Notes: generated by a model from the sequence alone, not told the origin. 64,000 bases of DNA from Candidatus Lindowbacteria bacterium RIFCSPLOWO2_12_FULL_62_27 (GCA_001784175.1 MFPR01000026.1:124001-188000); one strand, 5' to 3'. Numbered from the stretch's first letter, positions 1-64,000 are shown. Made by a program: numbers and translations.

Positions 1-2
1 TC

Positions 3-1145
3 CCGGCCCGGCGCCTCACAGAGCTTCGAATCTCCGCCGCGAGTCTGAACGAGGATATGAACCGGCCGGAACTGGCCGAACGCGCCTATGAGGAAATCGC
101 CGCATCCGCCGCTGAGCCGGACCTCCGGGAACAGGCGCTCGACCGGCGCGTTCAACTCGCGATCAACAGGGGTGCCGGCGGCCGGAAATTTCTCGAAGGC
201 TTTCTGGCGGACGGACCGCCGGACGCCAAACGGGGACCGATCGTCGCCGAAAAATTGCTGGCCATGGCGATGAACGAAAAACGCCATGCCGACGCCGTTC
301 GAATCGTCGACCTCATGGCCAAAAAACTCGCCGCCGTCCCGGCGTCCGCACGGTACCGCGCCGCGCTCGCCCGGCTGGAGATGTCGGACACCGCGGGCGC
401 GATGAGGGAATTTGAGATCCTGGCCGATCCGGCCCTCGCCGATACGTTTTATGTCGCATGGTCGTCTTTGAAGCTTGCGGAGCGCGCCTATCGCGCATCC
501 TCCAGGAAATCGGCCGAGCCGCATCTGAAGCGCGCATGGGCGAGGCGGGCCAATCTCACGGCGGAGGCGAAATCCGCCGCATACAAAATGCTCGCCGACA
601 TTTATCTGGAGGACGAAAACCGCGAAGGGCTGGCCTTCCTCGCGCCCGAACCGCCGCTTCCCGGTGCGGACGACGAGCACAATCTTGTGCGGGGACTCTG
701 GGCGTTTTACTCCGGCGATTACGTGTCCGCCGCGAGGCACCTGAAATCCGTGATGTCGAAGGAGTCGCGCGCCAAACGCCTGTACGCCGAGTCCCTCGTC
801 TCGACCGCCGACACGCCCGCCGCCATGGGGGTCCTCGACGAACTCGCCGCCACGCGCGGAACCGTGGCGGCCGCGGCCCAGATGCGCATCGCCGACCTCT
901 TTTTCGCCGCCGGCTCGACGAAGGACGCCCTGATCAATTATTACAAGGTCATTGACCAATACGAGCCCGACGAGAACAAGACCCTCGCGCCCGCGGCCCT
1001 GCTCGGCATTGTCCGGATCCACGCGAAAAACAGGGAACTTGCAAAGGCGCGGGAAATATTGGAAGAATTGAAAGAGAAGCATGGATCAAGCCGGGAGGCG
1101 GGGGAGGCGGAAAAAATTGTGAAAAGCCTGGGAAAGAAACGATGA
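3..1145 (+). CDS. Tetratricopeptide-repeat protein, probably 5'-truncated by the window edge
   Basis: Frame is open from base 3 (first ATG at 57). Repeated Ala/Leu-rich TPR-like helices; C-terminus resembles CpoB/BamD-type TPRs (YYKVIDQYEP...APAALLGI). Confidence 0.7.
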   Translation, partial: PARRLTELRISAASLNEDMNRPELAERAYEEIAASAAEPDLREQALDRRVQLAINRGAGGRKFLEGFLADGPPDAKRGPIVAEKLLAMAMNEKRHADAVRIVDLMAKKLAAVPASARYRAALARLEMSDTAGAMREFEILADPALADTFYVAWSSLKLAERAYRASSRKSAEPHLKRAWARRANLTAEAKSAAYKMLADIYLEDENREGLAFLAPEPPLPGADDEHNLVRGLWAFYSGDYVSAARHLKSVMSKESRAKRLYAESLVSTADTPAAMGVLDELAATRGTVAAAAQMRIADLFFAAGSTKDALINYYKVIDQYEPDENKTLAPAALLGIVRIHAKNRELAKAREILEELKEKHGSSREAGEAEKIVKSLGKKR

Positions 1146-1501
1146 AGCTCACGGCATGGGCCGCCTGGACGATGGTCGCGTTTGCGCCGGCGACCGGCAC
1201 GGCATGGGCCGAGGAAGGTGTGGACGAGGTCACGGTCTTCGGGCAGGACCGCTCGCAGATCTCCGGGTCCGCGCTCATGGACACGGTGTCGGCCCGGACG
1301 TCGTCCAAACTCGATACGACGGAACTCCAGGCGGGTCTTGAAACCAAGGAGTCCGACATCAACCGGGAGGCAAGCAAGGCGGACAAACCGAAGATCGAGG
1401 AGGCCAAACGCGACAAGCCTGACGTCACGCCGCAGATCTCCTACCAGATGGAATGGAAATTGATCCTTCTCATCGGTCTTCTCGAATCGTCCAAGAAGTA
1501 A
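1142..1501 (+). CDS. Small secreted hypothetical protein
   Basis: ATGA overlap with the upstream gene; signal peptide ending AWA; mature N-terminus EEGVDEVTVFG. Confidence 0.65.
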   Translation: MKLTAWAAWTMVAFAPATGTAWAEEGVDEVTVFGQDRSQISGSALMDTVSARTSSKLDTTELQAGLETKESDINREASKADKPKIEEAKRDKPDVTPQISYQMEWKLILLIGLLESSKK

Positions 1502-3276
1502 TGTCTGATCCCTGCGCGCGCCTCGATGCCGAACGCCGCCGCCGCGATCTCACCTCGGCCATCGCCGCATGCACGACGTTCTATTTCTTTCCGTTCTTTT
1601 TGAGTTTCATGATCGATGTGTCAAGGACCGCCGAGCCTGCTGTGCCGCCGGAGGTCCGGATCAAGATCATTTCCGAGTCCGAACTTCAGATCATGTTTCC
1701 GGAACCGGCCAAATCCACGATCATGGCCGGCGCGCAAAGACCGATTCCTAAAGTCGGGGCGCAAATGGAAACACTGGAACGTAGAGAAACGCTGGTCGGC
1801 AGGTCCGCGCCTGACCCGCTCACATCCGAGCTGCCCGCGCCGGCGGAACTTGAACGCCGCAGGTCGGACCCGGCAAGCTGGGAGGCGGATCGGACGGAGA
1901 TGGCCGAAAAAACGGCGTCGGCGCATGGTGCGGTGGACCTGCCAAAGCCTGTCCAGGAAGAAGTAAAATCCGTCGCGGATCGGAAACCCGAGCCCATCCA
2001 GCGCGACATGGCCGTGGTCGAGCAAAAAGAGGGCCTCAATAAAACGTCCGCCGATTTTCCGGCCGCTCGCGCCCAGTTGGTGAAAAGCGAAGGGCTGGCG
2101 AGAGACGTCGACGCGCCCGGCGACGTGGTGCGGGAGAAACTGCCGGCCATGCCCGAAATTCCGGCGGACCGCGACCGGCGCGCGCCGGACGCGATCGAAG
2201 GCGTTCAGGAACAGCGCATGGCGAAAAAAACGCTGATGAAAACGGATGTGCCCGCCGCGCAGGTCGCATCTGCCTACACTCCCGCGCCAAACGACATGCC
2301 GGAATTCGTCTCGGCGGCGCCCGCAACTTGGGATGGATCACGCTCGCAGGCCGTGTCGGAACACCATCGGGTACGAGCGGCCAGTGTAGCCCTGCCGGTC
2401 GTGTCCAGCGACCGGCCCGGGCATTCGGTAGATTTGTCCGGGAAAATTACTCCGTTGGAGGCGCAGGTCGCGGACGTTCAGCCCCGCGTCGAACTTCGGC
2501 GTGTCGTCGCGGCGGGTCCGGCTGGAATCGCCAAACCGGCGGCATCGACGCAGACGGTGGTGGTGAATTCCATCGACGCGCCGGTCGAATTGACGAATCA
2601 GGCCGTCCGAATGGACGGGCCATCCGCTTCGGCTCCGAAGGTCGTCGGACTTCAAGCCGCTGTGACCCGGCCGGTCCGGCAGGGGATCGCGGACAAGGAC
2701 CGGCCGGAAGAGTTGAATCAACCGTCTAAAGACGAACCGGCGCCGGCGGTTGCTCCTTCCGCACCGGCCACCGCGCCGGACAAGTGGACAGACGCGCCGG
2801 GCGCATCCGACCGGCGGGTTCTGGCCGAAAAGGCGTCCATCGACGCCGGTGTTGTGTCGCTGCCGACGGACGTTCAGGAAAAAACAGAGTCTCTCGTGTC
2901 GCCGCGGCCGGACGATCTCAGCGGAAAAACGGAAGCAGTGTCGTCCAAGTTTGAGTTCCTGACGCTGTCCGAACAGCCGGCGCCGGGAGCCTCCGAAGCC
3001 GAAGACGCCGGGGGCGGTTCAGGCGATCGCAAGCTGCTCCTTTCCCCCCATCCGGAGATTCCGGAGTGGTATGAGCTGAGGGGCATCGATTCGGTCGGCG
3101 CGTTTCGCATTCGCATCTCCCCGGACGGCAACGTCGAGTCGGTCGACGTCGAAACGACGACGGGATCCAAGGACATCGATGCGAACTGGATGTCCGCCAT
3201 CATGAACTGGAAATACGACAAGGGCGACGGCGCCGCCACGCGCCTCGTCAAAGTTCGAATCCAACTCCGGAAGTAG
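1501..3276 (+). CDS. TonB-family energy transducer with long low-complexity linker
   Basis: N-terminal TM helix, Pro/Ala-rich linker, C-terminal TonB_C-like motif (FRIRISPDGNVESVDVETTTGSKDID...WKY). Start at 1501 overlaps the upstream stop; 1453 is an alternative. Confidence 0.7.
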   Translation: MSDPCARLDAERRRRDLTSAIAACTTFYFFPFFLSFMIDVSRTAEPAVPPEVRIKIISESELQIMFPEPAKSTIMAGAQRPIPKVGAQMETLERRETLVGRSAPDPLTSELPAPAELERRRSDPASWEADRTEMAEKTASAHGAVDLPKPVQEEVKSVADRKPEPIQRDMAVVEQKEGLNKTSADFPAARAQLVKSEGLARDVDAPGDVVREKLPAMPEIPADRDRRAPDAIEGVQEQRMAKKTLMKTDVPAAQVASAYTPAPNDMPEFVSAAPATWDGSRSQAVSEHHRVRAASVALPVVSSDRPGHSVDLSGKITPLEAQVADVQPRVELRRVVAAGPAGIAKPAASTQTVVVNSIDAPVELTNQAVRMDGPSASAPKVVGLQAAVTRPVRQGIADKDRPEELNQPSKDEPAPAVAPSAPATAPDKWTDAPGASDRRVLAEKASIDAGVVSLPTDVQEKTESLVSPRPDDLSGKTEAVSSKFEFLTLSEQPAPGASEAEDAGGGSGDRKLLLSPHPEIPEWYELRGIDSVGAFRIRISPDGNVESVDVETTTGSKDIDANWMSAIMNWKYDKGDGAATRLVKVRIQLRK

Positions 3277-3280
3277 GACG

Positions 3281-3895
3281 ATGAACGCCGTCCGCCTCTG
3301 GGCCTGCTTCGCCATCGCTCTTTTTGGGGCTTGCGCGCCGGCCTCGGACACGCAACGTCTCTCGCCCGTCATCGCGCCCGGAGGGCCGGTGGAGCTTGTG
3401 GACGCGCGTGGATATCCCATCGCCGTCTCCCGACTGCAGGCCTCCGACGTGGCGATCTTCGCGATCGCCCACGGCAAGTACATCATCCTGTGGGTACGGT
3501 GTGAAAACTTTTCCAATGAGGCGGTCGTTCTGTCGCCCGCGCTGATCACAGCCGAGGCGGTCGGGAAAAAGAACCGCAGGAAAAACATGAAACTCTTTTT
3601 GCCCGGATCAAAAGGTTCGGAATTCAAAACGCTCCACCGGGATCTGGCCGGGGTCTATCAGCTCCTGAGCGGCGCCGCAGCGCAAGGCGAATCGAAACTC
3701 GCCGGGCTGAAGGAGGAATGGAAGGAACACGGCGGCGACTATCAGTCCATTGAGCATATCCTCCTCGGCGCATCCACCCTCGGCGTCCATCATGCGGCGG
3801 AAGGCTACGTCATCCTTCAACGCGTCCCGGCCGAAAAATATGTCCTCACCCTCCCCCTCGCGGGAGACCTCCACCGCTTCGAACTGATTCCGTAG
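3281..3895 (+). CDS. Putative lipoprotein
   Basis: Lipobox-like LFGAC after a hydrophobic signal. Confidence 0.6.
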   Translation: MNAVRLWACFAIALFGACAPASDTQRLSPVIAPGGPVELVDARGYPIAVSRLQASDVAIFAIAHGKYIILWVRCENFSNEAVVLSPALITAEAVGKKNRRKNMKLFLPGSKGSEFKTLHRDLAGVYQLLSGAAAQGESKLAGLKEEWKEHGGDYQSIEHILLGASTLGVHHAAEGYVILQRVPAEKYVLTLPLAGDLHRFELIP

Positions 3896-3911
3896 GATTT
3901 CGCCCCGACGG

Positions 3912-3940
3912 TTGACAGAGAAATCATACAGTGATTGAAT
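3912..3940 (+). promoter_or_regulatory. Candidate sigma70 promoter of the atp F0 operon
   Basis: TTGACA-N17-TTGAAT in the intergenic gap. Confidence 0.45.
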
Positions 3941-3947
3941 CGGCGGT

Positions 3948-4166
3948 TTGAATTCGCCCAAGGATTCAGGACCGCGAAGTCAGAACTGGCTGACCGCCCT
4001 CTCCATTCCGATGGTGCTCCTGGTCCTGCCGGCCGCCGGCGCGTACCTCGGCCTTCTGGCCGACCGGCGGTTCGGAAGTCAGCCGGCCGGGGCCGCCGTG
4101 GGACTTCTGGCGGGTTTGGCGGCGGCCGGGTTCAGAGTCCGGGCGATTCTTCGAAACTTGAAGTAA
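3948..4166 (+). CDS. AtpZ/AtpI-family ATP synthase-associated protein
   Basis: Two TM helices with GAYLGLLADRRFGSQP motif; first gene of the atp block. Confidence 0.75.
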   Translation: MNSPKDSGPRSQNWLTALSIPMVLLVLPAAGAYLGLLADRRFGSQPAGAAVGLLAGLAAAGFRVRAILRNLK

Positions 4167-4185
4167 GTCGGGAGGAGTTTGAGGC

Positions 4186-4563
4186 ATGAGAAAAATGATC
4201 TGGACATCCAGCGTTTGCGCGTTTATTCCCGTCCTCGCGGGGTTGGCCATCCTGCCGTTCGGGATCGGCGTTGGCTGGTGGAGTCTTGCGGCTGGATGCG
4301 CGTTTGCGGCGCTGGCCTTCGGCGCGTTTCTTGAATTGGCCCAGAACGTCACGTCCTGGAAAGGGCTGAAGGGATTTCTGCCCGTTGCGATTCCCGCGGC
4401 GGCGCTCATCTCCATCGGCGCCATGGGTGCCTTCTGCCTCGACATGCTGAACCGCCATCTTCTCAGGCCCGAAACGTTCGTGGCCGGCATTCTGGCCGGG
4501 ACGCTCTTCAGCCAGGTCGCGCTGATCCGATCGTCGTTCCGGCTCTCCTCCCTGCGAGATTAA
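4186..4563 (+). CDS. ATP synthase subunit I-like membrane protein
   Basis: Four hydrophobic segments; position directly before atpB. Confidence 0.55.
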   Translation: MRKMIWTSSVCAFIPVLAGLAILPFGIGVGWWSLAAGCAFAALAFGAFLELAQNVTSWKGLKGFLPVAIPAAALISIGAMGAFCLDMLNRHLLRPETFVAGILAGTLFSQVALIRSSFRLSSLRD

Positions 4564-4567
4564 TGCG

Positions 4568-5407
4568 GTGATCGGATCGGCCCATCCCATTTTCCGGGTT
4601 TCCGGAGGCCACGGCGGGCTTGAGCCGCCCAACCTCATTTCGCTCCTGCACGGGGTTTTCTCGGATGTGCCGCTGGTCGGCCTCCTGTTCAAATACGAAA
4701 ACATTTTCTTCGCCGTCGCCGCCGGTCTCATCCTGTCCGTCGTCTTTGCCGTCGGTACCCGCCGCCTGACGCTCGTGCCGGGCCGGGTGCAGAATGTTCT
4801 GGAAACCATCGTGGAAACGTTGCAGGACTTTTTTGGCGGAATCCTCGGCCATTACGGCAAGGCCTTCGTTCCTTTCGTCGGCACGCTCTTCCTCTATATC
4901 TTTTGCATGAACATGATGGGCCTCGTGCCCTTTCTGAAATCTTCGACGACCGACCTCAACACCACGCTGGCCCTGGCCGCCTGCGTGTTCGTGTGCGTGC
5001 AGTTCACCGCGCTCACCAAACTCGGGCCGCTGACGTACCTCGACCATCTCGCGGGACAGCCGCGTGGTTTCGGAATGTTTCTGCTGTCGGTCGTGTTGCT
5101 GTTCCCGCTCTTCGTTATCCTGGACGTGATCGTCCCGCCCATCACGCTGTCGCTGCGGCTCTTCGGGAACATCACGGGCGGTGACACGCTCCTGGCCGCC
5201 TTTCAGAGCATGGCGGCGCAAAATCTGTTGGGCCCGACGAGTCTGCTTTCGTTCGTCGGCGGGCTCCTTGCGTTCGTGACGGTGATCGTGATTAGTTTTC
5301 TGCTCGTCCTTCTGGACACCATTCAGGCGCTGGTGTTCAGTGTTCTGGCGACGATTTACATATTGCTGGTTCTTCCACATGAAGAACATCCGGAGCATGC
5401 GCATTAA
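4568..5407 (+). CDS. atpB: F0F1 ATP synthase subunit a
   Basis: PGRVQNVLE, LSLRLFGNI (conserved Arg), IQALVFSVLATIY. Confidence 0.95.
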   Translation: MIGSAHPIFRVSGGHGGLEPPNLISLLHGVFSDVPLVGLLFKYENIFFAVAAGLILSVVFAVGTRRLTLVPGRVQNVLETIVETLQDFFGGILGHYGKAFVPFVGTLFLYIFCMNMMGLVPFLKSSTTDLNTTLALAACVFVCVQFTALTKLGPLTYLDHLAGQPRGFGMFLLSVVLLFPLFVILDVIVPPITLSLRLFGNITGGDTLLAAFQSMAAQNLLGPTSLLSFVGGLLAFVTVIVISFLLVLLDTIQALVFSVLATIYILLVLPHEEHPEHAH

Positions 5408-5428
5408 CATTTCAAGGAGGTTAAGAAC

Positions 5429-5728
5429 ATGGATTATCTGACAGGCTTGGCGCTGGCGCTTCCCATCGGGGTTGGGCTGGCGGGTATGGGTTGCGGGATT
5501 GGGCTTGGAAATGGCGTACGCGGCGCGATGGAAGCCATCGGCCGGCAGCCGGAGGCGGATGCGAAAATCCGGTTGACCATGATCATCGGCGCCGCCTTCA
5601 TCGAAGCGCTGACCATTTACGCGCTGGTGACGGTATTTTTATTCATGGCCACGATCACGGATAAGGCGAAAATGGATTTGGAGAAGGCTCAATCCGCCCC
5701 CGTGACGTCTTCCGCTCACGGTCAGTAA
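5429..5728 (+). CDS. atpE: F0F1 ATP synthase subunit c
   Basis: GxGxGxG motif, RQPE loop, [17 protein letters not shown] upstream. Confidence 0.95.
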
Positions 5729-5733
5729 CCGGC

Positions 5734-6258
5734 GTGGATACGCTGGCAGGGATTTTCCACGCACTCCACGTCGAGGGAATCAAGCTCCTCGCCAACATCA
5801 TCGCGTTCCTGATCTTCTTCGGGATTCTCTACAAGTTCGCCTGGAAGAAGATCGGGGATGCGTTGGAGCACCGCCGGTCCCTCATCCGGAACGGCCTCGA
5901 GGAGATCGAGCAGGGAAGGAAGGAAATCGAGCGGCTGAAGGAGGAGTACGCGGGCAAGATCCGCGCGATCGAGGCCGAGGCCCAGCTTCGGTTCGGGCGC
6001 ATCGAGGCCGAGGCCCGCGACCAGGCGGCCGTGATTCTCGCGGAGGCTTCCGGAAAGGCGCATAAATATATGGAAGGCGCCCGGAAGGAAATTGAGCAGG
6101 AAGTCGCCCAGGCCCGAAGGGTCCTCATGTCTGAAATCTCGTCGATCGCCCGCGGGGCGGCAGAGAAAATTCTCGAACGGCAGATCAACGAGGCTGACAG
6201 CCGGGCACTCGTCGAGTCGTTTCTGTCCGATCTGGAGCGCGCCAAAACGGCGGTCTGA
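5734..6258 (+). CDS. atpF: F0F1 ATP synthase subunit b
   Basis: N-terminal TM (FLIFFGILYKFAWKKI...LEHRR) plus coiled coil. Confidence 0.9.
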   Translation: MDTLAGIFHALHVEGIKLLANIIAFLIFFGILYKFAWKKIGDALEHRRSLIRNGLEEIEQGRKEIERLKEEYAGKIRAIEAEAQLRFGRIEAEARDQAAVILAEASGKAHKYMEGARKEIEQEVAQARRVLMSEISSIARGAAEKILERQINEADSRALVESFLSDLERAKTAV

Positions 6259-6884
6259 CAGGCTCCAATCTGAATCCTAAACCTGAAGCCCCTCCTTCGA
6301 GGCTCAGACAGATCGCCGGGACCGTCTGGTTTCATCTCAAGTCGCTCTTCATCGACTACCCCGGAAAACCGGCTTGGCGCCAGGTCGTCGACACGCTCGC
6401 GTCGGCCTTCCTTCTGGCCCTCCTCATCCGCTGGCTTTTCCTGCAGGCCTTCTTCATCCCCTCCGGATCGATGGAGGACACGCTCCTCAAGGACGACCGG
6501 ATCCTGGTGTCGAAGGTCCAGTACTATTTTCGCGAGCCCATGCGCAGCGAAATCATCGTCTTCTGGTTCGAGGAGGACAAGAAACATTTCATCAAACGCG
6601 TGATCGGCGCCCCCGGCGATCGCATCGAAATGGTCCGGAAGAAACTCTATGTCAACAACGTCCCCCAGGTCGAGGCCTATGCCGTCCACAAGGATCCGCA
6701 GTACGAGCCGTCCCGGGATGATATGCGCCCCCTGATTGTGCCTAGGGACCGCTTTTTTGTGATGGGCGACAACCGTGATTTCTCCAAGGACAGCCGGTTC
6801 TGGGGATTCGTCAAGAAGAAGGACGTCGTCGGCGTCGCGTTTTTCATCTACTGGCCCTTCACGCGCCTGGGCGCCATCAAATGA
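6255..6884 (+). CDS. lepB: Signal peptidase I with probable CTG start
   Basis: Frame of ORF 6471-6884 extends upstream through a TM helix and catalytic IPSGSM; FIKRVIG, GDNRDFSKDSR motifs. Exact start uncertain (CTG 6255 or 6270). Confidence 0.9.
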   Translation: MTGSNLNPKPEAPPSRLRQIAGTVWFHLKSLFIDYPGKPAWRQVVDTLASAFLLALLIRWLFLQAFFIPSGSMEDTLLKDDRILVSKVQYYFREPMRSEIIVFWFEEDKKHFIKRVIGAPGDRIEMVRKKLYVNNVPQVEAYAVHKDPQYEPSRDDMRPLIVPRDRFFVMGDNRDFSKDSRFWGFVKKKDVVGVAFFIYWPFTRLGAIK

Positions 6885-7786
6885 TGTCGCGGCGGATTCT
6901 CAGTATGATTTTTATTCTCTGCCTCCTGCCTCTCCGGCCATCCCACGCCGAAATCGTGGACCGCATCGTGGCCATCGTGAACGACGAGATCATCACGCAG
7001 CGCGAGCTGGAGGAAAAGGCCTATCCGATTCTCCTGTCGATGCCGGGCGATCCGTCCGAGGAGGAAATCTCTCAGATCAAGAAAAACGTGTCGATCGAGC
7101 TGGTCAAAAACAAGCTCGTCATTCAGGCGGCCAAACAGAAAAAAATTCTCCTCGACCGAGAGGAGGTCGAGGCCTTCGTCCGGGCAAGAACGCAGGCCTT
7201 GGAAAAACAGTACGGGGAGGACCTCGACAACGTCCTCGCCGAGCAGGGGTACACGGTCGGCGACTTCGAGGAACTCATGCGCCGGGAGGCCAAGCAGGAG
7301 ATTCTCAAGTCCCGGTTGATCGCCCAGGCCGTCGAAGGCGCCGTGGTCGTCACCGACGACGATATCCGCACCGAGTACTCCGCACGCATGCTCGTGGCCC
7401 GGTCGCCCGATCTCGCGTTTCAGGCGCTCCTCAATCTCAAATCGGGCAAACTCACGTTCGCCAACGCTGTCCGGCAATATTCGGCGGGCGCGGGCGCGGA
7501 GGAAAACGGCGACATGGGGAGCTTTCTGATCGGCAAGTGGTCGGAGGAGATCGAGGCGGAGATCATCAAACTGAAATCGGTCGGTGATTTGAGCGGCGTC
7601 ATCCAGACGGCGGCCGGATTCGTGGTCGTCCAACTGGTCGACCGCCGGAGGGTGGCGATCGATACGGTGTCGGCCGAAAACCGGAAAAAAATACGCGAGC
7701 GCCTCGTGCGGCTCAAATCCGCCTCCGAATCCGGCGCTTATGTCTCCTCCCTCTGGGACCGCGCATACGTCAAGTTCATCGACTGA
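6881..7786 (+). CDS. surA: SurA-like periplasmic chaperone/peptidyl-prolyl isomerase
   Basis: IVDRIVAIVNDEIIT N-terminus, parvulin-like region; surA-pdxA-rsmA synteny. Confidence 0.8.
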   Translation: MMSRRILSMIFILCLLPLRPSHAEIVDRIVAIVNDEIITQRELEEKAYPILLSMPGDPSEEEISQIKKNVSIELVKNKLVIQAAKQKKILLDREEVEAFVRARTQALEKQYGEDLDNVLAEQGYTVGDFEELMRREAKQEILKSRLIAQAVEGAVVVTDDDIRTEYSARMLVARSPDLAFQALLNLKSGKLTFANAVRQYSAGAGAEENGDMGSFLIGKWSEEIEAEIIKLKSVGDLSGVIQTAAGFVVVQLVDRRRVAIDTVSAENRKKIRERLVRLKSASESGAYVSSLWDRAYVKFID

Positions 7787-8807
7787 CCGGCCTGTCCTCC
7801 TCGTGACGCTGGGGGACCCGAACGGGATCGGCCCCGAAGTCGTCGCGAAATCGGTCCGGCCGTTTGCGGCCCGCTGCGCGGTCATCCTCATTGGCCCGCC
7901 GGCGGCGCTCCGGCGGTGGCGCCGCTTTCTTGGCGCGCCGCCCGTTCCGCTCACGGCTCGTGAGGCCCGGACACGCCGCGGCCGGTTGCACAAAGGTCTT
8001 TACCTGATCGATCCCGGTACGGGGATCGACGTTCGTCCGGGCCGGATGACGCGGGACGCCGCGCGCGCGGCCATCCGGTCGTTTGAGATCGCCATTGAGT
8101 TGTTGAAAGCCGGTCCTCGGAAGTTCGCGCTGGTGACGGCGCCGGTCTCCAAAGAGGCCTGCCTCAGGGCCGGCTTTCCCTTTACCGGACATACGGGCGA
8201 TCTGGGCCGTGCGTTTCGCCAAAGGCCTCTCATGCTTCTCATGGCTGGCCGCCTTCGAGTCGCGCTGGTCACCGAACATATTCCACTGCATCAAGTGCCT
8301 TCCAGCATTACGGCCGCCGGTGTGCTCGTGTGTCTTCGGATTCTGGCGCATGGCCTGTTTCAGATGGGCGGGGTCCCTCGCCCGCACATCGCCGTGCTGG
8401 GCTTGAACCCCCATGCGGGCGAGGGCGGCAGGATCGGCACGGAGGACCGGAGGATCGCCGCGGCCGTCCGGGCGTTCAACCGTAGCGGCCCCGGCCGCGC
8501 GGAAGGCCCGATCCCGGCCGACGCCGCCTTCGCCCCTCATCCGGGACGGGGAACACCCGACGCATATCTGGCGATGTATCACGACCAGGGCCTGATCGCA
8601 GTCAAGCGCGAAGGCGTTCATCGCGCCGTCAATCTCACGCTGGGCCTCCCGGCCGTCCGCACCTCGCCGGCGCACGGCACCGCCTTCGACATCGCCGGCA
8701 AGGACCGCGCCGACCCCCGCAGCCTGCGCCTCGCGCTCCGCTGGGCCCTCCGCCTCGCCGAGCGCCGCATCCACCGCCCATCGGCAGGTGATATCATGAT
8801 ATCATGA
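7740..8807 (+). CDS. pdxA: 4-hydroxythreonine-4-phosphate dehydrogenase
   Basis: GDPNGIGPE, GLNPHAGE, AMYHDQG, RTSPAHGTAFDIAG. Confidence 0.95.
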   Translation: MSPPSGTAHTSSSSTDRPVLLVTLGDPNGIGPEVVAKSVRPFAARCAVILIGPPAALRRWRRFLGAPPVPLTAREARTRRGRLHKGLYLIDPGTGIDVRPGRMTRDAARAAIRSFEIAIELLKAGPRKFALVTAPVSKEACLRAGFPFTGHTGDLGRAFRQRPLMLLMAGRLRVALVTEHIPLHQVPSSITAAGVLVCLRILAHGLFQMGGVPRPHIAVLGLNPHAGEGGRIGTEDRRIAAAVRAFNRSGPGRAEGPIPADAAFAPHPGRGTPDAYLAMYHDQGLIAVKREGVHRAVNLTLGLPAVRTSPAHGTAFDIAGKDRADPRSLRLALRWALRLAERRIHRPSAGDIMIS

Positions 8808-8841
8808 TATCATGATAGCTATCATGATATCATGATATCAC
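8788..8841. repeat. AT-rich tandem 8-bp (TGATATCA) array containing a 44-bp perfect palindrome
   Basis: GTGATATCATGATATCATGATATCATGATAGCTATCATGATATCATGATATCAC; perfect palindrome 8797-8840. Confidence 0.9.
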
Positions 8842-8847
8842 TTCGGC

Positions 8848-9708
8848 ATGGCGCGCATCCCGGGAGATGGGGCGGTGCGGCCCTGGGTGTCCCTCCCGGC
8901 GGTCCGCCGCGCGCTGGACGATCGGGGGGTCCGGCCTTCGAAGGGCCGGGGACAGAATTTCCTGGTTCATCCCGAAACCGCCCGGCGGATCGCGGCGGCC
9001 GGCGGCCCCGCGCGCGCAGCGGTTGAAATCGGCCCGGGTCTTGGCGCGCTGACCGAATCGCTGCTCGACCGGTACGGCCGCGTGTCGGCCGTCGAGATTG
9101 ACGGGCGGCTCTGCGAGCATCTCCGAACGCGGTTTCGAGCCGGACCGGGATTCGAGCTTGTGGAGTCGGACGCGCTCCGCCTGGATTGGGCCCGGTGGCT
9201 TTCGGACATTCCCGCGCCGCGGGCGCTCTTCGGAAACCTGCCTTACTCGATTTCGGCAGCCCTCATCGAAAAAATTTTCCAGCACGTCTCCTGTTTTTCC
9301 GAAGCGATCCTCTGCCTCCAGCTTGAAGTGGCGGAACGGATCGTATCGGCCGGCGGCCGATCCATGGGGCCGATCACGCTCCTTGCGCACAGGTTCTGCG
9401 AGCGCCGGGAACTGTTGTTCCGAGTCGGGCCGGGCGCGTTTTATCCGCGGCCGGAGGTGTCGTCGGCCATCGTCCGTTTCGTCTTTCGGTCCGGCCCGGT
9501 CTGGACAGAGTCGGACCGGCGGATCCCGCGCCGCCTCTTTCAGCATCGCCGCAAGAAACTCTCGTCGGTCCTTCCGCGCGAAGTCCTCCGTGACCTCGCC
9601 GACGCGGAAGGCCGTCCCTTCGCCGATCTCAGAATCGACCAGTTGCCGGTGTCCGCCGCCGCGCTTCTGTACGGCAGGCTCCTGCAAAATTTGGATCATT
9701 CAACTTGA
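8848..9708 (+). CDS. rsmA: 16S rRNA adenine dimethyltransferase
   Basis: GQNFL, EIGPGLGALT, GNLPYSIS, FYPRPEVSS. Confidence 0.95.
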   Translation: MARIPGDGAVRPWVSLPAVRRALDDRGVRPSKGRGQNFLVHPETARRIAAAGGPARAAVEIGPGLGALTESLLDRYGRVSAVEIDGRLCEHLRTRFRAGPGFELVESDALRLDWARWLSDIPAPRALFGNLPYSISAALIEKIFQHVSCFSEAILCLQLEVAERIVSAGGRSMGPITLLAHRFCERRELLFRVGPGAFYPRPEVSSAIVRFVFRSGPVWTESDRRIPRRLFQHRRKKLSSVLPREVLRDLADAEGRPFADLRIDQLPVSAAALLYGRLLQNLDHST

Positions 9709-9743
9709 GAATTGGACGCGCCTTATGTACGGTTTGCCGTGGA

Positions 9744-10604
9744 ATGGATGAGCCGCAGGGGACAGAGGCGGAGGGGGGAAACGTGGGTGCCCCGGAAACG
9801 GATCCGGATACGTTTACGGTCACACTGGATCAGTTCACGGGACCGCTCGATTTGCTCCTGTTTCTGATCAAGAAAAACCAGATGGACATCCGGAACCTCG
9901 CGGTGGCGCCGATCACCGACCAGTACCGCCGGTTCATCGACGAGATGGAGGACCTGAACCTCGAGGTGGCCGGCGGATATCAGGCGATGGCGTCGGAGCT
10001 GCTCCAGCTCAAGAGCCGGATGATCCTGCCCCGTCCGCCCGAGGTCGGGTCGGATGAGGCCGACCCGCGAAAAACGCTCGTGGACCGGCTCCTCTTGTAC
10101 CGGCGGTACCAGTCGGCGGGCGGCGTTCTGAAGGATCGGGCGGTCGAGGCGGCCCGGCGATTTTACCGCGGGACCGTCGACCTGTCCGCGCCGTACCGGA
10201 AGGGCGTCATTCTTCTTCAGGAAGCGACATTGTTCTCCCTTCTGGCCGAATACCGGATCGTGCTGGACGCCTCGCGTGGCCGTCGTCGGCCACCGCAGGA
10301 GATCGCGCTGGATTCGTCGCGGGTCGAGGACCGCGCCCGGGACATCCTGGGTCGGCTCGCGGATCGGGAAGAACTCGTGTTCGATGAAGTTTTCTTTGTG
10401 GCCGCGCCGCGCGTGGATCTTCTGGTCCTTCTCTTGTCGCTCCTCGAACTCAGCCGCCTGCATCTCATCCGCGTCCGGCAGGAGGCGCCGTTCGGCGCCG
10501 TCCGCGTGTCAACCGGCGAGCGATACCGGCCGGGCGTCGCGCCGGAGGCGCAAATGACCTCCGAACAAATATTCGAAGTGGAGGAAGAGCCGGCCCATGC
10601 CTGA
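9744..10604 (+). CDS. scpA: Segregation and condensation protein A
   Basis: FTGPLDLLLFLI, ITDQY, LKSRMILP, LLELSR...Q..PFG. Confidence 0.92.
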   Translation: MDEPQGTEAEGGNVGAPETDPDTFTVTLDQFTGPLDLLLFLIKKNQMDIRNLAVAPITDQYRRFIDEMEDLNLEVAGGYQAMASELLQLKSRMILPRPPEVGSDEADPRKTLVDRLLLYRRYQSAGGVLKDRAVEAARRFYRGTVDLSAPYRKGVILLQEATLFSLLAEYRIVLDASRGRRRPPQEIALDSSRVEDRARDILGRLADREELVFDEVFFVAAPRVDLLVLLLSLLELSRLHLIRVRQEAPFGAVRVSTGERYRPGVAPEAQMTSEQIFEVEEEPAHA

Positions 10605-11322
10605 GTCCGTTGAATTGTCTTTGCCGTCCCTGATCGAATCCTGCCTGTTCGTTTCCGATACCCCCGTCACCGACCGGCGGATGGCCGAAGTTCTGTCGAG
10701 ACCCGTGTCGGAAGTGCGCGCCGGCATCCAGGAACTCCGCACCCTCTACGCCGCCCGCGGCAGCGCGCTCGAAGTCGTCGAGATCGCCGAAGGCTACCGG
10801 CTGGCCACGCGGCCGGAGTTGGAGCAGACGCTCGCGAAGCTTTTCGGCATCCGCCGGATCCAGCGCCTGTCCCGGGCCGCGCTCGAAGTATTGTCGATCA
10901 TCGCGTACCGGCACCGCGCGAAGGATCCGGCGACGGCGCAGGACGTCGAGCATATCCGCGGCGTCGACAGTTACGCCGTGTTGAAGGGACTGATGGAGCA
11001 GGATTTCATCCGCATCGCGGGCCGAAAGGAGGTGCCGGGCGCGCCGCACCTCTATGTCACCACGACCCGCTTTCAGGAGTATTTCGGTTTGAAGGACCTG
11101 ACCGACATGCCCGACGAGACGGAGCTGGACGCGCTCTTCAAAGAATCGGTCCAACCCGTGATCGAAACGGCGCCGGCCGGGTCAGCGCCTCGGATCAGCG
11201 CCTCCGGCGCCTCAAGTGTCGGAGTCTCCGACTCCGACCCGGCGCCGCAAGTGCCGGCGTCTCCGACGCCGGCCCCGCCGGAGCCGCCGTCGCATGAGCC
11301 TTCGCCGGCCCCCGGCTCATGA
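10597..11322 (+). CDS. scpB: Segregation and condensation protein B
   Basis: IESCLFVS, LSRAALEVLSIIAY, IRGVDS, LYVTT.RFQEYFGL. Confidence 0.93.
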   Translation: MPESVELSLPSLIESCLFVSDTPVTDRRMAEVLSRPVSEVRAGIQELRTLYAARGSALEVVEIAEGYRLATRPELEQTLAKLFGIRRIQRLSRAALEVLSIIAYRHRAKDPATAQDVEHIRGVDSYAVLKGLMEQDFIRIAGRKEVPGAPHLYVTTTRFQEYFGLKDLTDMPDETELDALFKESVQPVIETAPAGSAPRISASGASSVGVSDSDPAPQVPASPTPAPPEPPSHEPSPAPGS

Positions 11323-12443
11323 GTCTCTCCGCGCTCGTTCCGTTGCGCCGAAAAATCGACCGCGTCGACATGCAGATCCTGTCGCTTCTGAACGACCGGC
11401 TTCGCATGGTCCGCGAGATCGCGAAACTCAAAGGCCGGCATGCGCTGCCGTTTTACGATCCGACGCGCGAAAAAAAGATATTCGAGCGTCTCCGGCGAAA
11501 AAACCACGGCCCGCTCACGGACGAGGCGCTCCGCCGCATTTTCAGCGAACTCGTGTCCGCCTCCCGCAATCTCGCCCGGCCCCTCCGCATCGCCTATCTG
11601 GGTCCGCGCTGGACGTTCACCGAGCAGGCGGCGCGCGCGCATTTCGGGTCCTCGACGGTCTTCGTGCCGATGTCGACCATCTCCGCGATTTTTTCGGAGG
11701 TGGAAGACGGCCGCGTTGATTACGGCGTTACGCCTGTGGAAAATTCGAACGAGGGGGTCGTCACGCATACCCTGGACGCGCTGCTCACCTCCAACCTCTA
11801 CATCGTCGCGGAGGAATCCCTGCGCGTGCGTCTCGCGGTCCTCTCCAAATCCTCCCGGCTCGGCCGGATCCGCGATGTCTACTCGCACGCGCACGGCCTC
11901 GCCCAGGCCAAACTCTGGATCGCACGGCATCTTCCCCACGCCCGGCCGCATGAGGTCGCGTCGACCGGCGTCGCCGCCAAGCTGGCGAGCCGCCGGCCGC
12001 GCGGCGCCGCGATCGCCTCGGAACTGGCGGCGGCCGCCTACAATCTGAAAGTTCTCGCGACGGGCGTCGAATCCTCGCGGCAGAACCTCACCCGGTTTCT
12101 CGTGATCGGCAAATCGATTTCGCCGAAGAGCGGCAAGGACAAAACGTCCATCGCGTTTTATCTGAAGGACCGCGTTGGCGCCCTCAACCATGTCCTCCGG
12201 TGTTTCGCGCGCCATCGGATCAATCTCACCCGCATCGAGTCGCGCCCGGCCCGGCTCGGGCGTGACGGCGCGGCTTCATCGGCGGGGCGGCTTCGGAGCC
12301 GCAGCCCCTTCGATTACATTTTTTTTGTCGATTTCATGGGACACTTGGATGACCCGGCGGCTCGTAAGGCCATTGTCGAAGTCCGCTCCCAGTGCGAGGA
12401 ACTCCGCATTTTCGGCTCGTTCCCCTGTCATTCCCCTTCGTAA
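11319..12443 (+). CDS. pheA: Chorismate mutase/prephenate dehydratase (P-protein)
   Basis: CM domain LRRKIDRVD; AYLGP, PVENSNEG, NLTRFLVIG, INLTRIESRP. Confidence 0.93.
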   Translation: MSLSALVPLRRKIDRVDMQILSLLNDRLRMVREIAKLKGRHALPFYDPTREKKIFERLRRKNHGPLTDEALRRIFSELVSASRNLARPLRIAYLGPRWTFTEQAARAHFGSSTVFVPMSTISAIFSEVEDGRVDYGVTPVENSNEGVVTHTLDALLTSNLYIVAEESLRVRLAVLSKSSRLGRIRDVYSHAHGLAQAKLWIARHLPHARPHEVASTGVAAKLASRRPRGAAIASELAAAAYNLKVLATGVESSRQNLTRFLVIGKSISPKSGKDKTSIAFYLKDRVGALNHVLRCFARHRINLTRIESRPARLGRDGAASSAGRLRSRSPFDYIFFVDFMGHLDDPAARKAIVEVRSQCEELRIFGSFPCHSPS

Positions 12444-12446
12444 CGC

Positions 12447-13556
12447 ATGTCTGCGCTTCGATCCGCCGGACGGTTGCGTCCTGTCGCCCGACCGCAGCTG
12501 CGGGACGTGCCGGTGTACGAACCCGGCCGCGCGGCGCCGCCGGGCGCGATCAAGCTCGCATCGAACGAAAATTCATATGGCCCGTCGCCCGCGGTCCTGC
12601 GGGCCATCCGGTCTTTTCGCGGGATTGAACGCTATCCGGACGGCGGCGCTTCGATTCTTCGCGAGGCGCTGGCTCGGGCGCTCCGTATTTCCGCAGACTG
12701 GATTCTCATGGGCGCTGGAAGCGACGAGATCGGTGACTTTCTCGCACGCGCCTATCTTCGGCCGGGGGACTCGGTCGTCTATCCAAAATACACCTTTGTG
12801 CGGTACGGCATGTGCGCGCAGGTCTCCGGCGCGCGCCGAATCGCCACGAAGGTCCGGCCCGATCTTTCTCCCGATCTGCCCGCGCTTCTCAGGGCCATCC
12901 GGCGCCACCGCACGCGGATGGTCTGTCTGGCCAATCCCAACAACCCGACGGGCGCGTATCTGTCTCGATCCGCGATCCGGGAAATTTTCCGGTGCGCCCG
13001 CCCGGAAACGCTGGTGGTGCTCGACGAAGCATACTTCGAATACGCCCAAGGCGAGCCCGGCTACCCGGACGGACTCGAGTTTGTGAAATCGCGGCCGAAC
13101 GCGGTTGTGCTCCGCACATTTTCCAAAATTCACGGCCTCGCGGCGCTTCGGGTCGGATTCGCCGTCGCTCGCCCCGCCGTCATCGCCGAGCTTCACAAAG
13201 TTCGCCCGCCGTTCAATGTCAGCGCAATCGGACAGGCTGCCGCGCTGGCAGCCTTGTCTCATCCATCCCGCGTCCGGTGCTGCGCCCAATTAAACGCGCG
13301 AGAACGCGCGCGGCTGTCCGTCGAGCTGGCGGAACTCGGCTTTCGCGTTTATCCGAGCGCTGCGAATTTTCTCCTCATCGGTCTGCCGACGGGCGATGGC
13401 AGGGTATGGTTCGACCAACTCTCCAAGGCCGGCGTCATCGTCCGGTCGCTCGGTCCTTACGGCCTCGACCGTCATCTGCGGATCACGGTGGGGACGCGCC
13501 GGGAAAACCACCGCTTGATTCGCGCCGTCCGGCGGGTCCTTCGGAGCCTCGCATGA
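12447..13556 (+). CDS. hisC: Histidinol-phosphate aminotransferase
   Basis: KLASNEN, NPNNPTG, LDEAY, RTFSKIHGLAALRVG. Confidence 0.93.
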   Translation: MSALRSAGRLRPVARPQLRDVPVYEPGRAAPPGAIKLASNENSYGPSPAVLRAIRSFRGIERYPDGGASILREALARALRISADWILMGAGSDEIGDFLARAYLRPGDSVVYPKYTFVRYGMCAQVSGARRIATKVRPDLSPDLPALLRAIRRHRTRMVCLANPNNPTGAYLSRSAIREIFRCARPETLVVLDEAYFEYAQGEPGYPDGLEFVKSRPNAVVLRTFSKIHGLAALRVGFAVARPAVIAELHKVRPPFNVSAIGQAAALAALSHPSRVRCCAQLNARERARLSVELAELGFRVYPSAANFLLIGLPTGDGRVWFDQLSKAGVIVRSLGPYGLDRHLRITVGTRRENHRLIRAVRRVLRSLA

Positions 13557-14854
13557 TCCGTCTGACCTCTCTGGTTCCCGATAAATCCATTTCGCACCGG
13601 GCCGCGCTCCTCGCGGCCCTCTCGAAGAGCGACAGCCGCATCGATAATTTCTCTCCGGCCGGAGATTGCTTGAAAACCGTCAAGGCCCTGCAGGATCTCG
13701 GGTGTCCCATGCAAATGGACCGGTGCGTCCTCACCGTGGCGGCCCGCACGTCGGAAATATTTGCCGCGCCCTCCTCGCCGATCGACCTCGGCAATTCCGG
13801 CACCGGCATGCGCCTCCTTCTGGGCGTGCTGGCCGGTCAGCCGATCCGGGCGACGCTGACGGGCGACGACAGTTTGAAATCGAGGCCCATGGACCGCGTC
13901 GCCAAACCGCTCGGCGAGATGGGCGCGCGGATCGAGGGAACGGGAGACCGCGTGCTGGCGCCGGTCACCATCACGGGCGCACGTCCACTGAAGCCCATCC
14001 GGTGGCGGCTCGAACCCGCCAGCGCGCAGGTCAAGTCGGCCATCCTCCTCGCCGGCCTGTACGCCGATGGCGAAACCGTCATCGAGGAGCCGGTCGCGAC
14101 GCGCGATCACACCGAGCGGATGCTTACCGCCGCGGGCGTCGGCGTCACGCGCGCGGGCGGCGAGATCCGGCTGAGAGGCGGCGCAAGCGCTCGTCTCCAG
14201 GGACTGCAGATGCGCGTCCCGGACGATTTTTCCGCCGCCGCTTTTTTCATCGCCCTGGGTCTTCTCGCCGACCGCATGGGCGGGATCGAGATGCATCATG
14301 TCGGTTTGAATCCGACCCGAACCGCATTTCTTGACACCGTGCGGCTCATGGGCGGCAACGTCACGGCCCAAGTCACCGGCGAGGAGGCGGGCGAGCCGGT
14401 CGGGATCGTGACTGCGCGGCCCTCCGACCTGCGCGGAATCGAAGTGCCGGTCGAATGGGTCCCGAACCTGATCGACGAAATTCCGATTCTGTCGATCCTC
14501 GCCGCCGCCGCGTCCGGCCGAACCGTCGTCCGCGGCGCCCGGGAGTTGCGCGTGAAGGAAAGCGACCGCATCAAGAGCATCGTCCAGATGGTCGCCGGAT
14601 TTTCGGGGTCCGTCGAGGAAAGGGAGGACGGGTTTGAAATTACCGGCCGGGTCAGCGCCTCCGGCGCCCCTCTGGTTGCCAAATTCGCCCGCTTCCCGAC
14701 CTTCGCCGACCACCGGATCGCCATGAGCGTCCTGATCGCCGCGGAGACCGCCGGCCAGGCCGTGACCGTTGACAACACCGACTGTATCAATACATCCTTT
14801 CCGGGATTCTTCGATTGTCTGGGGGAGATTCATGTCCAATGTGATCGCCATTGA
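13553..14854 (+). CDS. aroA: 3-phosphoshikimate 1-carboxyvinyltransferase
   Basis: DKSISHR, GNSGT, ASAQVKS, ELRVKESDR, DHRIAM; ATGA overlap with hisC. Confidence 0.95.
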   Translation: MIRLTSLVPDKSISHRAALLAALSKSDSRIDNFSPAGDCLKTVKALQDLGCPMQMDRCVLTVAARTSEIFAAPSSPIDLGNSGTGMRLLLGVLAGQPIRATLTGDDSLKSRPMDRVAKPLGEMGARIEGTGDRVLAPVTITGARPLKPIRWRLEPASAQVKSAILLAGLYADGETVIEEPVATRDHTERMLTAAGVGVTRAGGEIRLRGGASARLQGLQMRVPDDFSAAAFFIALGLLADRMGGIEMHHVGLNPTRTAFLDTVRLMGGNVTAQVTGEEAGEPVGIVTARPSDLRGIEVPVEWVPNLIDEIPILSILAAAASGRTVVRGARELRVKESDRIKSIVQMVAGFSGSVEEREDGFEITGRVSASGAPLVAKFARFPTFADHRIAMSVLIAAETAGQAVTVDNTDCINTSFPGFFDCLGEIHVQCDRH

Positions 14855-16163
14855 CGGTCCCGCCGGTGCCGGCAAATCGACCGTCGCAAAACTCCTGGCG
14901 GAACAGCTGGGATACACGTACCTCGACTCGGGCGCGCTCTACCGCGCGGTGACGTGGTACCTGCTTCATCAGGACCGGCTCATGATGAACGGCGACCGCA
15001 TCCCGAGTGACGAGACGCTGCAAGAGGCGCTGCGGCCGCTGACGATCCGGGTCGACGGCGGCCGGATCCTGGTCGGCGCAGAGGACGTGACGGACCGGAT
15101 CCGGGACATGGAGGTGTCGAAGCGCGTCTCGATGGTTTCGGAGCGCCGCCCCGTCCGGGAAAAATTGCTGGCGATCCAGAGAGCCTCCGCCGACCGCAAC
15201 ATCGTCGTGGAAGGCCGGGACATCGGCACGGTCGTTTTTCCGGACGCCTTCCTGAAAGTCTATCTGGACGCGGATGTTTCGATCCGATCGGCGCGCCGGC
15301 ACAAGGAGCTGGAGGTCGCGGGTGTCCCGGCGGAGTACGAGGAAGTTTACCAGAATCTCCGCATGCGGGACGACCGCGACTCCCGCCGCGAAATCGCGCC
15401 GCTTACCCGCGCGCCCGACGCCGTCTATCTCGACACGACGCTCCTTTCCACCCAGGAAGTCGTGACCCTCATCCAGAACCTCGCGGCCCGGCGCCGCAAC
15501 TTCTGGTCGGAACTGTGGAAGACCTTCTTTTACCGTATGACATGGACACTCCTGAAAATTCTCACGAAACTCTATCTCTTCCGGCGCGTGGAGGGCGCGG
15601 ACCGCGTGAACGGGCTCAAAGGCGCCGCCATTCTGGCGTCGAACCACATGAGTCATCTCGATCCGCCGCTGGTCGCCGTTTCCGTGGGGAGGCCCATGCA
15701 CTTCTTCGCGAAGCGCGAACTCACCGAAATCCCGGTCTTCGGCCGCGTCATCCGCTGGCTGTCCGCCATCCCCGTCCGGCGCGGCATGCTGGACCGCGAG
15801 GCGCTGGACCAGGTGCGGGCCGCGCTGGCCCACGGAGATCTCCTGCTGATTTTCCCGGAGGGCACCCGCAGCCGCGACGGGATCATTCACGACGGCCGCG
15901 CGGGATTCGGCAAACTCGTCCTCGAAAGCCGCGTCCCGGTCGTGCCGGTCCGGATCGTGGGAAGTTACAAGTCCTTCCCGCCAGGCGCTCTTTTCCCGCG
16001 CCCCGCGCTGGTCCGGATCATTTTCGGAGAGCCCTTCCTGCCGACTGCGGCTTCCGCCACGCCGTCCCAAACCGAACCGACACCGGCCGACCCGCGTGAC
16101 CGCTACGAACACATCACGCGCGAAGTCATGGACCGCATCCGGTTGCTGGCACAGGATTCATGA
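14832..16163 (+). CDS. cmk: Cytidylate kinase fused to 1-acyl-sn-glycerol-3-phosphate acyltransferase
   Basis: IAIDGPAGAGKST, EGRDIGTVVFP, then NHMSHLD and FPEGTRS in one frame. Confidence 0.92.
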   Translation: MSNVIAIDGPAGAGKSTVAKLLAEQLGYTYLDSGALYRAVTWYLLHQDRLMMNGDRIPSDETLQEALRPLTIRVDGGRILVGAEDVTDRIRDMEVSKRVSMVSERRPVREKLLAIQRASADRNIVVEGRDIGTVVFPDAFLKVYLDADVSIRSARRHKELEVAGVPAEYEEVYQNLRMRDDRDSRREIAPLTRAPDAVYLDTTLLSTQEVVTLIQNLAARRRNFWSELWKTFFYRMTWTLLKILTKLYLFRRVEGADRVNGLKGAAILASNHMSHLDPPLVAVSVGRPMHFFAKRELTEIPVFGRVIRWLSAIPVRRGMLDREALDQVRAALAHGDLLLIFPEGTRSRDGIIHDGRAGFGKLVLESRVPVVPVRIVGSYKSFPPGALFPRPALVRIIFGEPFLPTAASATPSQTEPTPADPRDRYEHITREVMDRIRLLAQDS

Positions 16164-18028
16164 CGAATCGCACTGATCCGCACGCGCCCGAAACGGCGAT
16201 GCGCCGGGACCGGATCCTTTTCGGCGACGGCCGGGCCTTGGAGCCGGACGACGAGTCTCTCGATTCGATCTCCCGGCGGCTGGCCGGACAACCGCCGGAG
16301 GGATCGGACCGTCCGCACGCCGATTCTCCCTTCATCCAGAAATTCCTGCGCCGGTTCGCGCCGGAACTGCGGTCCATGGCCGGGGCAAAACTGATCGAGG
16401 CCGAGGTGGTCGAATGCGTTCATGGCCGGCCGCCGCTTTTCGACCTCTCGTCCGGCCAGGGCGTGCTGGACCCGCGCGAACATCTTCCCACGGACATTCA
16501 GCCGGGCGCCCGCGTCTGGGTGGCGGTGCTTGAGGCGGACACGAACCGCCCGGCCACCGGCGATTCGCGGCCCGTCTGCAGTCTCCATCTGGCCCAGGGC
16601 TGCCGCGGGCTTTCGGTCATCGAGTCGATCTGGTCCGGGGGCCTTCCCCTCGAAGGCACGCCGGTCGAGCGGATGGAAGGCGAAGGCTGGGTGGTGGACG
16701 TCCATGGATTCAAGACTGCCCTTCCCGAAGAGGAGTCGGAGAATCCGGCGGCCGAACCCGTCCGCCTGAATCACCCGATCCGCTGCCTGATTCTGCACTA
16801 CAACCCCGCGAATTTCTGCGTGATTCTTTCGAGAAAAAAATATCTTGAAAAAGACCGCCAGATTCGCCGGCGCCTCGCGATGAGCCGCGTCCGGCCCGGC
16901 GAAATCCTGGAGGGCCGGGTCCAGTCGGTGGGTCCCGCCTACGCGTGGATCGACATCGAGGGCGTTTCCACCGAGTTGTCGGGTGACGACGCCGGATTCG
17001 CTTCGCCGAAAGAGAATCTGGCCGCGCTGCAGGTCGGCCAGAAACTCAGCGTCATGGTTCTCGAATCTTCCGGAGACCGCCTCGCGGTCGGCCGCAAGCA
17101 GCTCCAGCCCGACCCTTGGGTCTTCATCAAGAAATCGATCCAGCCCGGAAGCAAAGTGGAAGTGGTCGTCCGGAGCCTGCAGGCCGACCACGTGAAGGTG
17201 GATTTGAAGGAAGGCTTCGTGGGAGAGATTCCCTGGCGCGAGGCCGGCTGGCAGATCGAGGATCCCTCGGAATTGGAACTCTATTTCCGCCCGCGCGACA
17301 CCATCGAGGCCGTATGTCTTTCGATTCAGCGTGAAACGTCCAAGATCCTTCTCTCGACCAAGGCCCTTCAGACCGATCCGTTGCCGGACATCCAGCGCAA
17401 GTATCCTGTCGGCGCGCACGTGGAGGTCCGGGCGGTGTCCTGTCAGGACGCGCGCGCGAAGGTCCAGACGGACGACGGATATTACGGGTTCATCCTTGCG
17501 GAGGACCTGTCATGGTCGGGCCCCGTGACGCCGCGCCAATTCTTCGGCGTACCGCCCGGTGCGCCGGCCCGGGCCGTCGGCGCCAAACGGGTTAAGGCCG
17601 AAGTCCTGTCGGTCGACCCGGGCGCCCGGCTGATCCGGTTCGGCGTCAAGCAGGTGAAGCCCGATCCCTTCATCCTGCTGTCAAGGGAGATCGAGGTCGG
17701 CAGGATATACGAGGGGCGCGTCGTGAAAGTGATCGCGGTCGGAACGCTGGTCGAAATCCGCAAGGGACTGGTCGGCCTGGTTCGGAAACCGGACCATGCA
17801 GAAACCGAACCGGCGCCCGCGGAGGGCCAGACGATCCGCGTCATGGTCTTGAACATCCAGCCGGACCAGCACCGGATTGCGCTGTCGCGGAAGGCCGCGG
17901 TGGAACAGCAGGAGCGCCTCGAGATGCAGCCTTACCTGACGGCCCCGCAGGAGGACCGGAAGGTCCGGATGAAGGACATGCTCCAGGCGGACATCTTGAA
18001 GAAATTTTTCGAAAAACGTGAACAGTGA
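16160..18028 (+). CDS. rpsA: Divergent 30S ribosomal protein S1-like multi-S1-domain protein
   Basis: Repeated S1-like units (GRKQLQPDPW, STKALQTDP, GVKQVKPDPF); follows cmk as rpsA usually does. Confidence 0.7.
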   Translation: MTNRTDPHAPETAMRRDRILFGDGRALEPDDESLDSISRRLAGQPPEGSDRPHADSPFIQKFLRRFAPELRSMAGAKLIEAEVVECVHGRPPLFDLSSGQGVLDPREHLPTDIQPGARVWVAVLEADTNRPATGDSRPVCSLHLAQGCRGLSVIESIWSGGLPLEGTPVERMEGEGWVVDVHGFKTALPEEESENPAAEPVRLNHPIRCLILHYNPANFCVILSRKKYLEKDRQIRRRLAMSRVRPGEILEGRVQSVGPAYAWIDIEGVSTELSGDDAGFASPKENLAALQVGQKLSVMVLESSGDRLAVGRKQLQPDPWVFIKKSIQPGSKVEVVVRSLQADHVKVDLKEGFVGEIPWREAGWQIEDPSELELYFRPRDTIEAVCLSIQRETSKILLSTKALQTDPLPDIQRKYPVGAHVEVRAVSCQDARAKVQTDDGYYGFILAEDLSWSGPVTPRQFFGVPPGAPARAVGAKRVKAEVLSVDPGARLIRFGVKQVKPDPFILLSREIEVGRIYEGRVVKVIAVGTLVEIRKGLVGLVRKPDHAETEPAPAEGQTIRVMVLNIQPDQHRIALSRKAAVEQQERLEMQPYLTAPQEDRKVRMKDMLQADILKKFFEKREQ

Positions 18029-18680
18029 GACCCGGCCGGACCGGTGGTGGCGGTGGCTGTGGATCGGATCGATCCTCGCGCTGGCCCTGCTTTGCCTGCC
18101 GTCGGTCCTCGACCTGTACCGCCTGCGATCGGCGCGGAACGACGGCGATCTTCCGCGCGCGCTCGCCGCGGCGAAGTCTCTTTCGGACGGATTTTTCGGC
18201 CCCCTCTTTTCGTCCTGGCTGGACCGCGTGACGCGCGAGATTCAGGCCGAGATCGTTGAGGGCAATCTCCTCTCGATCCAGCGCCTCGTGCCGGACACCG
18301 AGGAATCGGCCTTCGCGGAACTCGAGCTGGGCCGGCTCGCGCTCAGTCAGGGGAACGCGAAGGAGGCCGCGGTCCATCTGGAGCGCTATCTGCGCAGCGG
18401 CGTCGGCCGGGACGCAAACCGCGCCCGGATGGACCTGTCCGAAGCCTGTCGCGAGATGAAAAAGTATGACGACTCGGCCCGGCTGTTGCAGGAAGTCCTG
18501 AATGGCGCGCCGCCGGCGGAACAGCGGATGGAGGCGGCCTTTCGGCTGGGAGAGCTGTTCCAGTTTTATCTGAGCCGCCCCGCCGACGCGCTGTCACTGT
18601 ATCAGCGCGCGCTGCTGGACACCTCGCCCGGCCGGTGGCGCAACGACATTCTGACCAATCTCTCGTTGCTGAAGGAATAG
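18018..18680 (+). CDS. Membrane-anchored TPR protein
   Basis: N-terminal TM and TPR-like helices. Confidence 0.65.
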   Translation: MNSETRPDRWWRWLWIGSILALALLCLPSVLDLYRLRSARNDGDLPRALAAAKSLSDGFFGPLFSSWLDRVTREIQAEIVEGNLLSIQRLVPDTEESAFAELELGRLALSQGNAKEAAVHLERYLRSGVGRDANRARMDLSEACREMKKYDDSARLLQEVLNGAPPAEQRMEAAFRLGELFQFYLSRPADALSLYQRALLDTSPGRWRNDILTNLSLLKE

Positions 18681-18685
18681 CCGCC

Positions 18686-20815
18686 ATGCGGATCATTCCT
18701 CTATTATTCATCGCGGCGGCGTTGGCCGGCCCGGTCGCCGCTGAAGACACGCCGGCCTCCCCGCTGGTTACGTTCGACTCCTTCGGACTCCCCTCGTACC
18801 TGACGATCCTCGAGGGAGAAAAGCGGCAGGAGGACTTGGAGGTCAAGCAGACGGTGCGGACATGGATGATCATGGCCTCCCGGATGTATTACGACGGGCA
18901 GTACCCGCAGGCCCGGCAGAAACTCGACGAAGGCATCCTGCGGGGATACTTTGTGCTCCATCAGAAGCGCATTCACTCGCGGGTGGATTTCATGACCGGC
19001 CGGCTCGACTCGTCGATCATGACGGCGGCTGAAATCGCATCCGACACCGACGCGGTGGTCGACGACCAGGACCGGCTCGACTTCCTCAAATCGGTCCGCC
19101 GGTATCTGGACGCGTCTTTGGAAACACAGGGAATGGCCTACAAGCCGGCAGCGGTCGTGAAGGGCGACGAGAAAGACAGGCAACGATTCATCACACCCGT
19201 CGGCGTGGAGGTCGACCGGCTGGGCCGCATTCTCCTGGCCAGTTTCGGAACGGACGAGGTCGTGGTGTTCACGAAGGGGCTTGAATTCCTGATGAAACTG
19301 TCCGACATCCCCTCCCCCTTCGACGTGGCGGTGGACGAGGACGGCAACATCTACGTCTCGTCCTTCAGTTCCGATCGCATCTTCCGATACAAAAGAGACG
19401 GCACGTTCTTGGGCGCATTCGGCCAGAAGGGCCGCGGGCCCGGCGAGTTTTTCGGCCCGGAAGGATTGGCGATCTCGCCGGATCGGTACCTCTACGTTGT
19501 GGATGGCGGCAACCATCGGATCCAGAAGTTCACCCTGGACGGCCGGCATCTCATGTCGTTCGGCTCGCGGGGCGGCCGGCCCGGAGAGTTTCAGTCGCCG
19601 AGGTCGGTCCTGGTTCGCACTACGCCGCGGACCGATACGTATGTCCTGCTGGTCATGTCCCAGGAAGGCAATCTGGTGCAGCGCTTCGACCGCTACGGGA
19701 ATTTTCTGGGCGTCGTGCCGACAGCGGATCTGGCCGAGCCGCGGGATTTTGACTGGACATCCGACCGGGGCCTGCTCTTTTCGACCGCGCATGGGGACCT
19801 TGCGGTCCTGGACGAAAAATCCGACACGCTGATTTTGTTGCAGGACGAATTCGGCAAGACCTATTCGTTCCCCGGCATGAGCGGCGTGGCGATCGACGGC
19901 GAGGCGGGACTGGTCTATGTCGCCGACCAGATCACGCATGAATTGCGGGTCCTTCGGCCCGGCACCATGGCGGAGCGGACGCTGCTGAACGTTTCGGATA
20001 TCGATTTTGAACATTACCCGTTTGTCGGCGTCACCTTCCAGGTCACCAACGGCAGCGGCGATCCGATCACGGGCCTGTCCCGGCGGAACTTCGTGGTACA
20101 GGAGGACAACAACCGCGTGGCTAAGTGGTCCGTCCGGCCCCTCTCGCAGACCGGCCCTCTCAATCTGATTGTCCATCTCGACCCTTCCTCCGCCATGGAC
20201 CGGCGCGCGGTGCTGGTCCGGACCTTTCTCGATAACCTGAGCCGCGCGCTCCCGACGGATTTTTATCTGTCGATCCGGAAGGGCCGCCGGACGCTGCTCA
20301 CGCCCACCGACAACCCGTATCTGATCCGGAAAAGCCTGGACCTGATCGACGAAATGGCCACGTCCACCTTTCCGGGCGATCTCTATGAAACGCTCTCGGC
20401 CTTCAAGGACCTCCGCGGCAGGCGCAACATTCTGCTGGTCACGACGCGCGAGGAGGACATCACGCCCGCGGACTTTTCGTCCCTCTTCCTCGACTTCCTC
20501 AACGAGGGCGTTTCCCTCTTTATCCTTCACCTCACCGACCGCCAATTGCCCGTGCTCAAGACGCTCTGCCGGCGCAGCGGCGGGAGCTACCGGCAGCTCC
20601 AGCAGACGTCGATTTCCGACATCGCCTTTGAACTGGCCTCCTCCAAGACCGCCTCCTATTTCCTCGTCTATGCCAGCCCCTACGGAACGCTTCAGCAGAA
20701 CACCCCGGTCGATGTCACCCTCCGGCTCTACTACCTCACCGACGTGGTCTCCGACAGGCTGAGATACTTCGCGCCGCAGCTCGGCCGTCAGGCTGTGGGG
20801 GAGCACGCAAAATAA
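18686..20815 (+). CDS. Secreted NHL-repeat beta-propeller protein with C-terminal VWA-like domain
   Basis: Signal peptide; NHL repeats (FGQKGRGPGEFFGPEGLA...YVVDGGNHRIQKF); PITGLSRRNFVVQED followed by VWA-like region. Confidence 0.8.
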   Translation: MRIIPLLFIAAALAGPVAAEDTPASPLVTFDSFGLPSYLTILEGEKRQEDLEVKQTVRTWMIMASRMYYDGQYPQARQKLDEGILRGYFVLHQKRIHSRVDFMTGRLDSSIMTAAEIASDTDAVVDDQDRLDFLKSVRRYLDASLETQGMAYKPAAVVKGDEKDRQRFITPVGVEVDRLGRILLASFGTDEVVVFTKGLEFLMKLSDIPSPFDVAVDEDGNIYVSSFSSDRIFRYKRDGTFLGAFGQKGRGPGEFFGPEGLAISPDRYLYVVDGGNHRIQKFTLDGRHLMSFGSRGGRPGEFQSPRSVLVRTTPRTDTYVLLVMSQEGNLVQRFDRYGNFLGVVPTADLAEPRDFDWTSDRGLLFSTAHGDLAVLDEKSDTLILLQDEFGKTYSFPGMSGVAIDGEAGLVYVADQITHELRVLRPGTMAERTLLNVSDIDFEHYPFVGVTFQVTNGSGDPITGLSRRNFVVQEDNNRVAKWSVRPLSQTGPLNLIVHLDPSSAMDRRAVLVRTFLDNLSRALPTDFYLSIRKGRRTLLTPTDNPYLIRKSLDLIDEMATSTFPGDLYETLSAFKDLRGRRNILLVTTREEDITPADFSSLFLDFLNEGVSLFILHLTDRQLPVLKTLCRRSGGSYRQLQQTSISDIAFELASSKTASYFLVYASPYGTLQQNTPVDVTLRLYYLTDVVSDRLRYFAPQLGRQAVGEHAK

Positions 20816-20850
20816 ATTCGACGGCCAGTTTTCTGGCGGCCCGGATTCTG

Positions 20851-21480
20851 ATGGTCAAGGACCAGTTGCGCCGCCGGGGCATCCGGAACGAGCGGGTCCT
20901 GGAGGCGTTCCGGACGGCGCCGAGGGAAAAGTTTGTGGCGCCGGAGGACCAGGAGCGGGCCCACGACGACGAGCCGCTCAAGATCGGGTACGGCCAGACC
21001 ATTTCTCAGCCGTACATCGTCGCGCTCACCTGCCAGGCCCTCGACCCGGCGCCGTCGGATTGCGTCCTGGAAATCGGCGCCGGGTCCGGATACGAAACGG
21101 CCATCCTCGCGAGCCTCTGCAGAAAGGTCGTGTCGATCGAGCGGGTTCCGGAGTTGTGCGACAGCGCGCGCCGGCGTCTGGGCGAATTGGGAATCACCAA
21201 CGCGCAGGTCCTCCTGTCCGACGGTACCCTCGGCGCTCCGGACTTCGCGCCCTTCGACGCCATCGCCGTAACCGCCGCGGCGCCCGACCTGCCCGTGCCC
21301 TTGGCCGGCCAGCTCCGTGCGAACGGCCGGATGGTGATTCCGATCGGCAACCGTGTCGTGCAGGAGCTGTTCCTCTATCGAAAACCTCCGGATGGTCCGA
21401 TGTCGCGCGAGAAGCTGTGCGACTGCCGGTTCGTATCGCTGATCGGCCGGCACGGGTTCCCGGACCCGGCCGCGTCTTGA
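20851..21480 (+). CDS. pcm: Protein-L-isoaspartate O-methyltransferase
   Basis: IGYGQTISQPY, LEIGAGSGY, APFDAIAVTAA. Confidence 0.95.
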   Translation: MVKDQLRRRGIRNERVLEAFRTAPREKFVAPEDQERAHDDEPLKIGYGQTISQPYIVALTCQALDPAPSDCVLEIGAGSGYETAILASLCRKVVSIERVPELCDSARRRLGELGITNAQVLLSDGTLGAPDFAPFDAIAVTAAAPDLPVPLAGQLRANGRMVIPIGNRVVQELFLYRKPPDGPMSREKLCDCRFVSLIGRHGFPDPAAS

Positions 21481-21560
21481 AAATCGTCGGTTCGTGTGAT
21501 TAGAAGGAGTGAGTCTGCCGGCGTCAGGCTGGCAGGGATTCCCCTCAGGTCTGCAAGGGA

Positions 21561-21635
21561 CGGGGTGTAGCTCAGCTTGGCTAGAGCGCTTGGTTCGGGA
21601 CCAAGAGGCCCCGAGTTCGAATCTCGGCACCCCGA
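21561..21635 (+). tRNA. tRNA-Pro (anticodon CGG)
   Basis: Acceptor CGGGGTG/CACCCCG; anticodon arm CTTGG-TTCGGGA-CCAAG; T-loop GTTCGAAT; CCA not encoded. Confidence 0.95.
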
Positions 21636-21718
21636 TATCAGGATGATATCGCACCCGGAGGCGGGAATTCTGCGAAGCCTGGATGGCGGAGCAGCCGCCG
21701 GAGGGTGCGAATACATAG

Positions 21719-21991
21719 ATGGTTAGACTTACATTGAAGATCGCAGGCCGCGTCCAGGGCGTGGGATTTCGATGGTTTGTCCTGGATGAGGCGCAGCGCT
21801 TGGGGTTGGTCGGTTACGTGCGCAACCTGAGGAACGGATGCGTTGAAGTTCTTGCGGAGGGGGACGCCGAATCGCTGGCGGAACTTGAACGGATGTGCCG
21901 CCAGGGTCCGCGGTCGGCGCGGGTGGAAGCTGTGGAAAAATCGTCGGCGCCTGTGTCATCTGCGGGCTGCACTAGCTTTGAAATCAGGTAA
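21719..21991 (+). CDS. acyP: Acylphosphatase
   Basis: GRVQGVGFR, GYVRN..GCVE. Confidence 0.93.
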   Translation: MVRLTLKIAGRVQGVGFRWFVLDEAQRLGLVGYVRNLRNGCVEVLAEGDAESLAELERMCRQGPRSARVEAVEKSSAPVSSAGCTSFEIR

Positions 21992-21994
21992 TCC

Positions 21995-23224
21995 ATGAAG
22001 AAAAAAAAGTTGATGGAGACGATCTTGGAGCGCGCCGGCGGGCGCGGCGGGAAAGTGGCGCTGTCGAAGATCCTCGACACGATCGAGGACCCCGGCCTTC
22101 CCGCCGATGACGCCCACCTGCCCGAGGTCGTCGCAAAGATCTCGAAGCAGGTGGAGATCGTCGACGACCTGGCCGTCGAAGAGACCCCCGCCGCGAAGGA
22201 GCCGCCGACGGTCGGCGAGACCAAGAACACCCTGTCTCTCTACTTCCGCGAGTTGTCCAGAATCCCGCTTCTTCGCCGGGAGGAGGAGGTTCTTCTGGCG
22301 CGGAAAATTGAGGAAAGCCGGACCGGGTTGCCCAAACTGTGCCGCAAGGAAAAAATTCCGACCCGCCTCATGCGCAAGCTCGTCACGCTTCCGACCCGCC
22401 GCCAGCGCCGGATGCTCCTGGCCGCGCACAAAATCCGCGTCGGCCGACGCGAGCGCGTCCTCGCCGAGATGGACCGGCTGGAACGGCTCTACGCTCGGGC
22501 AAAGGAAAAAATGGTGCTGTCGAATTTGCGGCTCGTGGTTTCGGTCGCCAAGCGATATCAGAATCTGGGTACGCCCCTGGCCGACCTCATCAACGAGGGC
22601 AACCTGGGGCTCCTCAAGGCCGTCGACAAGTACAACTACAAATTGGGATTCCGGTTCAGCACCTACGCCACCTGGTACATCCGCCAGGCCATCTCGCGGG
22701 CCCTGACCGACAAGAGCCGCGCCATACGGCTGCCCGCGCACATCGCCGAGAGCATGAGCCGCTTCATCCGCGTCAAGATGCGGCTCTCCCACGAGCTCGG
22801 ACGGGAACCGACCGCACACGAGATCGCCAAGGCGCTCAAGCAGCCGCACAAGCGCGTCATCGAACTCATGCAAGTCTCCCAGGACACCGCCTCCCTCGAC
22901 ATGCCCATCGGCCGGGAAAAAGACACATTGCTGTCAGAAATCCTCGAGGAGGAGGGACCCGATACCTATTTCCGGAAACTGAACATCTCCTTCCTCTATG
23001 ACGAACTCAAAAAAATGCTTGAAACCCTCACGCCGCGCGAGCAGACCATCATCAAACTCCGTTTCGGCATGGACGGCATCCAGCCCAAAACCCTCCATGA
23101 AATCGGCGAGGAACTCGGACTCACACGGGAACGGATACGCCAGATCGAGGAACGGACGCTCGGCAAACTCAAAAACCTCTGCATCCGCAGAAATGTCTAC
23201 GAATTCTTGAGCGACGTCGGATAG
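21995..23224 (+). CDS. Sigma70-family RNA polymerase sigma factor (group 2/RpoS-like)
   Basis: NLRLVVSVAK, DLINEGNLGLLKAVDK, FSTYATWYIRQ, TRERIRQIE. Confidence 0.9.
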   Translation: MKKKKLMETILERAGGRGGKVALSKILDTIEDPGLPADDAHLPEVVAKISKQVEIVDDLAVEETPAAKEPPTVGETKNTLSLYFRELSRIPLLRREEEVLLARKIEESRTGLPKLCRKEKIPTRLMRKLVTLPTRRQRRMLLAAHKIRVGRRERVLAEMDRLERLYARAKEKMVLSNLRLVVSVAKRYQNLGTPLADLINEGNLGLLKAVDKYNYKLGFRFSTYATWYIRQAISRALTDKSRAIRLPAHIAESMSRFIRVKMRLSHELGREPTAHEIAKALKQPHKRVIELMQVSQDTASLDMPIGREKDTLLSEILEEEGPDTYFRKLNISFLYDELKKMLETLTPREQTIIKLRFGMDGIQPKTLHEIGEELGLTRERIRQIEERTLGKLKNLCIRRNVYEFLSDVG

Positions 23225-23250
23225 AACACGTCGAAAGGAGATTGCTCTTC

Positions 23251-23772
23251 ATGCCCACGACCGACTGGACAAAACTGATTCGCGATATCCCCGATTTCCC
23301 CAAACCCGGCATCCTCTTCAAGGACATCACGCCCATCCTGGCGGACCCTGCGGCCTTCCGGCAGGTCGTCGACCAGTTGGAGGCGGCCGCCCGGCCTTTG
23401 AATGTGCAGAAGATTGTCGCGCCGGAGGCTCGCGGCTTCATTTTCGCCGCCCCGCTCGCGCTCCGCATCGGCGCCGGCATGGCGCCGGTTCGGAAAAAGA
23501 AGAAGCTCCCCTACAAGACCGTGTCGGTTTCCTACGAACTCGAATACGGCACCGACACCATCGAAATGCACGAGGACGCCGTCCGAAAGGGCGAGCGCGT
23601 CCTCATCCTGGACGACCTCCTCGCCACCGGCGGCACATCCGCCGCCATCGCCGAGCTCGTCCGGAAACTGGGCGGCGCCGTCGTCGCTTATCTGTTCTGC
23701 CTGGAACTGACGTTCCTGCCGGGTCGCAAGCGCCTCGAGCCGGTGGAGGTCATCGCGCTCCACAAAATATAG
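23251..23772 (+). CDS. apt: Adenine phosphoribosyltransferase
   Basis: IPDFPKPGILFKDIT, EARGF, LDDLLATGGT. Confidence 0.95.
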   Translation: MPTTDWTKLIRDIPDFPKPGILFKDITPILADPAAFRQVVDQLEAAARPLNVQKIVAPEARGFIFAAPLALRIGAGMAPVRKKKKLPYKTVSVSYELEYGTDTIEMHEDAVRKGERVLILDDLLATGGTSAAIAELVRKLGGAVVAYLFCLELTFLPGRKRLEPVEVIALHKI

Positions 23773-23837
23773 CCCGCCGGGACCCCCTATATATATATGG
23801 AGAGGCGCCGGGCCGGAAAGAGGGGTCTATTGTAGAT

Positions 23838-23865
23838 TCAAGATTCTCCGGCGTGGGGTCGAAAA
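23838..23865 (+). promoter_or_regulatory. Candidate sigma28-type promoter for fliD
   Basis: TCAA-N16-GTCGAAAA resembles TAAA-N15/16-GCCGATAA. Confidence 0.35.
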
Positions 23866-23957
23866 TATAAACAGAGGCTCTCCCCGCCGGCCAAAGGGGG
23901 GAGGGGCCCGGCCAGGAGGGCTGGGTGAGGGAAGACCGCAAGGGAGTGTGAGCGATC

Positions 23958-25772
23958 ATGCCGATACAGCTGGGCGGGATCATTTCCGGCGTGGACACGG
24001 ACGACGTGATCCAGAAGCTGATGGAAGTGGATGCCCGCAACAAGACAGTGCTGGAAACCCGCAAGACCAATATTGAAAGCATCAAGGACCTCTTCGCGAC
24101 GTTTCAGACCAAGCTCCTGACGCTGAAGGGCGAGTCCGACACGCTCCAGCTTTCGAGCACGTTTCAAAAGCGCAGCACGGCCTCGACAGACACCAGTGTC
24201 GTGACCGCAAGCGCCGCCGACGGCGCCACGCCCGGCACCTACGCCATCCTCGTCGACCGGCTGGCCACGCAGTCGTCGAACCAGAGCACGGCCCAAGTCA
24301 ACACGAACATCTCCAGGCGCAGCACCATCGCCGTTTCGCCGGGGACCTCTCCCGTCGACCTTACGAAATCCTTCGCCGACAACATCTCCGCCGGCCTTCT
24401 GCCGTCTACGCTGGACACCTCGACCACGGTGACGGTAACGACCGATGTCGCCGCCCGCACGACGGCGGCCCTCAGCACTTTTTCCAACGTCCAGGCCTTT
24501 ATCGACGACATCAACAACAATCTCGCCACCGCCAACTTCTACTATGATTCCACCAACGACCGGTTCGTCGTCGAGCGCAAAAATAATGCCGGCGCCGGGA
24601 CCCTGTCACTCGCCAATTCCGCCCCCGGCGCGGGCTTGGTCGGTTTCTGGTCCGCGGCGAACATCGCCACGGGCGCGGCCGCCTCCAATGAGAGCGGCCT
24701 CAACTCGTCGGCCACCCTTGCCGCCCTCAACACCGATACCGCCATCACCTCCGGCACAGGGTCCTTCAAGATCAACGGCACCAGTATCACCTACGACACC
24801 GCCAGCGACACCCTCCAGAACCTGATCGACCGCATCAACAACAGTTCCGCCACCACCGGCGTCGCCGCTTTTTACGACCAGTCGCTTGACAGGGTCGTCC
24901 TTCAGCGCACGGCGGAGGGACCGCACTCGATCACGATCGATACGTCGGGCGGTATCGACGCCCGGGGCGTCATCAGTTCCCTCAAACTGACCGGTGCGAC
25001 CACGACCGGTGTCCAGTCCATCTTCAGCATCAACGGCAACACCATCACCGCCGACACCAATTCCTATACCTTCAACGGCATCACGCTCAGCTTGAAAAAA
25101 CAGGGCGACGCCGATGGCACCGTGGAGTCGACCGACGCCTCCGCCAGCGTCTCCATCACGCAGGACTCGGCCAGCGTCTCCACTGCCATCAAGGATTTCG
25201 TCACCGCCTATAACGACATTGTCCAGTTCTACGTCGACAACGCCGGCTACGACGCCGCCACCCGGACGGCCGGCAAACTCTTTGGCGACAGCCTTGTCAA
25301 CAACATCGATTCGCGCCTCAGGCGCCTCCTCTTCCAGTCCCAGCCGGCCCTCACCGACACGCACGAGCTTCTCGCACAGCTCGGGATTGAACTCGGAGAC
25401 TTCAACTCGCCGGACGAAAACAAGCTCATCGTGGACGACAGCAAACTCTCCAGCGCCATCGCTTCCAACCCCACGGCCGTCGAACAGCTCTTCGGTCGGT
25501 CCACCACCGGCGGCACGATCAAAACGGCCGGCATCGCGGTCGACATCACCAACTACATCGACGATCTGACCAAGTCCGGTGGGATCGTCGATCTCAAGGA
25601 AGAAGTTCTCACCGACCGCATCGACGACATCGACGTGCGCATCGCCCGGGAGGACGATCGGCTCGCGCGCATGGAGGCGAGCCTGCGCCGCCAGTTCAAC
25701 GACATGGAAACGGCACTCGCCACGCTCAACGCCGAAGGCTCCTCCATCGTCGCGCAGTTGTCGCGCTTGTAG
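23958..25772 (+). CDS. fliD: Flagellar filament capping protein
   Basis: [17 protein letters not shown]-terminus; [28 protein letters not shown]-terminus. Confidence 0.92.
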
Positions 25773-25807
25773 GCCTCCCCAGCCCCGAAAAAATCCGTCC
25801 GGGAAAC

Positions 25808-25836
25808 TTGACAGCCCCTCCGTCCGAAACTACACT
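25808..25836 (+). promoter_or_regulatory. Sigma70 promoter of the str operon
   Basis: TTGACA-N17-TACACT about 30 nt upstream of rpsL. Confidence 0.75.
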
Positions 25837-25867
25837 CGGCGATTATTCGAGTGGCAAAGGAGTGAGT

Positions 25868-26245
25868 ATGCCCACGATCCAGCAACTGGTGCGGCATGGC
25901 CGGCAGATCAAGGTGGGAAAGGACAAAACACCTGCTCTGCGCGGGTCGCCCCAGCGTCGCGGCGTCTGCACGCGTGTGTATGTGACGACGCCCAAAAAAC
26001 CGAACTCGGCCCTGCGCAAAGTCGCGCGAGTGCGCCTCACGTCCGGATTCGAAGTCACCTCTTACATTCCGGGCGAGGGGCATAATCTGCAGGAGCACTC
26101 CGTCGTGATGATTCGCGGGGGCCGCGTGAAAGACTTGCCGGGGGTGCGATATCACATCATCCGCGGAAGTCTCGATTGCGAGGGTGTGGGCGCTCGGAAA
26201 CAGCAGCGGTCCAAGTACGGCGCCAAACGGCCTAAAAAAGAGTAG
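25868..26245 (+). CDS. rpsL: 30S ribosomal protein S12
   Basis: [32 protein letters not shown]. Confidence 0.98.
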
Positions 26246-26399
26246 GCCGCGCGGCGGGTATCGAATACCCGCGCTTCGCATTTCTTCGCGAAGTCCTATC
26301 CGCTCGATACAGTTTGGCCCATGGGTTCCCCGGAGCGGATTTTTTGTGCCTGACCGCGCCGGATGTGATGTGGGATACAGGCCAGGAGGTTGTTGAGTC

Positions 26400-26873
26400 A
26401 TGCCGAGAAGGAAAAGGATTCTCAAGCGCCGGATGCCGGCGCCGGACGCCAAGTTCGGAAATGTCATTGCGTCCCGGTTCATCAACTCGTTGCTCTACGA
26501 CGGCAAGAAGTCCGTTGCCGAGCGGATCTTCTACCGCGCCTTGGACCAGGCGCAGTCGAAGGCCGGCAAGCCCGGTCTGCAGGTGCTTCTGACGGCGATG
26601 GACAACGTCAAGCCCGAGGTGGAGGTCAAGTCCCGTCGTGTGGGCGGCGCGACCTATCAGGTGCCGGTGGAGGTCCTGCCGGCGCGCCGCGAGTCTCTGG
26701 CCATCCGCTGGATGATTTTCGCGGCCCGGGAGCGCAACAACCATGGCATGGTGGACGCGCTGTCGGGCGAGATCCTGGATGCATACAACCGCGCGGGTGG
26801 CGCATTCAAAAAGAAGGAGGACGTGCACAAAATGGCCGAAGCCAACAAGGCCTTTGCGCACTATCGGTGGTAA
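26400..26873 (+). CDS. rpsG: 30S ribosomal protein S7
   Basis: [29 protein letters not shown]. Confidence 0.98.
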
Positions 26874-26875
26874 AG

Positions 26876-28981
26876 ATGGCGCAGGCAACCCTCCCACAGA
26901 TCAACGTCCCCCTCGATCGGGTCCGCAACATCGGCATTGTGGCCCACATCGACGCCGGAAAAACCACGACGACCGAACGCATCCTCTTCTACACCGGCCG
27001 GACCCACAAGATCGGCGAGGTCCACGACGGCAACACCGAGATGGACTGGATGGCGCAGGAGCGCGAGCGCGGCATCACCATCACCGCCGCCGCCACCACC
27101 TGCTTCTGGCATGACCACCGTTTCAACATCATCGACACGCCCGGCCACGTCGATTTCACCATGGAGGTCGAGCGCTCCCTCCGGGTTCTGGACGGCGCCG
27201 TCATCGTCTTCTGCGGCGTCGGAGGCGTCGAGCCTCAGAGCGAGACCGTCTGGCGGCAGGCGACGCGCTACAACGTCCCGCGCATCTGTTTCGTCAACAA
27301 GCTCGACCGGCCCGGGTCCGATTATTACGAGGTCGTTAAACAGATATACGAAAAACTCGGCCATACGCCCCTGGCCGTGCAAATGCCGGTCGGCGCCGAG
27401 GACCAGTTCACCGGCGTGATCGATCTGGTCGAAATGAAATACATCAAGTGGCTCGAGGAAACGCTCGGCGCCAAATTCGAAATCATCGACGTCCCGCCAG
27501 AACTTCTCGACAAGGCTAAAGCGGCGCGCGAAAAAATGTTGGAAAAAATCGTCGAACTGGACGATGCGGCGATGGAGCTGTTCCTTGACGGCAAGCCCAT
27601 TGCGCCGCAGACCGTCCGCGAACTCATCCGCAAGGGTACCCTGGCCGGTAAATTCGTCCCGGTCCTCGGCGGCAGTTCCTTCAAAAACAAGGGCGTTCAG
27701 CCCCTCCTCGATAGCGTGGTCCAGTACCTTCCCTCGCCGGTCGACATCCCGCCCGTCAAGGGCATCAATCCCGACACGGACCAGCCGGACACCCGCCGGG
27801 CCGACCCCGCCGAGCCGCTCTCGGCGCTCGCCTTCAAAATCGCCACCGACCCATTTGTCGGCAAGCTCACGTTCATTCGAATCTATTCGGGCACGCTGGA
27901 CGCCGGCAGTTATGTCGTCAACACGCGCAACGGCCGCAAGGAACGCGTGGGCCGGGTCCTGCTCATGCATGCGAACAAGCGGGAGGAGCGGGATGCCCTG
28001 AGCGCCGGCGAGATCGGCGCCGTCGTCGGCCTTCAGGCCACCAAAACCGGCGACACGCTCTGCGGCCTCACCAAACACATCGTACTCGAATCGATGCGGA
28101 TTCCCGAGCCGGTCATCTCGATGGCGATCGAGCCGAAGACACGCGTCGACCAGGACAAGATGTCCGAGTCCTTGAACAAGCTGGCCGACGAGGATCCGAC
28201 GTTCCGGATCAGCGTCAACCATGAGACCGGCCAGACTCTGATTTCCGGCATGGGCGAACTGCATCTTGAAATTCTGATGGACCGGCTCAAGCGGGAATTC
28301 AATGTGGAAGCCAACGCCGGAAAACCCCAGGTCGCCTACAAGGAAACGATCCGCAAGAGTGCTGAGTCCGAAGGCAAATACATCCGGCAGACCGGCGGGC
28401 GCGGCCAGTACGGCCACGTGTGGCTGACCGTCGAGCCGATGGAGCGGGGCGGCGCGCAGAAATTCGAGTTCGTCAACAAGATCGTCGGCGGCGCGATCCC
28501 CAAGGAATACATACCGGCGGTGGAGAAGGGTGTGAAGGAGGCGATTCAGACCGGCGTATATGCCGGCTATCCGGTGATCGGCGTCCGCGTCACACTCTTC
28601 GACGGCTCCTTTCACGAGGTCGACTCCTCCGAAATCGCTTTCCACATCGCGGCCTCCAAGGCCTTCAAGGACGGCATCATGTCGGCCGACCCGGTCCTGC
28701 TGGAGCCGATCATGGACGTGGAGGTCACGACGCCGGAGGCCCAGATGGGCGACGTCATCGGCGATCTCTCGTCTCGCCGCGGACAGATCGTCACCAGCGA
28801 CCAGCGCGGCAACGTCCGCGTCATCCGCACCCTCGTCCCGCTCTCCGAAATGTTTGGTTACGCCACCACCATCCGGTCCCTCACGCAGGGTCGCGGCACG
28901 TTTGTCATGGAATTCAAGGAATACCAGGAAGTCCCCACGAACATCGCCAAGGAAATCGTGGGACTTCGAAAGAGCGCATAG
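26876..28981 (+). CDS. fusA: Elongation factor G
   Basis: [31 protein letters not shown]. Confidence 0.98.
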
Positions 28982-29033
28982 ATCATGAATACGGAGATTC
29001 AATTACCCTATCGAACGAGGAGGGAAATCCACC

Positions 29034-30224
29034 ATGTCCAAACAGAAATTTGACCGCACCAAACCCCACGTGAACATCGGGACCATCGGCCACGTCGACC
29101 ACGGCAAGACCACCCTGACTGCCGCCATCACACACGTGCTGGCCAGCAAGGGCCTGGCACAAGCCAAAAAGTATGACGAGATCGACAATGCGCCGGAGGA
29201 GAAGGAGCGCGGCGTCACCATCAACGCGCATCACGCCGAATATCAGACGGAAAACCGCCATTATGCCCATGTCGACTGCCCGGGACACGCGGACTACATC
29301 AAGAACATGATCACCGGCGCGGCACAGATGGACGGCGCTATTTTGGTCGTCTCCGCGGCGGACGGCCCCATGCCCCAGACACGCGAGCACATCCTTCTTG
29401 CGCGCCAGGTCGGCGTGCCGACCATGGTGGTCTTCCTCAACAAGTGCGACGCCGTGGACGATGCGGAGCTTCTCGACCTTGTGGAGGTCGAAGTCCGCGA
29501 CCTTCTGAAGAAGTACGGGTTTGACGGCGATAAGATTCCCGTCATCAAGGGCAGCGCCCTCGAGGCCCTCAACAATCCGACCAGTGCCGACAAGGTCAAG
29601 TGCATCACGGATCTCATGGCCGCCGTCGACAGCCACATCCCACTGCCGGTCCGGGACATCGACAAGCCCTTTTTGATGTCCGTCGAGGACGTCTTTTCCA
29701 TCTCCGGACGCGGCACTGTCGCGACCGGCCGCGTTGAGCGTGGGAAGCTCAAGGTCGGCGAGGAAGTGGAGATTGTCGGCATCAAGGCCACCACGAAGAC
29801 GGTCGTGACCGGCCTTGAGATGTTTCGCAAGACGCTTGATTACACCGAGGCCGGAGACAACGTCGGGGCGCTGCTTCGCGGTATTGAAAAAGAGGGCGTC
29901 GAGCGCGGCCAGGTCTTGGCCAGGCCCGGCACCATCAATCCGCACAAAAAGTACAAGGCCGAGGTCTATGTCCTGACCAAGGACGAAGGCGGACGGCACA
30001 CGCCGTTCTTCCCGGGGTATCGCCCGCAGTTCTATTTCCGGACGACCGACGTCACTGGATCGGTCATTCTACCGGCTGACGTCAAAATGGTCATGCCCGG
30101 CGACAACATCAACACGGACATCGAACTCATCACGCCCATCGCCATGGAAAAGGAGCAGCGGTTCGCCATCCGTGAGGGTGGCCGCACCGTCGGCGCCGGG
30201 GTCGTGACGGAGATCGTCGAGTAG
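29034..30224 (+). CDS. tuf: Elongation factor Tu
   Basis: [28 protein letters not shown]. Confidence 0.99.
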
Positions 30225-30245
30225 AGAGCGCGGAGGACAGCAAAG

Positions 30246-30557
30246 ATGGCGCAGATTCGGATCCGGATCAAACTGAAATCGTTTGATCACCGGTTGATCG
30301 ACAAGTCGACCCAGGAGATCGTCATGGCCGCCAAAAAAACTGGCGCGACCATCGTCGGCCCCATCCCTCTGCCCACACGCCACGAGCTCTTTACCGTTCT
30401 GCGGTCGCCTCACGTCAACAAGAAGTCGCGCGAACAGTTTGAGCTCCGGACCCACAAGCGTCTCATGGATATCGTCAATCCCAACCAGGAGACCATGCAG
30501 TCCCTCCTCGACTTGGGTCTTCCCTCAGGCGTTGAAGTCGAGGTGAAGGAAGCATGA
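30246..30557 (+). CDS. rpsJ: 30S ribosomal protein S10
   Basis: [21 protein letters not shown]. Confidence 0.98.
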
Positions 30558-31210
30558 AGGCGATTCTGGGCCGGAAGGTCGGGATGACCGAACTGTTCGA
30601 CGAGAAGACCGGCGCGGCGGTCCCCGTCACCGTAATCGTTGCCGGGCCCTGCCTGGTCCTCCGGACCAAAACGGCCGACTCGGACGGCTACGAGGCCGTC
30701 GTGGTTGGCTACGGCGCCGAGCGCCGCTATCCGACGCTTCCGCATGTCGGCGAATTCAAAAAACGGAATCTCGAACCACGACGCATCATCAAGGAGTTCC
30801 GGGGGCCGGCGCCGGAAGGAACTGCGCCGGGCGCTGAAATACGCGTTTCGATTTTCAAGGCCGGTGAATGGGTCGACGTCACCGGCAGAACCAAGGGACG
30901 GGGCACGACCGGGACGATGAAACGATGGAATTTCCACGGCGCGCCGGCGTCCCACGGAACTGAAAAACGACATCGCACGCCGGGTTCCATCGGCTCCAAC
31001 ACGGACCCCGGTCGGACTTGGCCCGGCAAGAAACTCGCCGGGCGCTACGGGGACGAGCAGGTTACGATTCAGAACCTCCGCGTGATTCAGGTGGACGAAG
31101 AAAACAATCTCCTCGCCATTTCGGGCGCCGTCCCCGGCGCCGCTTCGGGTCTCCTTTTCATCCGCCAGGCAAAACGCGCGCCGGTGTCGAAGGCGCCGCC
31201 GAAAGGATGA
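30554..31210 (+). CDS. rplC: 50S ribosomal protein L3
   Basis: GRKVGMT, PASHG, PGSIG. Confidence 0.97.
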
Positions 31211-31857
31211 TGGACATGCCGACGGCGGACATCCTGAATCTCGACGGGGAGAAAACAGCGACCCGGGATCTTCCTGCCGACGTGTTCGACGTGACCGCAC
31301 GGCCGATCGTCCTGGCTCAGGCCGTCCGCTATTACCGTAATCGTCGGCGTGCCGGCACCGCATCGACGAAAGACCGCTCGCAGGTGCGGGGTTCGGGTCG
31401 CAAGCTCTATGCGCAAAAACATACGGGGCGCGCGCGTCACGCCGACGCGCAGGCACCGCAGTTCCGCGGCGGCGGCCGCGCACACGGCTCCAAGCCCCAT
31501 CGCGCGTCAATCCATCTTCCCCACCGCGTCCGCCGCTTGGCGCTCCGGGCCGCACTCTCGGATAAACTGCGGGACGGCCGGCTGAAGCTGCTGGCCCTGC
31601 CGTCAATCGAGCAGCCGAGCACAAAGCTCTTTCGCGCTTTCCCGCAGCGATCGGGCTTGAGCGTCGGCCGGATTCTGTTCGTCTTCGATCCTGACGCCAG
31701 CATGGCCTATCAGTCGGTCATCAACATCCCCAATACGCGTGCGTGCCGCGCCATGTCTCTCACGGCCTATGATGTGATGGCTTCACGCCATCTCGTGCTG
31801 ACGGAAAAATCGGCGGACCTTCTCGCGGGGCGGCTCTCGGAGGCGGCTCGTGGCTGA
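31207..31857 (+). CDS. rplD: 50S ribosomal protein L4
   Basis: GTASTKDRSQVRGSGRK..QKHTGRAR. Confidence 0.96.
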   Translation: MMDMPTADILNLDGEKTATRDLPADVFDVTARPIVLAQAVRYYRNRRRAGTASTKDRSQVRGSGRKLYAQKHTGRARHADAQAPQFRGGGRAHGSKPHRASIHLPHRVRRLALRAALSDKLRDGRLKLLALPSIEQPSTKLFRAFPQRSGLSVGRILFVFDPDASMAYQSVINIPNTRACRAMSLTAYDVMASRHLVLTEKSADLLAGRLSEAARG

Positions 31858-32173
31858 TCCCAAATCCGGCGCACCCGTCGCCACCATCGCAGACAACCGG
31901 CTCATCGTCCGGCCGATCATTACCGAAAAAACGACCAGGTCGCGCGAGACGATGGGAAAATATGCGTTTGAAGTTGCCGAAGCCGCCACCAAGCATGCGG
32001 TTGGGCGGGCGATCGAGCGGATGTTCGGCGTGAAGGTTCGGAAGGTCAACTTGGTCCGGCGCCACGGCAAGATGCGCCGGGTGCGATCCAAGCCTGGCTG
32101 GACCAGCGACACCAAACGCGCGATCGTCACGGTCGAGGCCGGACAGAAAATCGTGTTCTTCGAGGGAATCTGA
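31850..32173 (+). CDS. rplW: 50S ribosomal protein L23
   Basis: [22 protein letters not shown]. Confidence 0.95.
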
Positions 32174-32997
32174 TGCCGGTCAAAACCTACGCGCCCACTA
32201 CGCCCGCACGGCGATATCTCACTACTCTCTCCACTGCGGACCTCGCCCGAATCCGGCCTGTCCGCAGCCTGACCGAGCGGCTCTACAAAACGGGCGGCCG
32301 AAACAACACGGGCCGCATCACCACCCGGCATATCGGTGGCGGACACAGGCAGATGTACCGGAAGGTCGACTTCAAGCGGGACAAAGACGGCGTCAAGGCG
32401 AAAATCCTGGCCTTCGAGTACGATCCCAACCGCGGCGCGCGTCTGGCGCGGGTCCAGTACGAGGACGGCGAGCTGCGCTACATCCTCGCGCCGCAGGGTC
32501 TCGCCGTGGGCGCGGTGGTGGAGAGCGGCGAGAAGGCCGAGATCAGCGTCGGCAATGCTCTCCCGCTTCGGCTCATTCCCCCTGGAACATTCGTCCATAA
32601 TGTGGAACTGAAACCAGGCCGAGGCGGACAGCTCGTCCGGGGCGCGGGGGTCGGCGCGCAGGTCATGGCGCGGGAAGGCGATTATGCGTTCGTCAAGCTC
32701 CCGTCCAGTGAGATTCGTCTGGTGCATTCCAATTGCCGGGCGACCATCGGCATGGTCGGCAATGCCGACCGGAGCAATCTCGTGGTGGGTTCGGCGGGCC
32801 GTTCCCGGCGTTTGGGCATCCGGCCAACCGTCCGGGGTGTGGTGATGAACCCGGTGGATCATCCGATGGGCGGCGGCGAGGGCAAAAGCAAGGGCGGCAA
32901 CCACCCGCAGAGCCCGTGGGGTCTGAAATCGAAGGGCAAAAAAACCAGAAGGCCCAAACAGTCCGACCGGTGGATCGTTCAACGGAGGAAGAAGTAA
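32173..32997 (+). CDS. rplB: 50S ribosomal protein L2
   Basis: [29 protein letters not shown]. Confidence 0.98.
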
Positions 32998-33001
32998 TCA
33001 G

Positions 33002-33292
33002 ATGAGTAGATCGCTGAAAAAAGGCCCATACGTCGATGAGGGGCTCCTGCGCAAGGTCAAGGCGATGCGCGCGAGCGGCCAGCGGAGGGCCATCAAAACA
33101 TGGGCGCGCCGCGCGACCATCGTGCCCGAAATGGTTGGTCAGAGCTTCTCGGTCCACAATGGCAACAAATTCTTGAACGTCTTCGTTTCAGAAAACATGG
33201 TCGGGCACAAACTCGGCGAATTCGCCCTCACGCGCACCTTCCGCGGTCACCGCGAACCCCGAGGCGGCGAGGAAGCGAAGGCGACCGCATAG
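33002..33292 (+). CDS. rpsS: 30S ribosomal protein S19
   Basis: [20 protein letters not shown]. Confidence 0.98.
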
Positions 33293-33294
33293 CC

Positions 33295-33663
33295 ATGCTG
33301 TCTGTCGCGCGCGCCCGGTTCCTTCGCATCACGCCGAGAAAACTGCGCGTCGTCGCTGATCTCGTGCGCGGCCGGACGGTGGCCCAGGCGATCGTGATTC
33401 TCGACCACACGCCCAAACACGGATCGGCCGTGTTGAAAAAAATTCTCAAAAGCGCGCAGACCTCCGCTCAGATCAAGGACCCGGCCGCCAAACCCGAAGA
33501 ACTGCGAATCGCGACCCTGACGGTCGACGGCGGCCCCGTTCTCAAACGATGGATGCCCCGGGCGCACGGCCGCGCCACGCCCATCATCAAGCGCACCGCG
33601 CATGCCGTCGTCGAACTCGAAAAAGAGTCCGCACCGGAACCGAAAGCGAGGATTGCGAAGTAG
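33295..33663 (+). CDS. rplV: 50S ribosomal protein L22
   Basis: TPRKLRVVADLVRG, PRAHGRA. Confidence 0.96.
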   Translation: MLSVARARFLRITPRKLRVVADLVRGRTVAQAIVILDHTPKHGSAVLKKILKSAQTSAQIKDPAAKPEELRIATLTVDGGPVLKRWMPRAHGRATPIIKRTAHAVVELEKESAPEPKARIAK

Positions 33664-33664
33664 T

Positions 33665-34300
33665 ATGGGACAGAAAGTCAATCCGATCGCGTTCCGGCTC
33701 GGCATCAATCGCAACTGGGACGCGCGCTGGTATGCCCGCAAGGATTTTGCCAAAAAGCTTGCTGGCGATCTGAAAATCCGCAAGTTCATCAAATCCCGCC
33801 TCTACCATGCAGGCATCGCAAGCATCCTCATCGAGCGCTTCACCAAGCGCGTCCGCGTCACGATCGAGGCGGCGCGCGCGGGTCTCGTGATCGGCAAAAA
33901 AGGTTCGAACATCGACAAGCTTGCGGGAGACATCGTCCAGCTTACGGGATTGCCCAAGGAGGACGTGGAGGTCAACATCGAGGAGGTCAAAGTGCCGGAT
34001 CTCTGCGCGATCCTCGTGGCCGAGGAGATTGCCCGCAAGATTGAGCGGCGCGTGGCCTTCCGGCGCGCGATGAAACAGGCGGTCTACAACTCCCGCGCGC
34101 GCGGTGGCGTCGGCGTTAAGGTCATGTGCAGCGGCCGGCTGGCGGGCACGGAAATTGCGCGGCGTGAGTGGTACATCGAGGGCCGGCTCCCGCTGCAGAC
34201 CATCCGCACTCAGATCGACTTCGGCACCGCCGAGGCCAAAACAAAATACGGAATCATCGGCGTCAAGGTCTGGATATGCAAAGGGGAAACCCCACGATGA
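33665..34300 (+). CDS. rpsC: 30S ribosomal protein S3
   Basis: MGQKVNP, SGRLAGTEIAR, YGIIGVKVW. Confidence 0.98.
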   Translation: MGQKVNPIAFRLGINRNWDARWYARKDFAKKLAGDLKIRKFIKSRLYHAGIASILIERFTKRVRVTIEAARAGLVIGKKGSNIDKLAGDIVQLTGLPKEDVEVNIEEVKVPDLCAILVAEEIARKIERRVAFRRAMKQAVYNSRARGGVGVKVMCSGRLAGTEIARREWYIEGRLPLQTIRTQIDFGTAEAKTKYGIIGVKVWICKGETPR

Positions 34301-34331
34301 GAGTGAAATTTTGGATTGGGGATGATGCGTC

Positions 34332-34748
34332 ATGCTGATGCCGGCACAGCAGAAATTCCGTAAGCAGAGCCGCGGTCGCATGAGGGGCATGGCCTCACGC
34401 TGCAACACCGTCGCGTTCGGCGAATTCGGGCTTAAGGCCCTCGACCGGTCCTGGGTGACCAGCCGGCAGATCGAGGCCGTCCGCATCGCGCTCAGCCGGT
34501 ACATGAAACGCAAGGGCAAAGTCTGGATTAGAATATTCCCCGACAAGCCCGTCACCATGCGTCCGGCGGAAACCCGCATGGGCACCGGCAAGGGCAACCC
34601 CGAATTCTGGGTCGCCGTCGTCCGGCCCGGGCAGGTGTGTTTCGAGGTCGGCGGCCTGACCGAAGCCGAGGCCGCCAAATGCATCCGGCTGGCGGGCGCC
34701 AAACTGCCCATGAAATCAATGTGCGTGCGTCGACGGAGTGGGCTATGA
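34332..34748 (+). CDS. rplP: 50S ribosomal protein L16
   Basis: [17 protein letters not shown]. Confidence 0.98.
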
Positions 34749-34963
34749 AATGGAGTGAAATGCGAAACATGACCGACGCGTCCCTCAAGGACGAACTCGC
34801 CCGGACGGTCGAGGAGATCCGCAACCTGAGGTTTCAGGCCGGCGTCGGGCCCTTGGAGAACCCCTTGCTCCTCCGGCATGCGCGTCGTAAGGTTGCGCGA
34901 ATCCAGACACTCCTCGGCGAGCGCAGCCGGGCGGAAGCGCCGGCGGCACAGGAGCAGCCATGA
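34745..34963 (+). CDS. rpmC: 50S ribosomal protein L29
   Basis: NLRFQ...LENP...RRKVARIQT; position between rplP and rpsQ. Confidence 0.93.
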
Positions 34964-35202
34964 AGAAGACGCTCCAGGGACGCGTGGTGTCGACACAGAT
35001 GCAGAAGACGATTCGCGTGCAGGTCGCCCGGCGGTTCCTGCACCCGATTTATAAGAAAACGGTCATGCGTTCCAAGGACTATCTGACACACGATGAAGAG
35101 GCCAAAGCCGGCGTGGGTGACTTGGTGGAAATTGTGGAAACGCGGCCGCTGTCGAAATGCAAGCGCTGGCGGCTTATGAGGATTCTCGAAAAGGCGCGGT
35201 GA
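34960..35202 (+). CDS. rpsQ: 30S ribosomal protein S17
   Basis: GRVVS..MQKT, HPIYKK, ETRPLSK. Confidence 0.97.
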   Translation: MKKTLQGRVVSTQMQKTIRVQVARRFLHPIYKKTVMRSKDYLTHDEEAKAGVGDLVEIVETRPLSKCKRWRLMRILEKAR

Positions 35203-35220
35203 GCCGAAAGGAATCATGTC

Positions 35221-35589
35221 ATGATTCAGCAGGAAACGTATGTGAACGTTGCGGACAATTCGGGGGCACGGGTGATTGACTGTATCCGTGTCCTGCGTGG
35301 CAGCAAGCACCGCTATGCCTTTCTGGGCGACGTCATCGTCGCGGCCGTCAAGGACTCTCAGCCGGACGGAGTCGTCAAGAAGGGCCAGATGGTCAAGGCC
35401 GTCATTGTCCGGCAGCGGCACACGCACCGCCGCGTCGACGGGTCCCGAATCCGTTTCGACGACAACGCGGCCGTCATTATCAACGAGCAGCTCGAACCCG
35501 TCGGCACGCGCATTTTCGGCCCCGTCGCGCGCGAACTGCGCGATCGCCAGTTCATGAAAATCATTTCGCTCGCCCCGGAGGTCGTCTGA
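35221..35589 (+). CDS. rplN: 50S ribosomal protein L14
   Basis: [26 protein letters not shown]. Confidence 0.98.
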
Positions 35590-35912
35590 TGGCGCTGCAG
35601 CGGCTCTACATTCGCAAGGGCGACCGCGTCGCGGTATTGAGCGGCAACGAGCGTGGCGCGGTCGGCAAGGTCCTGAGCGTCGATCGCAACAAGTACCGCG
35701 CCGTGGTCGAGGGTGTCGCGCTCCGGAAAAAACACGTCCGGCGCACACAGCAGAATCCCAAGGGCGGCGTCATCGAAAAAGAGGCGGCACTTCACGTCTC
35801 CAACCTCATGGTCATCTGCCCCAAATGCAACAAGCCCTCCCGCCTCGCCCGCCGGGTTGTCGACGGCCGGTCGCTGCGCGTCTGCAAAAAATGTGACGAG
35901 ACCCTGGCATGA
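35589..35912 (+). CDS. rplX: 50S ribosomal protein L24
   Basis: IRKGDRV, EAALHVSN. Confidence 0.96.
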   Translation: MALQRLYIRKGDRVAVLSGNERGAVGKVLSVDRNKYRAVVEGVALRKKHVRRTQQNPKGGVIEKEAALHVSNLMVICPKCNKPSRLARRVVDGRSLRVCKKCDETLA

Positions 35913-36601
35913 AACAGGCAAAAGAATCCGCGCCGCCGCGCGAAAAAAAGGAAAAGGCCCCTGCGCCTGACCGCAAGCCGTCCCGTGAGGACCGCGCGGT
36001 TGCCGTCGAAGAGCCGGGGGATCAGATCCGCCAGGTTCATCGCGGCCCGGCCCCCACGCCCAGGCTGAAGGAACTGTACGTGAAAGAACTTCGACCCAAA
36101 CTCTTGACGCAGCTTCAGCTCGATAACATCCACTGCGTTCCTCGCCTCGTCAAAATCGTCATTAACTCCGGGCTCGGGGAGGGCATCAAGGATTTCAAGG
36201 TCATCGAAGAAATGTCACGCGACCTTTCTGCCATCGCCGGACAGAAACCCATTCTCCGGCGCGCCTACAAGGACGTGTCGGCCTTCGGCGTCCGCGCCGG
36301 TAATCCGATCGGGCTCATGATGACGTTGCGCAGCAAGCGCATGTACGAGTTTCTCGATCGATTCATCAGCGTGACCCTCCCACGGGTCCGCGATTTCCGC
36401 GGGGTTTCTCCCGGAAATTTCGATGGACGCGGCAACCTGACCATGGGCATCCGCGAGCACACGGTGTTTCCGGAAGTCGACATCGACAAGGTCCGGCGCA
36501 CCAAGGGCATGAACGTCACGTTCGTCACGACGGCCGCCTCCGACGCCCACGCAAAGGCGCTCCTCCAGGGGTTCGGCATGCCGTTCGCGGAGAAGGGGTG
36601 A
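35909..36601 (+). CDS. rplE: 50S ribosomal protein L5 with N-terminal extension
   Basis: [25 protein letters not shown]. Confidence 0.97.
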
Positions 36602-36608
36602 GGGACAG

Positions 36609-36794
36609 ATGGCAAAGAAATGCTGGGTCATCAAATGGAGCCGCAAGCGCAAGTTCCCCGTCCGCCAGCACAACCGTTGCTCGGTCTGCGGCCGGTCCCG
36701 CGGATACATGAACCGGTTCGAACTTTGCCGGCTCTGTTTCCGCAAACTCGCCTGTAAGGGCGAAATCCCGGGCGTGGTAAAAGCGTCATGGTAA
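36609..36794 (+). CDS. rpsN: 30S ribosomal protein S14, zinc-binding type
   Basis: 61 aa; RCSVCGR...[18 protein letters not shown]. Confidence 0.97.
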
Positions 36795-37186
36795 CCGACG
36801 TCATCTCCGATCTCCTCCTGCGCATGCGCAACGGCTGCATGACGCGCAAAAAAACCGTGGATGTCCCCGCGTCGAGGCTCAAAGTATCCATCATACGGAT
36901 CATGAAGGACGAGGGATACATCAAAAACTACCGCATCTTGAAGGACAACAAGCAGGGCATTCTCCGGGTCTATTTGAAGTATTCGAAAGACGGTAAATCA
37001 GGCGTCATTCAGAGCCTTCAGAGAATCTCGACGCCCGGCCGGCGTGTTTACTCGCCCGTCAATCGCCTCCCCCGGCCCGCCGGGGGACTCGGCATCGCCA
37101 TTGTCTCCACGCCCAGGGGTCTGCTCACGGATCGCGAATGCCGCAAGGAACATATCGGCGGCGAAGTCCTGCTGGAGGTCCGGTAG
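36788..37186 (+). CDS. rpsH: 30S ribosomal protein S8
   Basis: [16 protein letters not shown]. Confidence 0.97.
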
Positions 37187-37187
37187 G

Positions 37188-37760
37188 ATGTCGAGGGTTG
37201 GCAAGGCGCCTGTGGCGATCCCCAAGGGCGCGACCGTACAGCTTCGGAATGGCGTCGTCGCGCTCAAGGGGCCCAAGGGCGAGATGACCATCCCGATGCC
37301 GCCGGACATTACAGTCGCGCAGGAATCCGACCGGCTGGTCCTCAAGCGCGCCAACGATTTGGACGCCACACGCGCCAAACACGGCTTGGCACAGCGGCTT
37401 CTGAGAAACGCAGTCCTTGGCGTCACACAGGGGTTCACCCGAGAACTCGAAATCGTCGGCGTCGGTTTTCGCGCCGCTAAGTCCGCCGACAAGCTGGTTC
37501 TCTCCGTTGGCTATACCCGCCCCGTCGATGTCCGCATCCCCAAAGGCGTGGACGTCGCCGTCGAGTCCAACACCAAGATCGTCCTGAAGGGCGCCGACAA
37601 GCACGTGCTGGGACAGCTTGCCGCCGACATCCGCGCCGTCCGCCCGCCCTCCGTCTACAGCGACAACAAGGGCATCCGGTACTCTGGCGAGCGCGTCCGC
37701 AAGAAGGCCGGCAAGACAGCCGGCGCCGGTGCAACGGGTGCCGCCGGCGGCGCGAAGTAG
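37188..37760 (+). CDS. rplF: 50S ribosomal protein L6
   Basis: MSRVGK, GVGFRA, KGIRY. Confidence 0.97.
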   Translation: MSRVGKAPVAIPKGATVQLRNGVVALKGPKGEMTIPMPPDITVAQESDRLVLKRANDLDATRAKHGLAQRLLRNAVLGVTQGFTRELEIVGVGFRAAKSADKLVLSVGYTRPVDVRIPKGVDVAVESNTKIVLKGADKHVLGQLAADIRAVRPPSVYSDNKGIRYSGERVRKKAGKTAGAGATGAAGGAK

Positions 37761-37769
37761 GAGAAGACC

Positions 37770-38135
37770 ATGGGCGACAAACGGCACGGCGAGGTCACGG
37801 CCTACAAGTCCATCCGGAGTCGCAAGCGGGTCATCGGCACATCGGATCGACCGCGGCTTTGCGTCTTCAAGAGCCGAAAACACATCGCGGCGCAGGTCGT
37901 CGACGATCTTTCCGGCCTTGTCCTCCTCGGCGCATCCACACGCACGCCGGAAGTACGGGACGTCGTGAAGGGCAAAAAAAATAAGGAAGCCTGCAAGGCG
38001 GTGGGCAAACTCATTGCCGAGCGTTGCGCCGCCAAAGGCATCCGGACTGTCCGATTTGACCGGTCCGGATACATCTATCACGGAAAAATTGCCGCGCTGG
38101 CGGACAGCGCGCGTGAAGGAGGATTGCAGTTTTGA
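37770..38135 (+). CDS. rplR: 50S ribosomal protein L18
   Basis: [19 protein letters not shown]. Confidence 0.97.
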
Positions 38136-39073
38136 ATACGCCCCAAACCCCGGCGCCGCAAGCGCCTCGTCCGCCCAGGACCGATGGACGCGGCGATGGA
38201 CGGCAGCGTTCCGATTCGCGCCGGAGGTTTCAGAGACCCCAGCCCGGGCATGCCCCCGGAGAGCCGGCGCTCATCGAACGGGTCGTCCAGATCAACCATG
38301 TCGCGAAGGTCGTCAAGGGCGGCCGGCGATTCGGATTCTCGACCATCGTCGTCGTCGGCGACGGCAACGGCAAGGTCGGCGTGTCGATCGGCAAGGCCAA
38401 GGAGGTCCCGGAATCGATCACCAAGGGCCGGTCACATGCGACGAAAACCATGACCAAAATAAAAATCGTCGAAGGAACCATCCCCCACGAAATCGTTGGT
38501 CGGTGTGGCGCCACGCGTGTCCTCCTTCGGCCTGCTGTGCCCGGCACCGGGATCATCGCAGGCAAATCTGTGCGCGCTATTTTGGAGGCCGCCGGCATTC
38601 GGGACGTCCTCTCCAAGACCATCGGATCTTCCAACGCCGTCAACGCTGTCAAGGCCGTCATGGACGGACTGCTCCGGCTGAGACTGCCGGAGGACGTCGC
38701 GGAAATGCGCGGTAAGACCGTCGGCGAAATGTTCATCGCCAAGCGTGTCCGGCGGCTGACCAAATTTGAGGATGAAATGGGCGAGCGCATGGAGGGCGGT
38801 GAAGCCGAGCAGTTGTCACCGGAGGCCGCTCAGGCGCGCCGTCGTGAGCAAAGACCCTCCGGTTCCATGCCGCCGCGCCACAGGACCGAATCGCAACAGG
38901 GCAGAACGCACGACAGGGGTGGGCCGGACCGGTCGCGAGGTCGCAGACCCGACCGCGATCGTGATCGCAGACCCCGGCCGGATCGCAGGCCTCCCAGACC
39001 GGCAGGGCCCCCATCTTCGTCGGCGGAGCCCGGTCCGCTCCCGCCGCAAACACCGTCGGAGCCATCGGCATGA
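38132..39073 (+). CDS. rpsE: 30S ribosomal protein S5 with long N- and C-terminal extensions
   Basis: [27 protein letters not shown]. Confidence 0.96.
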
Positions 39074-39504
39074 GCCTCGAGCTTTCCGCTCTGCCCAAAA
39101 TCGTCGGGCGCCGGCAGCGGCTCGGCCGCGGCGAGGGCAGCGGCCGCGGCAAGACCAGCGGCCGTGGGCACAAGGGCCAGAAGGCGCGCAGCAAGGTCCG
39201 GCGGGGCTTTGAGGGCGGCCAGATGCCCCTCTTCCGGCGGTTGCCCAAGGGCGGGTTCAAGCGGTCTTGGCGGGTAGTGGCGTCGATTGTCAATCTTGAA
39301 GCGCTCAACCGGTTTGCGGACGGCGATGAGGTTACGGTCGAAAAATTGAAGGAAAGCGGGCTCGTGCGTTCCAAAGCCGCCCTCATCAAAGTCCTTGCCG
39401 GGGGCAAGCTCACCCGGAAATTGAAGGTAGTCGCACACCGGTTTTCGGCCGGCGCGCGGTCGGCCATCGAGTCGGCCGGCGGGTCCGTTCAGATCGCTCA
39501 ATAG
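39070..39504 (+). CDS. rplO: 50S ribosomal protein L15
   Basis: [26 protein letters not shown]. Confidence 0.98.
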
Positions 39505-39570
39505 CGGCGTCCGGAATTTTATGCTGATCGCTCCCGGTTTCGTGCGGCGCGCGCGCCGAATCGCCTGATC

Positions 39571-40904
<1,334 letters not shown>

Positions 40905-40908
<4 letters not shown>

Positions 40909-41585
40909 TGGCAGGGAACACGTCAGGAATGCGGATTGTGCTTCTCGGGCCACCGGGCGCGGGCAAGGGCACCCAGGCGAAAAAATTGGTCGATGCCTTG
41001 GGGATTCCACATGTGTCGACCGGCGACATGTTCCGCCGGATGGTGGCGCTGGGCGGGGACTTGGGTGTGCGGATCCAGGCGATCATCGGGTCGGGCCACC
41101 TCGTGCCGGACGCCGAAACCTGCGAGGTCGTTGAAACATTCTTGACTCGCGAGTCCCTCTGGGACAGGTTCATGCTCGACGGATTCCCGAGGACCGTCCC
41201 TCAGGCCGAAACGTTCGACAGTATGCTCTCGAAGCGTGGCAAGCGGCTGGACGCGGTCGTCGCGATTGATCTTTCAGAACAGAATGTCCTCGCCCGGCTG
41301 GGCGGTCGTAAGAGCTGCCCGAAATGCGGCTCGGTCTATCACGACGTTTCTCTGCCCCCGAAAATGGCGGGACTCTGCGACCGCGATGGCGCCCGGCTGA
41401 CCGTCCGCGAAGACGATCAGCCCGAAAAAATATTGGAACGGCTCCGCGTCTATGTCCGCCAGACCCAGCCGCTCCTCGACTATTACGAGCGGGCCGGATC
41501 GGTCCGCCGGGTCGACGGCACGGCCGACGCCGGCGAGGTCTCCGCGCGCATCTTGGCCGCTCTGCGAGATGGTCAGAATGATTGA
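40905..41585 (+). CDS. adk: Adenylate kinase (zinc-lid type)
   Basis: GPPGAGKGTQA, LDGFPRT, CPKC lid. Confidence 0.97.
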
Positions 41586-42321
41586 GATTAAATCGCCGGA
41601 TGAGATTGATAAAATGGTGGAGTGCGGCCGCATCACCCGCCGGGTCCTGGACGAACTCGGCGCTGCGGTCCGGCCGGGACTGAGCACGCTGGAACTGGAC
41701 GAGATGGCCGAGTCCATCATCCGGGCTGAGGGCGCCGAGCCGGCCTTCAAGGGATACTTCGGCTACCCCGCGACCATCTGCGCTTCGATCAATTGCGAGG
41801 TGGTCCACGGCATCCCGCGTCGCGACAAGATCCTTCGCGAGGGCGACATCCTCTCGATCGACGTGGGGGTCCGCAAACTCGGCTTTCACGGCGACGCGGC
41901 CCGCACGTTTCCCATCGGCCGGATCAGCCCGGAGGCCAGGCGCCTGATGGACGCCTGCCGGGCATCGCTCGAAGCTGGCGTTGCGCAGGCGGTGGCCAAC
42001 AACCGGGTCGAGGATATTTCGCGCGCGATCCAGTCGGTGGCCGAAAAGGCCGGATTCTCCGTCGTCCGCGAATGGGTGGGACACGGCGTTGGTCGCAACC
42101 TTCACGAGGATCCGCAGATCCCGAACTTCGTGACGGGCAAGAAAGGTCCCGTGCTTGAGCCGGGCATGACGCTTGCGATTGAGCCGATGGTGAACGAGGG
42201 CACATACAAGACGGAAATCCTCGAAGACCGCTGGACCGTCGTGACCGTCGACCGGAAATTGAGCGCACACTTTGAGGATTCGATATTGGTTACGAAAAAC
42301 GGACCGAAGGTGTTGACCTAG
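41578..42321 (+). CDS. map: Methionine aminopeptidase type I
   Basis: VVHGIP, GHGVG..LHEDP, AIEPM, SAHFE. Confidence 0.97.
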
Positions 42322-42322
42322 A

Positions 42323-42568
42323 ATGGCGACGAGAAAAGAGTTTGTTCACAAAGTCAAAGAAGACAAGATCACGGTGGATGCCAAGGTCCTTGAGGCGCTC
42401 CCCAACACCATGTTCCGCGTGGAGCTGCCCAACCAGCACGTGATCCTGGCGCACATCTCCGGTAAAATGCGCATGCACTACATCCGCATCCTGCCCGGGG
42501 ATACCGTCACGGTCGAAATTTCGCCCTACGATTTATCGCGGGGACGTATTGTTTTTCGGAAAAAATAG
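42323..42568 (+). CDS. infA: Translation initiation factor IF-1
   Basis: [27 protein letters not shown]. Confidence 0.98.
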
Positions 42569-42587
42569 ATACAATGGTGGGATTATC

Positions 42588-42701
42588 ATGAAGGTCAGGC
42601 CAAGTGTGAAACGGATTTGCAAAAAGTGCAAGGTCATTCGGCGCAAGGGCGTCGTTCGGGTCATTTGCGAAAACCCGAAACACAAACAGCGCCAGGGATA
42701 G
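42588..42701 (+). CDS. rpmJ: 50S ribosomal protein L36
   Basis: Hand translation [37 protein letters not shown] (too short for the ORF track). Confidence 0.97.
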
Positions 42702-42714
42702 GAGGTTCGGTCGG

Positions 42715-43098
42715 GTGGCTCGAATCGCGGGCATCGATTTGCCCAAGGCAAAAAATGTCGACATCGCGCTGACGTATATCTACGGCATTGGCCGGTCCTC
42801 CGCTCGCAGCATCTGCGGGCAGGCGAGGGTCAACCTCTTCACCAAGGTGAAGGACCTCGCGGAGGACGAGATCGGCCGGCTTCGCAGCATTATTGAGAAA
42901 AACTACAAGGTCGAAGGCGAGCGGAAATCCAGCGTGTCGCAGGACATTAAACGGTTGATCGATATCGGTTCCTATCGAGGCAGCCGGCACAAATCGGGTC
43001 TGCCGGTACGCGGTCAGCGCACGCGTTGCAACGCACGCACACGCAAGGGCCCCCGCAAGACGGTGGCCGGCAAGAAGAAGGCGGCCGACAAGACGTAG
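42715..43098 (+). CDS. rpsM: 30S ribosomal protein S13
   Basis: [24 protein letters not shown]. Confidence 0.98.
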
Positions 43099-43105
43099 TA
43101 TGACC

Positions 43106-43140
43106 CCTTCCCCCCTTGTGGGGGAAGGCTGGGATGGGGG
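43106..43140 (+). repeat. GC-rich intergenic hairpin (REP-like)
   Basis: CCTTCCCCC-cttgt-GGGGGAAGG followed by CTGGGATGGGGG. Confidence 0.5.
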
Positions 43141-43164
43141 GTAACGAAGGAGAAGGGATTCATC

Positions 43165-43569
43165 ATGGCAGAAGAGAAAAAACCGGCCGCTCGGACGGCC
43201 GGCGTTAAGAAGAAACTAAAAAATATCGCGGAAGGGGTCGTTCACATCCGGTCCACCTTCAACAACACCGTGGTGACCATCACCGACAAGGCCGGGAACA
43301 CCATCTGCTGGGCCAGTCCGGGCAAGCTCGGATTCAAGGGTACTCGCAAGGGCACGCCCTACGCCGCGCAGGTCGCCGCCGAGGCCGTGGCGAAGGTCGC
43401 GATCGAAAACGGTATCCGGCGGGTCGATTGCCGCGTCAAGGGGCCCGGCCAGGGACGAGAGACAGCCATCCGCACCATCCAGGCCGCTGGAATCGAGATC
43501 TGCGACATCATCGACGTGACGCCTGCACCGCACAACGGGTGCCGGCCGCGCAAGAGGAGGCGGGTCTGA
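43165..43569 (+). CDS. rpsK: 30S ribosomal protein S11
   Basis: [21 protein letters not shown]. Confidence 0.98.
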
Positions 43570-44195
43570 TGGGTCGCCACATCACGTCCGTCTGCGTGCT
43601 CTGCCGGCGCGAGCGTGTCAAGTTGTATCTCAAAGGCAACCGCTGTCTGACCTCCAAGTGCGCCATTGAGCAGAAGCGCCTCGGACCCGGTCAGCATGGC
43701 GCTGAGTTCAAAAAAGTGTCGGACTACGGCATGCAGCTTCGGGAAAAACAAAAATTGCGGCGATATTATCTCATGATGGAACGGCCCTTCCTCCGCCAGT
43801 TCATGCGCGCGGTGCGCACGAAGGGCAAGACCGGCGAGGTCTTTCTCCGTAACCTTGAATTGCGCCTCGATAGCGTTGTGTTCCGCCTCGGTCTCGCGCC
43901 CTCCCGGCGCGCCGCTCGGCAGATCATTTCCCATGGGCACGTCGCCATCAACAACCGCAAGGTCGACGTCCCTTCGGCCCAGCTTAGGGTGGGGGACGTC
44001 GTCAAGATTCGGGAGGGACACAACTTGCAGACGGTGAAGGGCAGCGTCGAGGCCGCCAAGCAGCGCAAGAGCGTGCCGGAATGGCTGGACCTCGCGCCGG
44101 AAAAATTGTCCGGCAAGGTTATTCGCCTGCCAGAGCGCACGGAAATCCCGGTGCCGGTCCAGGAACAGCAGATTGTCGAATTCTATTCTAAATAA
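43569..44195 (+). CDS. rpsD: 30S ribosomal protein S4
   Basis: CVLCRRE, QLREKQK, LELRLDSVVFR, IVEFYSK. Confidence 0.98.
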   Translation: MGRHITSVCVLCRRERVKLYLKGNRCLTSKCAIEQKRLGPGQHGAEFKKVSDYGMQLREKQKLRRYYLMMERPFLRQFMRAVRTKGKTGEVFLRNLELRLDSVVFRLGLAPSRRAARQIISHGHVAINNRKVDVPSAQLRVGDVVKIREGHNLQTVKGSVEAAKQRKSVPEWLDLAPEKLSGKVIRLPERTEIPVPVQEQQIVEFYSK

Positions 44196-44216
44196 AAATT
44201 AAGGAGGAGTTCAGGA

Positions 44217-45248
44217 ATGGCAAGTCCCAAATTTTTGTTGCGCGATATGGAAATGCCCAGGGGTGTGCGGGTGGTTCGGGAAGAGGCCGGCGACTTTGGT
44301 CGCTATGAAATTCAGCCGCTTGAGCGCGGTTTCGGCACGACGTTCGGAAACAGCATCCGCAGGGTGTTGCTCTCGTCCATCGTCGGCGCCGCGCCCTTCG
44401 CGGTCAAAATCTCGACCAAGAGCGGCGCCGCACTGCACGAGTTTGCAACCCTCAAAGGCGTCGTCACGGATACGCTCGACATTCTCTTCAATCTGAAATC
44501 TCTGCGGCTCCGAATGGACCAGGACGGCGTCGTGGTACTGAAGGCCGAAAAGTCGGGACCGGCGAAAATTCTCGGCAAGGACCTCGTGCCGGAGGACCGG
44601 TCCGTCGAAATTCTAAACGAGGATATGTTGATCGCCGAGGTCTCCGAGGGCGGACAGCTCAAGATCGAAATACAGACGCAACTCGGTCGCGGCTATGTGC
44701 CGGCCGAAAATCTCGACCGCAAGCTCGAGCCGGGATGGATCGCCATCGACAGCATCTACAGCCCGGTCGACCGCGTCAACTTCGAGGTCGAAAATACTCG
44801 CGTCGGGCAGATCACCGATTACGACAAGCTCATCATGGAAATCTGGACCGACGGCAGCATCACCCCCCGCGACGCGCTCGCGCACGCCGCCAAGGTCATC
44901 AAGGAGCACATGCAGCCGTTCATCAATTTCGAGGAGGAGGAGAAGATCCTCGATGAGGAAATCGAGCTGACGCCGGAGGAGAAGCAGCTTCAGAAAATTC
45001 TCTCCGTCAGCATCGAGGAACTTGAGCTGTCGGTCCGGTCCTACAACTGCTTGAAGAGCGCCAACATCCACGCGCTCGGAGAGCTTGCGACCAAAACCGA
45101 GGCCGAACTGCTGAAAACTAGAAACTTCGGACGCAAGTCCCTCATGGAAATCAAGGACAAGCTCCAGCAATACAACTTGGAACTCGGCATGAAGGGTGTC
45201 TCGCACCTCCTCGTCAAATCCCAGACGGCGGAAACGGTCGAAGCATGA
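44217..45248 (+). CDS. rpoA: RNA polymerase subunit alpha
   Basis: [39 protein letters not shown]. Confidence 0.98.
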
Positions 45249-45595
45249 AGCATGGCAGGAAACTCGCCAAACTCGGCCGGCCGCGGGCGCTGCGCAAGGC
45301 GCTCCTCCGGGGCCTTGCCACCTCGCTCTTCAAGCACGGCCGCATCACGACCACACTGCCCAAGGCCAAGGGCCTCCGCCCGTACGCCGAACGGCTCCTG
45401 ACCCACGCGCGGCGCGGTACACTCCACGCGCGCCGCCTCGTCCGACGCGCGATTTCGGACCGCATTGTCCTCGCCAAACTCTTTAATGAGATCGCACCGA
45501 AATACAAGGAACGAAACGGCGGCTACACCCGCATCCTCCGCATCCAAAATCGCCTCGGAGACAACGCCACACAAGCCATCATAGAACTCGTTTAG
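45245..45595 (+). CDS. rplQ: 50S ribosomal protein L17
   Basis: [23 protein letters not shown]. Confidence 0.97.
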
Positions 45596-45614
45596 ATTTG
45601 TAAGTCTCTAGAAC

Positions 45615-45699
45615 TGCCGGGAGGGAGATTTGAACTCCCACGAGGTTGCCCCCGCCAGCCCCTCAAGCTGGTGCGTCTGCCAAATTCCGCCATCCCGGC
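45615..45699 (-). tRNA. tRNA-Leu (anticodon GAG); integration target
   Basis: Reverse complement GCCGGGATGGCGGAATTTGGCAGACGCACCAGCTTGAGGGGCTGG...GTTCAAATC...CCCGGCA; long variable arm. Confidence 0.95.
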
Positions 45700-45701
45700 G
45701 C
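45658..45701. repeat. Left att core (44-bp direct repeat)
   Basis: GCCCCTCAAGCTGGTGCGTCTGCCAAATTCCGCCATCCCGGCGC, identical to 59320-59363. Confidence 0.95.
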
Positions 45702-45717
45702 GGTAGAAACTCAAAGC

Positions 45718-45745
45718 ATTATACACGGTCTACGTCTTTTCACAA
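45718..45745 (-). promoter_or_regulatory. Element-borne promoter pointing into tRNA-Leu
   Basis: Minus strand TTGTGA-N16-TATAAT; -10 ends 18 nt before the tRNA 5' end; -35 overlaps the integrase stop. Confidence 0.65.
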
Positions 45746-46942
45746 ACCGGCTTGATGCAAATTTGATGGAAGTTTCTGCGCCCGCAATCTATCCAAGTAG
45801 TCATCAAATTTCACCATGTCCTCCTTCATCGTCGTATCATGAATCACGTAATAGCGGCTGGTAACGTCTTTCTTTCTTCGTCCATGTCCGAGGATGGAAC
45901 GTAGAACCAGCTCCCGACCACCAGCGTTAGCGAAGCACGTTGCAAACGTGTGGCGGAAATCGTGCGTTCGGTAATTGAACTCCTCCGGGTTCATCGCCGC
46001 CCTGATGATTGCAGGCTCGAAAATATGCCGCCCCTTTTTCAGCATCTCGTGATAACGATAGTCGAACGTATCATAACTCCCGTAGTTCTGTCCTCGGTCG
46101 TTCGTGACTACGAATTCGGACATACTGATTACCTTACCCGACAGATAGGGTTCAAGATGGCGTGAAATCGGGACAATCCGATTGCTTCCCCATTTCGGCT
46201 GTCTTGTGCTGGTGTTGTGTGGGTCGCCCCGCTTGTTCATCCACTGCCCTGCGATTCGAAGACAATTGTTCTTCCTATCGACGTACCTCCATTTCAGACC
46301 GAATGATTCACCCAGTCTCAGTCCCGCGAAACAACCAAGCGCAATGACCAACTTCGTAGGTAGTGGAGGCAAATCCAAATCGAGCAGTGCGAACAATTCG
46401 CTGGGCAGTAGCGCAACGTCGACGTAATCGTTCGTCTGCAAGCGTCCGTGCAATGTCACAGGATTGACCCGTGCCGCGTTTTCTCGGATTGCAAGTTTGA
46501 AAGCTAAACCGAGAGCCGTGAGATAGCCGTTGATCGTTGATGGCATCCTCCCTTTTTTCAAAAGAGACTCGACAAATCGTGCCACGTGCTCTTTTGTATC
46601 AATGACTGCCACTGGTTCGTTCCTCCCGAAAAACTCGGCGGCCTCGCTCAAGCTATGAATGTTGCTCTGCGCCACCACCGGATGAAGTTTTCCAGCGGCA
46701 ACCCTTCCGTCCCTCTCCTCCTTGAAAGGCTTCATCAGTTCCGACCACGTCATCCGACGAAAAGGTTCAGACCCGTGCAATTCAATGGTGCGAAGTCGGA
46801 CAAGAAAGTCCTGAAGATATCGTTCCGCCTGCCGTCGGTCGGCGCATCCCGTCGAATGATACGACCAGCGACCTCGTAATGGATGTCGATAGTAAATATG
46901 GTATGTCCCGCCTTTTCCACGCTTGCAAAGTTTCGCCCTCAT
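45740..46942 (-). CDS. Tyrosine integrase
   Basis: GLRLGE (R), HDFRH (HxxR), LGH, RYY; N-terminal arm-binding-like region; adjacent to att. Confidence 0.93.
   Translation of the reverse strand: MRAKLCKRGKGGTYHIYYRHPLRGRWSYHSTGCADRRQAERYLQDFLVRLRTIELHGSEPFRRMTWSELMKPFKEERDGRVAAGKLHPVVAQSNIHSLSEAAEFFGRNEPVAVIDTKEHVARFVESLLKKGRMPSTINGYLTALGLAFKLAIRENAARVNPVTLHGRLQTNDYVDVALLPSELFALLDLDLPPLPTKLVIALGCFAGLRLGESFGLKWRYVDRKNNCLRIAGQWMNKRGDPHNTSTRQPKWGSNRIVPISRHLEPYLSGKVISMSEFVVTNDRGQNYGSYDTFDYRYHEMLKKGRHIFEPAIIRAAMNPEEFNYRTHDFRHTFATCFANAGGRELVLRSILGHGRRKKDVTSRYYVIHDTTMKEDMVKFDDYLDRLRAQKLPSNLHQAGL
45752..45770. promoter_or_regulatory. Putative integrase arm-type sites (left)
   Basis: TTGATGCAAATTTGATGGA, 18/19 identical to 59169-59187. 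Confidence 0.65.
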
Positions 46943-46943
46943 C

Positions 46944-47429
46944 TCACGCCGCCTCTCTGAGCGTCGGTCGAAGGGTTCGGCGGCCCTTTGTCATCAAGCC
47001 ATCAATCCAACTGTTGATATCGGTCAGCCGAAAGCGGACAAAATTGCCGATGTGGAAATTCGGGATATAGTTCTTGGATACCCATCCCTGAATAGTTCGG
47101 GGAGATACATTAAAGAATTTGGCAACTGTTTCCGTGTCCATGATGTCGGTGTCCACGTCGACCGAGTACCGCATTTGCTCGGCAGAAGCAAATCGACCAA
47201 CTGGATGTCTCTGATACCAACCGTTATCCGAAAGCGTTCGCACAACGCCTTTGAATTGAACGTCGTCGAGCGTATCACCCTGCACGCCCAGACGCCGCCA
47301 CGCATCGTCAACGTCCGCTTCGAATAAAAGAGCCGCCCTCGAATCCAATTTCTTGAACTCAAAAAACTCTTCGACATCGCGGCGGCTGTGTTCTACCGAA
47401 TTCTTTTCTTTCTCTTTTTTCTGAGACAT
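46944..47429 (-). CDS. Excisionase-like HTH protein
   Basis: C-terminal MDTETVAKFFNVSPRTIQGWV...IP...IG..VRF...DINSWI; directly upstream of the integrase. Confidence 0.8.
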   Translation of the reverse strand: MSQKKEKEKNSVEHSRRDVEEFFEFKKLDSRAALLFEADVDDAWRRLGVQGDTLDDVQFKGVVRTLSDNGWYQRHPVGRFASAEQMRYSVDVDTDIMDTETVAKFFNVSPRTIQGWVSKNYIPNFHIGNFVRFRLTDINSWIDGLMTKGRRTLRPTLREAA

Positions 47430-47580
47430 GCTCCCACCTTCCACCCCACGTATGTGGGTGTCGGTTGGAGATCGTCACTGCGAATAAAATTTATCGGCTC
47501 GCCCCGGCGTAACCGGGTTTCAAGCGCAGACCTCTTCGTTCCCGGCCACGCCGGGATTAAAATCTATTCCCTATTTCCCC

Positions 47581-48057
47581 CTACCCCACTCCCCTCGCCC
47601 GACCAAACGGCGTGAGCCATACCTCTCCGCTCTCCACGCACGTCGGTTTTGGCGTGGACGGCTGGATACTCTGGCATACCGTCTGCTCGCTTTCTTTCTG
47701 CGTTGTCGATGGCGGTATTTCCTTCCCCCACCGTTTTAGTGCTTTCATGCGATTCTGCTCTCGCCGTGCGTCTAGCTTCGCCTCCGCCTCCCGACACCGT
47801 TCGCCGAGATACCACTCCATTCCAGAGACGAGGATTCGCACCTGACCGCCTTGATGGTGGACGGGCAACGACTTCTCTCTATGCCATTTCTTCAAGCACG
47901 AAATACTCAGGCGGCAATACGTGGCGATTGCAATCCATCCGACCAACTCAGGCGGGCGGACATACCGCGTCTTGGGCACTGGCGGTTCTGGCCGCCTGAG
48001 TTTTCGGATGTCTCGTTTAATCTCCCGTAGTTCTTCGCGGGGCATTTTCTCAGTCAT
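47581..48057 (-). CDS. HTH DNA-binding protein
   Basis: LVGWIAIATYCRLSISCLKKWHREKSLPV, a Xis/MerR-like HTH pattern. Confidence 0.6.
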   Translation of the reverse strand: MTEKMPREELREIKRDIRKLRRPEPPVPKTRYVRPPELVGWIAIATYCRLSISCLKKWHREKSLPVHHQGGQVRILVSGMEWYLGERCREAEAKLDARREQNRMKALKRWGKEIPPSTTQKESEQTVCQSIQPSTPKPTCVESGEVWLTPFGRARGVG

Positions 48058-48170
48058 TCTTGCCGCCACAAAATGAAGTCGAGCCTGAAGTCGACTTCCG
48101 TTCGGCGTGGGCGGGTGAAGTCGGCTTCGGCTCGGTCGGCGAGAGATGGAAGCGGGCGGGCATGTTCAAT

Positions 48171-49970
48171 CTACCAGCGACGTTTGTTGGTCTGTGCATT
48201 CCGAAGAGCATCCTTCTCGTCGTCGGTCAATTCTCGAAATTTCGCCTTGTCGCCTTCGAAATACAACTTCGTCTGACCGCCGGGATTGTTTCGAGACAGC
48301 ACCACACGCACGAGCGTCACAGGCGAGAGAATCTCCTGCGTGTCTTGATATTCGTTCTGATCGTCGTTGACCGTGATCCGACGGTGGAGAATAACGGCGG
48401 TGTCACAGTCTGTCGCCAGACTCGACGAGTCCCTCATGTCCTCAGCTTCGATGATTTTGTCGGCGTCGGTCTTTCGAGTCTGGACGATCACCATGATTGG
48501 TATGCCCAGTTCCATCGCCAAGAGTTTGAAATCCTTGCTTACCGCCCCCGTCTCCTGCGTGACATAGCGTGGATCACGGACGAGAAATTGAAGATTGTCG
48601 AAAACGACAAATTCTATTCCGTACCGTTTGACTGCGGCGCGAATTGTATTCATGACACCTTCGCGTGTTACTCCCAGCGTGTTGAATCCAAAATACAGCG
48701 GCACATCCACAAGCTCGGCTAAACATTGCGATGCTCGACGGTGGTCGATTTCGGATTCTGTGATCCCATATTCCATTTGAAGCGTGCGCTTCACCAAAGC
48801 CACGGGCGGCATTTCAAGACAGTAGACGAGAACGGGAACAGGCGGGTCTCTACGAACAAGATTCCACGCAATGTTGATGGTCATGGTTGTCTTGCCGACC
48901 TTTGGTTTCGCCGATACCATAATCACATCGCCAGCTTTCATTTTGCCCATGATGCGATTCACATTTTCCCACGGAGTTTCAAGACCAATGCCGTCACCAA
49001 CAATTGTGTTCTCCAGAACCTGCTCCATCGCTTGAGTGTGACTCACAATATTCTGGACTTCGGGTTGCTTGGCAGAGTCCAACAAATCGGACAGTTTGAT
49101 TCCCTTTTGCAGAGCCTCATTTGCATCGTTGATCCCGTCTGGGAAATTCACGATGAAGCATCGGGAGATGTCAAGACGGTCGGCGAGTTTCCCGACGGCC
49201 TTTCGACCCGGCGCATCGTTGTCATATGCGAGATAAATCTTTTTCATATCCTTGAGTTGATCGAGCCACTCTGCGGCGAATCCTTCGCACCCTGTCGTCG
49301 ACGACACAACACTTTTTACTCCGTTCTGCCACCATGACATCGCACAAAATTCGCCCTCCGCGATCACCACTGACTCACAATCTTCTTTCAGGGCTACATC
49401 GGCATGGAAAAGAATACTCTTGCATCCAGTGATTCGTCGAAAACGTGCCTCGGCGTCGGTAGCGATAATCCTCCGATATTTCACGTTGACCAATTTCTCG
49501 TCCTCAAAGTGTGGGATGGCGATCCACTCGTCGCCTTTGACATCTACCTCCAAGCCCAGCGCAAAATACGATATTGTTTCGTCGTTCAGCCCACGACTAT
49601 GAAGATAATCCATCCCTCGGCGAGAACTTGCCAATCTCTTCTGCGCCTCAGTGACATCAAACTTCGGCGTTACATACTTTACCCTGCCCGCGACATTCCC
49701 TACCGAAGCCACCTGTCCGTTTCTCCGGAATCTCTGTCCAAGCGTAATGAGGTTTCCCTTTTCGCCGCACACTTTGCAATCCCACTGTCCGTTTAAGCGA
49801 TTCATATACATTTTCCAGTTGGTATTTCCGCAAAACGGACACGTCTGGATCACGAATTGATCGCCTGTCCCACCTTTGTAATTGACCCCGTGCGTCCGAA
49901 GAAAATTTTCTGGTGTCTCGTTCACAACATTGTGCCGCAAATCTCTTGGCGCAGTTACCTCATTGCTCAT
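48171..49970 (-). CDS. T7 gp4/Twinkle-like primase-helicase
   Basis: Zn finger CPFC...CKVC, TOPRIM (AEGEF, YDND), SF4 helicase Walker A AKPKVGKTT, FDNLQ, RDSSSL. Confidence 0.9.
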   Translation of the reverse strand: MSNEVTAPRDLRHNVVNETPENFLRTHGVNYKGGTGDQFVIQTCPFCGNTNWKMYMNRLNGQWDCKVCGEKGNLITLGQRFRRNGQVASVGNVAGRVKYVTPKFDVTEAQKRLASSRRGMDYLHSRGLNDETISYFALGLEVDVKGDEWIAIPHFEDEKLVNVKYRRIIATDAEARFRRITGCKSILFHADVALKEDCESVVIAEGEFCAMSWWQNGVKSVVSSTTGCEGFAAEWLDQLKDMKKIYLAYDNDAPGRKAVGKLADRLDISRCFIVNFPDGINDANEALQKGIKLSDLLDSAKQPEVQNIVSHTQAMEQVLENTIVGDGIGLETPWENVNRIMGKMKAGDVIMVSAKPKVGKTTMTINIAWNLVRRDPPVPVLVYCLEMPPVALVKRTLQMEYGITESEIDHRRASQCLAELVDVPLYFGFNTLGVTREGVMNTIRAAVKRYGIEFVVFDNLQFLVRDPRYVTQETGAVSKDFKLLAMELGIPIMVIVQTRKTDADKIIEAEDMRDSSSLATDCDTAVILHRRITVNDDQNEYQDTQEILSPVTLVRVVLSRNNPGGQTKLYFEGDKAKFRELTDDEKDALRNAQTNKRRW

Positions 49971-49971
49971 A

Positions 49972-50925
49972 CTACCGCCCCCTCGCCGCCTCTTGGCGAT
50001 CTTTGTGAAGTTTTTTCAGTGCCAGTGCCTCAGCATCTGGCATTCTCGGCGGCCTTGAATTGCCGCCCACATATTTCTTTCCGGGGTCCCACCGATTGTT
50101 GTCCAGCCCACAGAGATGGTCTGGGTCAGATAAAAACCATTCCAATGATGTCTTGGGTTCTTTATTCAGAATGAAATCATTTGTCGCCATTCTAACGAAT
50201 AGTTCCCGCCATTCGGCAAGTGTGAGTCTCGCTATCCGCGCCGTGTCCAGACACTGTTTTCGTTTCGTTCGACCGATTCCAAATCGCGATGCCATCTTGG
50301 GCATGATTTCGTTCCATAAATCCTGCAAAATCCCCAAATCCGTTACGGGTCGCTTACCATCGTCCACGAAGTCGACTTCGCCAACCGGCGGCACACCTTG
50401 GGGTAGGTCGATTTTTATCTTTTCTCCAGAAGAGGGGGGTTCCAAAAAGTCGCCGTCCGACCGACGGTCATTCTCTTCTATACTATTCTCTTCTATTCTA
50501 TAGGGGGCTGACATCATGCTGACATCATGTATGACGCTGTCGTTGCCTTTGTTCTTTTTCCGATATTTTTTACTGGCTTCCCGCCAGTGTTGTCTCGTCG
50601 TTTTCCGACTTTCCAAGAAATCGTGATAAAAATCCCATTCCTCCCTCGGTAACCGAAAACGGTCACCATCTTTCTCCAAGAAGCCGACCTTGCCCATGTC
50701 TTCGAATATGCCCTGTAAGTCCATGGCAAATATTTCTCTCGCAAGAACTTCGAGGGACAATTCAGGCAAATATCCGGCATCGCTATTTTCGTTGAGCCAG
50801 TCGTGCAGAATGTGAACGAGCGCAAGTGATTCGAGCTTACTGATGCTACGAATCGTGGCAAGTTTCACTGTGCGGAGGTCATGGTCGAGTCCGTATCTGG
50901 ACGGACGCCAGTCATCGCGCTTCAT
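49972..50925 (-). CDS. Phage-type replication initiator (replisome organiser-like)
   Basis: SD GGAGGT; wHTH-like N-terminus, basic helix, IEENSIEEN linker; directly upstream of the primase-helicase. Confidence 0.6.
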   Translation of the reverse strand: MKRDDWRPSRYGLDHDLRTVKLATIRSISKLESLALVHILHDWLNENSDAGYLPELSLEVLAREIFAMDLQGIFEDMGKVGFLEKDGDRFRLPREEWDFYHDFLESRKTTRQHWREASKKYRKKNKGNDSVIHDVSMMSAPYRIEENSIEENDRRSDGDFLEPPSSGEKIKIDLPQGVPPVGEVDFVDDGKRPVTDLGILQDLWNEIMPKMASRFGIGRTKRKQCLDTARIARLTLAEWRELFVRMATNDFILNKEPKTSLEWFLSDPDHLCGLDNNRWDPGKKYVGGNSRPPRMPDAEALALKKLHKDRQEAARGR

Positions 50926-51082
50926 ATTGACCTCCGTTACTTGCAGAGGGGACTCCACGACTCAGGTGGGTTGGTGCACTGAAAAATTCTACGAGATAAG
51001 GGGACACGTACCGCCGCATGTAAATCACGCTCCTAAACCATATTGGTCGACTCCTTCTCCGATTTTTTGCTTCTTATCCCAC

Positions 51083-51133
51083 AAAAAACCCGGCTGTCTT
51101 GGGTGCTCACGACAAGGCGTGAGACAGCTCGGG
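51083..51133 (-). terminator. Intrinsic terminator/attenuator in the replication operon leader
   Basis: Minus strand CCCG-A-GCTGTCT...AGACAGC-CGGG-TTTTTT. Confidence 0.65.
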
Positions 51134-51193
51134 GTCAAGCATGAATTCTGAATTTGATCTTCGTGAACACCCTGTTTCTTTTGCTACGATCAG

Positions 51194-51222
51194 AGTGTTA
51201 CAAATCGAAGCGCGGTTGTCAA
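51194..51222 (-). promoter_or_regulatory. Candidate promoter of the replication operon
   Basis: Minus strand TTGACA with weak -10 (TAACAC or AACACT) at 16-17 nt; AT-rich upstream. Confidence 0.4.
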
Positions 51223-51335
51223 TACAAATCAAAAAATATATTTTTGTAACCCCATGATATAGAATGACTTGACATTTTGAAAACGACTCCCTCGCCCTCG
51301 CCGCTCCCGCTCCCGCCTCGACCTCCTCCGCCGAG

Positions 51336-51369
51336 AAAAAAACAAGCGGGTCGTGTGAACCCGCTTGTT
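51336..51369 (-). terminator. Rho-independent terminator of the cargo operon
   Basis: AACAAGCGGGT-TCACACG-ACCCGCTTGTT followed by a T-run on the minus strand. Confidence 0.85.
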
Positions 51370-51407
51370 CCCATGCGCTGACAGGCGTTCGTTCCAATAT
51401 CTTACTA

Positions 51408-51506
51408 TCAAATTTTGTCAGCGAATAAAACCTCCGCAATCTGTGCCGTTCGCCGCCGCTTTTTTGTTTCGGCGCAGAACGGACATGTCTTCGTGTCGTC
51501 GCTCAT
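51408..51506 (-). pseudogene. Zinc-ribbon protein remnant
   Basis: MSDDTKTCPFCAET start coupled by ATGA overlap; second CxxC missing; 32 codons. Confidence 0.45.
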
Positions 51507-54286
51507 CTCACGACCGCCAATTTTTCGACGAGCGTGTTCCCGCCGCTCTCCAGCTTGTAAATGTAGACACCAGAGCCTACCTTCTGCCCATTCTTGTCCG
51601 TCGTGTCCCATGTCAGATTATTTGTTCCCGCCGATCCTGACGCACTCAACTCTCGCACCAGCCGACCGCCAACGTCGAAGATTTTGATCGAAACGTCTGC
51701 GGCGGCGGGGAGGTTGAATTTAAACGTCACGATGTCAGTAGCCGGGTTGGGAAACGCAAACGACAGATCTCTTGAGAGTGGCGACGCCAGAAACGGAGCC
51801 AAGTATTCCGGAAGTCCGACCGCCAACGTCAATGCTGTTGCCGATGAGACCAGAGCCGAAGACGCCGTCCGCAAATTCACAGCCCCGCCCGACGTGCCCA
51901 GCAGGTACGCCTCATACTGCGTCGGCAGGTTCTGGACGTTGTCCCACGTCAGCGTCGTGACTCCCATATCCGAAGCGACCAGCACGTCCCACGTCTTGCC
52001 CGCCGTAATCGGTTCGGCATAGGACGCCGCCATCCATTCTTGTGTTCCTTGTGGTCGCACGGCGGTGGACACGTAGCCAGCGGCGACCGGCGGTGCTTCC
52101 AATGCTGACGCCGCCCGGCGTTCGCCCGGAGTCGACTTCACCCCAATATAATTTTGCCAGTCACTTAATCCGGCGGACGTGGCTATAAGTTGAACCGCCC
52201 ATTCGTTGTCCAGCGGCTGACCATATCCGGCGGACAAATATGCCGGAGCCTGATTGAGTATCTCCGTCGCATACGTCTCCGGACTCGTCGGATTTGGCAG
52301 GATGAACATCGTGCAGGATTGATTCGCCTTCACCCAGAATCCCACCATGGGCTTGAGTCCCATCGTGACCAACGACGGCGTCTCACTCGCCGGAGCGTAA
52401 ATGTAATTTGAGCCAGTATACCAGTAGACCTTATTCTGAATGGCATTCGATGCGCCCGCCTGCGCCGGTGTCAGCCTTTGGCTTTGCGGAAGCGCAGTAT
52501 CGTTAACGCCGGACGTGTCGAAGGTAACACCGGAGTCCCAGCTCACGTAGAAGTATTGTCCCGACGCCACCTGGTTCCACCCGACCCGTAAACGCACTTG
52601 CACCGTATCGGATGTGGCGAATCCATCCGAAGGGACGAACACACGCCCACCTGTTCCGTCCTTGACCCAGTAAGCACGACCACGGACTGCGTCGCCGCCG
52701 GGGACGGCATATTTTGTGCCGTTCAGACTCGAATTGTCCGCCGCATTGGCGTCCCACTCGTAAACCGTGGCGTTTGGTAAGCCGCCGGTCGTGCTTTTGA
52801 GATTCCATCCGGCCGGATTTTTATTTGCTCCAACCATGCGCCAGCCCAATCCCAATGTGTTCCCGCCTGCTGGCACGTCCCTACCGTCCGCATATACCGT
52901 AAACACGACCGACTTCGCCGGAGTCACGCTATCGTTTCTGGCTTCGACCCTATAGACTCCCGCCGCCGTGCCCAGTGTGAGCGTGTCCGTCGCATAGCCG
53001 GAGGCGTCCGTGTAGACCGTAGGAGACGAAAGACTCCCGGAGCCGTGCGTGACGGTGAACGTGACCCTTGCTCCCATCACACCGTTGCTCCCTCCGGTGT
53101 CGACCACACGGACGGTCAACGGCAATGCCGCCGACGGTGCGCCCAAGGCGTGATTACCGCTCACAATCACAATCGTGTCAGGCGGTGACGGAAGAACGAT
53201 GGGATTGATTCGGAACACATCGTCTGACGTGTCCGCCGTCGCCGCGTCCGTCGCGCTCACGATCCGAACTTTTGCTTGCGTCGTGTTCAGGTTCGGCACA
53301 GACCACACATACGATCCGGTATTCGTGGTGGACGCAACAATGCTCGACCAAGTCATGCCAGAATCGCTTGAATATTCCAGCCGCACCGTTGATATCGTCC
53401 CTGTATTTGACCACGTCACCGTCTCCGTCGTGCCCGCCTGAAACGAATCGCCGCTATTTGGTCGTGTGAGCGTGAACCCGCCACGAATGGCAAAATTCGC
53501 ATCAGACGTGTCGAACCCTACACCATCCGACACACGGGCACGAATGCCGGTAGCTATTGAATCCGGCACTGTCCACGCATAGCTCCCAGAGTTCGCCGTC
53601 GACGCTGTGATGACGTTCGGGAATGTGAATCCGCTATCGGTTGAATAGTCCAGACGGACGGAGGATATTGTTCCCGTCGATGTCCAAGTAACCGTCCGAG
53701 CATCACCGACCGTCCATATCTCCCCACCGTTCGGGGATGTGAGGCTGAATCCTCCGGCAATCCTGAAATTTGCATCCGACACATCAAGCACGTTGGCGTT
53801 CGCCGAATCCGATACACGGACACGAACGTATTGGCTGATTGAATCAGGGATGTTCCACGCAAAATTTCCGCTATTGGCGGTGTAGGAAATCAGATTCGGG
53901 AACGTCGAACCGCTATCCGTGCTGAATTCTATTTTCACGTTCCCGATACCGGACACCGTCGTCCACAATATATTTTTCGCCGTGCCAACGGCGAGAGTCT
54001 CCCCGCCGTTCGGTGATGCTATGGCAATCGTATCGTCGCCGAACCGTAGGTTATAGATGAAACCATTTTTGGAGACGAACGATGTGCTGGTCATCGTGTC
54101 TATTGCCGGTTGCCCAGCGGAGCCTAACAACCGAAAACTTAGTGATGAAATGCTGTCGCCGCCGTTATCATTGACGGAGACACGAATCTTGAAATTTGAT
54201 GAGGTCATCGACGAATATGACGAACTCGCCTGCACCAACAGAATGCAGATGATTAATGCCCTCTTGCATAAGTCCTGGAAGAACAA
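51503..54286 (-). CDS. Large secreted Ig-like-repeat surface protein with C-terminal FlgD/T9SS-A-like domain
   Basis: Signal peptide; three SPNGGE...W...EYSTD.G...N.G.Y.W.VP repeats; Big_1-like domain; C-terminal FPNP...IFDVGGRLV...WD....G..VGSGVYIY. Confidence 0.8.
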   Translation of the reverse strand: MFFQDLCKRALIICILLVQASSSYSSMTSSNFKIRVSVNDNGGDSISSLSFRLLGSAGQPAIDTMTSTSFVSKNGFIYNLRFGDDTIAIASPNGGETLAVGTAKNILWTTVSGIGNVKIEFSTDSGSTFPNLISYTANSGNFAWNIPDSISQYVRVRVSDSANANVLDVSDANFRIAGGFSLTSPNGGEIWTVGDARTVTWTSTGTISSVRLDYSTDSGFTFPNVITASTANSGSYAWTVPDSIATGIRARVSDGVGFDTSDANFAIRGGFTLTRPNSGDSFQAGTTETVTWSNTGTISTVRLEYSSDSGMTWSSIVASTTNTGSYVWSVPNLNTTQAKVRIVSATDAATADTSDDVFRINPIVLPSPPDTIVIVSGNHALGAPSAALPLTVRVVDTGGSNGVMGARVTFTVTHGSGSLSSPTVYTDASGYATDTLTLGTAAGVYRVEARNDSVTPAKSVVFTVYADGRDVPAGGNTLGLGWRMVGANKNPAGWNLKSTTGGLPNATVYEWDANAADNSSLNGTKYAVPGGDAVRGRAYWVKDGTGGRVFVPSDGFATSDTVQVRLRVGWNQVASGQYFYVSWDSGVTFDTSGVNDTALPQSQRLTPAQAGASNAIQNKVYWYTGSNYIYAPASETPSLVTMGLKPMVGFWVKANQSCTMFILPNPTSPETYATEILNQAPAYLSAGYGQPLDNEWAVQLIATSAGLSDWQNYIGVKSTPGERRAASALEAPPVAAGYVSTAVRPQGTQEWMAASYAEPITAGKTWDVLVASDMGVTTLTWDNVQNLPTQYEAYLLGTSGGAVNLRTASSALVSSATALTLAVGLPEYLAPFLASPLSRDLSFAFPNPATDIVTFKFNLPAAADVSIKIFDVGGRLVRELSASGSAGTNNLTWDTTDKNGQKVGSGVYIYKLESGGNTLVEKLAVVR

Positions 54287-54310
54287 TTTAGTGTGTATGG
54301 ACAGCCTCTA

Positions 54311-55441
54311 TTATTTGGATATCCAACATCGAAATGAGAATAAAGCAGTCCTAGGAGTGGCTGTGGCATCAGCGAATATATAATCCAATGAATTGGTCTG
54401 AGTCGTAGCGACAGTGAAGGTCTGCCTATCCATCCCGAAGTCGGATAGCCACTCTCTGTCATCAAGTTTATTCAACAGCGAATAATTATTCATTGACACG
54501 TACCACTCTGCGGCGGTTGGCAGTCTTCCCCCATACTTAACAAAACACGTATTCGTTGCGTTAAACCATGAATCTGTGCCCTCTTCGTCGGTCTGCATAC
54601 AACCTAACTGATAGCCAGCAGATTTTATGCTCGTAAAATTTACCGGACATATAATCTCCAGCAATGCTGTCGGATTTGTGACGCCGATCCCTACATAGGC
54701 TGAATCAGATGAAATCACAAAAGTGCCCGTTTGATTGGTAGCAGTAACATTGAACAATCCGATAGGATTTGATGTGCCCAATGTCATATTACCACTTGTA
54801 CTAACGAATGCCGTTGCCGTTACTGTGCCGCTCACGTCTAATGCAGTAGCCGGATTAAGCTTCCCAATGCCGACATTGCCGCTCTCTTTCACAGTCAATG
54901 CTGTGTCCTGCACGGTAAATGTGTCCCGGACTCTGACGTTGCCTGCCACATCCAGTTTCGCCCCCGGATTGGACGTGCCTATACCGACCTTGCCGCTCAA
55001 TGTCGCTGTCTCCGCCACCGTGAACGCACCGGATGCTTGTGCGGAGCCAGCCAAAAATGCGGCGGTGTCCGCATAAAGAGCATACGGCGAGGACATCAGT
55101 CTCCGGCGTGGTGTCATTTCCGCATCACCGGCGACGGTAATGCCAAGCCAATACTGGGTATCAAACGGCAACGACAACGCCGTCACACTTCCAAGCTCCA
55201 CGTCGAAGACGCCGCTTGTGACGGACACCGATGACTGCGCTTCGGTCCACAACGCCGACCCGCCGGACGGGACGTTATACAACTTGAAAGTCATCGCATA
55301 CGTTCCTGTCAGGCGTGCGCCGACGGAATCAGTAAGCTGACCCTGAAATGAAATCAGGCGTGGTGCGGATGCGGTTGCAGATATAGCAAGCGACATCGTC
55401 AGGAATAAAAAAATTGAACCGATTCTGCTGGTTTTAGTCAT
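54311..55441 (-). CDS. Secreted fibre-like protein with C-terminal C-type-lectin/FGE-like domain
   Basis: SD GGAGGT; signal peptide; ISFQGQLTD...SSPYA domain; G(N/K)VGIG repeats; WFNA...C...GGRLPTAAEW...EW...FRC terminus. Confidence 0.7.
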   Translation of the reverse strand: MTKTSRIGSIFLFLTMSLAISATASAPRLISFQGQLTDSVGARLTGTYAMTFKLYNVPSGGSALWTEAQSSVSVTSGVFDVELGSVTALSLPFDTQYWLGITVAGDAEMTPRRRLMSSPYALYADTAAFLAGSAQASGAFTVAETATLSGKVGIGTSNPGAKLDVAGNVRVRDTFTVQDTALTVKESGNVGIGKLNPATALDVSGTVTATAFVSTSGNMTLGTSNPIGLFNVTATNQTGTFVISSDSAYVGIGVTNPTALLEIICPVNFTSIKSAGYQLGCMQTDEEGTDSWFNATNTCFVKYGGRLPTAAEWYVSMNNYSLLNKLDDREWLSDFGMDRQTFTVATTQTNSLDYIFADATATPRTALFSFRCWISK

Positions 55442-55487
55442 GTCTGATACCTCCGAGTTTTAATTTTTGTTGCGTGGCGTCACGCCC

Positions 55488-56072
55488 CTATCTATTTGAA
55501 TAAAAATAGATGTCAGCGTTTGTATGCAACCCAATGCACTTCCGCAAGGATTCGGCAGGTGCAGAACGGCTCCCTTGCCCTCCGCGAAAGACTCCTCTTA
55601 TTCCCCACTCCACTTTTTTCCTGCCTTTGATATTTTTCAGTTCGGGATTGACCAATAAGGATTGTCGGATTAGAAATTTCTCAAGCTTTCTTATATGTGT
55701 CTCATTTATTCGTCCTTGCTTTTTCGGGGATGTCAAAATGAAAAGTACGGGGGTTCCCTTACGTTCGGCAATTATCGGAGCGATAAAACGAACTATATTA
55801 CGGTCATTCAACGCTTCGTCTTTAAAAGTTCTCAGAGTCATTCCCACGTAATACGGCGTCAGTCCTTTTGTTCGAATGGCGAAAACATAACAGCCTTTTC
55901 TCCCTGCGATATCCTTACGACCTGCCCAAAAAAGTTCCCTTGTCGTATCGGTCATTCCCCGCGTCTTCTTATCTAAGGGAATCTCAAAGGGTCCATGAAC
56001 ATCGAACATTGTTATGCGGGTGTTTGACATTTTTCTCAGGTGGGTCTGCGACAAATCCCGGCTTGTTTCCAT
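55488..56072 (-). CDS. GIY-YIG superfamily nuclease
   Basis: GCYVF...YYVG, later E (KLEKFLI) and N (ELKN); SD GGAGG 6 nt before ATG 56072 (alternative start 56030). Confidence 0.7.
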   Translation of the reverse strand: METSRDLSQTHLRKMSNTRITMFDVHGPFEIPLDKKTRGMTDTTRELFWAGRKDIAGRKGCYVFAIRTKGLTPYYVGMTLRTFKDEALNDRNIVRFIAPIIAERKGTPVLFILTSPKKQGRINETHIRKLEKFLIRQSLLVNPELKNIKGRKKVEWGIRGVFRGGQGSRSAPAESLRKCIGLHTNADIYFYSNR

Positions 56073-56086
56073 GCCCTGCCTCCGAC

Positions 56087-56110
56087 AAAAAAGGGACGAG
56101 GATGCCGTCC
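56087..56110 (-). terminator. Intrinsic terminator between the structured RNA and the GIY-YIG gene
   Basis: Minus strand GGACG-GCATCCT-CGTCC-C-TTTTTT. Confidence 0.6.
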
Positions 56111-56400
56111 AGTTTTGTGTCACCAGCGAGGTTGCACAGACAGGACTCCCTTTCGGGATGTTGGCATCTCCGCCCCACACATAGTCGATGTGGAGACAGA
56201 GCATTCCTGTCCGTGCATAAAAACATTATGGTCGCTGGTGACACCTCTGCGGCACAAAGCCGCAACGCCCACATCTTCGCACACCTCGCCCTGTGCGGCA
56301 AGGTCGGATTTTCGTCGGGGGCGGGAGAGGACACTATGTGCGGGCGGCGCGGATCGCCGTCGACCCCCGCCACGGCGTGGAAAACGCCATCCACGGAGGC
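56087..56400 (-). ncRNA. Putative unrecognised structured RNA
   Basis: Nested 13-bp helices 56117-56129/56232-56244 and 56133-56145/56205-56217, a G-U-rich 14-bp hairpin, a GAAA tetraloop hairpin and further upstream hairpins. Confidence 0.6.
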
Positions 56401-56419
56401 GGCTGGGGCTGGCGAACAG

Positions 56420-56701
56420 TCAGAGAATCAAAAAACTGTTGTGCTCTATGTCGAGCCGATGTACATCATGTTTGGATAGTGTGTTCCCCTGCGAGATGTA
56501 TAGACGGTCACCGCACTGTGGGTTGCCCTTTTCAGGCGAGCGGGGTTGTTTTGACCCGCTCGATTTTTTTCCCCACTCGCCGCCGTAGTCGACCTTCATC
56601 GAGCGCAAGACCGCCACGTCTTTCGGCGTTTCGGGCGTGAGGATTTTGAATTCCCTCCCATCCTCCGCGATGATTATTGTTTCTCTCATGGCTCTCACCA
56701 C
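56420..56701 (-). CDS. Hypothetical protein
   Basis: Co-oriented ORF overlapping the upstream gene end; no recognised motif. Confidence 0.45.
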   Translation of the reverse strand: MVRAMRETIIIAEDGREFKILTPETPKDVAVLRSMKVDYGGEWGKKSSGSKQPRSPEKGNPQCGDRLYISQGNTLSKHDVHRLDIEHNSFLIL

Positions 56702-57012
56702 TTCGGCGATTCGCCACGCTCCTCCATTTGCTTCCCCACCAATTCATACTCGTCCCATTCTTTCGACCAAGTTGCTTTGATCTTCCCAAGTTCGACCAAG
56801 TCCGCACAGGACGCAAGCTCAGCCAAACGTCTGACAAAGCCGCCCCCATACTTATGCATGGCGGCGATTGTCCATCGGCGGCGTTCGAATTCTTCATCGC
56901 GTTCTTTCATTTTACGTCGCCTCATCCGTGCAACAATCCGAAGCCAATTCTTGTTGACAGGGTCGGCGTCGATGTTGATGATTTTCTCGTCGTCGCTCGC
57001 ATCGTCGCTCAA
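56695..57012 (-). CDS. Small phage-like hypothetical protein
   Basis: TTGA-coupled start; M.KYGGGFV..LA.....AD...KI...W..EW..Y pattern reminiscent of phage ORFs. Confidence 0.6.
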   Translation of the reverse strand: MSDDASDDEKIINIDADPVNKNWLRIVARMRRRKMKERDEEFERRRWTIAAMHKYGGGFVRRLAELASCADLVELGKIKATWSKEWDEYELVGKQMEERGESPKW

Positions 57013-57428
57013 TCGGCTTCGTCCGCCTTGAAAATGGTTATCACGGGTTCGAGATTGTCCCCACCGTGGCACTGCGCCCGAAGCAGAACCGGGACCGGCG
57101 GCTTGTTCGGCGTCATTACGAAGAGCGGTGCGATCCTCACAATGTCCGTCGATCCCGACGCCGATTTGATTGCGTATCGCAAAATCGTCAGCATGTCCCA
57201 GCATCGTCCGACCGTGTCAGTTTCTGGGATATCATTTCGTTCGAGGACATCGTGCCACACGGCTGATGTCACGCAGAGCGAAAATTTTATCCCGACCTCA
57301 CGCGCCAACTCGGATATGTCGAGAAGTGTTCCATCCCGGATCGCGTCCGCCCGCGTGAAGGCATAGATGAGGTCCGACTCGTTGAATATTGACTCGGAGC
57401 GGACTGCTATCGTTTCTGTGTTAATCAA
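57009..57428 (-). CDS. DUF6573-like protein
   Basis: FTRADAIRDGTLLD...TSAVW...GRCWDML...GGDNLEPVITI; SD GGAGGT before TTG. Confidence 0.65.
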   Translation of the reverse strand: MINTETIAVRSESIFNESDLIYAFTRADAIRDGTLLDISELAREVGIKFSLCVTSAVWHDVLERNDIPETDTVGRCWDMLTILRYAIKSASGSTDIVRIAPLFVMTPNKPPVPVLLRAQCHGGDNLEPVITIFKADEAD

Positions 57429-57444
57429 TCTGACCACCTCCAGT

Positions 57445-57762
57445 TTATTTCTCGTAGTTCCACGCTTGTGCCCGCCGCATGATGTCCCATACGGCGTGAT
57501 ATACCGCCGCTCGTTTTCCGTCGACGATGCTCGCCTTGAAGTTCCCATAGTCAATCGCTCTGATTCGTCTGGCGATTCCATCGGCTACCACGTCCTCATC
57601 GATGGACGCACGGAATGGATAATCAAATTTTGGAGTCTGCCTGACTCTGGCGGTTGGAAATATTCGACCGATGTCGCGGGGGAAGCGGCTTCTTACCAGC
57701 AAATTCTTTTTATTCGATTCATCTCGCACGATACTCAAAAAACTGTCCGCAAATATCCACAT
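57445..57762 (-). CDS. Conserved phage-type hypothetical protein
   Basis: MWIF..SFLSIV...LLVRSR...DYPFRA...IDYGNFK...VW pattern. Confidence 0.65.
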   Translation of the reverse strand: MWIFADSFLSIVRDESNKKNLLVRSRFPRDIGRIFPTARVRQTPKFDYPFRASIDEDVVADGIARRIRAIDYGNFKASIVDGKRAAVYHAVWDIMRRAQAWNYEK

Positions 57763-57775
57763 GGCGTTTCTCCTG

Positions 57776-58006
57776 TCACTTCATTGGTCGCCCCACCTTT
57801 AACTCTCCCGTGCGTTTCTGGAATTTGCCACGTCGTTTCTTTTCCAAGCTGTCCACCGCCTCCGTAAGCGCACACTCTGTAAGTTCGGACAGCGTCAGCC
57901 CCGGCGTCCAGAACACGGCGTTCTTCACGCGGTCGATGATGTCGGTCGATACGTGGATCGTCAGGCGTTCTTTTTTCGGCTTCTCAGTCTTCGCGTTGGG
58001 CTTCAT
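57776..58006 (-). CDS. Ribbon-helix-helix/partition-type DNA-binding protein
   Basis: RLTIHV beta-strand followed by two helices (DRVKNAVFWTPGLTLSEL); no parA seen. Confidence 0.6.
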   Translation of the reverse strand: MKPNAKTEKPKKERLTIHVSTDIIDRVKNAVFWTPGLTLSELTECALTEAVDSLEKKRRGKFQKRTGELKVGRPMK

Positions 58007-58023
58007 GTCTTCTCCGTTATTTT

Positions 58024-58051
58024 CCTTACGATAATGCGTGTTTTGTTAAAG
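58024..58051. promoter_or_regulatory. dif-like recombination site
   Basis: CCTTACGATAA-TGCGTG-TTTTGTTAAAG; 11-6-11 layout, right arm close to the XerD arm TTATGTTAAAT. Confidence 0.5.
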
Positions 58052-58055
58052 ATAG

Positions 58056-59045
58056 TCATACGCTCGCCGCCACAAGACTGGCTACATCCCCAGCCAAGTC
58101 CGTGCGGTTATCGTCGTAGGCATATAGTGTCCGAACATCCTTATGCCGCGAAAATCTTTGTACAGCCCTGACATTCCCGTTCGTCAAATCCAGCGCGGTC
58201 GTAATAGCTTCGTGCCTGACGCCGTGTGGTCGGACTCGCACACCTGCTTTATCTCCCAACTCTCGTATAACCAGATACAGCCCCGTTCCTGTTATACGAT
58301 TGCCCTTTCCCGTTCCACCATGAATTAAATTGGTGAACAGTGCCCCCGGCTCTGGACCACGGACATCAAGCCACGCTTGAACAGCCAACTTGGTTTTGTC
58401 AGGTAGTGTCAGATTCAATTTTTGTGTCTGTCCTTTTCCGAGCACGGCAATTGTCCCGGCGTTCGTGTCCACGTCGTCCACGTCCAACGACACGATCTCG
58501 CCCCGTCGAAGACCAAGTCCATGCAGGAGTCGCAGAATCGCACGGTCACGAATGCCTTTCCTGTCATTACGGTTCTCCAACTTCAACAAAAGAGACCTCA
58601 CACCTTCCCTGCCGGGGCCACGGGTGTCACGATATTTTTCTGCTTTCAGGTTCTCGACCTCCAGCCGCCACTGGACGATGCCCAGAGTAGACGCCAGCTT
58701 CACCAGAGACCGCAAAGCCGCCAGCCGTCGATTGATGGTCGTCGCTTGGAGACCCTTCTGGATCAGGTCGGATTTGTATGCAAGAGCCAGACCGTTCGCC
58801 TCGCCGTTCCCACGTGACAATAGAAGCCGTGCGGCATCGTCCAGCGTTCCCGAACCGACAAACGACCGGAAGCCTTCAAGGTCTTGGCGGTATGCTCGGA
58901 TCGTCCGCTCGTTTCTGCCCGACAAGAAGGCGGAGACCAGAGCGGCGGCGTCTGTGCGGCGGGTTGCTATAAAGGTGAAGTTGGCTTCCTGTGGGGTGAT
59001 GGTGGTTGGTTCTGATTTAACGAGCGTTGCGGTAACCATGACCAT
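58056..59045 (-). CDS. Second tyrosine recombinase (XerC/D-like resolvase)
   Basis: TIRAYRQDL, NRRLAALRSL, GLRRGE, GKG, HGVRH, SRH, YDD. Confidence 0.92.
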   Translation of the reverse strand: MVMVTATLVKSEPTTITPQEANFTFIATRRTDAAALVSAFLSGRNERTIRAYRQDLEGFRSFVGSGTLDDAARLLLSRGNGEANGLALAYKSDLIQKGLQATTINRRLAALRSLVKLASTLGIVQWRLEVENLKAEKYRDTRGPGREGVRSLLLKLENRNDRKGIRDRAILRLLHGLGLRRGEIVSLDVDDVDTNAGTIAVLGKGQTQKLNLTLPDKTKLAVQAWLDVRGPEPGALFTNLIHGGTGKGNRITGTGLYLVIRELGDKAGVRVRPHGVRHEAITTALDLTNGNVRAVQRFSRHKDVRTLYAYDDNRTDLAGDVASLVAASV

Positions 59046-59049
59046 CTAT

Positions 59050-59078
59050 ATAGTAACAAAAGGGAACGTTTATGTCAA
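59050..59078 (-). promoter_or_regulatory. Promoter of the second recombinase, overlapped by an imperfect inverted repeat
   Basis: Minus strand TTGACA-N17-TACTAT with TG extension; plus strand TAACAAAA-N8-TTATGTCA. Confidence 0.6.
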
Positions 59079-59168
59079 AAGGGGGTGCTTTCAGGGCTGT
59101 TTGAGAGTCAAGGCGTTAGAATATTTGTTTCCCATGCACTCGGTAGACGCCTACAAGCCCTCGAAAAT

Positions 59169-59187
59169 TTGATGCAAAGTTGATGGA
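59169..59187. promoter_or_regulatory. Putative integrase arm-type sites (right)
   Basis: TTGATGCAAAGTTGATGGA, 18/19 identical to 45752-45770. Confidence 0.65.
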
Positions 59188-59319
59188 GATTTCGGACGAA
59201 ACGGACGGTAGACAGGTGCGGATAGAAGGTATGCGGTTGCGGATTGACCTGATTGACAGTCAGGCGGTTAGGTTGGGATGCCTGTGCAAATTAAGGAGTA
59301 ATGAAAAATGCCGTTCTTC

Positions 59320-59363
59320 GCCCCTCAAGCTGGTGCGTCTGCCAAATTCCGCCATCCCGGCGC
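59320..59363 (-). repeat. Right att core: displaced 5' fragment of tRNA-Leu
   Basis: Identical to 45658-45701; covers the tRNA 5' end through the anticodon loop. Confidence 0.95.
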
Positions 59364-59459
59364 CATGGGCGGCGCGCCAATTCGATACTCCATATATAAG
59401 GACATCACGCCCAAAGTCAATGGGTGGGGCTTGACAACGAGATCCAAATTTGTTGTATT

Positions 59460-59474
59460 TGCAATTCAATTGCA
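59460..59474. promoter_or_regulatory. 7-1-7 inverted repeat (Fur-family-like operator)
   Basis: TGCAATT-C-AATTGCA, perfect, downstream of TTGACA (59431) and before the porin SD. Confidence 0.55.
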
Positions 59475-59505
59475 TTTCAAAGCCTATTGCAAAGGAGGAC
59501 GGGAG

Positions 59506-60975
59506 ATGAACATCCGAACAAATTTTTGGGCCCTCATCACGACTGCGGCTGCCATTGCGGCACTCGCCGCGCCTGTCGCGCGGGCCGAGGACGACATGGC
59601 GGCGCGCGTCGCAATGCTGGAGAAACGCGTGAAAGAACTCGAAGCGCAGACGGTGCTGTCGCTGCCGGAGCTGATCGTCCGGGAACGAAAGGTCTACGTC
59701 TGCGAGAAGGGGCATAGTTTTACAAAGGAGACGGCGGACGGACGGTGCCCGCACGACGGGACGAAGCTGACCGCACAGAAGACGTATCAGAAGGAAAAGT
59801 ACTACCGCCGCAAGACGATCGAGGAGAAGATCGAGGAGTCGCTGGCAAGCATTCAGCCCGTCACCCTCGGCCTTTCTGTGACCGGGATGGTCTTCCAGAC
59901 CGCCGGGACCGGGCGCGACCATCCCAACTTGAATCGGAGCCAGAACAAGAAGGACCTCTACGGCTCGGGATCGTTTGATCTGCAGCTTTCGGCGAGGCCG
60001 GCGTATCAGACAACCCTCTTCGCCGATTTGGAGGCGATGGCCGACACCGGCGCCCGGACTCGTATACCGGCGCTCACATCGCTCAACAGCGACGCGAACC
60101 GCCATTCCTCTCAGAGCGCCGACAACAACGTGGAAAACGAGGAGATCAACCTCCGGGAGGCCTGGATATCGACCGTCCTCGGCCGCTCCCAGGAATGGAC
60201 GCTTGTCAGCGGCAGCATGGATCTGGCCGGGGTGGTCGACCAGAACAATATTGCCAACGACGAGACACTGCAATTCGTTTCGGACGCGTTCGTCAACAGC
60301 CCGTTTCTCGGCAAGCCGGAAAACGGCGCGGCCTTCGCGGCGATCTACGACCCGAAGGGGCCCTACGCGCTCAAGCTCGCCGTTCAGCGCATCAATGTGA
60401 GCGCCGGCCGGCAGGCGTCCAAAATCGCCGGCAGGCTTTACAGCGTCGGCGAGCTTGTAGTGCGCACACGGCTCTGGAAAGGCCTGCAGAACGGCAATTA
60501 CCGGTTCTGGGTACGGTCGGCGGGCGAGGTGGACAGGCGCGAGAACATCGGCTACGGCGTGAGCTTTGACCAGGCCATCAGCCGGACCATGAATTTTTTC
60601 GGCCGGTACGGGAGCCAGCGCACGCTTCAGCCCGGCACCGCCGCCAACTCGACGCGGGTGGTTTCGCAACGCGACGACCTGCATGCCAGCGCAGGGATTG
60701 AAGTACGCGGGCCGGAATGGACCTTCTTCCCGCGGGACGTGTGGGCGGTCGCCCTCAGCCGGACGGAGATCCGCAGTCTCCAAGGTCAGCAGTTTGAGTT
60801 GGTCGGCAACGGCGGCGGCGAGAATGAGAGCTTGGTGGAGGGGTACTATCGATTTTTCATCACGGAGCATCTGCACATGACGCCGTTCGTTCAGTGGCTG
60901 GCCGATTCGACCCGCGCCGAACTCGTTGCGGCGGACGACTTGGCCGTGGGTCTTCGGACCCAGGTCGACTTTTAG
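59506..60975 (+). CDS. Outer-membrane porin (OprB-like) with N-terminal heavy-metal-binding-like motif
   Basis: SD AGGAGG; signal peptide; YVCEKGH...GRCPHDGTKL; EGYYRF...TPFVQW...GLRTQVDF with terminal Phe. Confidence 0.75.
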   Translation: MNIRTNFWALITTAAAIAALAAPVARAEDDMAARVAMLEKRVKELEAQTVLSLPELIVRERKVYVCEKGHSFTKETADGRCPHDGTKLTAQKTYQKEKYYRRKTIEEKIEESLASIQPVTLGLSVTGMVFQTAGTGRDHPNLNRSQNKKDLYGSGSFDLQLSARPAYQTTLFADLEAMADTGARTRIPALTSLNSDANRHSSQSADNNVENEEINLREAWISTVLGRSQEWTLVSGSMDLAGVVDQNNIANDETLQFVSDAFVNSPFLGKPENGAAFAAIYDPKGPYALKLAVQRINVSAGRQASKIAGRLYSVGELVVRTRLWKGLQNGNYRFWVRSAGEVDRRENIGYGVSFDQAISRTMNFFGRYGSQRTLQPGTAANSTRVVSQRDDLHASAGIEVRGPEWTFFPRDVWAVALSRTEIRSLQGQQFELVGNGGGENESLVEGYYRFFITEHLHMTPFVQWLADSTRAELVAADDLAVGLRTQVDF

Positions 60976-60988
60976 GAGGCGAACGATC

Positions 60989-62155
60989 ATGAAATTTCTC
61001 AGATTCCTTGCCTGTATCACCGTTTTTGTCGCCTTGCCCGTGCGGGCGGCAGACGTTCCGGACGCGCGGGAGGTGATCCTGGTCGTCAACCGGGATTCCA
61101 ACGACATTTCGTTCGTTTCCTCACAAACTCGGGAGGTCGTCGGAAAAGTGCATCTCGCCGACTGGGCCAACCCGCACATGGCGATGTTTACCATGGACGG
61201 ACGTAAAATTGTCGCGTCTGGGACGCGGGCCAACAAGATTTTTATCATCGACTACGACAGCCAGAAGGTGACCTCGGTTATCGACGCCGACTTCGCTCCG
61301 GAGCACATGGACATTTCCCATGATAACCGCTTCGCGTACGTGGGGAACATCGAGGCCGGCACGGTGTCCGTAATCGATCTGGCGACCGAAAAAGAAGTCC
61401 GGCGCATTGAGGGCTTTGTCGAGCCGCACAACATCACCTTCACGCCGGACGGCACGAAGGCTTACGTGGCCAACCTCGGCGCGCACTGGGTGGGTGTGAT
61501 CGACGCCAAGCGGCACGAGCTGGTGAAACGTGTTAACATCCCGCTCAATCTGCCGGTGACGCCGAACTCCGAGGAGCTTCTCGGTGAGATCGAGGGGATC
61601 ATCAACGTGACGCTGACACGGGACGGGAAGTTCGGCTACGCCGCGGACATTTCGCTCGACGCCGTCGCCATCATCGACGCGCGGACGGATGAGCTCGTCA
61701 AGGTGATCCAGCTCCAGAACGGCGCCAAACCTTGGCGCGCATGGGCTAGCCACGACGGCAGGACGATGTGGGTCCCGAACAACGGCGACGAGACTGTATC
61801 GGTCTTCGACGCCGCCAAGCACGACGTCATCGCGACGCTTGAGGCGGGGCCCGACATGACCGGCGTGAATTTCGGGAACGGCAAGGCCTATGTCATTTCG
61901 AGTTCGTCCGGGTTTGTCTATGTGTACGATCTCAAATCGCTCCTGCCCAAGGGAAGAATTTTCATCGGGAAAAACGTGCAGCTCGAAACGGCTACGACCG
62001 ATCCTTCCGGGCAGAAGCTCTACCTGTGCGAGTCGAGAAATCACTCGCTCTACGAGATCAACACCAGGACCGACAAAGCCGTGCAGATACCCGACGTCGG
62101 ATTTTTTCCATGGGGCTCCCACATGCTCAACAGCCCCGATAACTATTGCCATTGA
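60989..62155 (+). CDS. Secreted YVTN/YncE-like beta-propeller protein
   Basis: SD AGGAGG; repeats such as PH.I.FTPDG.KAYVAN...VGVID. Confidence 0.8.
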   Translation: MKFLRFLACITVFVALPVRAADVPDAREVILVVNRDSNDISFVSSQTREVVGKVHLADWANPHMAMFTMDGRKIVASGTRANKIFIIDYDSQKVTSVIDADFAPEHMDISHDNRFAYVGNIEAGTVSVIDLATEKEVRRIEGFVEPHNITFTPDGTKAYVANLGAHWVGVIDAKRHELVKRVNIPLNLPVTPNSEELLGEIEGIINVTLTRDGKFGYAADISLDAVAIIDARTDELVKVIQLQNGAKPWRAWASHDGRTMWVPNNGDETVSVFDAAKHDVIATLEAGPDMTGVNFGNGKAYVISSSSGFVYVYDLKSLLPKGRIFIGKNVQLETATTDPSGQKLYLCESRNHSLYEINTRTDKAVQIPDVGFFPWGSHMLNSPDNYCH

Positions 62156-62260
62156 ACAGGCGCTCCTCCGCGTCCCCGTTCCGCGGTGTTGCCCCCCTTT
62201 GCGCGCGGGATGTCGGGGTCGATTGGTTTCGGAGGGCGCACGAGGTAGGCTGACCGGCCG

Positions 62261-63211
62261 ATGGACAAGCCTTGGAAGGGAGGGACATGGCCAGCCATGT
62301 CCCTCCTGTTTTTTTCAGTGTTGCTCTTGATGCATGCGGCTGCTCCACCGACGGCTTCGGCTGGGCTTTCCGCGTTCGAGGTTCGTAGAATCCGAAAGGC
62401 GCTGCGCTCGGCGGAGAGTGACAGCCGGGCCGTGGCGCCGGCGCAGAGTGAGGCGCCGCCTCCCGTATCGGTTCCGGGGGAGTCCGGCCTGGAATTCTAC
62501 GTTTGTCCCATGCACGCTGATTTTCAAAGACGCGCGCCCGCGGTCTGCGCTGTCTGCGGCATGGTCCTCCAGCGCGGCCGGCACGCATGGACCGGCGCGG
62601 AGGCCGGCGCCGCCGCGTCCGTCGAAATCACATTGTCGCTCCTCCAGGCGGACCTGTTGACCCTGCGGTTCGCGGAGATCAGGCCTTTGAGAATCGAACG
62701 GTGGATCCGAACGTCCGCCGCGCGAGCAGGCGGTGGGCAGCTCGCAGGGACGCTGACAGGTCCGGACCGGGCGGCCCTTCGGCCCGGACTGCTCGTCCGG
62801 GCGTTTCCGATGAGGAGCCGCACGAGAGTTTTTTCCGGCCGGATCGAGACCGTTCAGCCTGCGGCTGCCGCCACCCGCTTTGCAATACGTCTGGCGGACG
62901 ATTCCGACGACGCCGAAGTTTACGTGACCGAGATCATCGTGAGTGAGGGGACGAAGCTTGCGATCCCGTCCGATGCGATCCTCTTCACCACGGACGGTTT
63001 GTTCGCGTTCAAGCGCGTCCGGGGCGACTCGGAAGCGATCACGATCTCGCAGGCGCCGGTGCGGATCGGCAGTCGTGGCGAGGTGTATTACGAAGTCCTC
63101 GACGGCCTGGAGGAGGGCGACGCGGTCGCCGTGTCCGGACTCTTCTTTCTGGACGCCGCGGTCAAATACGGGCGCGCGGGCGCCGCTTCGGCGGGACGGC
63201 TGGCCCGATGA
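62261..63211 (+). CDS. CusB-like RND periplasmic adaptor with heavy-metal-binding domain
   Basis: YVCPMH...CAVCGMVL; LAIPSDAIL, EVLDGLEEGD.VAVSGLFFLDA. Confidence 0.75.
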   Translation: MDKPWKGGTWPAMSLLFFSVLLLMHAAAPPTASAGLSAFEVRRIRKALRSAESDSRAVAPAQSEAPPPVSVPGESGLEFYVCPMHADFQRRAPAVCAVCGMVLQRGRHAWTGAEAGAAASVEITLSLLQADLLTLRFAEIRPLRIERWIRTSAARAGGGQLAGTLTGPDRAALRPGLLVRAFPMRSRTRVFSGRIETVQPAAAATRFAIRLADDSDDAEVYVTEIIVSEGTKLAIPSDAILFTTDGLFAFKRVRGDSEAITISQAPVRIGSRGEVYYEVLDGLEEGDAVAVSGLFFLDAAVKYGRAGAASAGRLAR

Positions 63212-64000
63212 TCGAACGAATCATCGTTCTTTCGGTGCGATTTCCCTTCCGCGTGATTTCCACTGTTCTGCTCCTGTGCGTCCTCACGGCGCTTGGTTTG
63301 AAGGATATGTCGTTCGACGCCCTGCCGGAGGTGACGGACCCGCAGGTGATCGTTGAAGTTGTCTGGGAGGCGCCGACGGAACGGCTGGATCGGGAGGCGG
63401 CCGGGCCGGTTTCCCGGGCGATCCAGTCGATCACCGGTGTACGGACGGTTCGAACGTCTTCCGAAATGGGATACGCGTTTGTCTACGCCGTGCTGTCGGA
63501 TGGCGCGGACCCCCGAGCCGTGCGCAGGGAGATCGAGCGGCGCCTGCCGGACATACGGGCCGGCATTCCGGCCGGCGCTCGGGTCCGGATCGGCCCGGAC
63601 GCGTCGAGCGTCGGATGGATTTATCAGTACGCGCTTGTCGACCGAAGTTTCCGTCGGGATCTCAAGCAACTCTACGAACTGCAGACACGCCGCATCGCTC
63701 CCATCCTCGCGGCCGCACCCGGAGTGGCGGAGATCGCGGCCGTCGGTGGGCTGAAACGGCAGATACAAATTCATGTCTACCCGCCGCTCCTTGCACATTA
63801 CCGTCTGTCGCTGTCGGCGGTGATTGATGGCATCCGCGCCGCGCTCGAAGATGCCGGTGGGCGGATGGTCGAAGTCTCAGGCCGTGACTTCCAGATCCGC
63901 GCGGTCACGCCTATGATGAGTCTCGATCAGCTCGAGATTGCGGTGATCGGGCGAAGTCCGGAGGGCAATCCGGTCCGGATTCAGGACATCGGTTTCATCC
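63208..64000 (+). CDS. CusA/CzcA heavy-metal RND permease, 3'-truncated by the window edge
   Basis: Hand translation MIERII...DALPEVTDPQVIV...GPDASSVGWIYQYAL. Confidence 0.9.
   Translation, partial: MIERIIVLSVRFPFRVISTVLLLCVLTALGLKDMSFDALPEVTDPQVIVEVVWEAPTERLDREAAGPVSRAIQSITGVRTVRTSSEMGYAFVYAVLSDGADPRAVRREIERRLPDIRAGIPAGARVRIGPDASSVGWIYQYALVDRSFRRDLKQLYELQTRRIAPILAAAPGVAEIAAVGGLKRQIQIHVYPPLLAHYRLSLSAVIDGIRAALEDAGGRMVEVSGRDFQIRAVTPMMSLDQLEIAVIGRSPEGNPVRIQDIGFI

Follow-up and report, generated by a model that had tools for sequence, protein, structure and literature searches.

An integrative island in tRNA-Leu(GAG) of a Lindowbacteria genome carries the tRNA 5' half and a promoter-like sequence

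The island at tRNA-Leu(GAG) and its gene content

The window analysed here, 64,000 nucleotides of DNA from Candidatus Lindowbacteria bacterium RIFCSPLOWO2_12_FULL_62_27, contains a perfect direct repeat of 44 nt (45658-45701 and 59320-59363, spacing 13662 nt, 100% identity in a repeat search), both copies of which lie on the minus strand. In the tRNA sense the repeat extends from -2 to position 42 of tRNA-Leu(GAG), and comprises the entire 5' part of the tRNA and the 7-nt anticodon loop (34-40), ending 2 nt into the 3' strand of the anticodon stem. The bracketed block measures 13.66 kb, its GC content drops to 0.47-0.59 from about 0.58-0.65 in the flanks, and all large ORFs between the repeat copies are on the minus strand, co-oriented with tRNA-Leu:

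45245-45595, plus: rplQ (ribosomal protein L17), host flank, convergent with the tRNA and 19 nt from it (Pfam Ribosomal_L17, E 8.9e-38)
45615-45699, minus: intact tRNA-Leu(GAG), a hybrid with a host 3' part and a 5' part that lies, to the anticodon loop, within the repeat (ARAGORN; Rfam RF00005, 50 bits)
45658-45701: left 44-nt identity block (att core region), tRNA -2 to 42 (100% identity repeat)
45740-46942, minus: divergent tyrosine integrase of 400 aa, "Int400" (Pfam Phage_integrase 8e-10; phrog_1 1.3e-43), stop codon 41 nt upstream of the tRNA
45752-45776, minus: arm-like repeat CATCAA-N5-CATCAA, P side, within the last codons of the integrase ORF, 88% identical to 59169-59193
46944-47444, minus: HTH_17/excisionase-like protein directly upstream of the integrase (Pfam HTH_17 1.8e-10; phrog_66; TIGR01764 below its cut-off)
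48171-49970, minus: primase-helicase with zinc ribbon, Toprim and DnaB_C (Pfam; phrog_239 7.6e-75)
51503-54286, minus: 927-aa Ig-repeat protein with type IX secretion sorting tail, cargo (Pfam Por_Secre_tail 8.7e-12)
54311-55441, minus: 376-aa fibre/adhesin-like protein, cargo with host paralogues (NCBIfam Bdello_MAT_N 2.4e-9, below its cut-off)
57009-57581, minus: DUF6573 protein (Pfam 5.1e-14)
58056-59045, minus: Xer-like tyrosine recombinase, the second recombinase (Pfam Phage_integrase 7.2e-22 and SAM_1), 274 nt downstream of the displaced tRNA 5' half
59169-59193, minus: arm-like repeat, P' side, the pair of 45752-45776 (repeat search)
59252-59265: 14-mer ATTGACAGTCAGGC, with an inverted copy in the arm of a sibling tRNA-Pro element (shared-12-mer comparison)
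59320-59363, minus: right identity block, the displaced host 5' half of tRNA-Leu (repeat search)
59506-60975, plus: OprB-like porin, host flank, divergent from the displaced promoter (Pfam OprB 3.3e-6)

A search for a degenerate att copy inside the block found none, and the block is therefore a single unit, in which the two tyrosine recombinase ORFs, the HTH gene and the primase-helicase gene are all intact. For Int400, only two proteins were retrieved at E<=1e-30 among 1.84 billion representatives, one of them Int400 itself. The 927-aa Ig-repeat protein has many host paralogues, spread over many contigs (33-48% identity, tblastn). P4-type satellites and integrative mobilisable elements possess an integrase plus a primase-helicase, and the integrase, excisionase-like HTH protein and fused primase-helicase found here would resemble this type. 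Pfam and PHROG profile searches detected neither capsid nor terminase genes in the element. It differs from P4-type satellites in that relatives of its primase-helicase and integrase were not detectable in a viral contig collection and that no sign of a helper phage was seen.

The repeat positions confirm what a first, sequence-only reading had claimed, namely that the att repeat covers the tRNA from its 5' end through the anticodon loop, that the intact tRNA lies downstream of element DNA, and that the upstream region at the far end faces only a fragment. It is extremely improbable that the repeat stems from misassembly or from a local duplication, without any mobile element; the one point in favour is that de Bruijn contigs end at the repeat, but the same attL junction is present on an independent contig from another metagenome (L022), a unitig of 13692 nt covers 45672-59363, and the gene content and GC shift are those of an island. 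The attL junction was also recovered in the 7 listed runs of 4 studies, with 0.91-1.00 of the sampled words; no RNA run is among them.

Reversed polarity among known elements

Islands in tRNA genes with a displaced 5' tDNA fragment were reportedly described by Zhao and Williams (2002, J Bacteriol 184:859) under the term "reversed target orientation". Our element is a mobile island of this polarity in tRNA-Leu, with its own tRNA 5' half and a promoter-like sequence aboard. As in the Islander definition (PMC4383910), an intact tDNA and a cognate terminal fragment in the same orientation bound the block, which contains two ORFs with a Phage_integrase domain and, at 13.66 kb, falls within the 2-200 kb range. 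The fragment (59320-59363) lies upstream, in the tRNA sense, of the intact gene (45615-45699), and integrase DNA abuts the tRNA 5' end. The block edge, 2 nt 3' of the 7-nt anticodon loop, corresponds to the anticodon-centred site (Williams type A) as it is named in Table 1 of that paper.

In the sections of the literature available to us, the reversed layout and its promoter consequence are rare yet already in print (PMC4383910 Table 1; PMC8371274 section 18; PMC6563490 section 7). According to the Islander text available, a 5' fragment occurs in 159 of 3919 tRNA islands, and the filter used there leaves out Xer-like recombinases (PMC4383910). With those islands the element shares the intact tDNA and direct-orientation 5' fragment around an integrase-bearing island and the "anticodon-centred" edge; it is unlike them in its host, whose phylum is represented by only 4 genomes in the set searched, and in its two tyrosine recombinases, one Xer-like and one with a single close relative. 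The pTN3-like integrative plasmids of archaea (Cossu et al. 2017; Krupovic and Bamford 2008) likewise use the 5' half of a tRNA gene as attB, and section 18 of PMC8371274 describes the rebuilt tRNA as expressed from element DNA adjoining the integrase, a situation seldom seen in bacteria. Our island resembles this type, as that section presents it, in its attB and in the element DNA that lies by the integrase upstream of the rebuilt tRNA and would drive its expression. In contrast to the archaeal plasmids, whose integrase gene is split on integration, both recombinase genes stay whole here, and the candidate promoter is situated at the 3' end of the integrase gene and is not the integrase's own promoter.

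Candidate promoters and their proposed exchange

Three promoter-like motifs may bear on the expression of the tRNA and of the Xer-like gene:

45718-45745, minus: sigma-70-like candidate TTGTGA-N16-TATAAT in element DNA (10/12), its -10 ending 18 nt before the tRNA 5' end and its -35 overlapping the integrase stop codon
59393-59420, minus: TTGACT-N16-TATATA, the presumed native tRNA promoter (9/12), its -10 ending 31 nt before the fragment
59050-59078, minus: promoter-like TTGACA-N17-TACTAT with TG, just before the Xer-like ORF (10/12)

These calls are hexamer matches, and such a match is weakly informative on its own. In a background of random 90-nt pieces of this genome (n=3000, best score per piece) a score of at least 10 was reached by 9 pieces and a score of at least 9 by 64. 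The upstream motifs of tRNA genes in this genome are of the TTGACA/TATAAT type, and 9 of 47 score at least 9 of 12, against 64/3000 in the background; the element-side motif ranks within the top 4 among the 47 first-in-operon tRNA upstream regions. Both motifs that the sequence-only reading had located, TTGTGA-N16-TATAAT at 45745-45718 and TTGACT at 59420-59415, are found there. On the host side TTGACT is followed after 16 nt by TATATA (59398-59393), a site whose final A in the second hexamer kept it out of a stricter promoter scan. Between the displaced fragment and the Xer-like gene no terminator is predicted, and the fold of the leader of this gene is not unusual (z +1.07).

The best explanation of the whole, and in our view a probable one, is that a 13.66-kb integrative element recombined with tRNA-Leu(GAG) and supplied its 5' part, the upstream DNA and a promoter candidate. 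The attP would have contained the 5' part of the tRNA (-2 to 42) and its upstream DNA, where elements usually carry the 3' part. The crossover most likely lay in the anticodon loop, the exact point being an estimate. Integration would have joined the 5' half brought by the element to the 3' half present in the host, giving a complete tRNA gene, and would have left the original 5' half, with the host DNA upstream of it, at the far end of the element. Because the element carries the tRNA 5' part and upstream DNA, only element DNA can, on this layout, serve the intact gene; the upstream region displaced from the host tRNA now points at the Xer-like gene, which has the same orientation. With the element integrated, transcription of the tRNA would start from TTGTGA-N16-TATAAT, possibly supplemented by HTH-integrase read-through, and the stranded host promoter would read via the half-tRNA into the Xer-like operon; after excision, this role would pass to the element promoter on the circle. 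The sequence-only reading had proposed a promoter swap, and its layout, with the 5' part and upstream DNA provided by the element and the host region facing the Xer-like gene, can be retained. Its "transcriptional switch" goes too far, because a tRNA-type promoter would face the Xer-like operon in both states; excision and integration would amount, as the motifs suggest, to a promoter exchange and no on/off switch.

State-dependent promoter switching is described, in the portion of PMC13023037 available, for ICEKp1, ICEclc and ICEEc1, with an exchange between the integrated and excised states in ICEKp1. Our island would resemble the ICEKp1 type, as outlined there: with the element integrated, the presumed host tRNA promoter faces the recombinase gene adjoining the att site, and in the excised circle an outward promoter at the opposite end of the element would be directed across attP into this gene. 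Judged from the sequence, the geometry fits promoter switching of this type, and no terminator is predicted on the path. However, in those three elements the tRNA stays, according to the same text, on its own promoter because they carry the 3' part, whereas here the outward promoter would also serve the tRNA in the integrated state and the host promoter would read a half-tRNA.

Alternatively, the element may possess no dedicated promoter, the hexamers being incidental and the tRNA being cut by RNase P and 3' processing from HTH-integrase read-through. The integrase stop codon lies within the -35 hexamer, 41 nt from the tRNA and with no terminator between, so that co-transcription could serve the tRNA and no dedicated promoter would be needed; moreover, only 9/47 host tRNA upstream regions reach 9/12, and many tRNAs here therefore manage with weaker motifs or co-transcription. 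We nevertheless regard this as improbable: a 10/12 match that includes an exact TATAAT at a suitable distance occurs in just 9/3000 random 90-nt pieces, and the tRNA of the relative G001 has only a homologous 73-nt segment upstream and no integrase gene to read from. A second tRNA-Leu(GAG) exists in a tRNA array on contig C27, and the copy at the island may therefore be non-essential.

The segment in G001 also bears on where the promoter candidate originated. None of the 3 metagenome contigs with an intact tRNA shows an empty attB, and the order rplQ-tRNA-Leu-porin that the sequence-only reading expected in element-free relatives was not found in the 3 other genomes of the family, in which the tRNA is arranged differently and not in synteny. 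At the tRNA-Leu site of G001 there is no integrase, tRNA fragment or other element gene, and the 73 nt between the tRNA and a divergent gene are homologous to the tRNA-proximal ~75 nt of the element (local score z 11.4, 0/500 shuffles), the longest identical block being GTTTGTGAAA, which covers the -35 hexamer. The first reading had named the presence of 45702-45745 upstream of tRNA-Leu in an element-free relative as evidence against its proposal; this applies in part, since G001 has a related sequence without an integrase, which we read as the relic of a related element. The opposite view, that the tRNA-proximal 80 nt were captured from a host and that G001 displays the native tRNA-Leu promoter of the family and no relic, seems to us the weaker one, though a serious competitor. 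It accords with the absence of element genes at this site in G001 and with the last 18 residues of Int400, which are not conserved in P0122, its only close relative, so that this DNA need not be integrase-derived. Yet the similar stretch holds a degenerate arm-like CATCAA repeat that is also found on the element's other arm, far from tRNA sequence; the ~7 kb from the tRNA 5' side to rplQ in G001 have a low GC content (0.51-0.53 vs 0.56-0.60 in the flanks), as expected of a decayed island; and G003, with its tRNA at a distance of 57 nt from rplQ, has unrelated sequence upstream of this tRNA.

Present mobility, a sibling element and the two recombinases

Whether the proposed exchange of promoters would still take place depends on the mobility of the element. 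In Logan contigs of 4 runs no attP or attB joint was found: none skips or circularises the element and the contigs end at the 44-nt repeat, but assembled contigs cannot reveal rare junctions. The depth of the element is about that of its flanks (15.1 vs 17.8 and 17.2 in X3). These observations, together with the attL junction in all 7 listed runs and the many host paralogues of the cargo genes, would suit a fixed remnant that no longer excises and in which the state-dependent promoter exchange is merely historical. We hold this to be rather unlikely, as the two repeat copies have kept full identity over 44 nt and the genes for both recombinases, the HTH protein and the primase-helicase have stayed intact.

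A sibling element occupies tRNA-Pro(TGG) in the same genome (G000 contig C28, 78354-99074). The two share the order tRNA piece, Xer-like gene, cargo, HTH_17, integrase, tRNA piece, their Xer-like proteins are 40% identical (1e-71), the HTH proteins are homologous (2e-13), and paired arm-like repeats are present on both sides. The arms of the two elements have the 14-mer in common, in inverted orientation, and the comparison counted three shared 12-mers against 0.02 expected from shuffles. In contrast to the island in tRNA-Leu, the sibling has the usual polarity: its repeat consists of 46 nt of the tRNA-Pro 3' part, starting in the anticodon stem, and as a consequence its intact tRNA-Pro adjoins the Xer-like gene. 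Its cargo also differs, being defence-like and SOS-like (SNF2/PLD helicase, Eco57I-type methylase, UmuDC-like, SRAP), and BLAST found no similarity between its integrase and Int400.

The assignment of the integration reaction is finely balanced, and the possibility that the Xer-like recombinase (58056-59045) and not the 400-aa integrase integrates the element, with Int400 and the HTH protein acting for example in excision control or in the resolution of a replicated circle, falls only a little short of an even chance. Its gene follows the tRNA fragment in the same orientation after 274 nt, and the 40%-identical paralogue is likewise located directly downstream of the intact tRNA-Pro. Among 79 loci of relatives, 4 (L069, L075, L086, L102) have a co-oriented intact tRNA 320-450 nt upstream and island-type cargo, and 4 further ones have a tRNA at most 700 nt downstream; however, 71 of the 79 are without a tRNA within 700 nt. 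The protein, moreover, begins at the SAM-like core-binding domain and lacks an extra N-terminal region despite the arm-like repeats around the core, and it is the 400-aa integrase, with the Xis-like gene just upstream, that abuts att in the classical xis-int-attP order. Since the two enzymes are present in each of the elements, geometry cannot tell the integrator apart.

The Xer-like recombinase has 2143 homologues at E<=1e-20. An identity as chromosomal XerC or XerD was rejected, given its scores well below the NCBIfam cut-offs (XerC 100.1 vs 335 bits, XerD 84.8 vs 329.6) and its position inside a mobile element. Relatives also occur in prophage-like regions of Azospirillum, which favours its role as integrator and places it in an integrase family and not with chromosomal XerC/D.

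An island with the 5' half of tRNA-Leu(GAG)

The island structure at tRNA-Leu(GAG) is real and well defined. A repeat search returned one perfect 44-nt direct repeat (45658-45701 and 59320-59363, spacing 13662 nt), which in the tRNA sense runs from 2 nt upstream of the first tRNA base to position 42. It covers acceptor and D arm, the 5' side of the anticodon stem, the anticodon loop of 7 nt and, beyond this loop, 2 nt of the 3' side. Beyond this block only the left copy runs on as tRNA, while the right copy continues as unrelated sequence; the left copy is therefore the intact gene and the right copy a 5' terminal fragment. Repeat search and ARAGORN thus bear out the sequence-only reading, which had claimed a 44-bp repeat covering the tRNA 5' part through the anticodon loop. 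The hexamers that it had named are also in place: TTGTGA-N16-TATAAT (45745-45718) precedes the intact tRNA, and TTGACT (59420-59415), followed after 16 nt by TATATA (59398-59393), precedes the displaced half-tRNA. The island is flanked by rpoA-rplQ and, at its other end, by an OprB-like porin. GC content is about 0.58-0.65 in these flanks and drops to 0.47-0.59 between the repeats, where all large ORFs have the same orientation as the tRNA (minus strand).

Features of the tRNA-Leu(GAG) island, in the order of the tRNA sense (the two cargo proteins share the fifth place)
59320-59363, minus: displaced half-tRNA (repeat search)
59046-59319: spacer of 274 nt
58056-59045, minus: Xer-like tyrosine recombinase (Phage_integrase 7.2e-22 and a SAM-like N-domain; far under the XerC/XerD cut-offs)
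within 56532-58006, minus: small ORFs and a DUF6573 protein
54311-55441, minus: 376-aa fibre-like protein, cargo, with many host paralogues
51503-54286, minus: 927-aa Ig-repeat protein with a type IX secretion tail, cargo, with many host paralogues
49972-50958, minus: 328-aa protein (weak replication-initiator match)
48171-49970, minus: fused primase-helicase (phrog_239, 7.6e-75)
47581-48069 and 46944-47444, minus: two HTH / excisionase-like proteins
45740-46942, minus: 400-aa tyrosine integrase (phrog_1, 1.3e-43)
45615-45699, minus: intact tRNA-Leu(GAG) (ARAGORN; Rfam tRNA model, 50 bits)

The stop codon of the 400-aa integrase falls within the -35 hexamer, 41 nt ahead of the tRNA. No capsid or terminase genes were detected among the element ORFs. 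The element is an integrative and probably self-replicating one, set in its tRNA gene with 'reversed' polarity. A degenerate third att copy was found neither inside this island nor inside its sibling, a second island of the same genome at tRNA-Pro(TGG); a composite of two tandem elements was therefore rejected, and the tRNA-Leu element is regarded as a single unit. For the 927-aa and 376-aa proteins (51503-55441), tblastn gave more than 20 paralogues (33-57% identity) spread over the genome, and since the two proteins belong to such large host gene families, the element cargo looks host-derived.

Candidate promoters and the upstream DNA of tRNA-Leu in relatives

For 47 first-in-operon tRNA genes of this genome, the preceding 90 nt were scored for their best match to TTGACA-N16-18-TATAAT. 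Scores of at least 9/12 were reached by 9 of the 47 upstream regions and by 64 of 3000 random 90-nt genome pieces, scores of at least 10/12 by 4 of 47 and 9 of 3000, respectively, and this comparison indicates that the tRNA promoters of the organism are of the sigma-70 type. With scores of 10/12 and 9/12, the element-side and the host-side motif, respectively, are both credible candidate promoters. No terminator was predicted on the way from the stranded host motif to the Xer-like gene. An attenuator or known RNA between the half-tRNA and this gene was rejected: the stretch folds no better than its shuffles (z +1.07), and the tRNA is the only Rfam match. The Xer-like ORF has a promoter-like site of its own (59078-59050). 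On the strength of these motifs, the most likely reading is that the element supplies the tRNA promoter, and we consider it probable. An essential-type host gene would then be under the control of mobile DNA, and a strong host tRNA promoter would have passed to the recombinase operon of the element. Recombination had been described in the sequence-only reading as a transcriptional switch; a predicted promoter exchange ahead of the Xer-like operon is the better description.

Four genomes of the phylum were compared, including this one; the other three (G001, G002 and G003) all belong to the same family. Their tRNA-Leu(GAG) is 99-100% identical, and its neighbourhood is different in each.

Position of tRNA-Leu(GAG) relative to rplQ
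The window: convergent with rplQ, 19 nt apart
G003: 57 nt downstream of rplQ, same strand
G001: 7 kb downstream of rplQ, same strand
G002: rplQ and tRNA on separate contigs

Linkage to rplQ is seen in three of the four family genomes (window 45595-45615; locus L018, 1440-1585; locus L024, 8361-15758). The convergent orientation found here, as opposed to the co-directional one in G003 and G001, implies that the tRNA, or the island as a whole, was inverted at some point. An empty site with the expected order rplQ-tRNA-Leu-porin was not found: among metagenome contigs, exact matches to the 85-nt tRNA were found in three, two with the same element junction and one G002-like, none of them carrying an empty site, and the three other family genomes are non-syntenic. 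These genomes likewise hold no second copy of the 42-nt tRNA 5' part at up to 3 mismatches. The rplQ-tRNA-integrase junction is present in 7 runs from 4 studies, with no RNA run among them. Logan contigs from 4 of these runs all end at the 44-nt repeat and are uninformative on excision; joints that skip or circularise the element are absent from them, and element depth is about that of the flanks. Viral contigs contained no exact match to the element-side 44 nt that would mark an attP, and no relatives of the primase-helicase.

In G001, tRNA-Leu has no integrase beside it; its upstream neighbour is a divergent gene for a PP2C / cNMP-binding protein, the start of which is 73 nt away. The 73-80 nt upstream of this tRNA resemble the tRNA-proximal DNA of the element (local score 38, null 14.4 +/- 2.1, reached in 0 of 500 shuffles), with identity in 46 of 80 aligned columns and in 30 of 99 farther upstream. 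The best-conserved block, GTTTGTGAAA, spans the -35 hexamer, and the similar stretch includes a degenerate copy of CATCAA-N5-CATCAA, a repeat that flanks the att core of the element on both sides (45752-45776 and 59169-59193). The 7 kb between tRNA and rplQ in G001 have a GC content of 0.51-0.53, compared to 0.56-0.60 on either side. A displaced tRNA 5' fragment is absent from G001 at up to 3 mismatches, and the rplQ-proximal spacer matches the tRNA 5' part at chance level (best local score 17, null mean 17.6). We lean towards regarding the G001 segment as what is left of a related island of the 5' type, which would have left its promoter module at the tRNA. Less probably, the element once captured a host tRNA-Leu upstream region; this explanation keeps some weight because the last 18 integrase residues are not conserved in P0122, the only close relative of the 400-aa integrase. 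For the same reason, synonymous-looking changes in the last integrase codons were rejected as evidence for a relic. On both explanations, the module is the only DNA upstream of tRNA-Leu in G001, which supports the idea that it may act as a promoter region. The sequence-only reading had held that the sequence of 45702-45745 upstream of tRNA-Leu in element-free relatives would speak against an element-supplied promoter; a related segment does occur in G001, and in that form the argument is unusable. A relic in a related genus would mean that promoter replacement can outlast the element.

Two recombinases and a sibling island at tRNA-Pro(TGG)

Whether the Xer-like recombinase or the 400-aa integrase integrates the element is roughly an even bet. 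A paralogue with 40% identity to the Xer-like protein (1e-71) is encoded on contig C28 of the same genome, directly downstream of tRNA-Pro(TGG), the 3' part of which recurs, from the anticodon stem on, as a 46-nt direct repeat 20.6 kb away. The island so delimited (C28 78354-99074; loci L028 and L029) has the usual 3' polarity. It contains this Xer-like paralogue, an HTH_17 protein homologous to that of the element (2e-13), a 419-aa integrase without BLAST similarity to the 400-aa integrase, and a DUF6036 gene, together with defence-like and SOS-like cargo (SNF2/PLD helicase, Eco57I-type methylase, UmuD/UmuC-like, SRAP, NYN and DprA-like proteins). The two islands share the order of the backbone and its orientation towards the tRNA; only the tRNA half that they carry is different.

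In favour of the Xer-like enzyme, its gene occupies the same place beside the tRNA piece in both islands. The family of this enzyme, made up of element-borne recombinases, is large (2143 matches at E<=1e-20); among 79 genome loci of its relatives, an intact, co-oriented tRNA lies 320-450 nt upstream in 4, and a tRNA at most 700 nt downstream in 4 others. Half-tRNAs were not found upstream of these 79 relatives, where a blastn-short search of limited sensitivity against 137 tRNAs gave only the 4 intact ones. On the other hand, the 400-aa integrase, which has a longer N-terminal region, lies 41 nt from the tRNA in the classical order xis-int-att. Arm-like repeats exist, paired and short, on both arms of both islands (CATCAA at tRNA-Leu, GCTTAGAA at tRNA-Pro), and they differ between the islands as do their integrases. 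On the side of the core away from the tRNA, both islands have a 14-mer in common, which is inverted in one relative to the other.

The 400-aa integrase is nearly an orphan. Among 1.84 billion representatives, 2 proteins match it at E<=1e-30, one being itself, and 21 at E<=1e-10; P0122 emerged from the exhaustive search, a word-indexed search having given the integrase itself only. No relatives were found in the three other family genomes, in four genomes with Xer-like loci or in 401 sampled genomes from the phylum of genome G041, and viral contigs held only two remote loci (25% identity, E 5e-4). The Xer-like recombinase has close homologues that strikingly often lie on contigs of about 10-11 kb (L043, L057, L072, L080, L095, L100), and this unit may be circular or multicopy. 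Several copies occur per Azospirillum genome, and in L045 one lies beside a gpA terminase.

A more comprehensive reading, which we put forward as tentative and on balance doubtful, would join the two islands and G001. A family of two-recombinase islands would take either tRNA half with the same backbone orientation, the 3' part in the sibling and the 5' part plus promoter in the tRNA-Leu element; a decayed 5'-type island would leave its promoter module as the only DNA upstream of the tRNA, as in G001; mobile elements would thereby permanently overwrite tRNA promoters in a little-known phylum; and one outward promoter would serve the tRNA in the integrated state and the Xer-like operon in the excised state. 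Having two siblings of opposite polarity within one genome could reveal what decides which tRNA half is carried by attP.

Comparison with known elements

The layout at tRNA-Leu is of a known, uncommon kind. Of the 3919 tDNA islands in Table 1 of Islander, 159 (about 4%) have a 5' fragment and the other 3760 a 3' fragment (PMC4383910), and 5'-distal recombination is called 'considerably less frequent' in section 7 of PMC6563490, citing Zhao and Williams 2002. According to a review on tyrosine recombinases of archaea (PMC8371274, section 18), bacterial recombinant tRNA genes retain their promoter with very few exceptions, whereas pTN3-like archaeal elements use the tRNA 5' half and the tRNA is expressed from the integrase promoter, an arrangement seldom seen in bacteria. 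The element described here would share with pTN3-type plasmids the principle that the tRNA promoter, in our case a candidate one, comes from mobile DNA. For ICEKp1, ICEclc and ICEEc1, the account in PMC13023037 describes host tRNA promoter and element-end promoter being exchanged by integration state; what has already been described for ICEKp1 is predicted here. The mutual dependence of host and element is neat, but its principle is already on record (pTN3-type elements, 159 of 3919 Islander entries, ICEKp1); the sibling pair and the possible promoter relic in G001 are what merits follow-up.

Judged by its sequence, locus L086, one of the Xer-like loci and from a Verrucomicrobia MAG, shows another small islet of reversed polarity. 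A 41-nt 5' part of tRNA-Arg(CCT), 38/41 identical, is found 3.5 kb ahead of the intact gene, and the interval contains a divergent P4-like integrase (167-207; 2501-3787). An Xer-like island abuts the 3' side of the same tRNA-Arg(CCT), and locus L069 has the same integrase-tRNA-Xer order.

Two observations concern tRNA genes elsewhere in the genome. A second tRNA-Leu(GAG) (C27 4787-4873) stands in an array of about 30 tRNAs in less than 4 kb (C27 1563-5297), which may be part of a phage or other mobile element. Outside the window, a structured repeat adjoins several tRNA genes (C14:58901, C26:16763, C26:107889, C28:164392, C4:293391); it consists of a long hairpin, GTCCCTG...CAGGGAC around CCATCC(T/A)TGG, and then of a short palindrome around CATCCATG, directly next to the tRNA.
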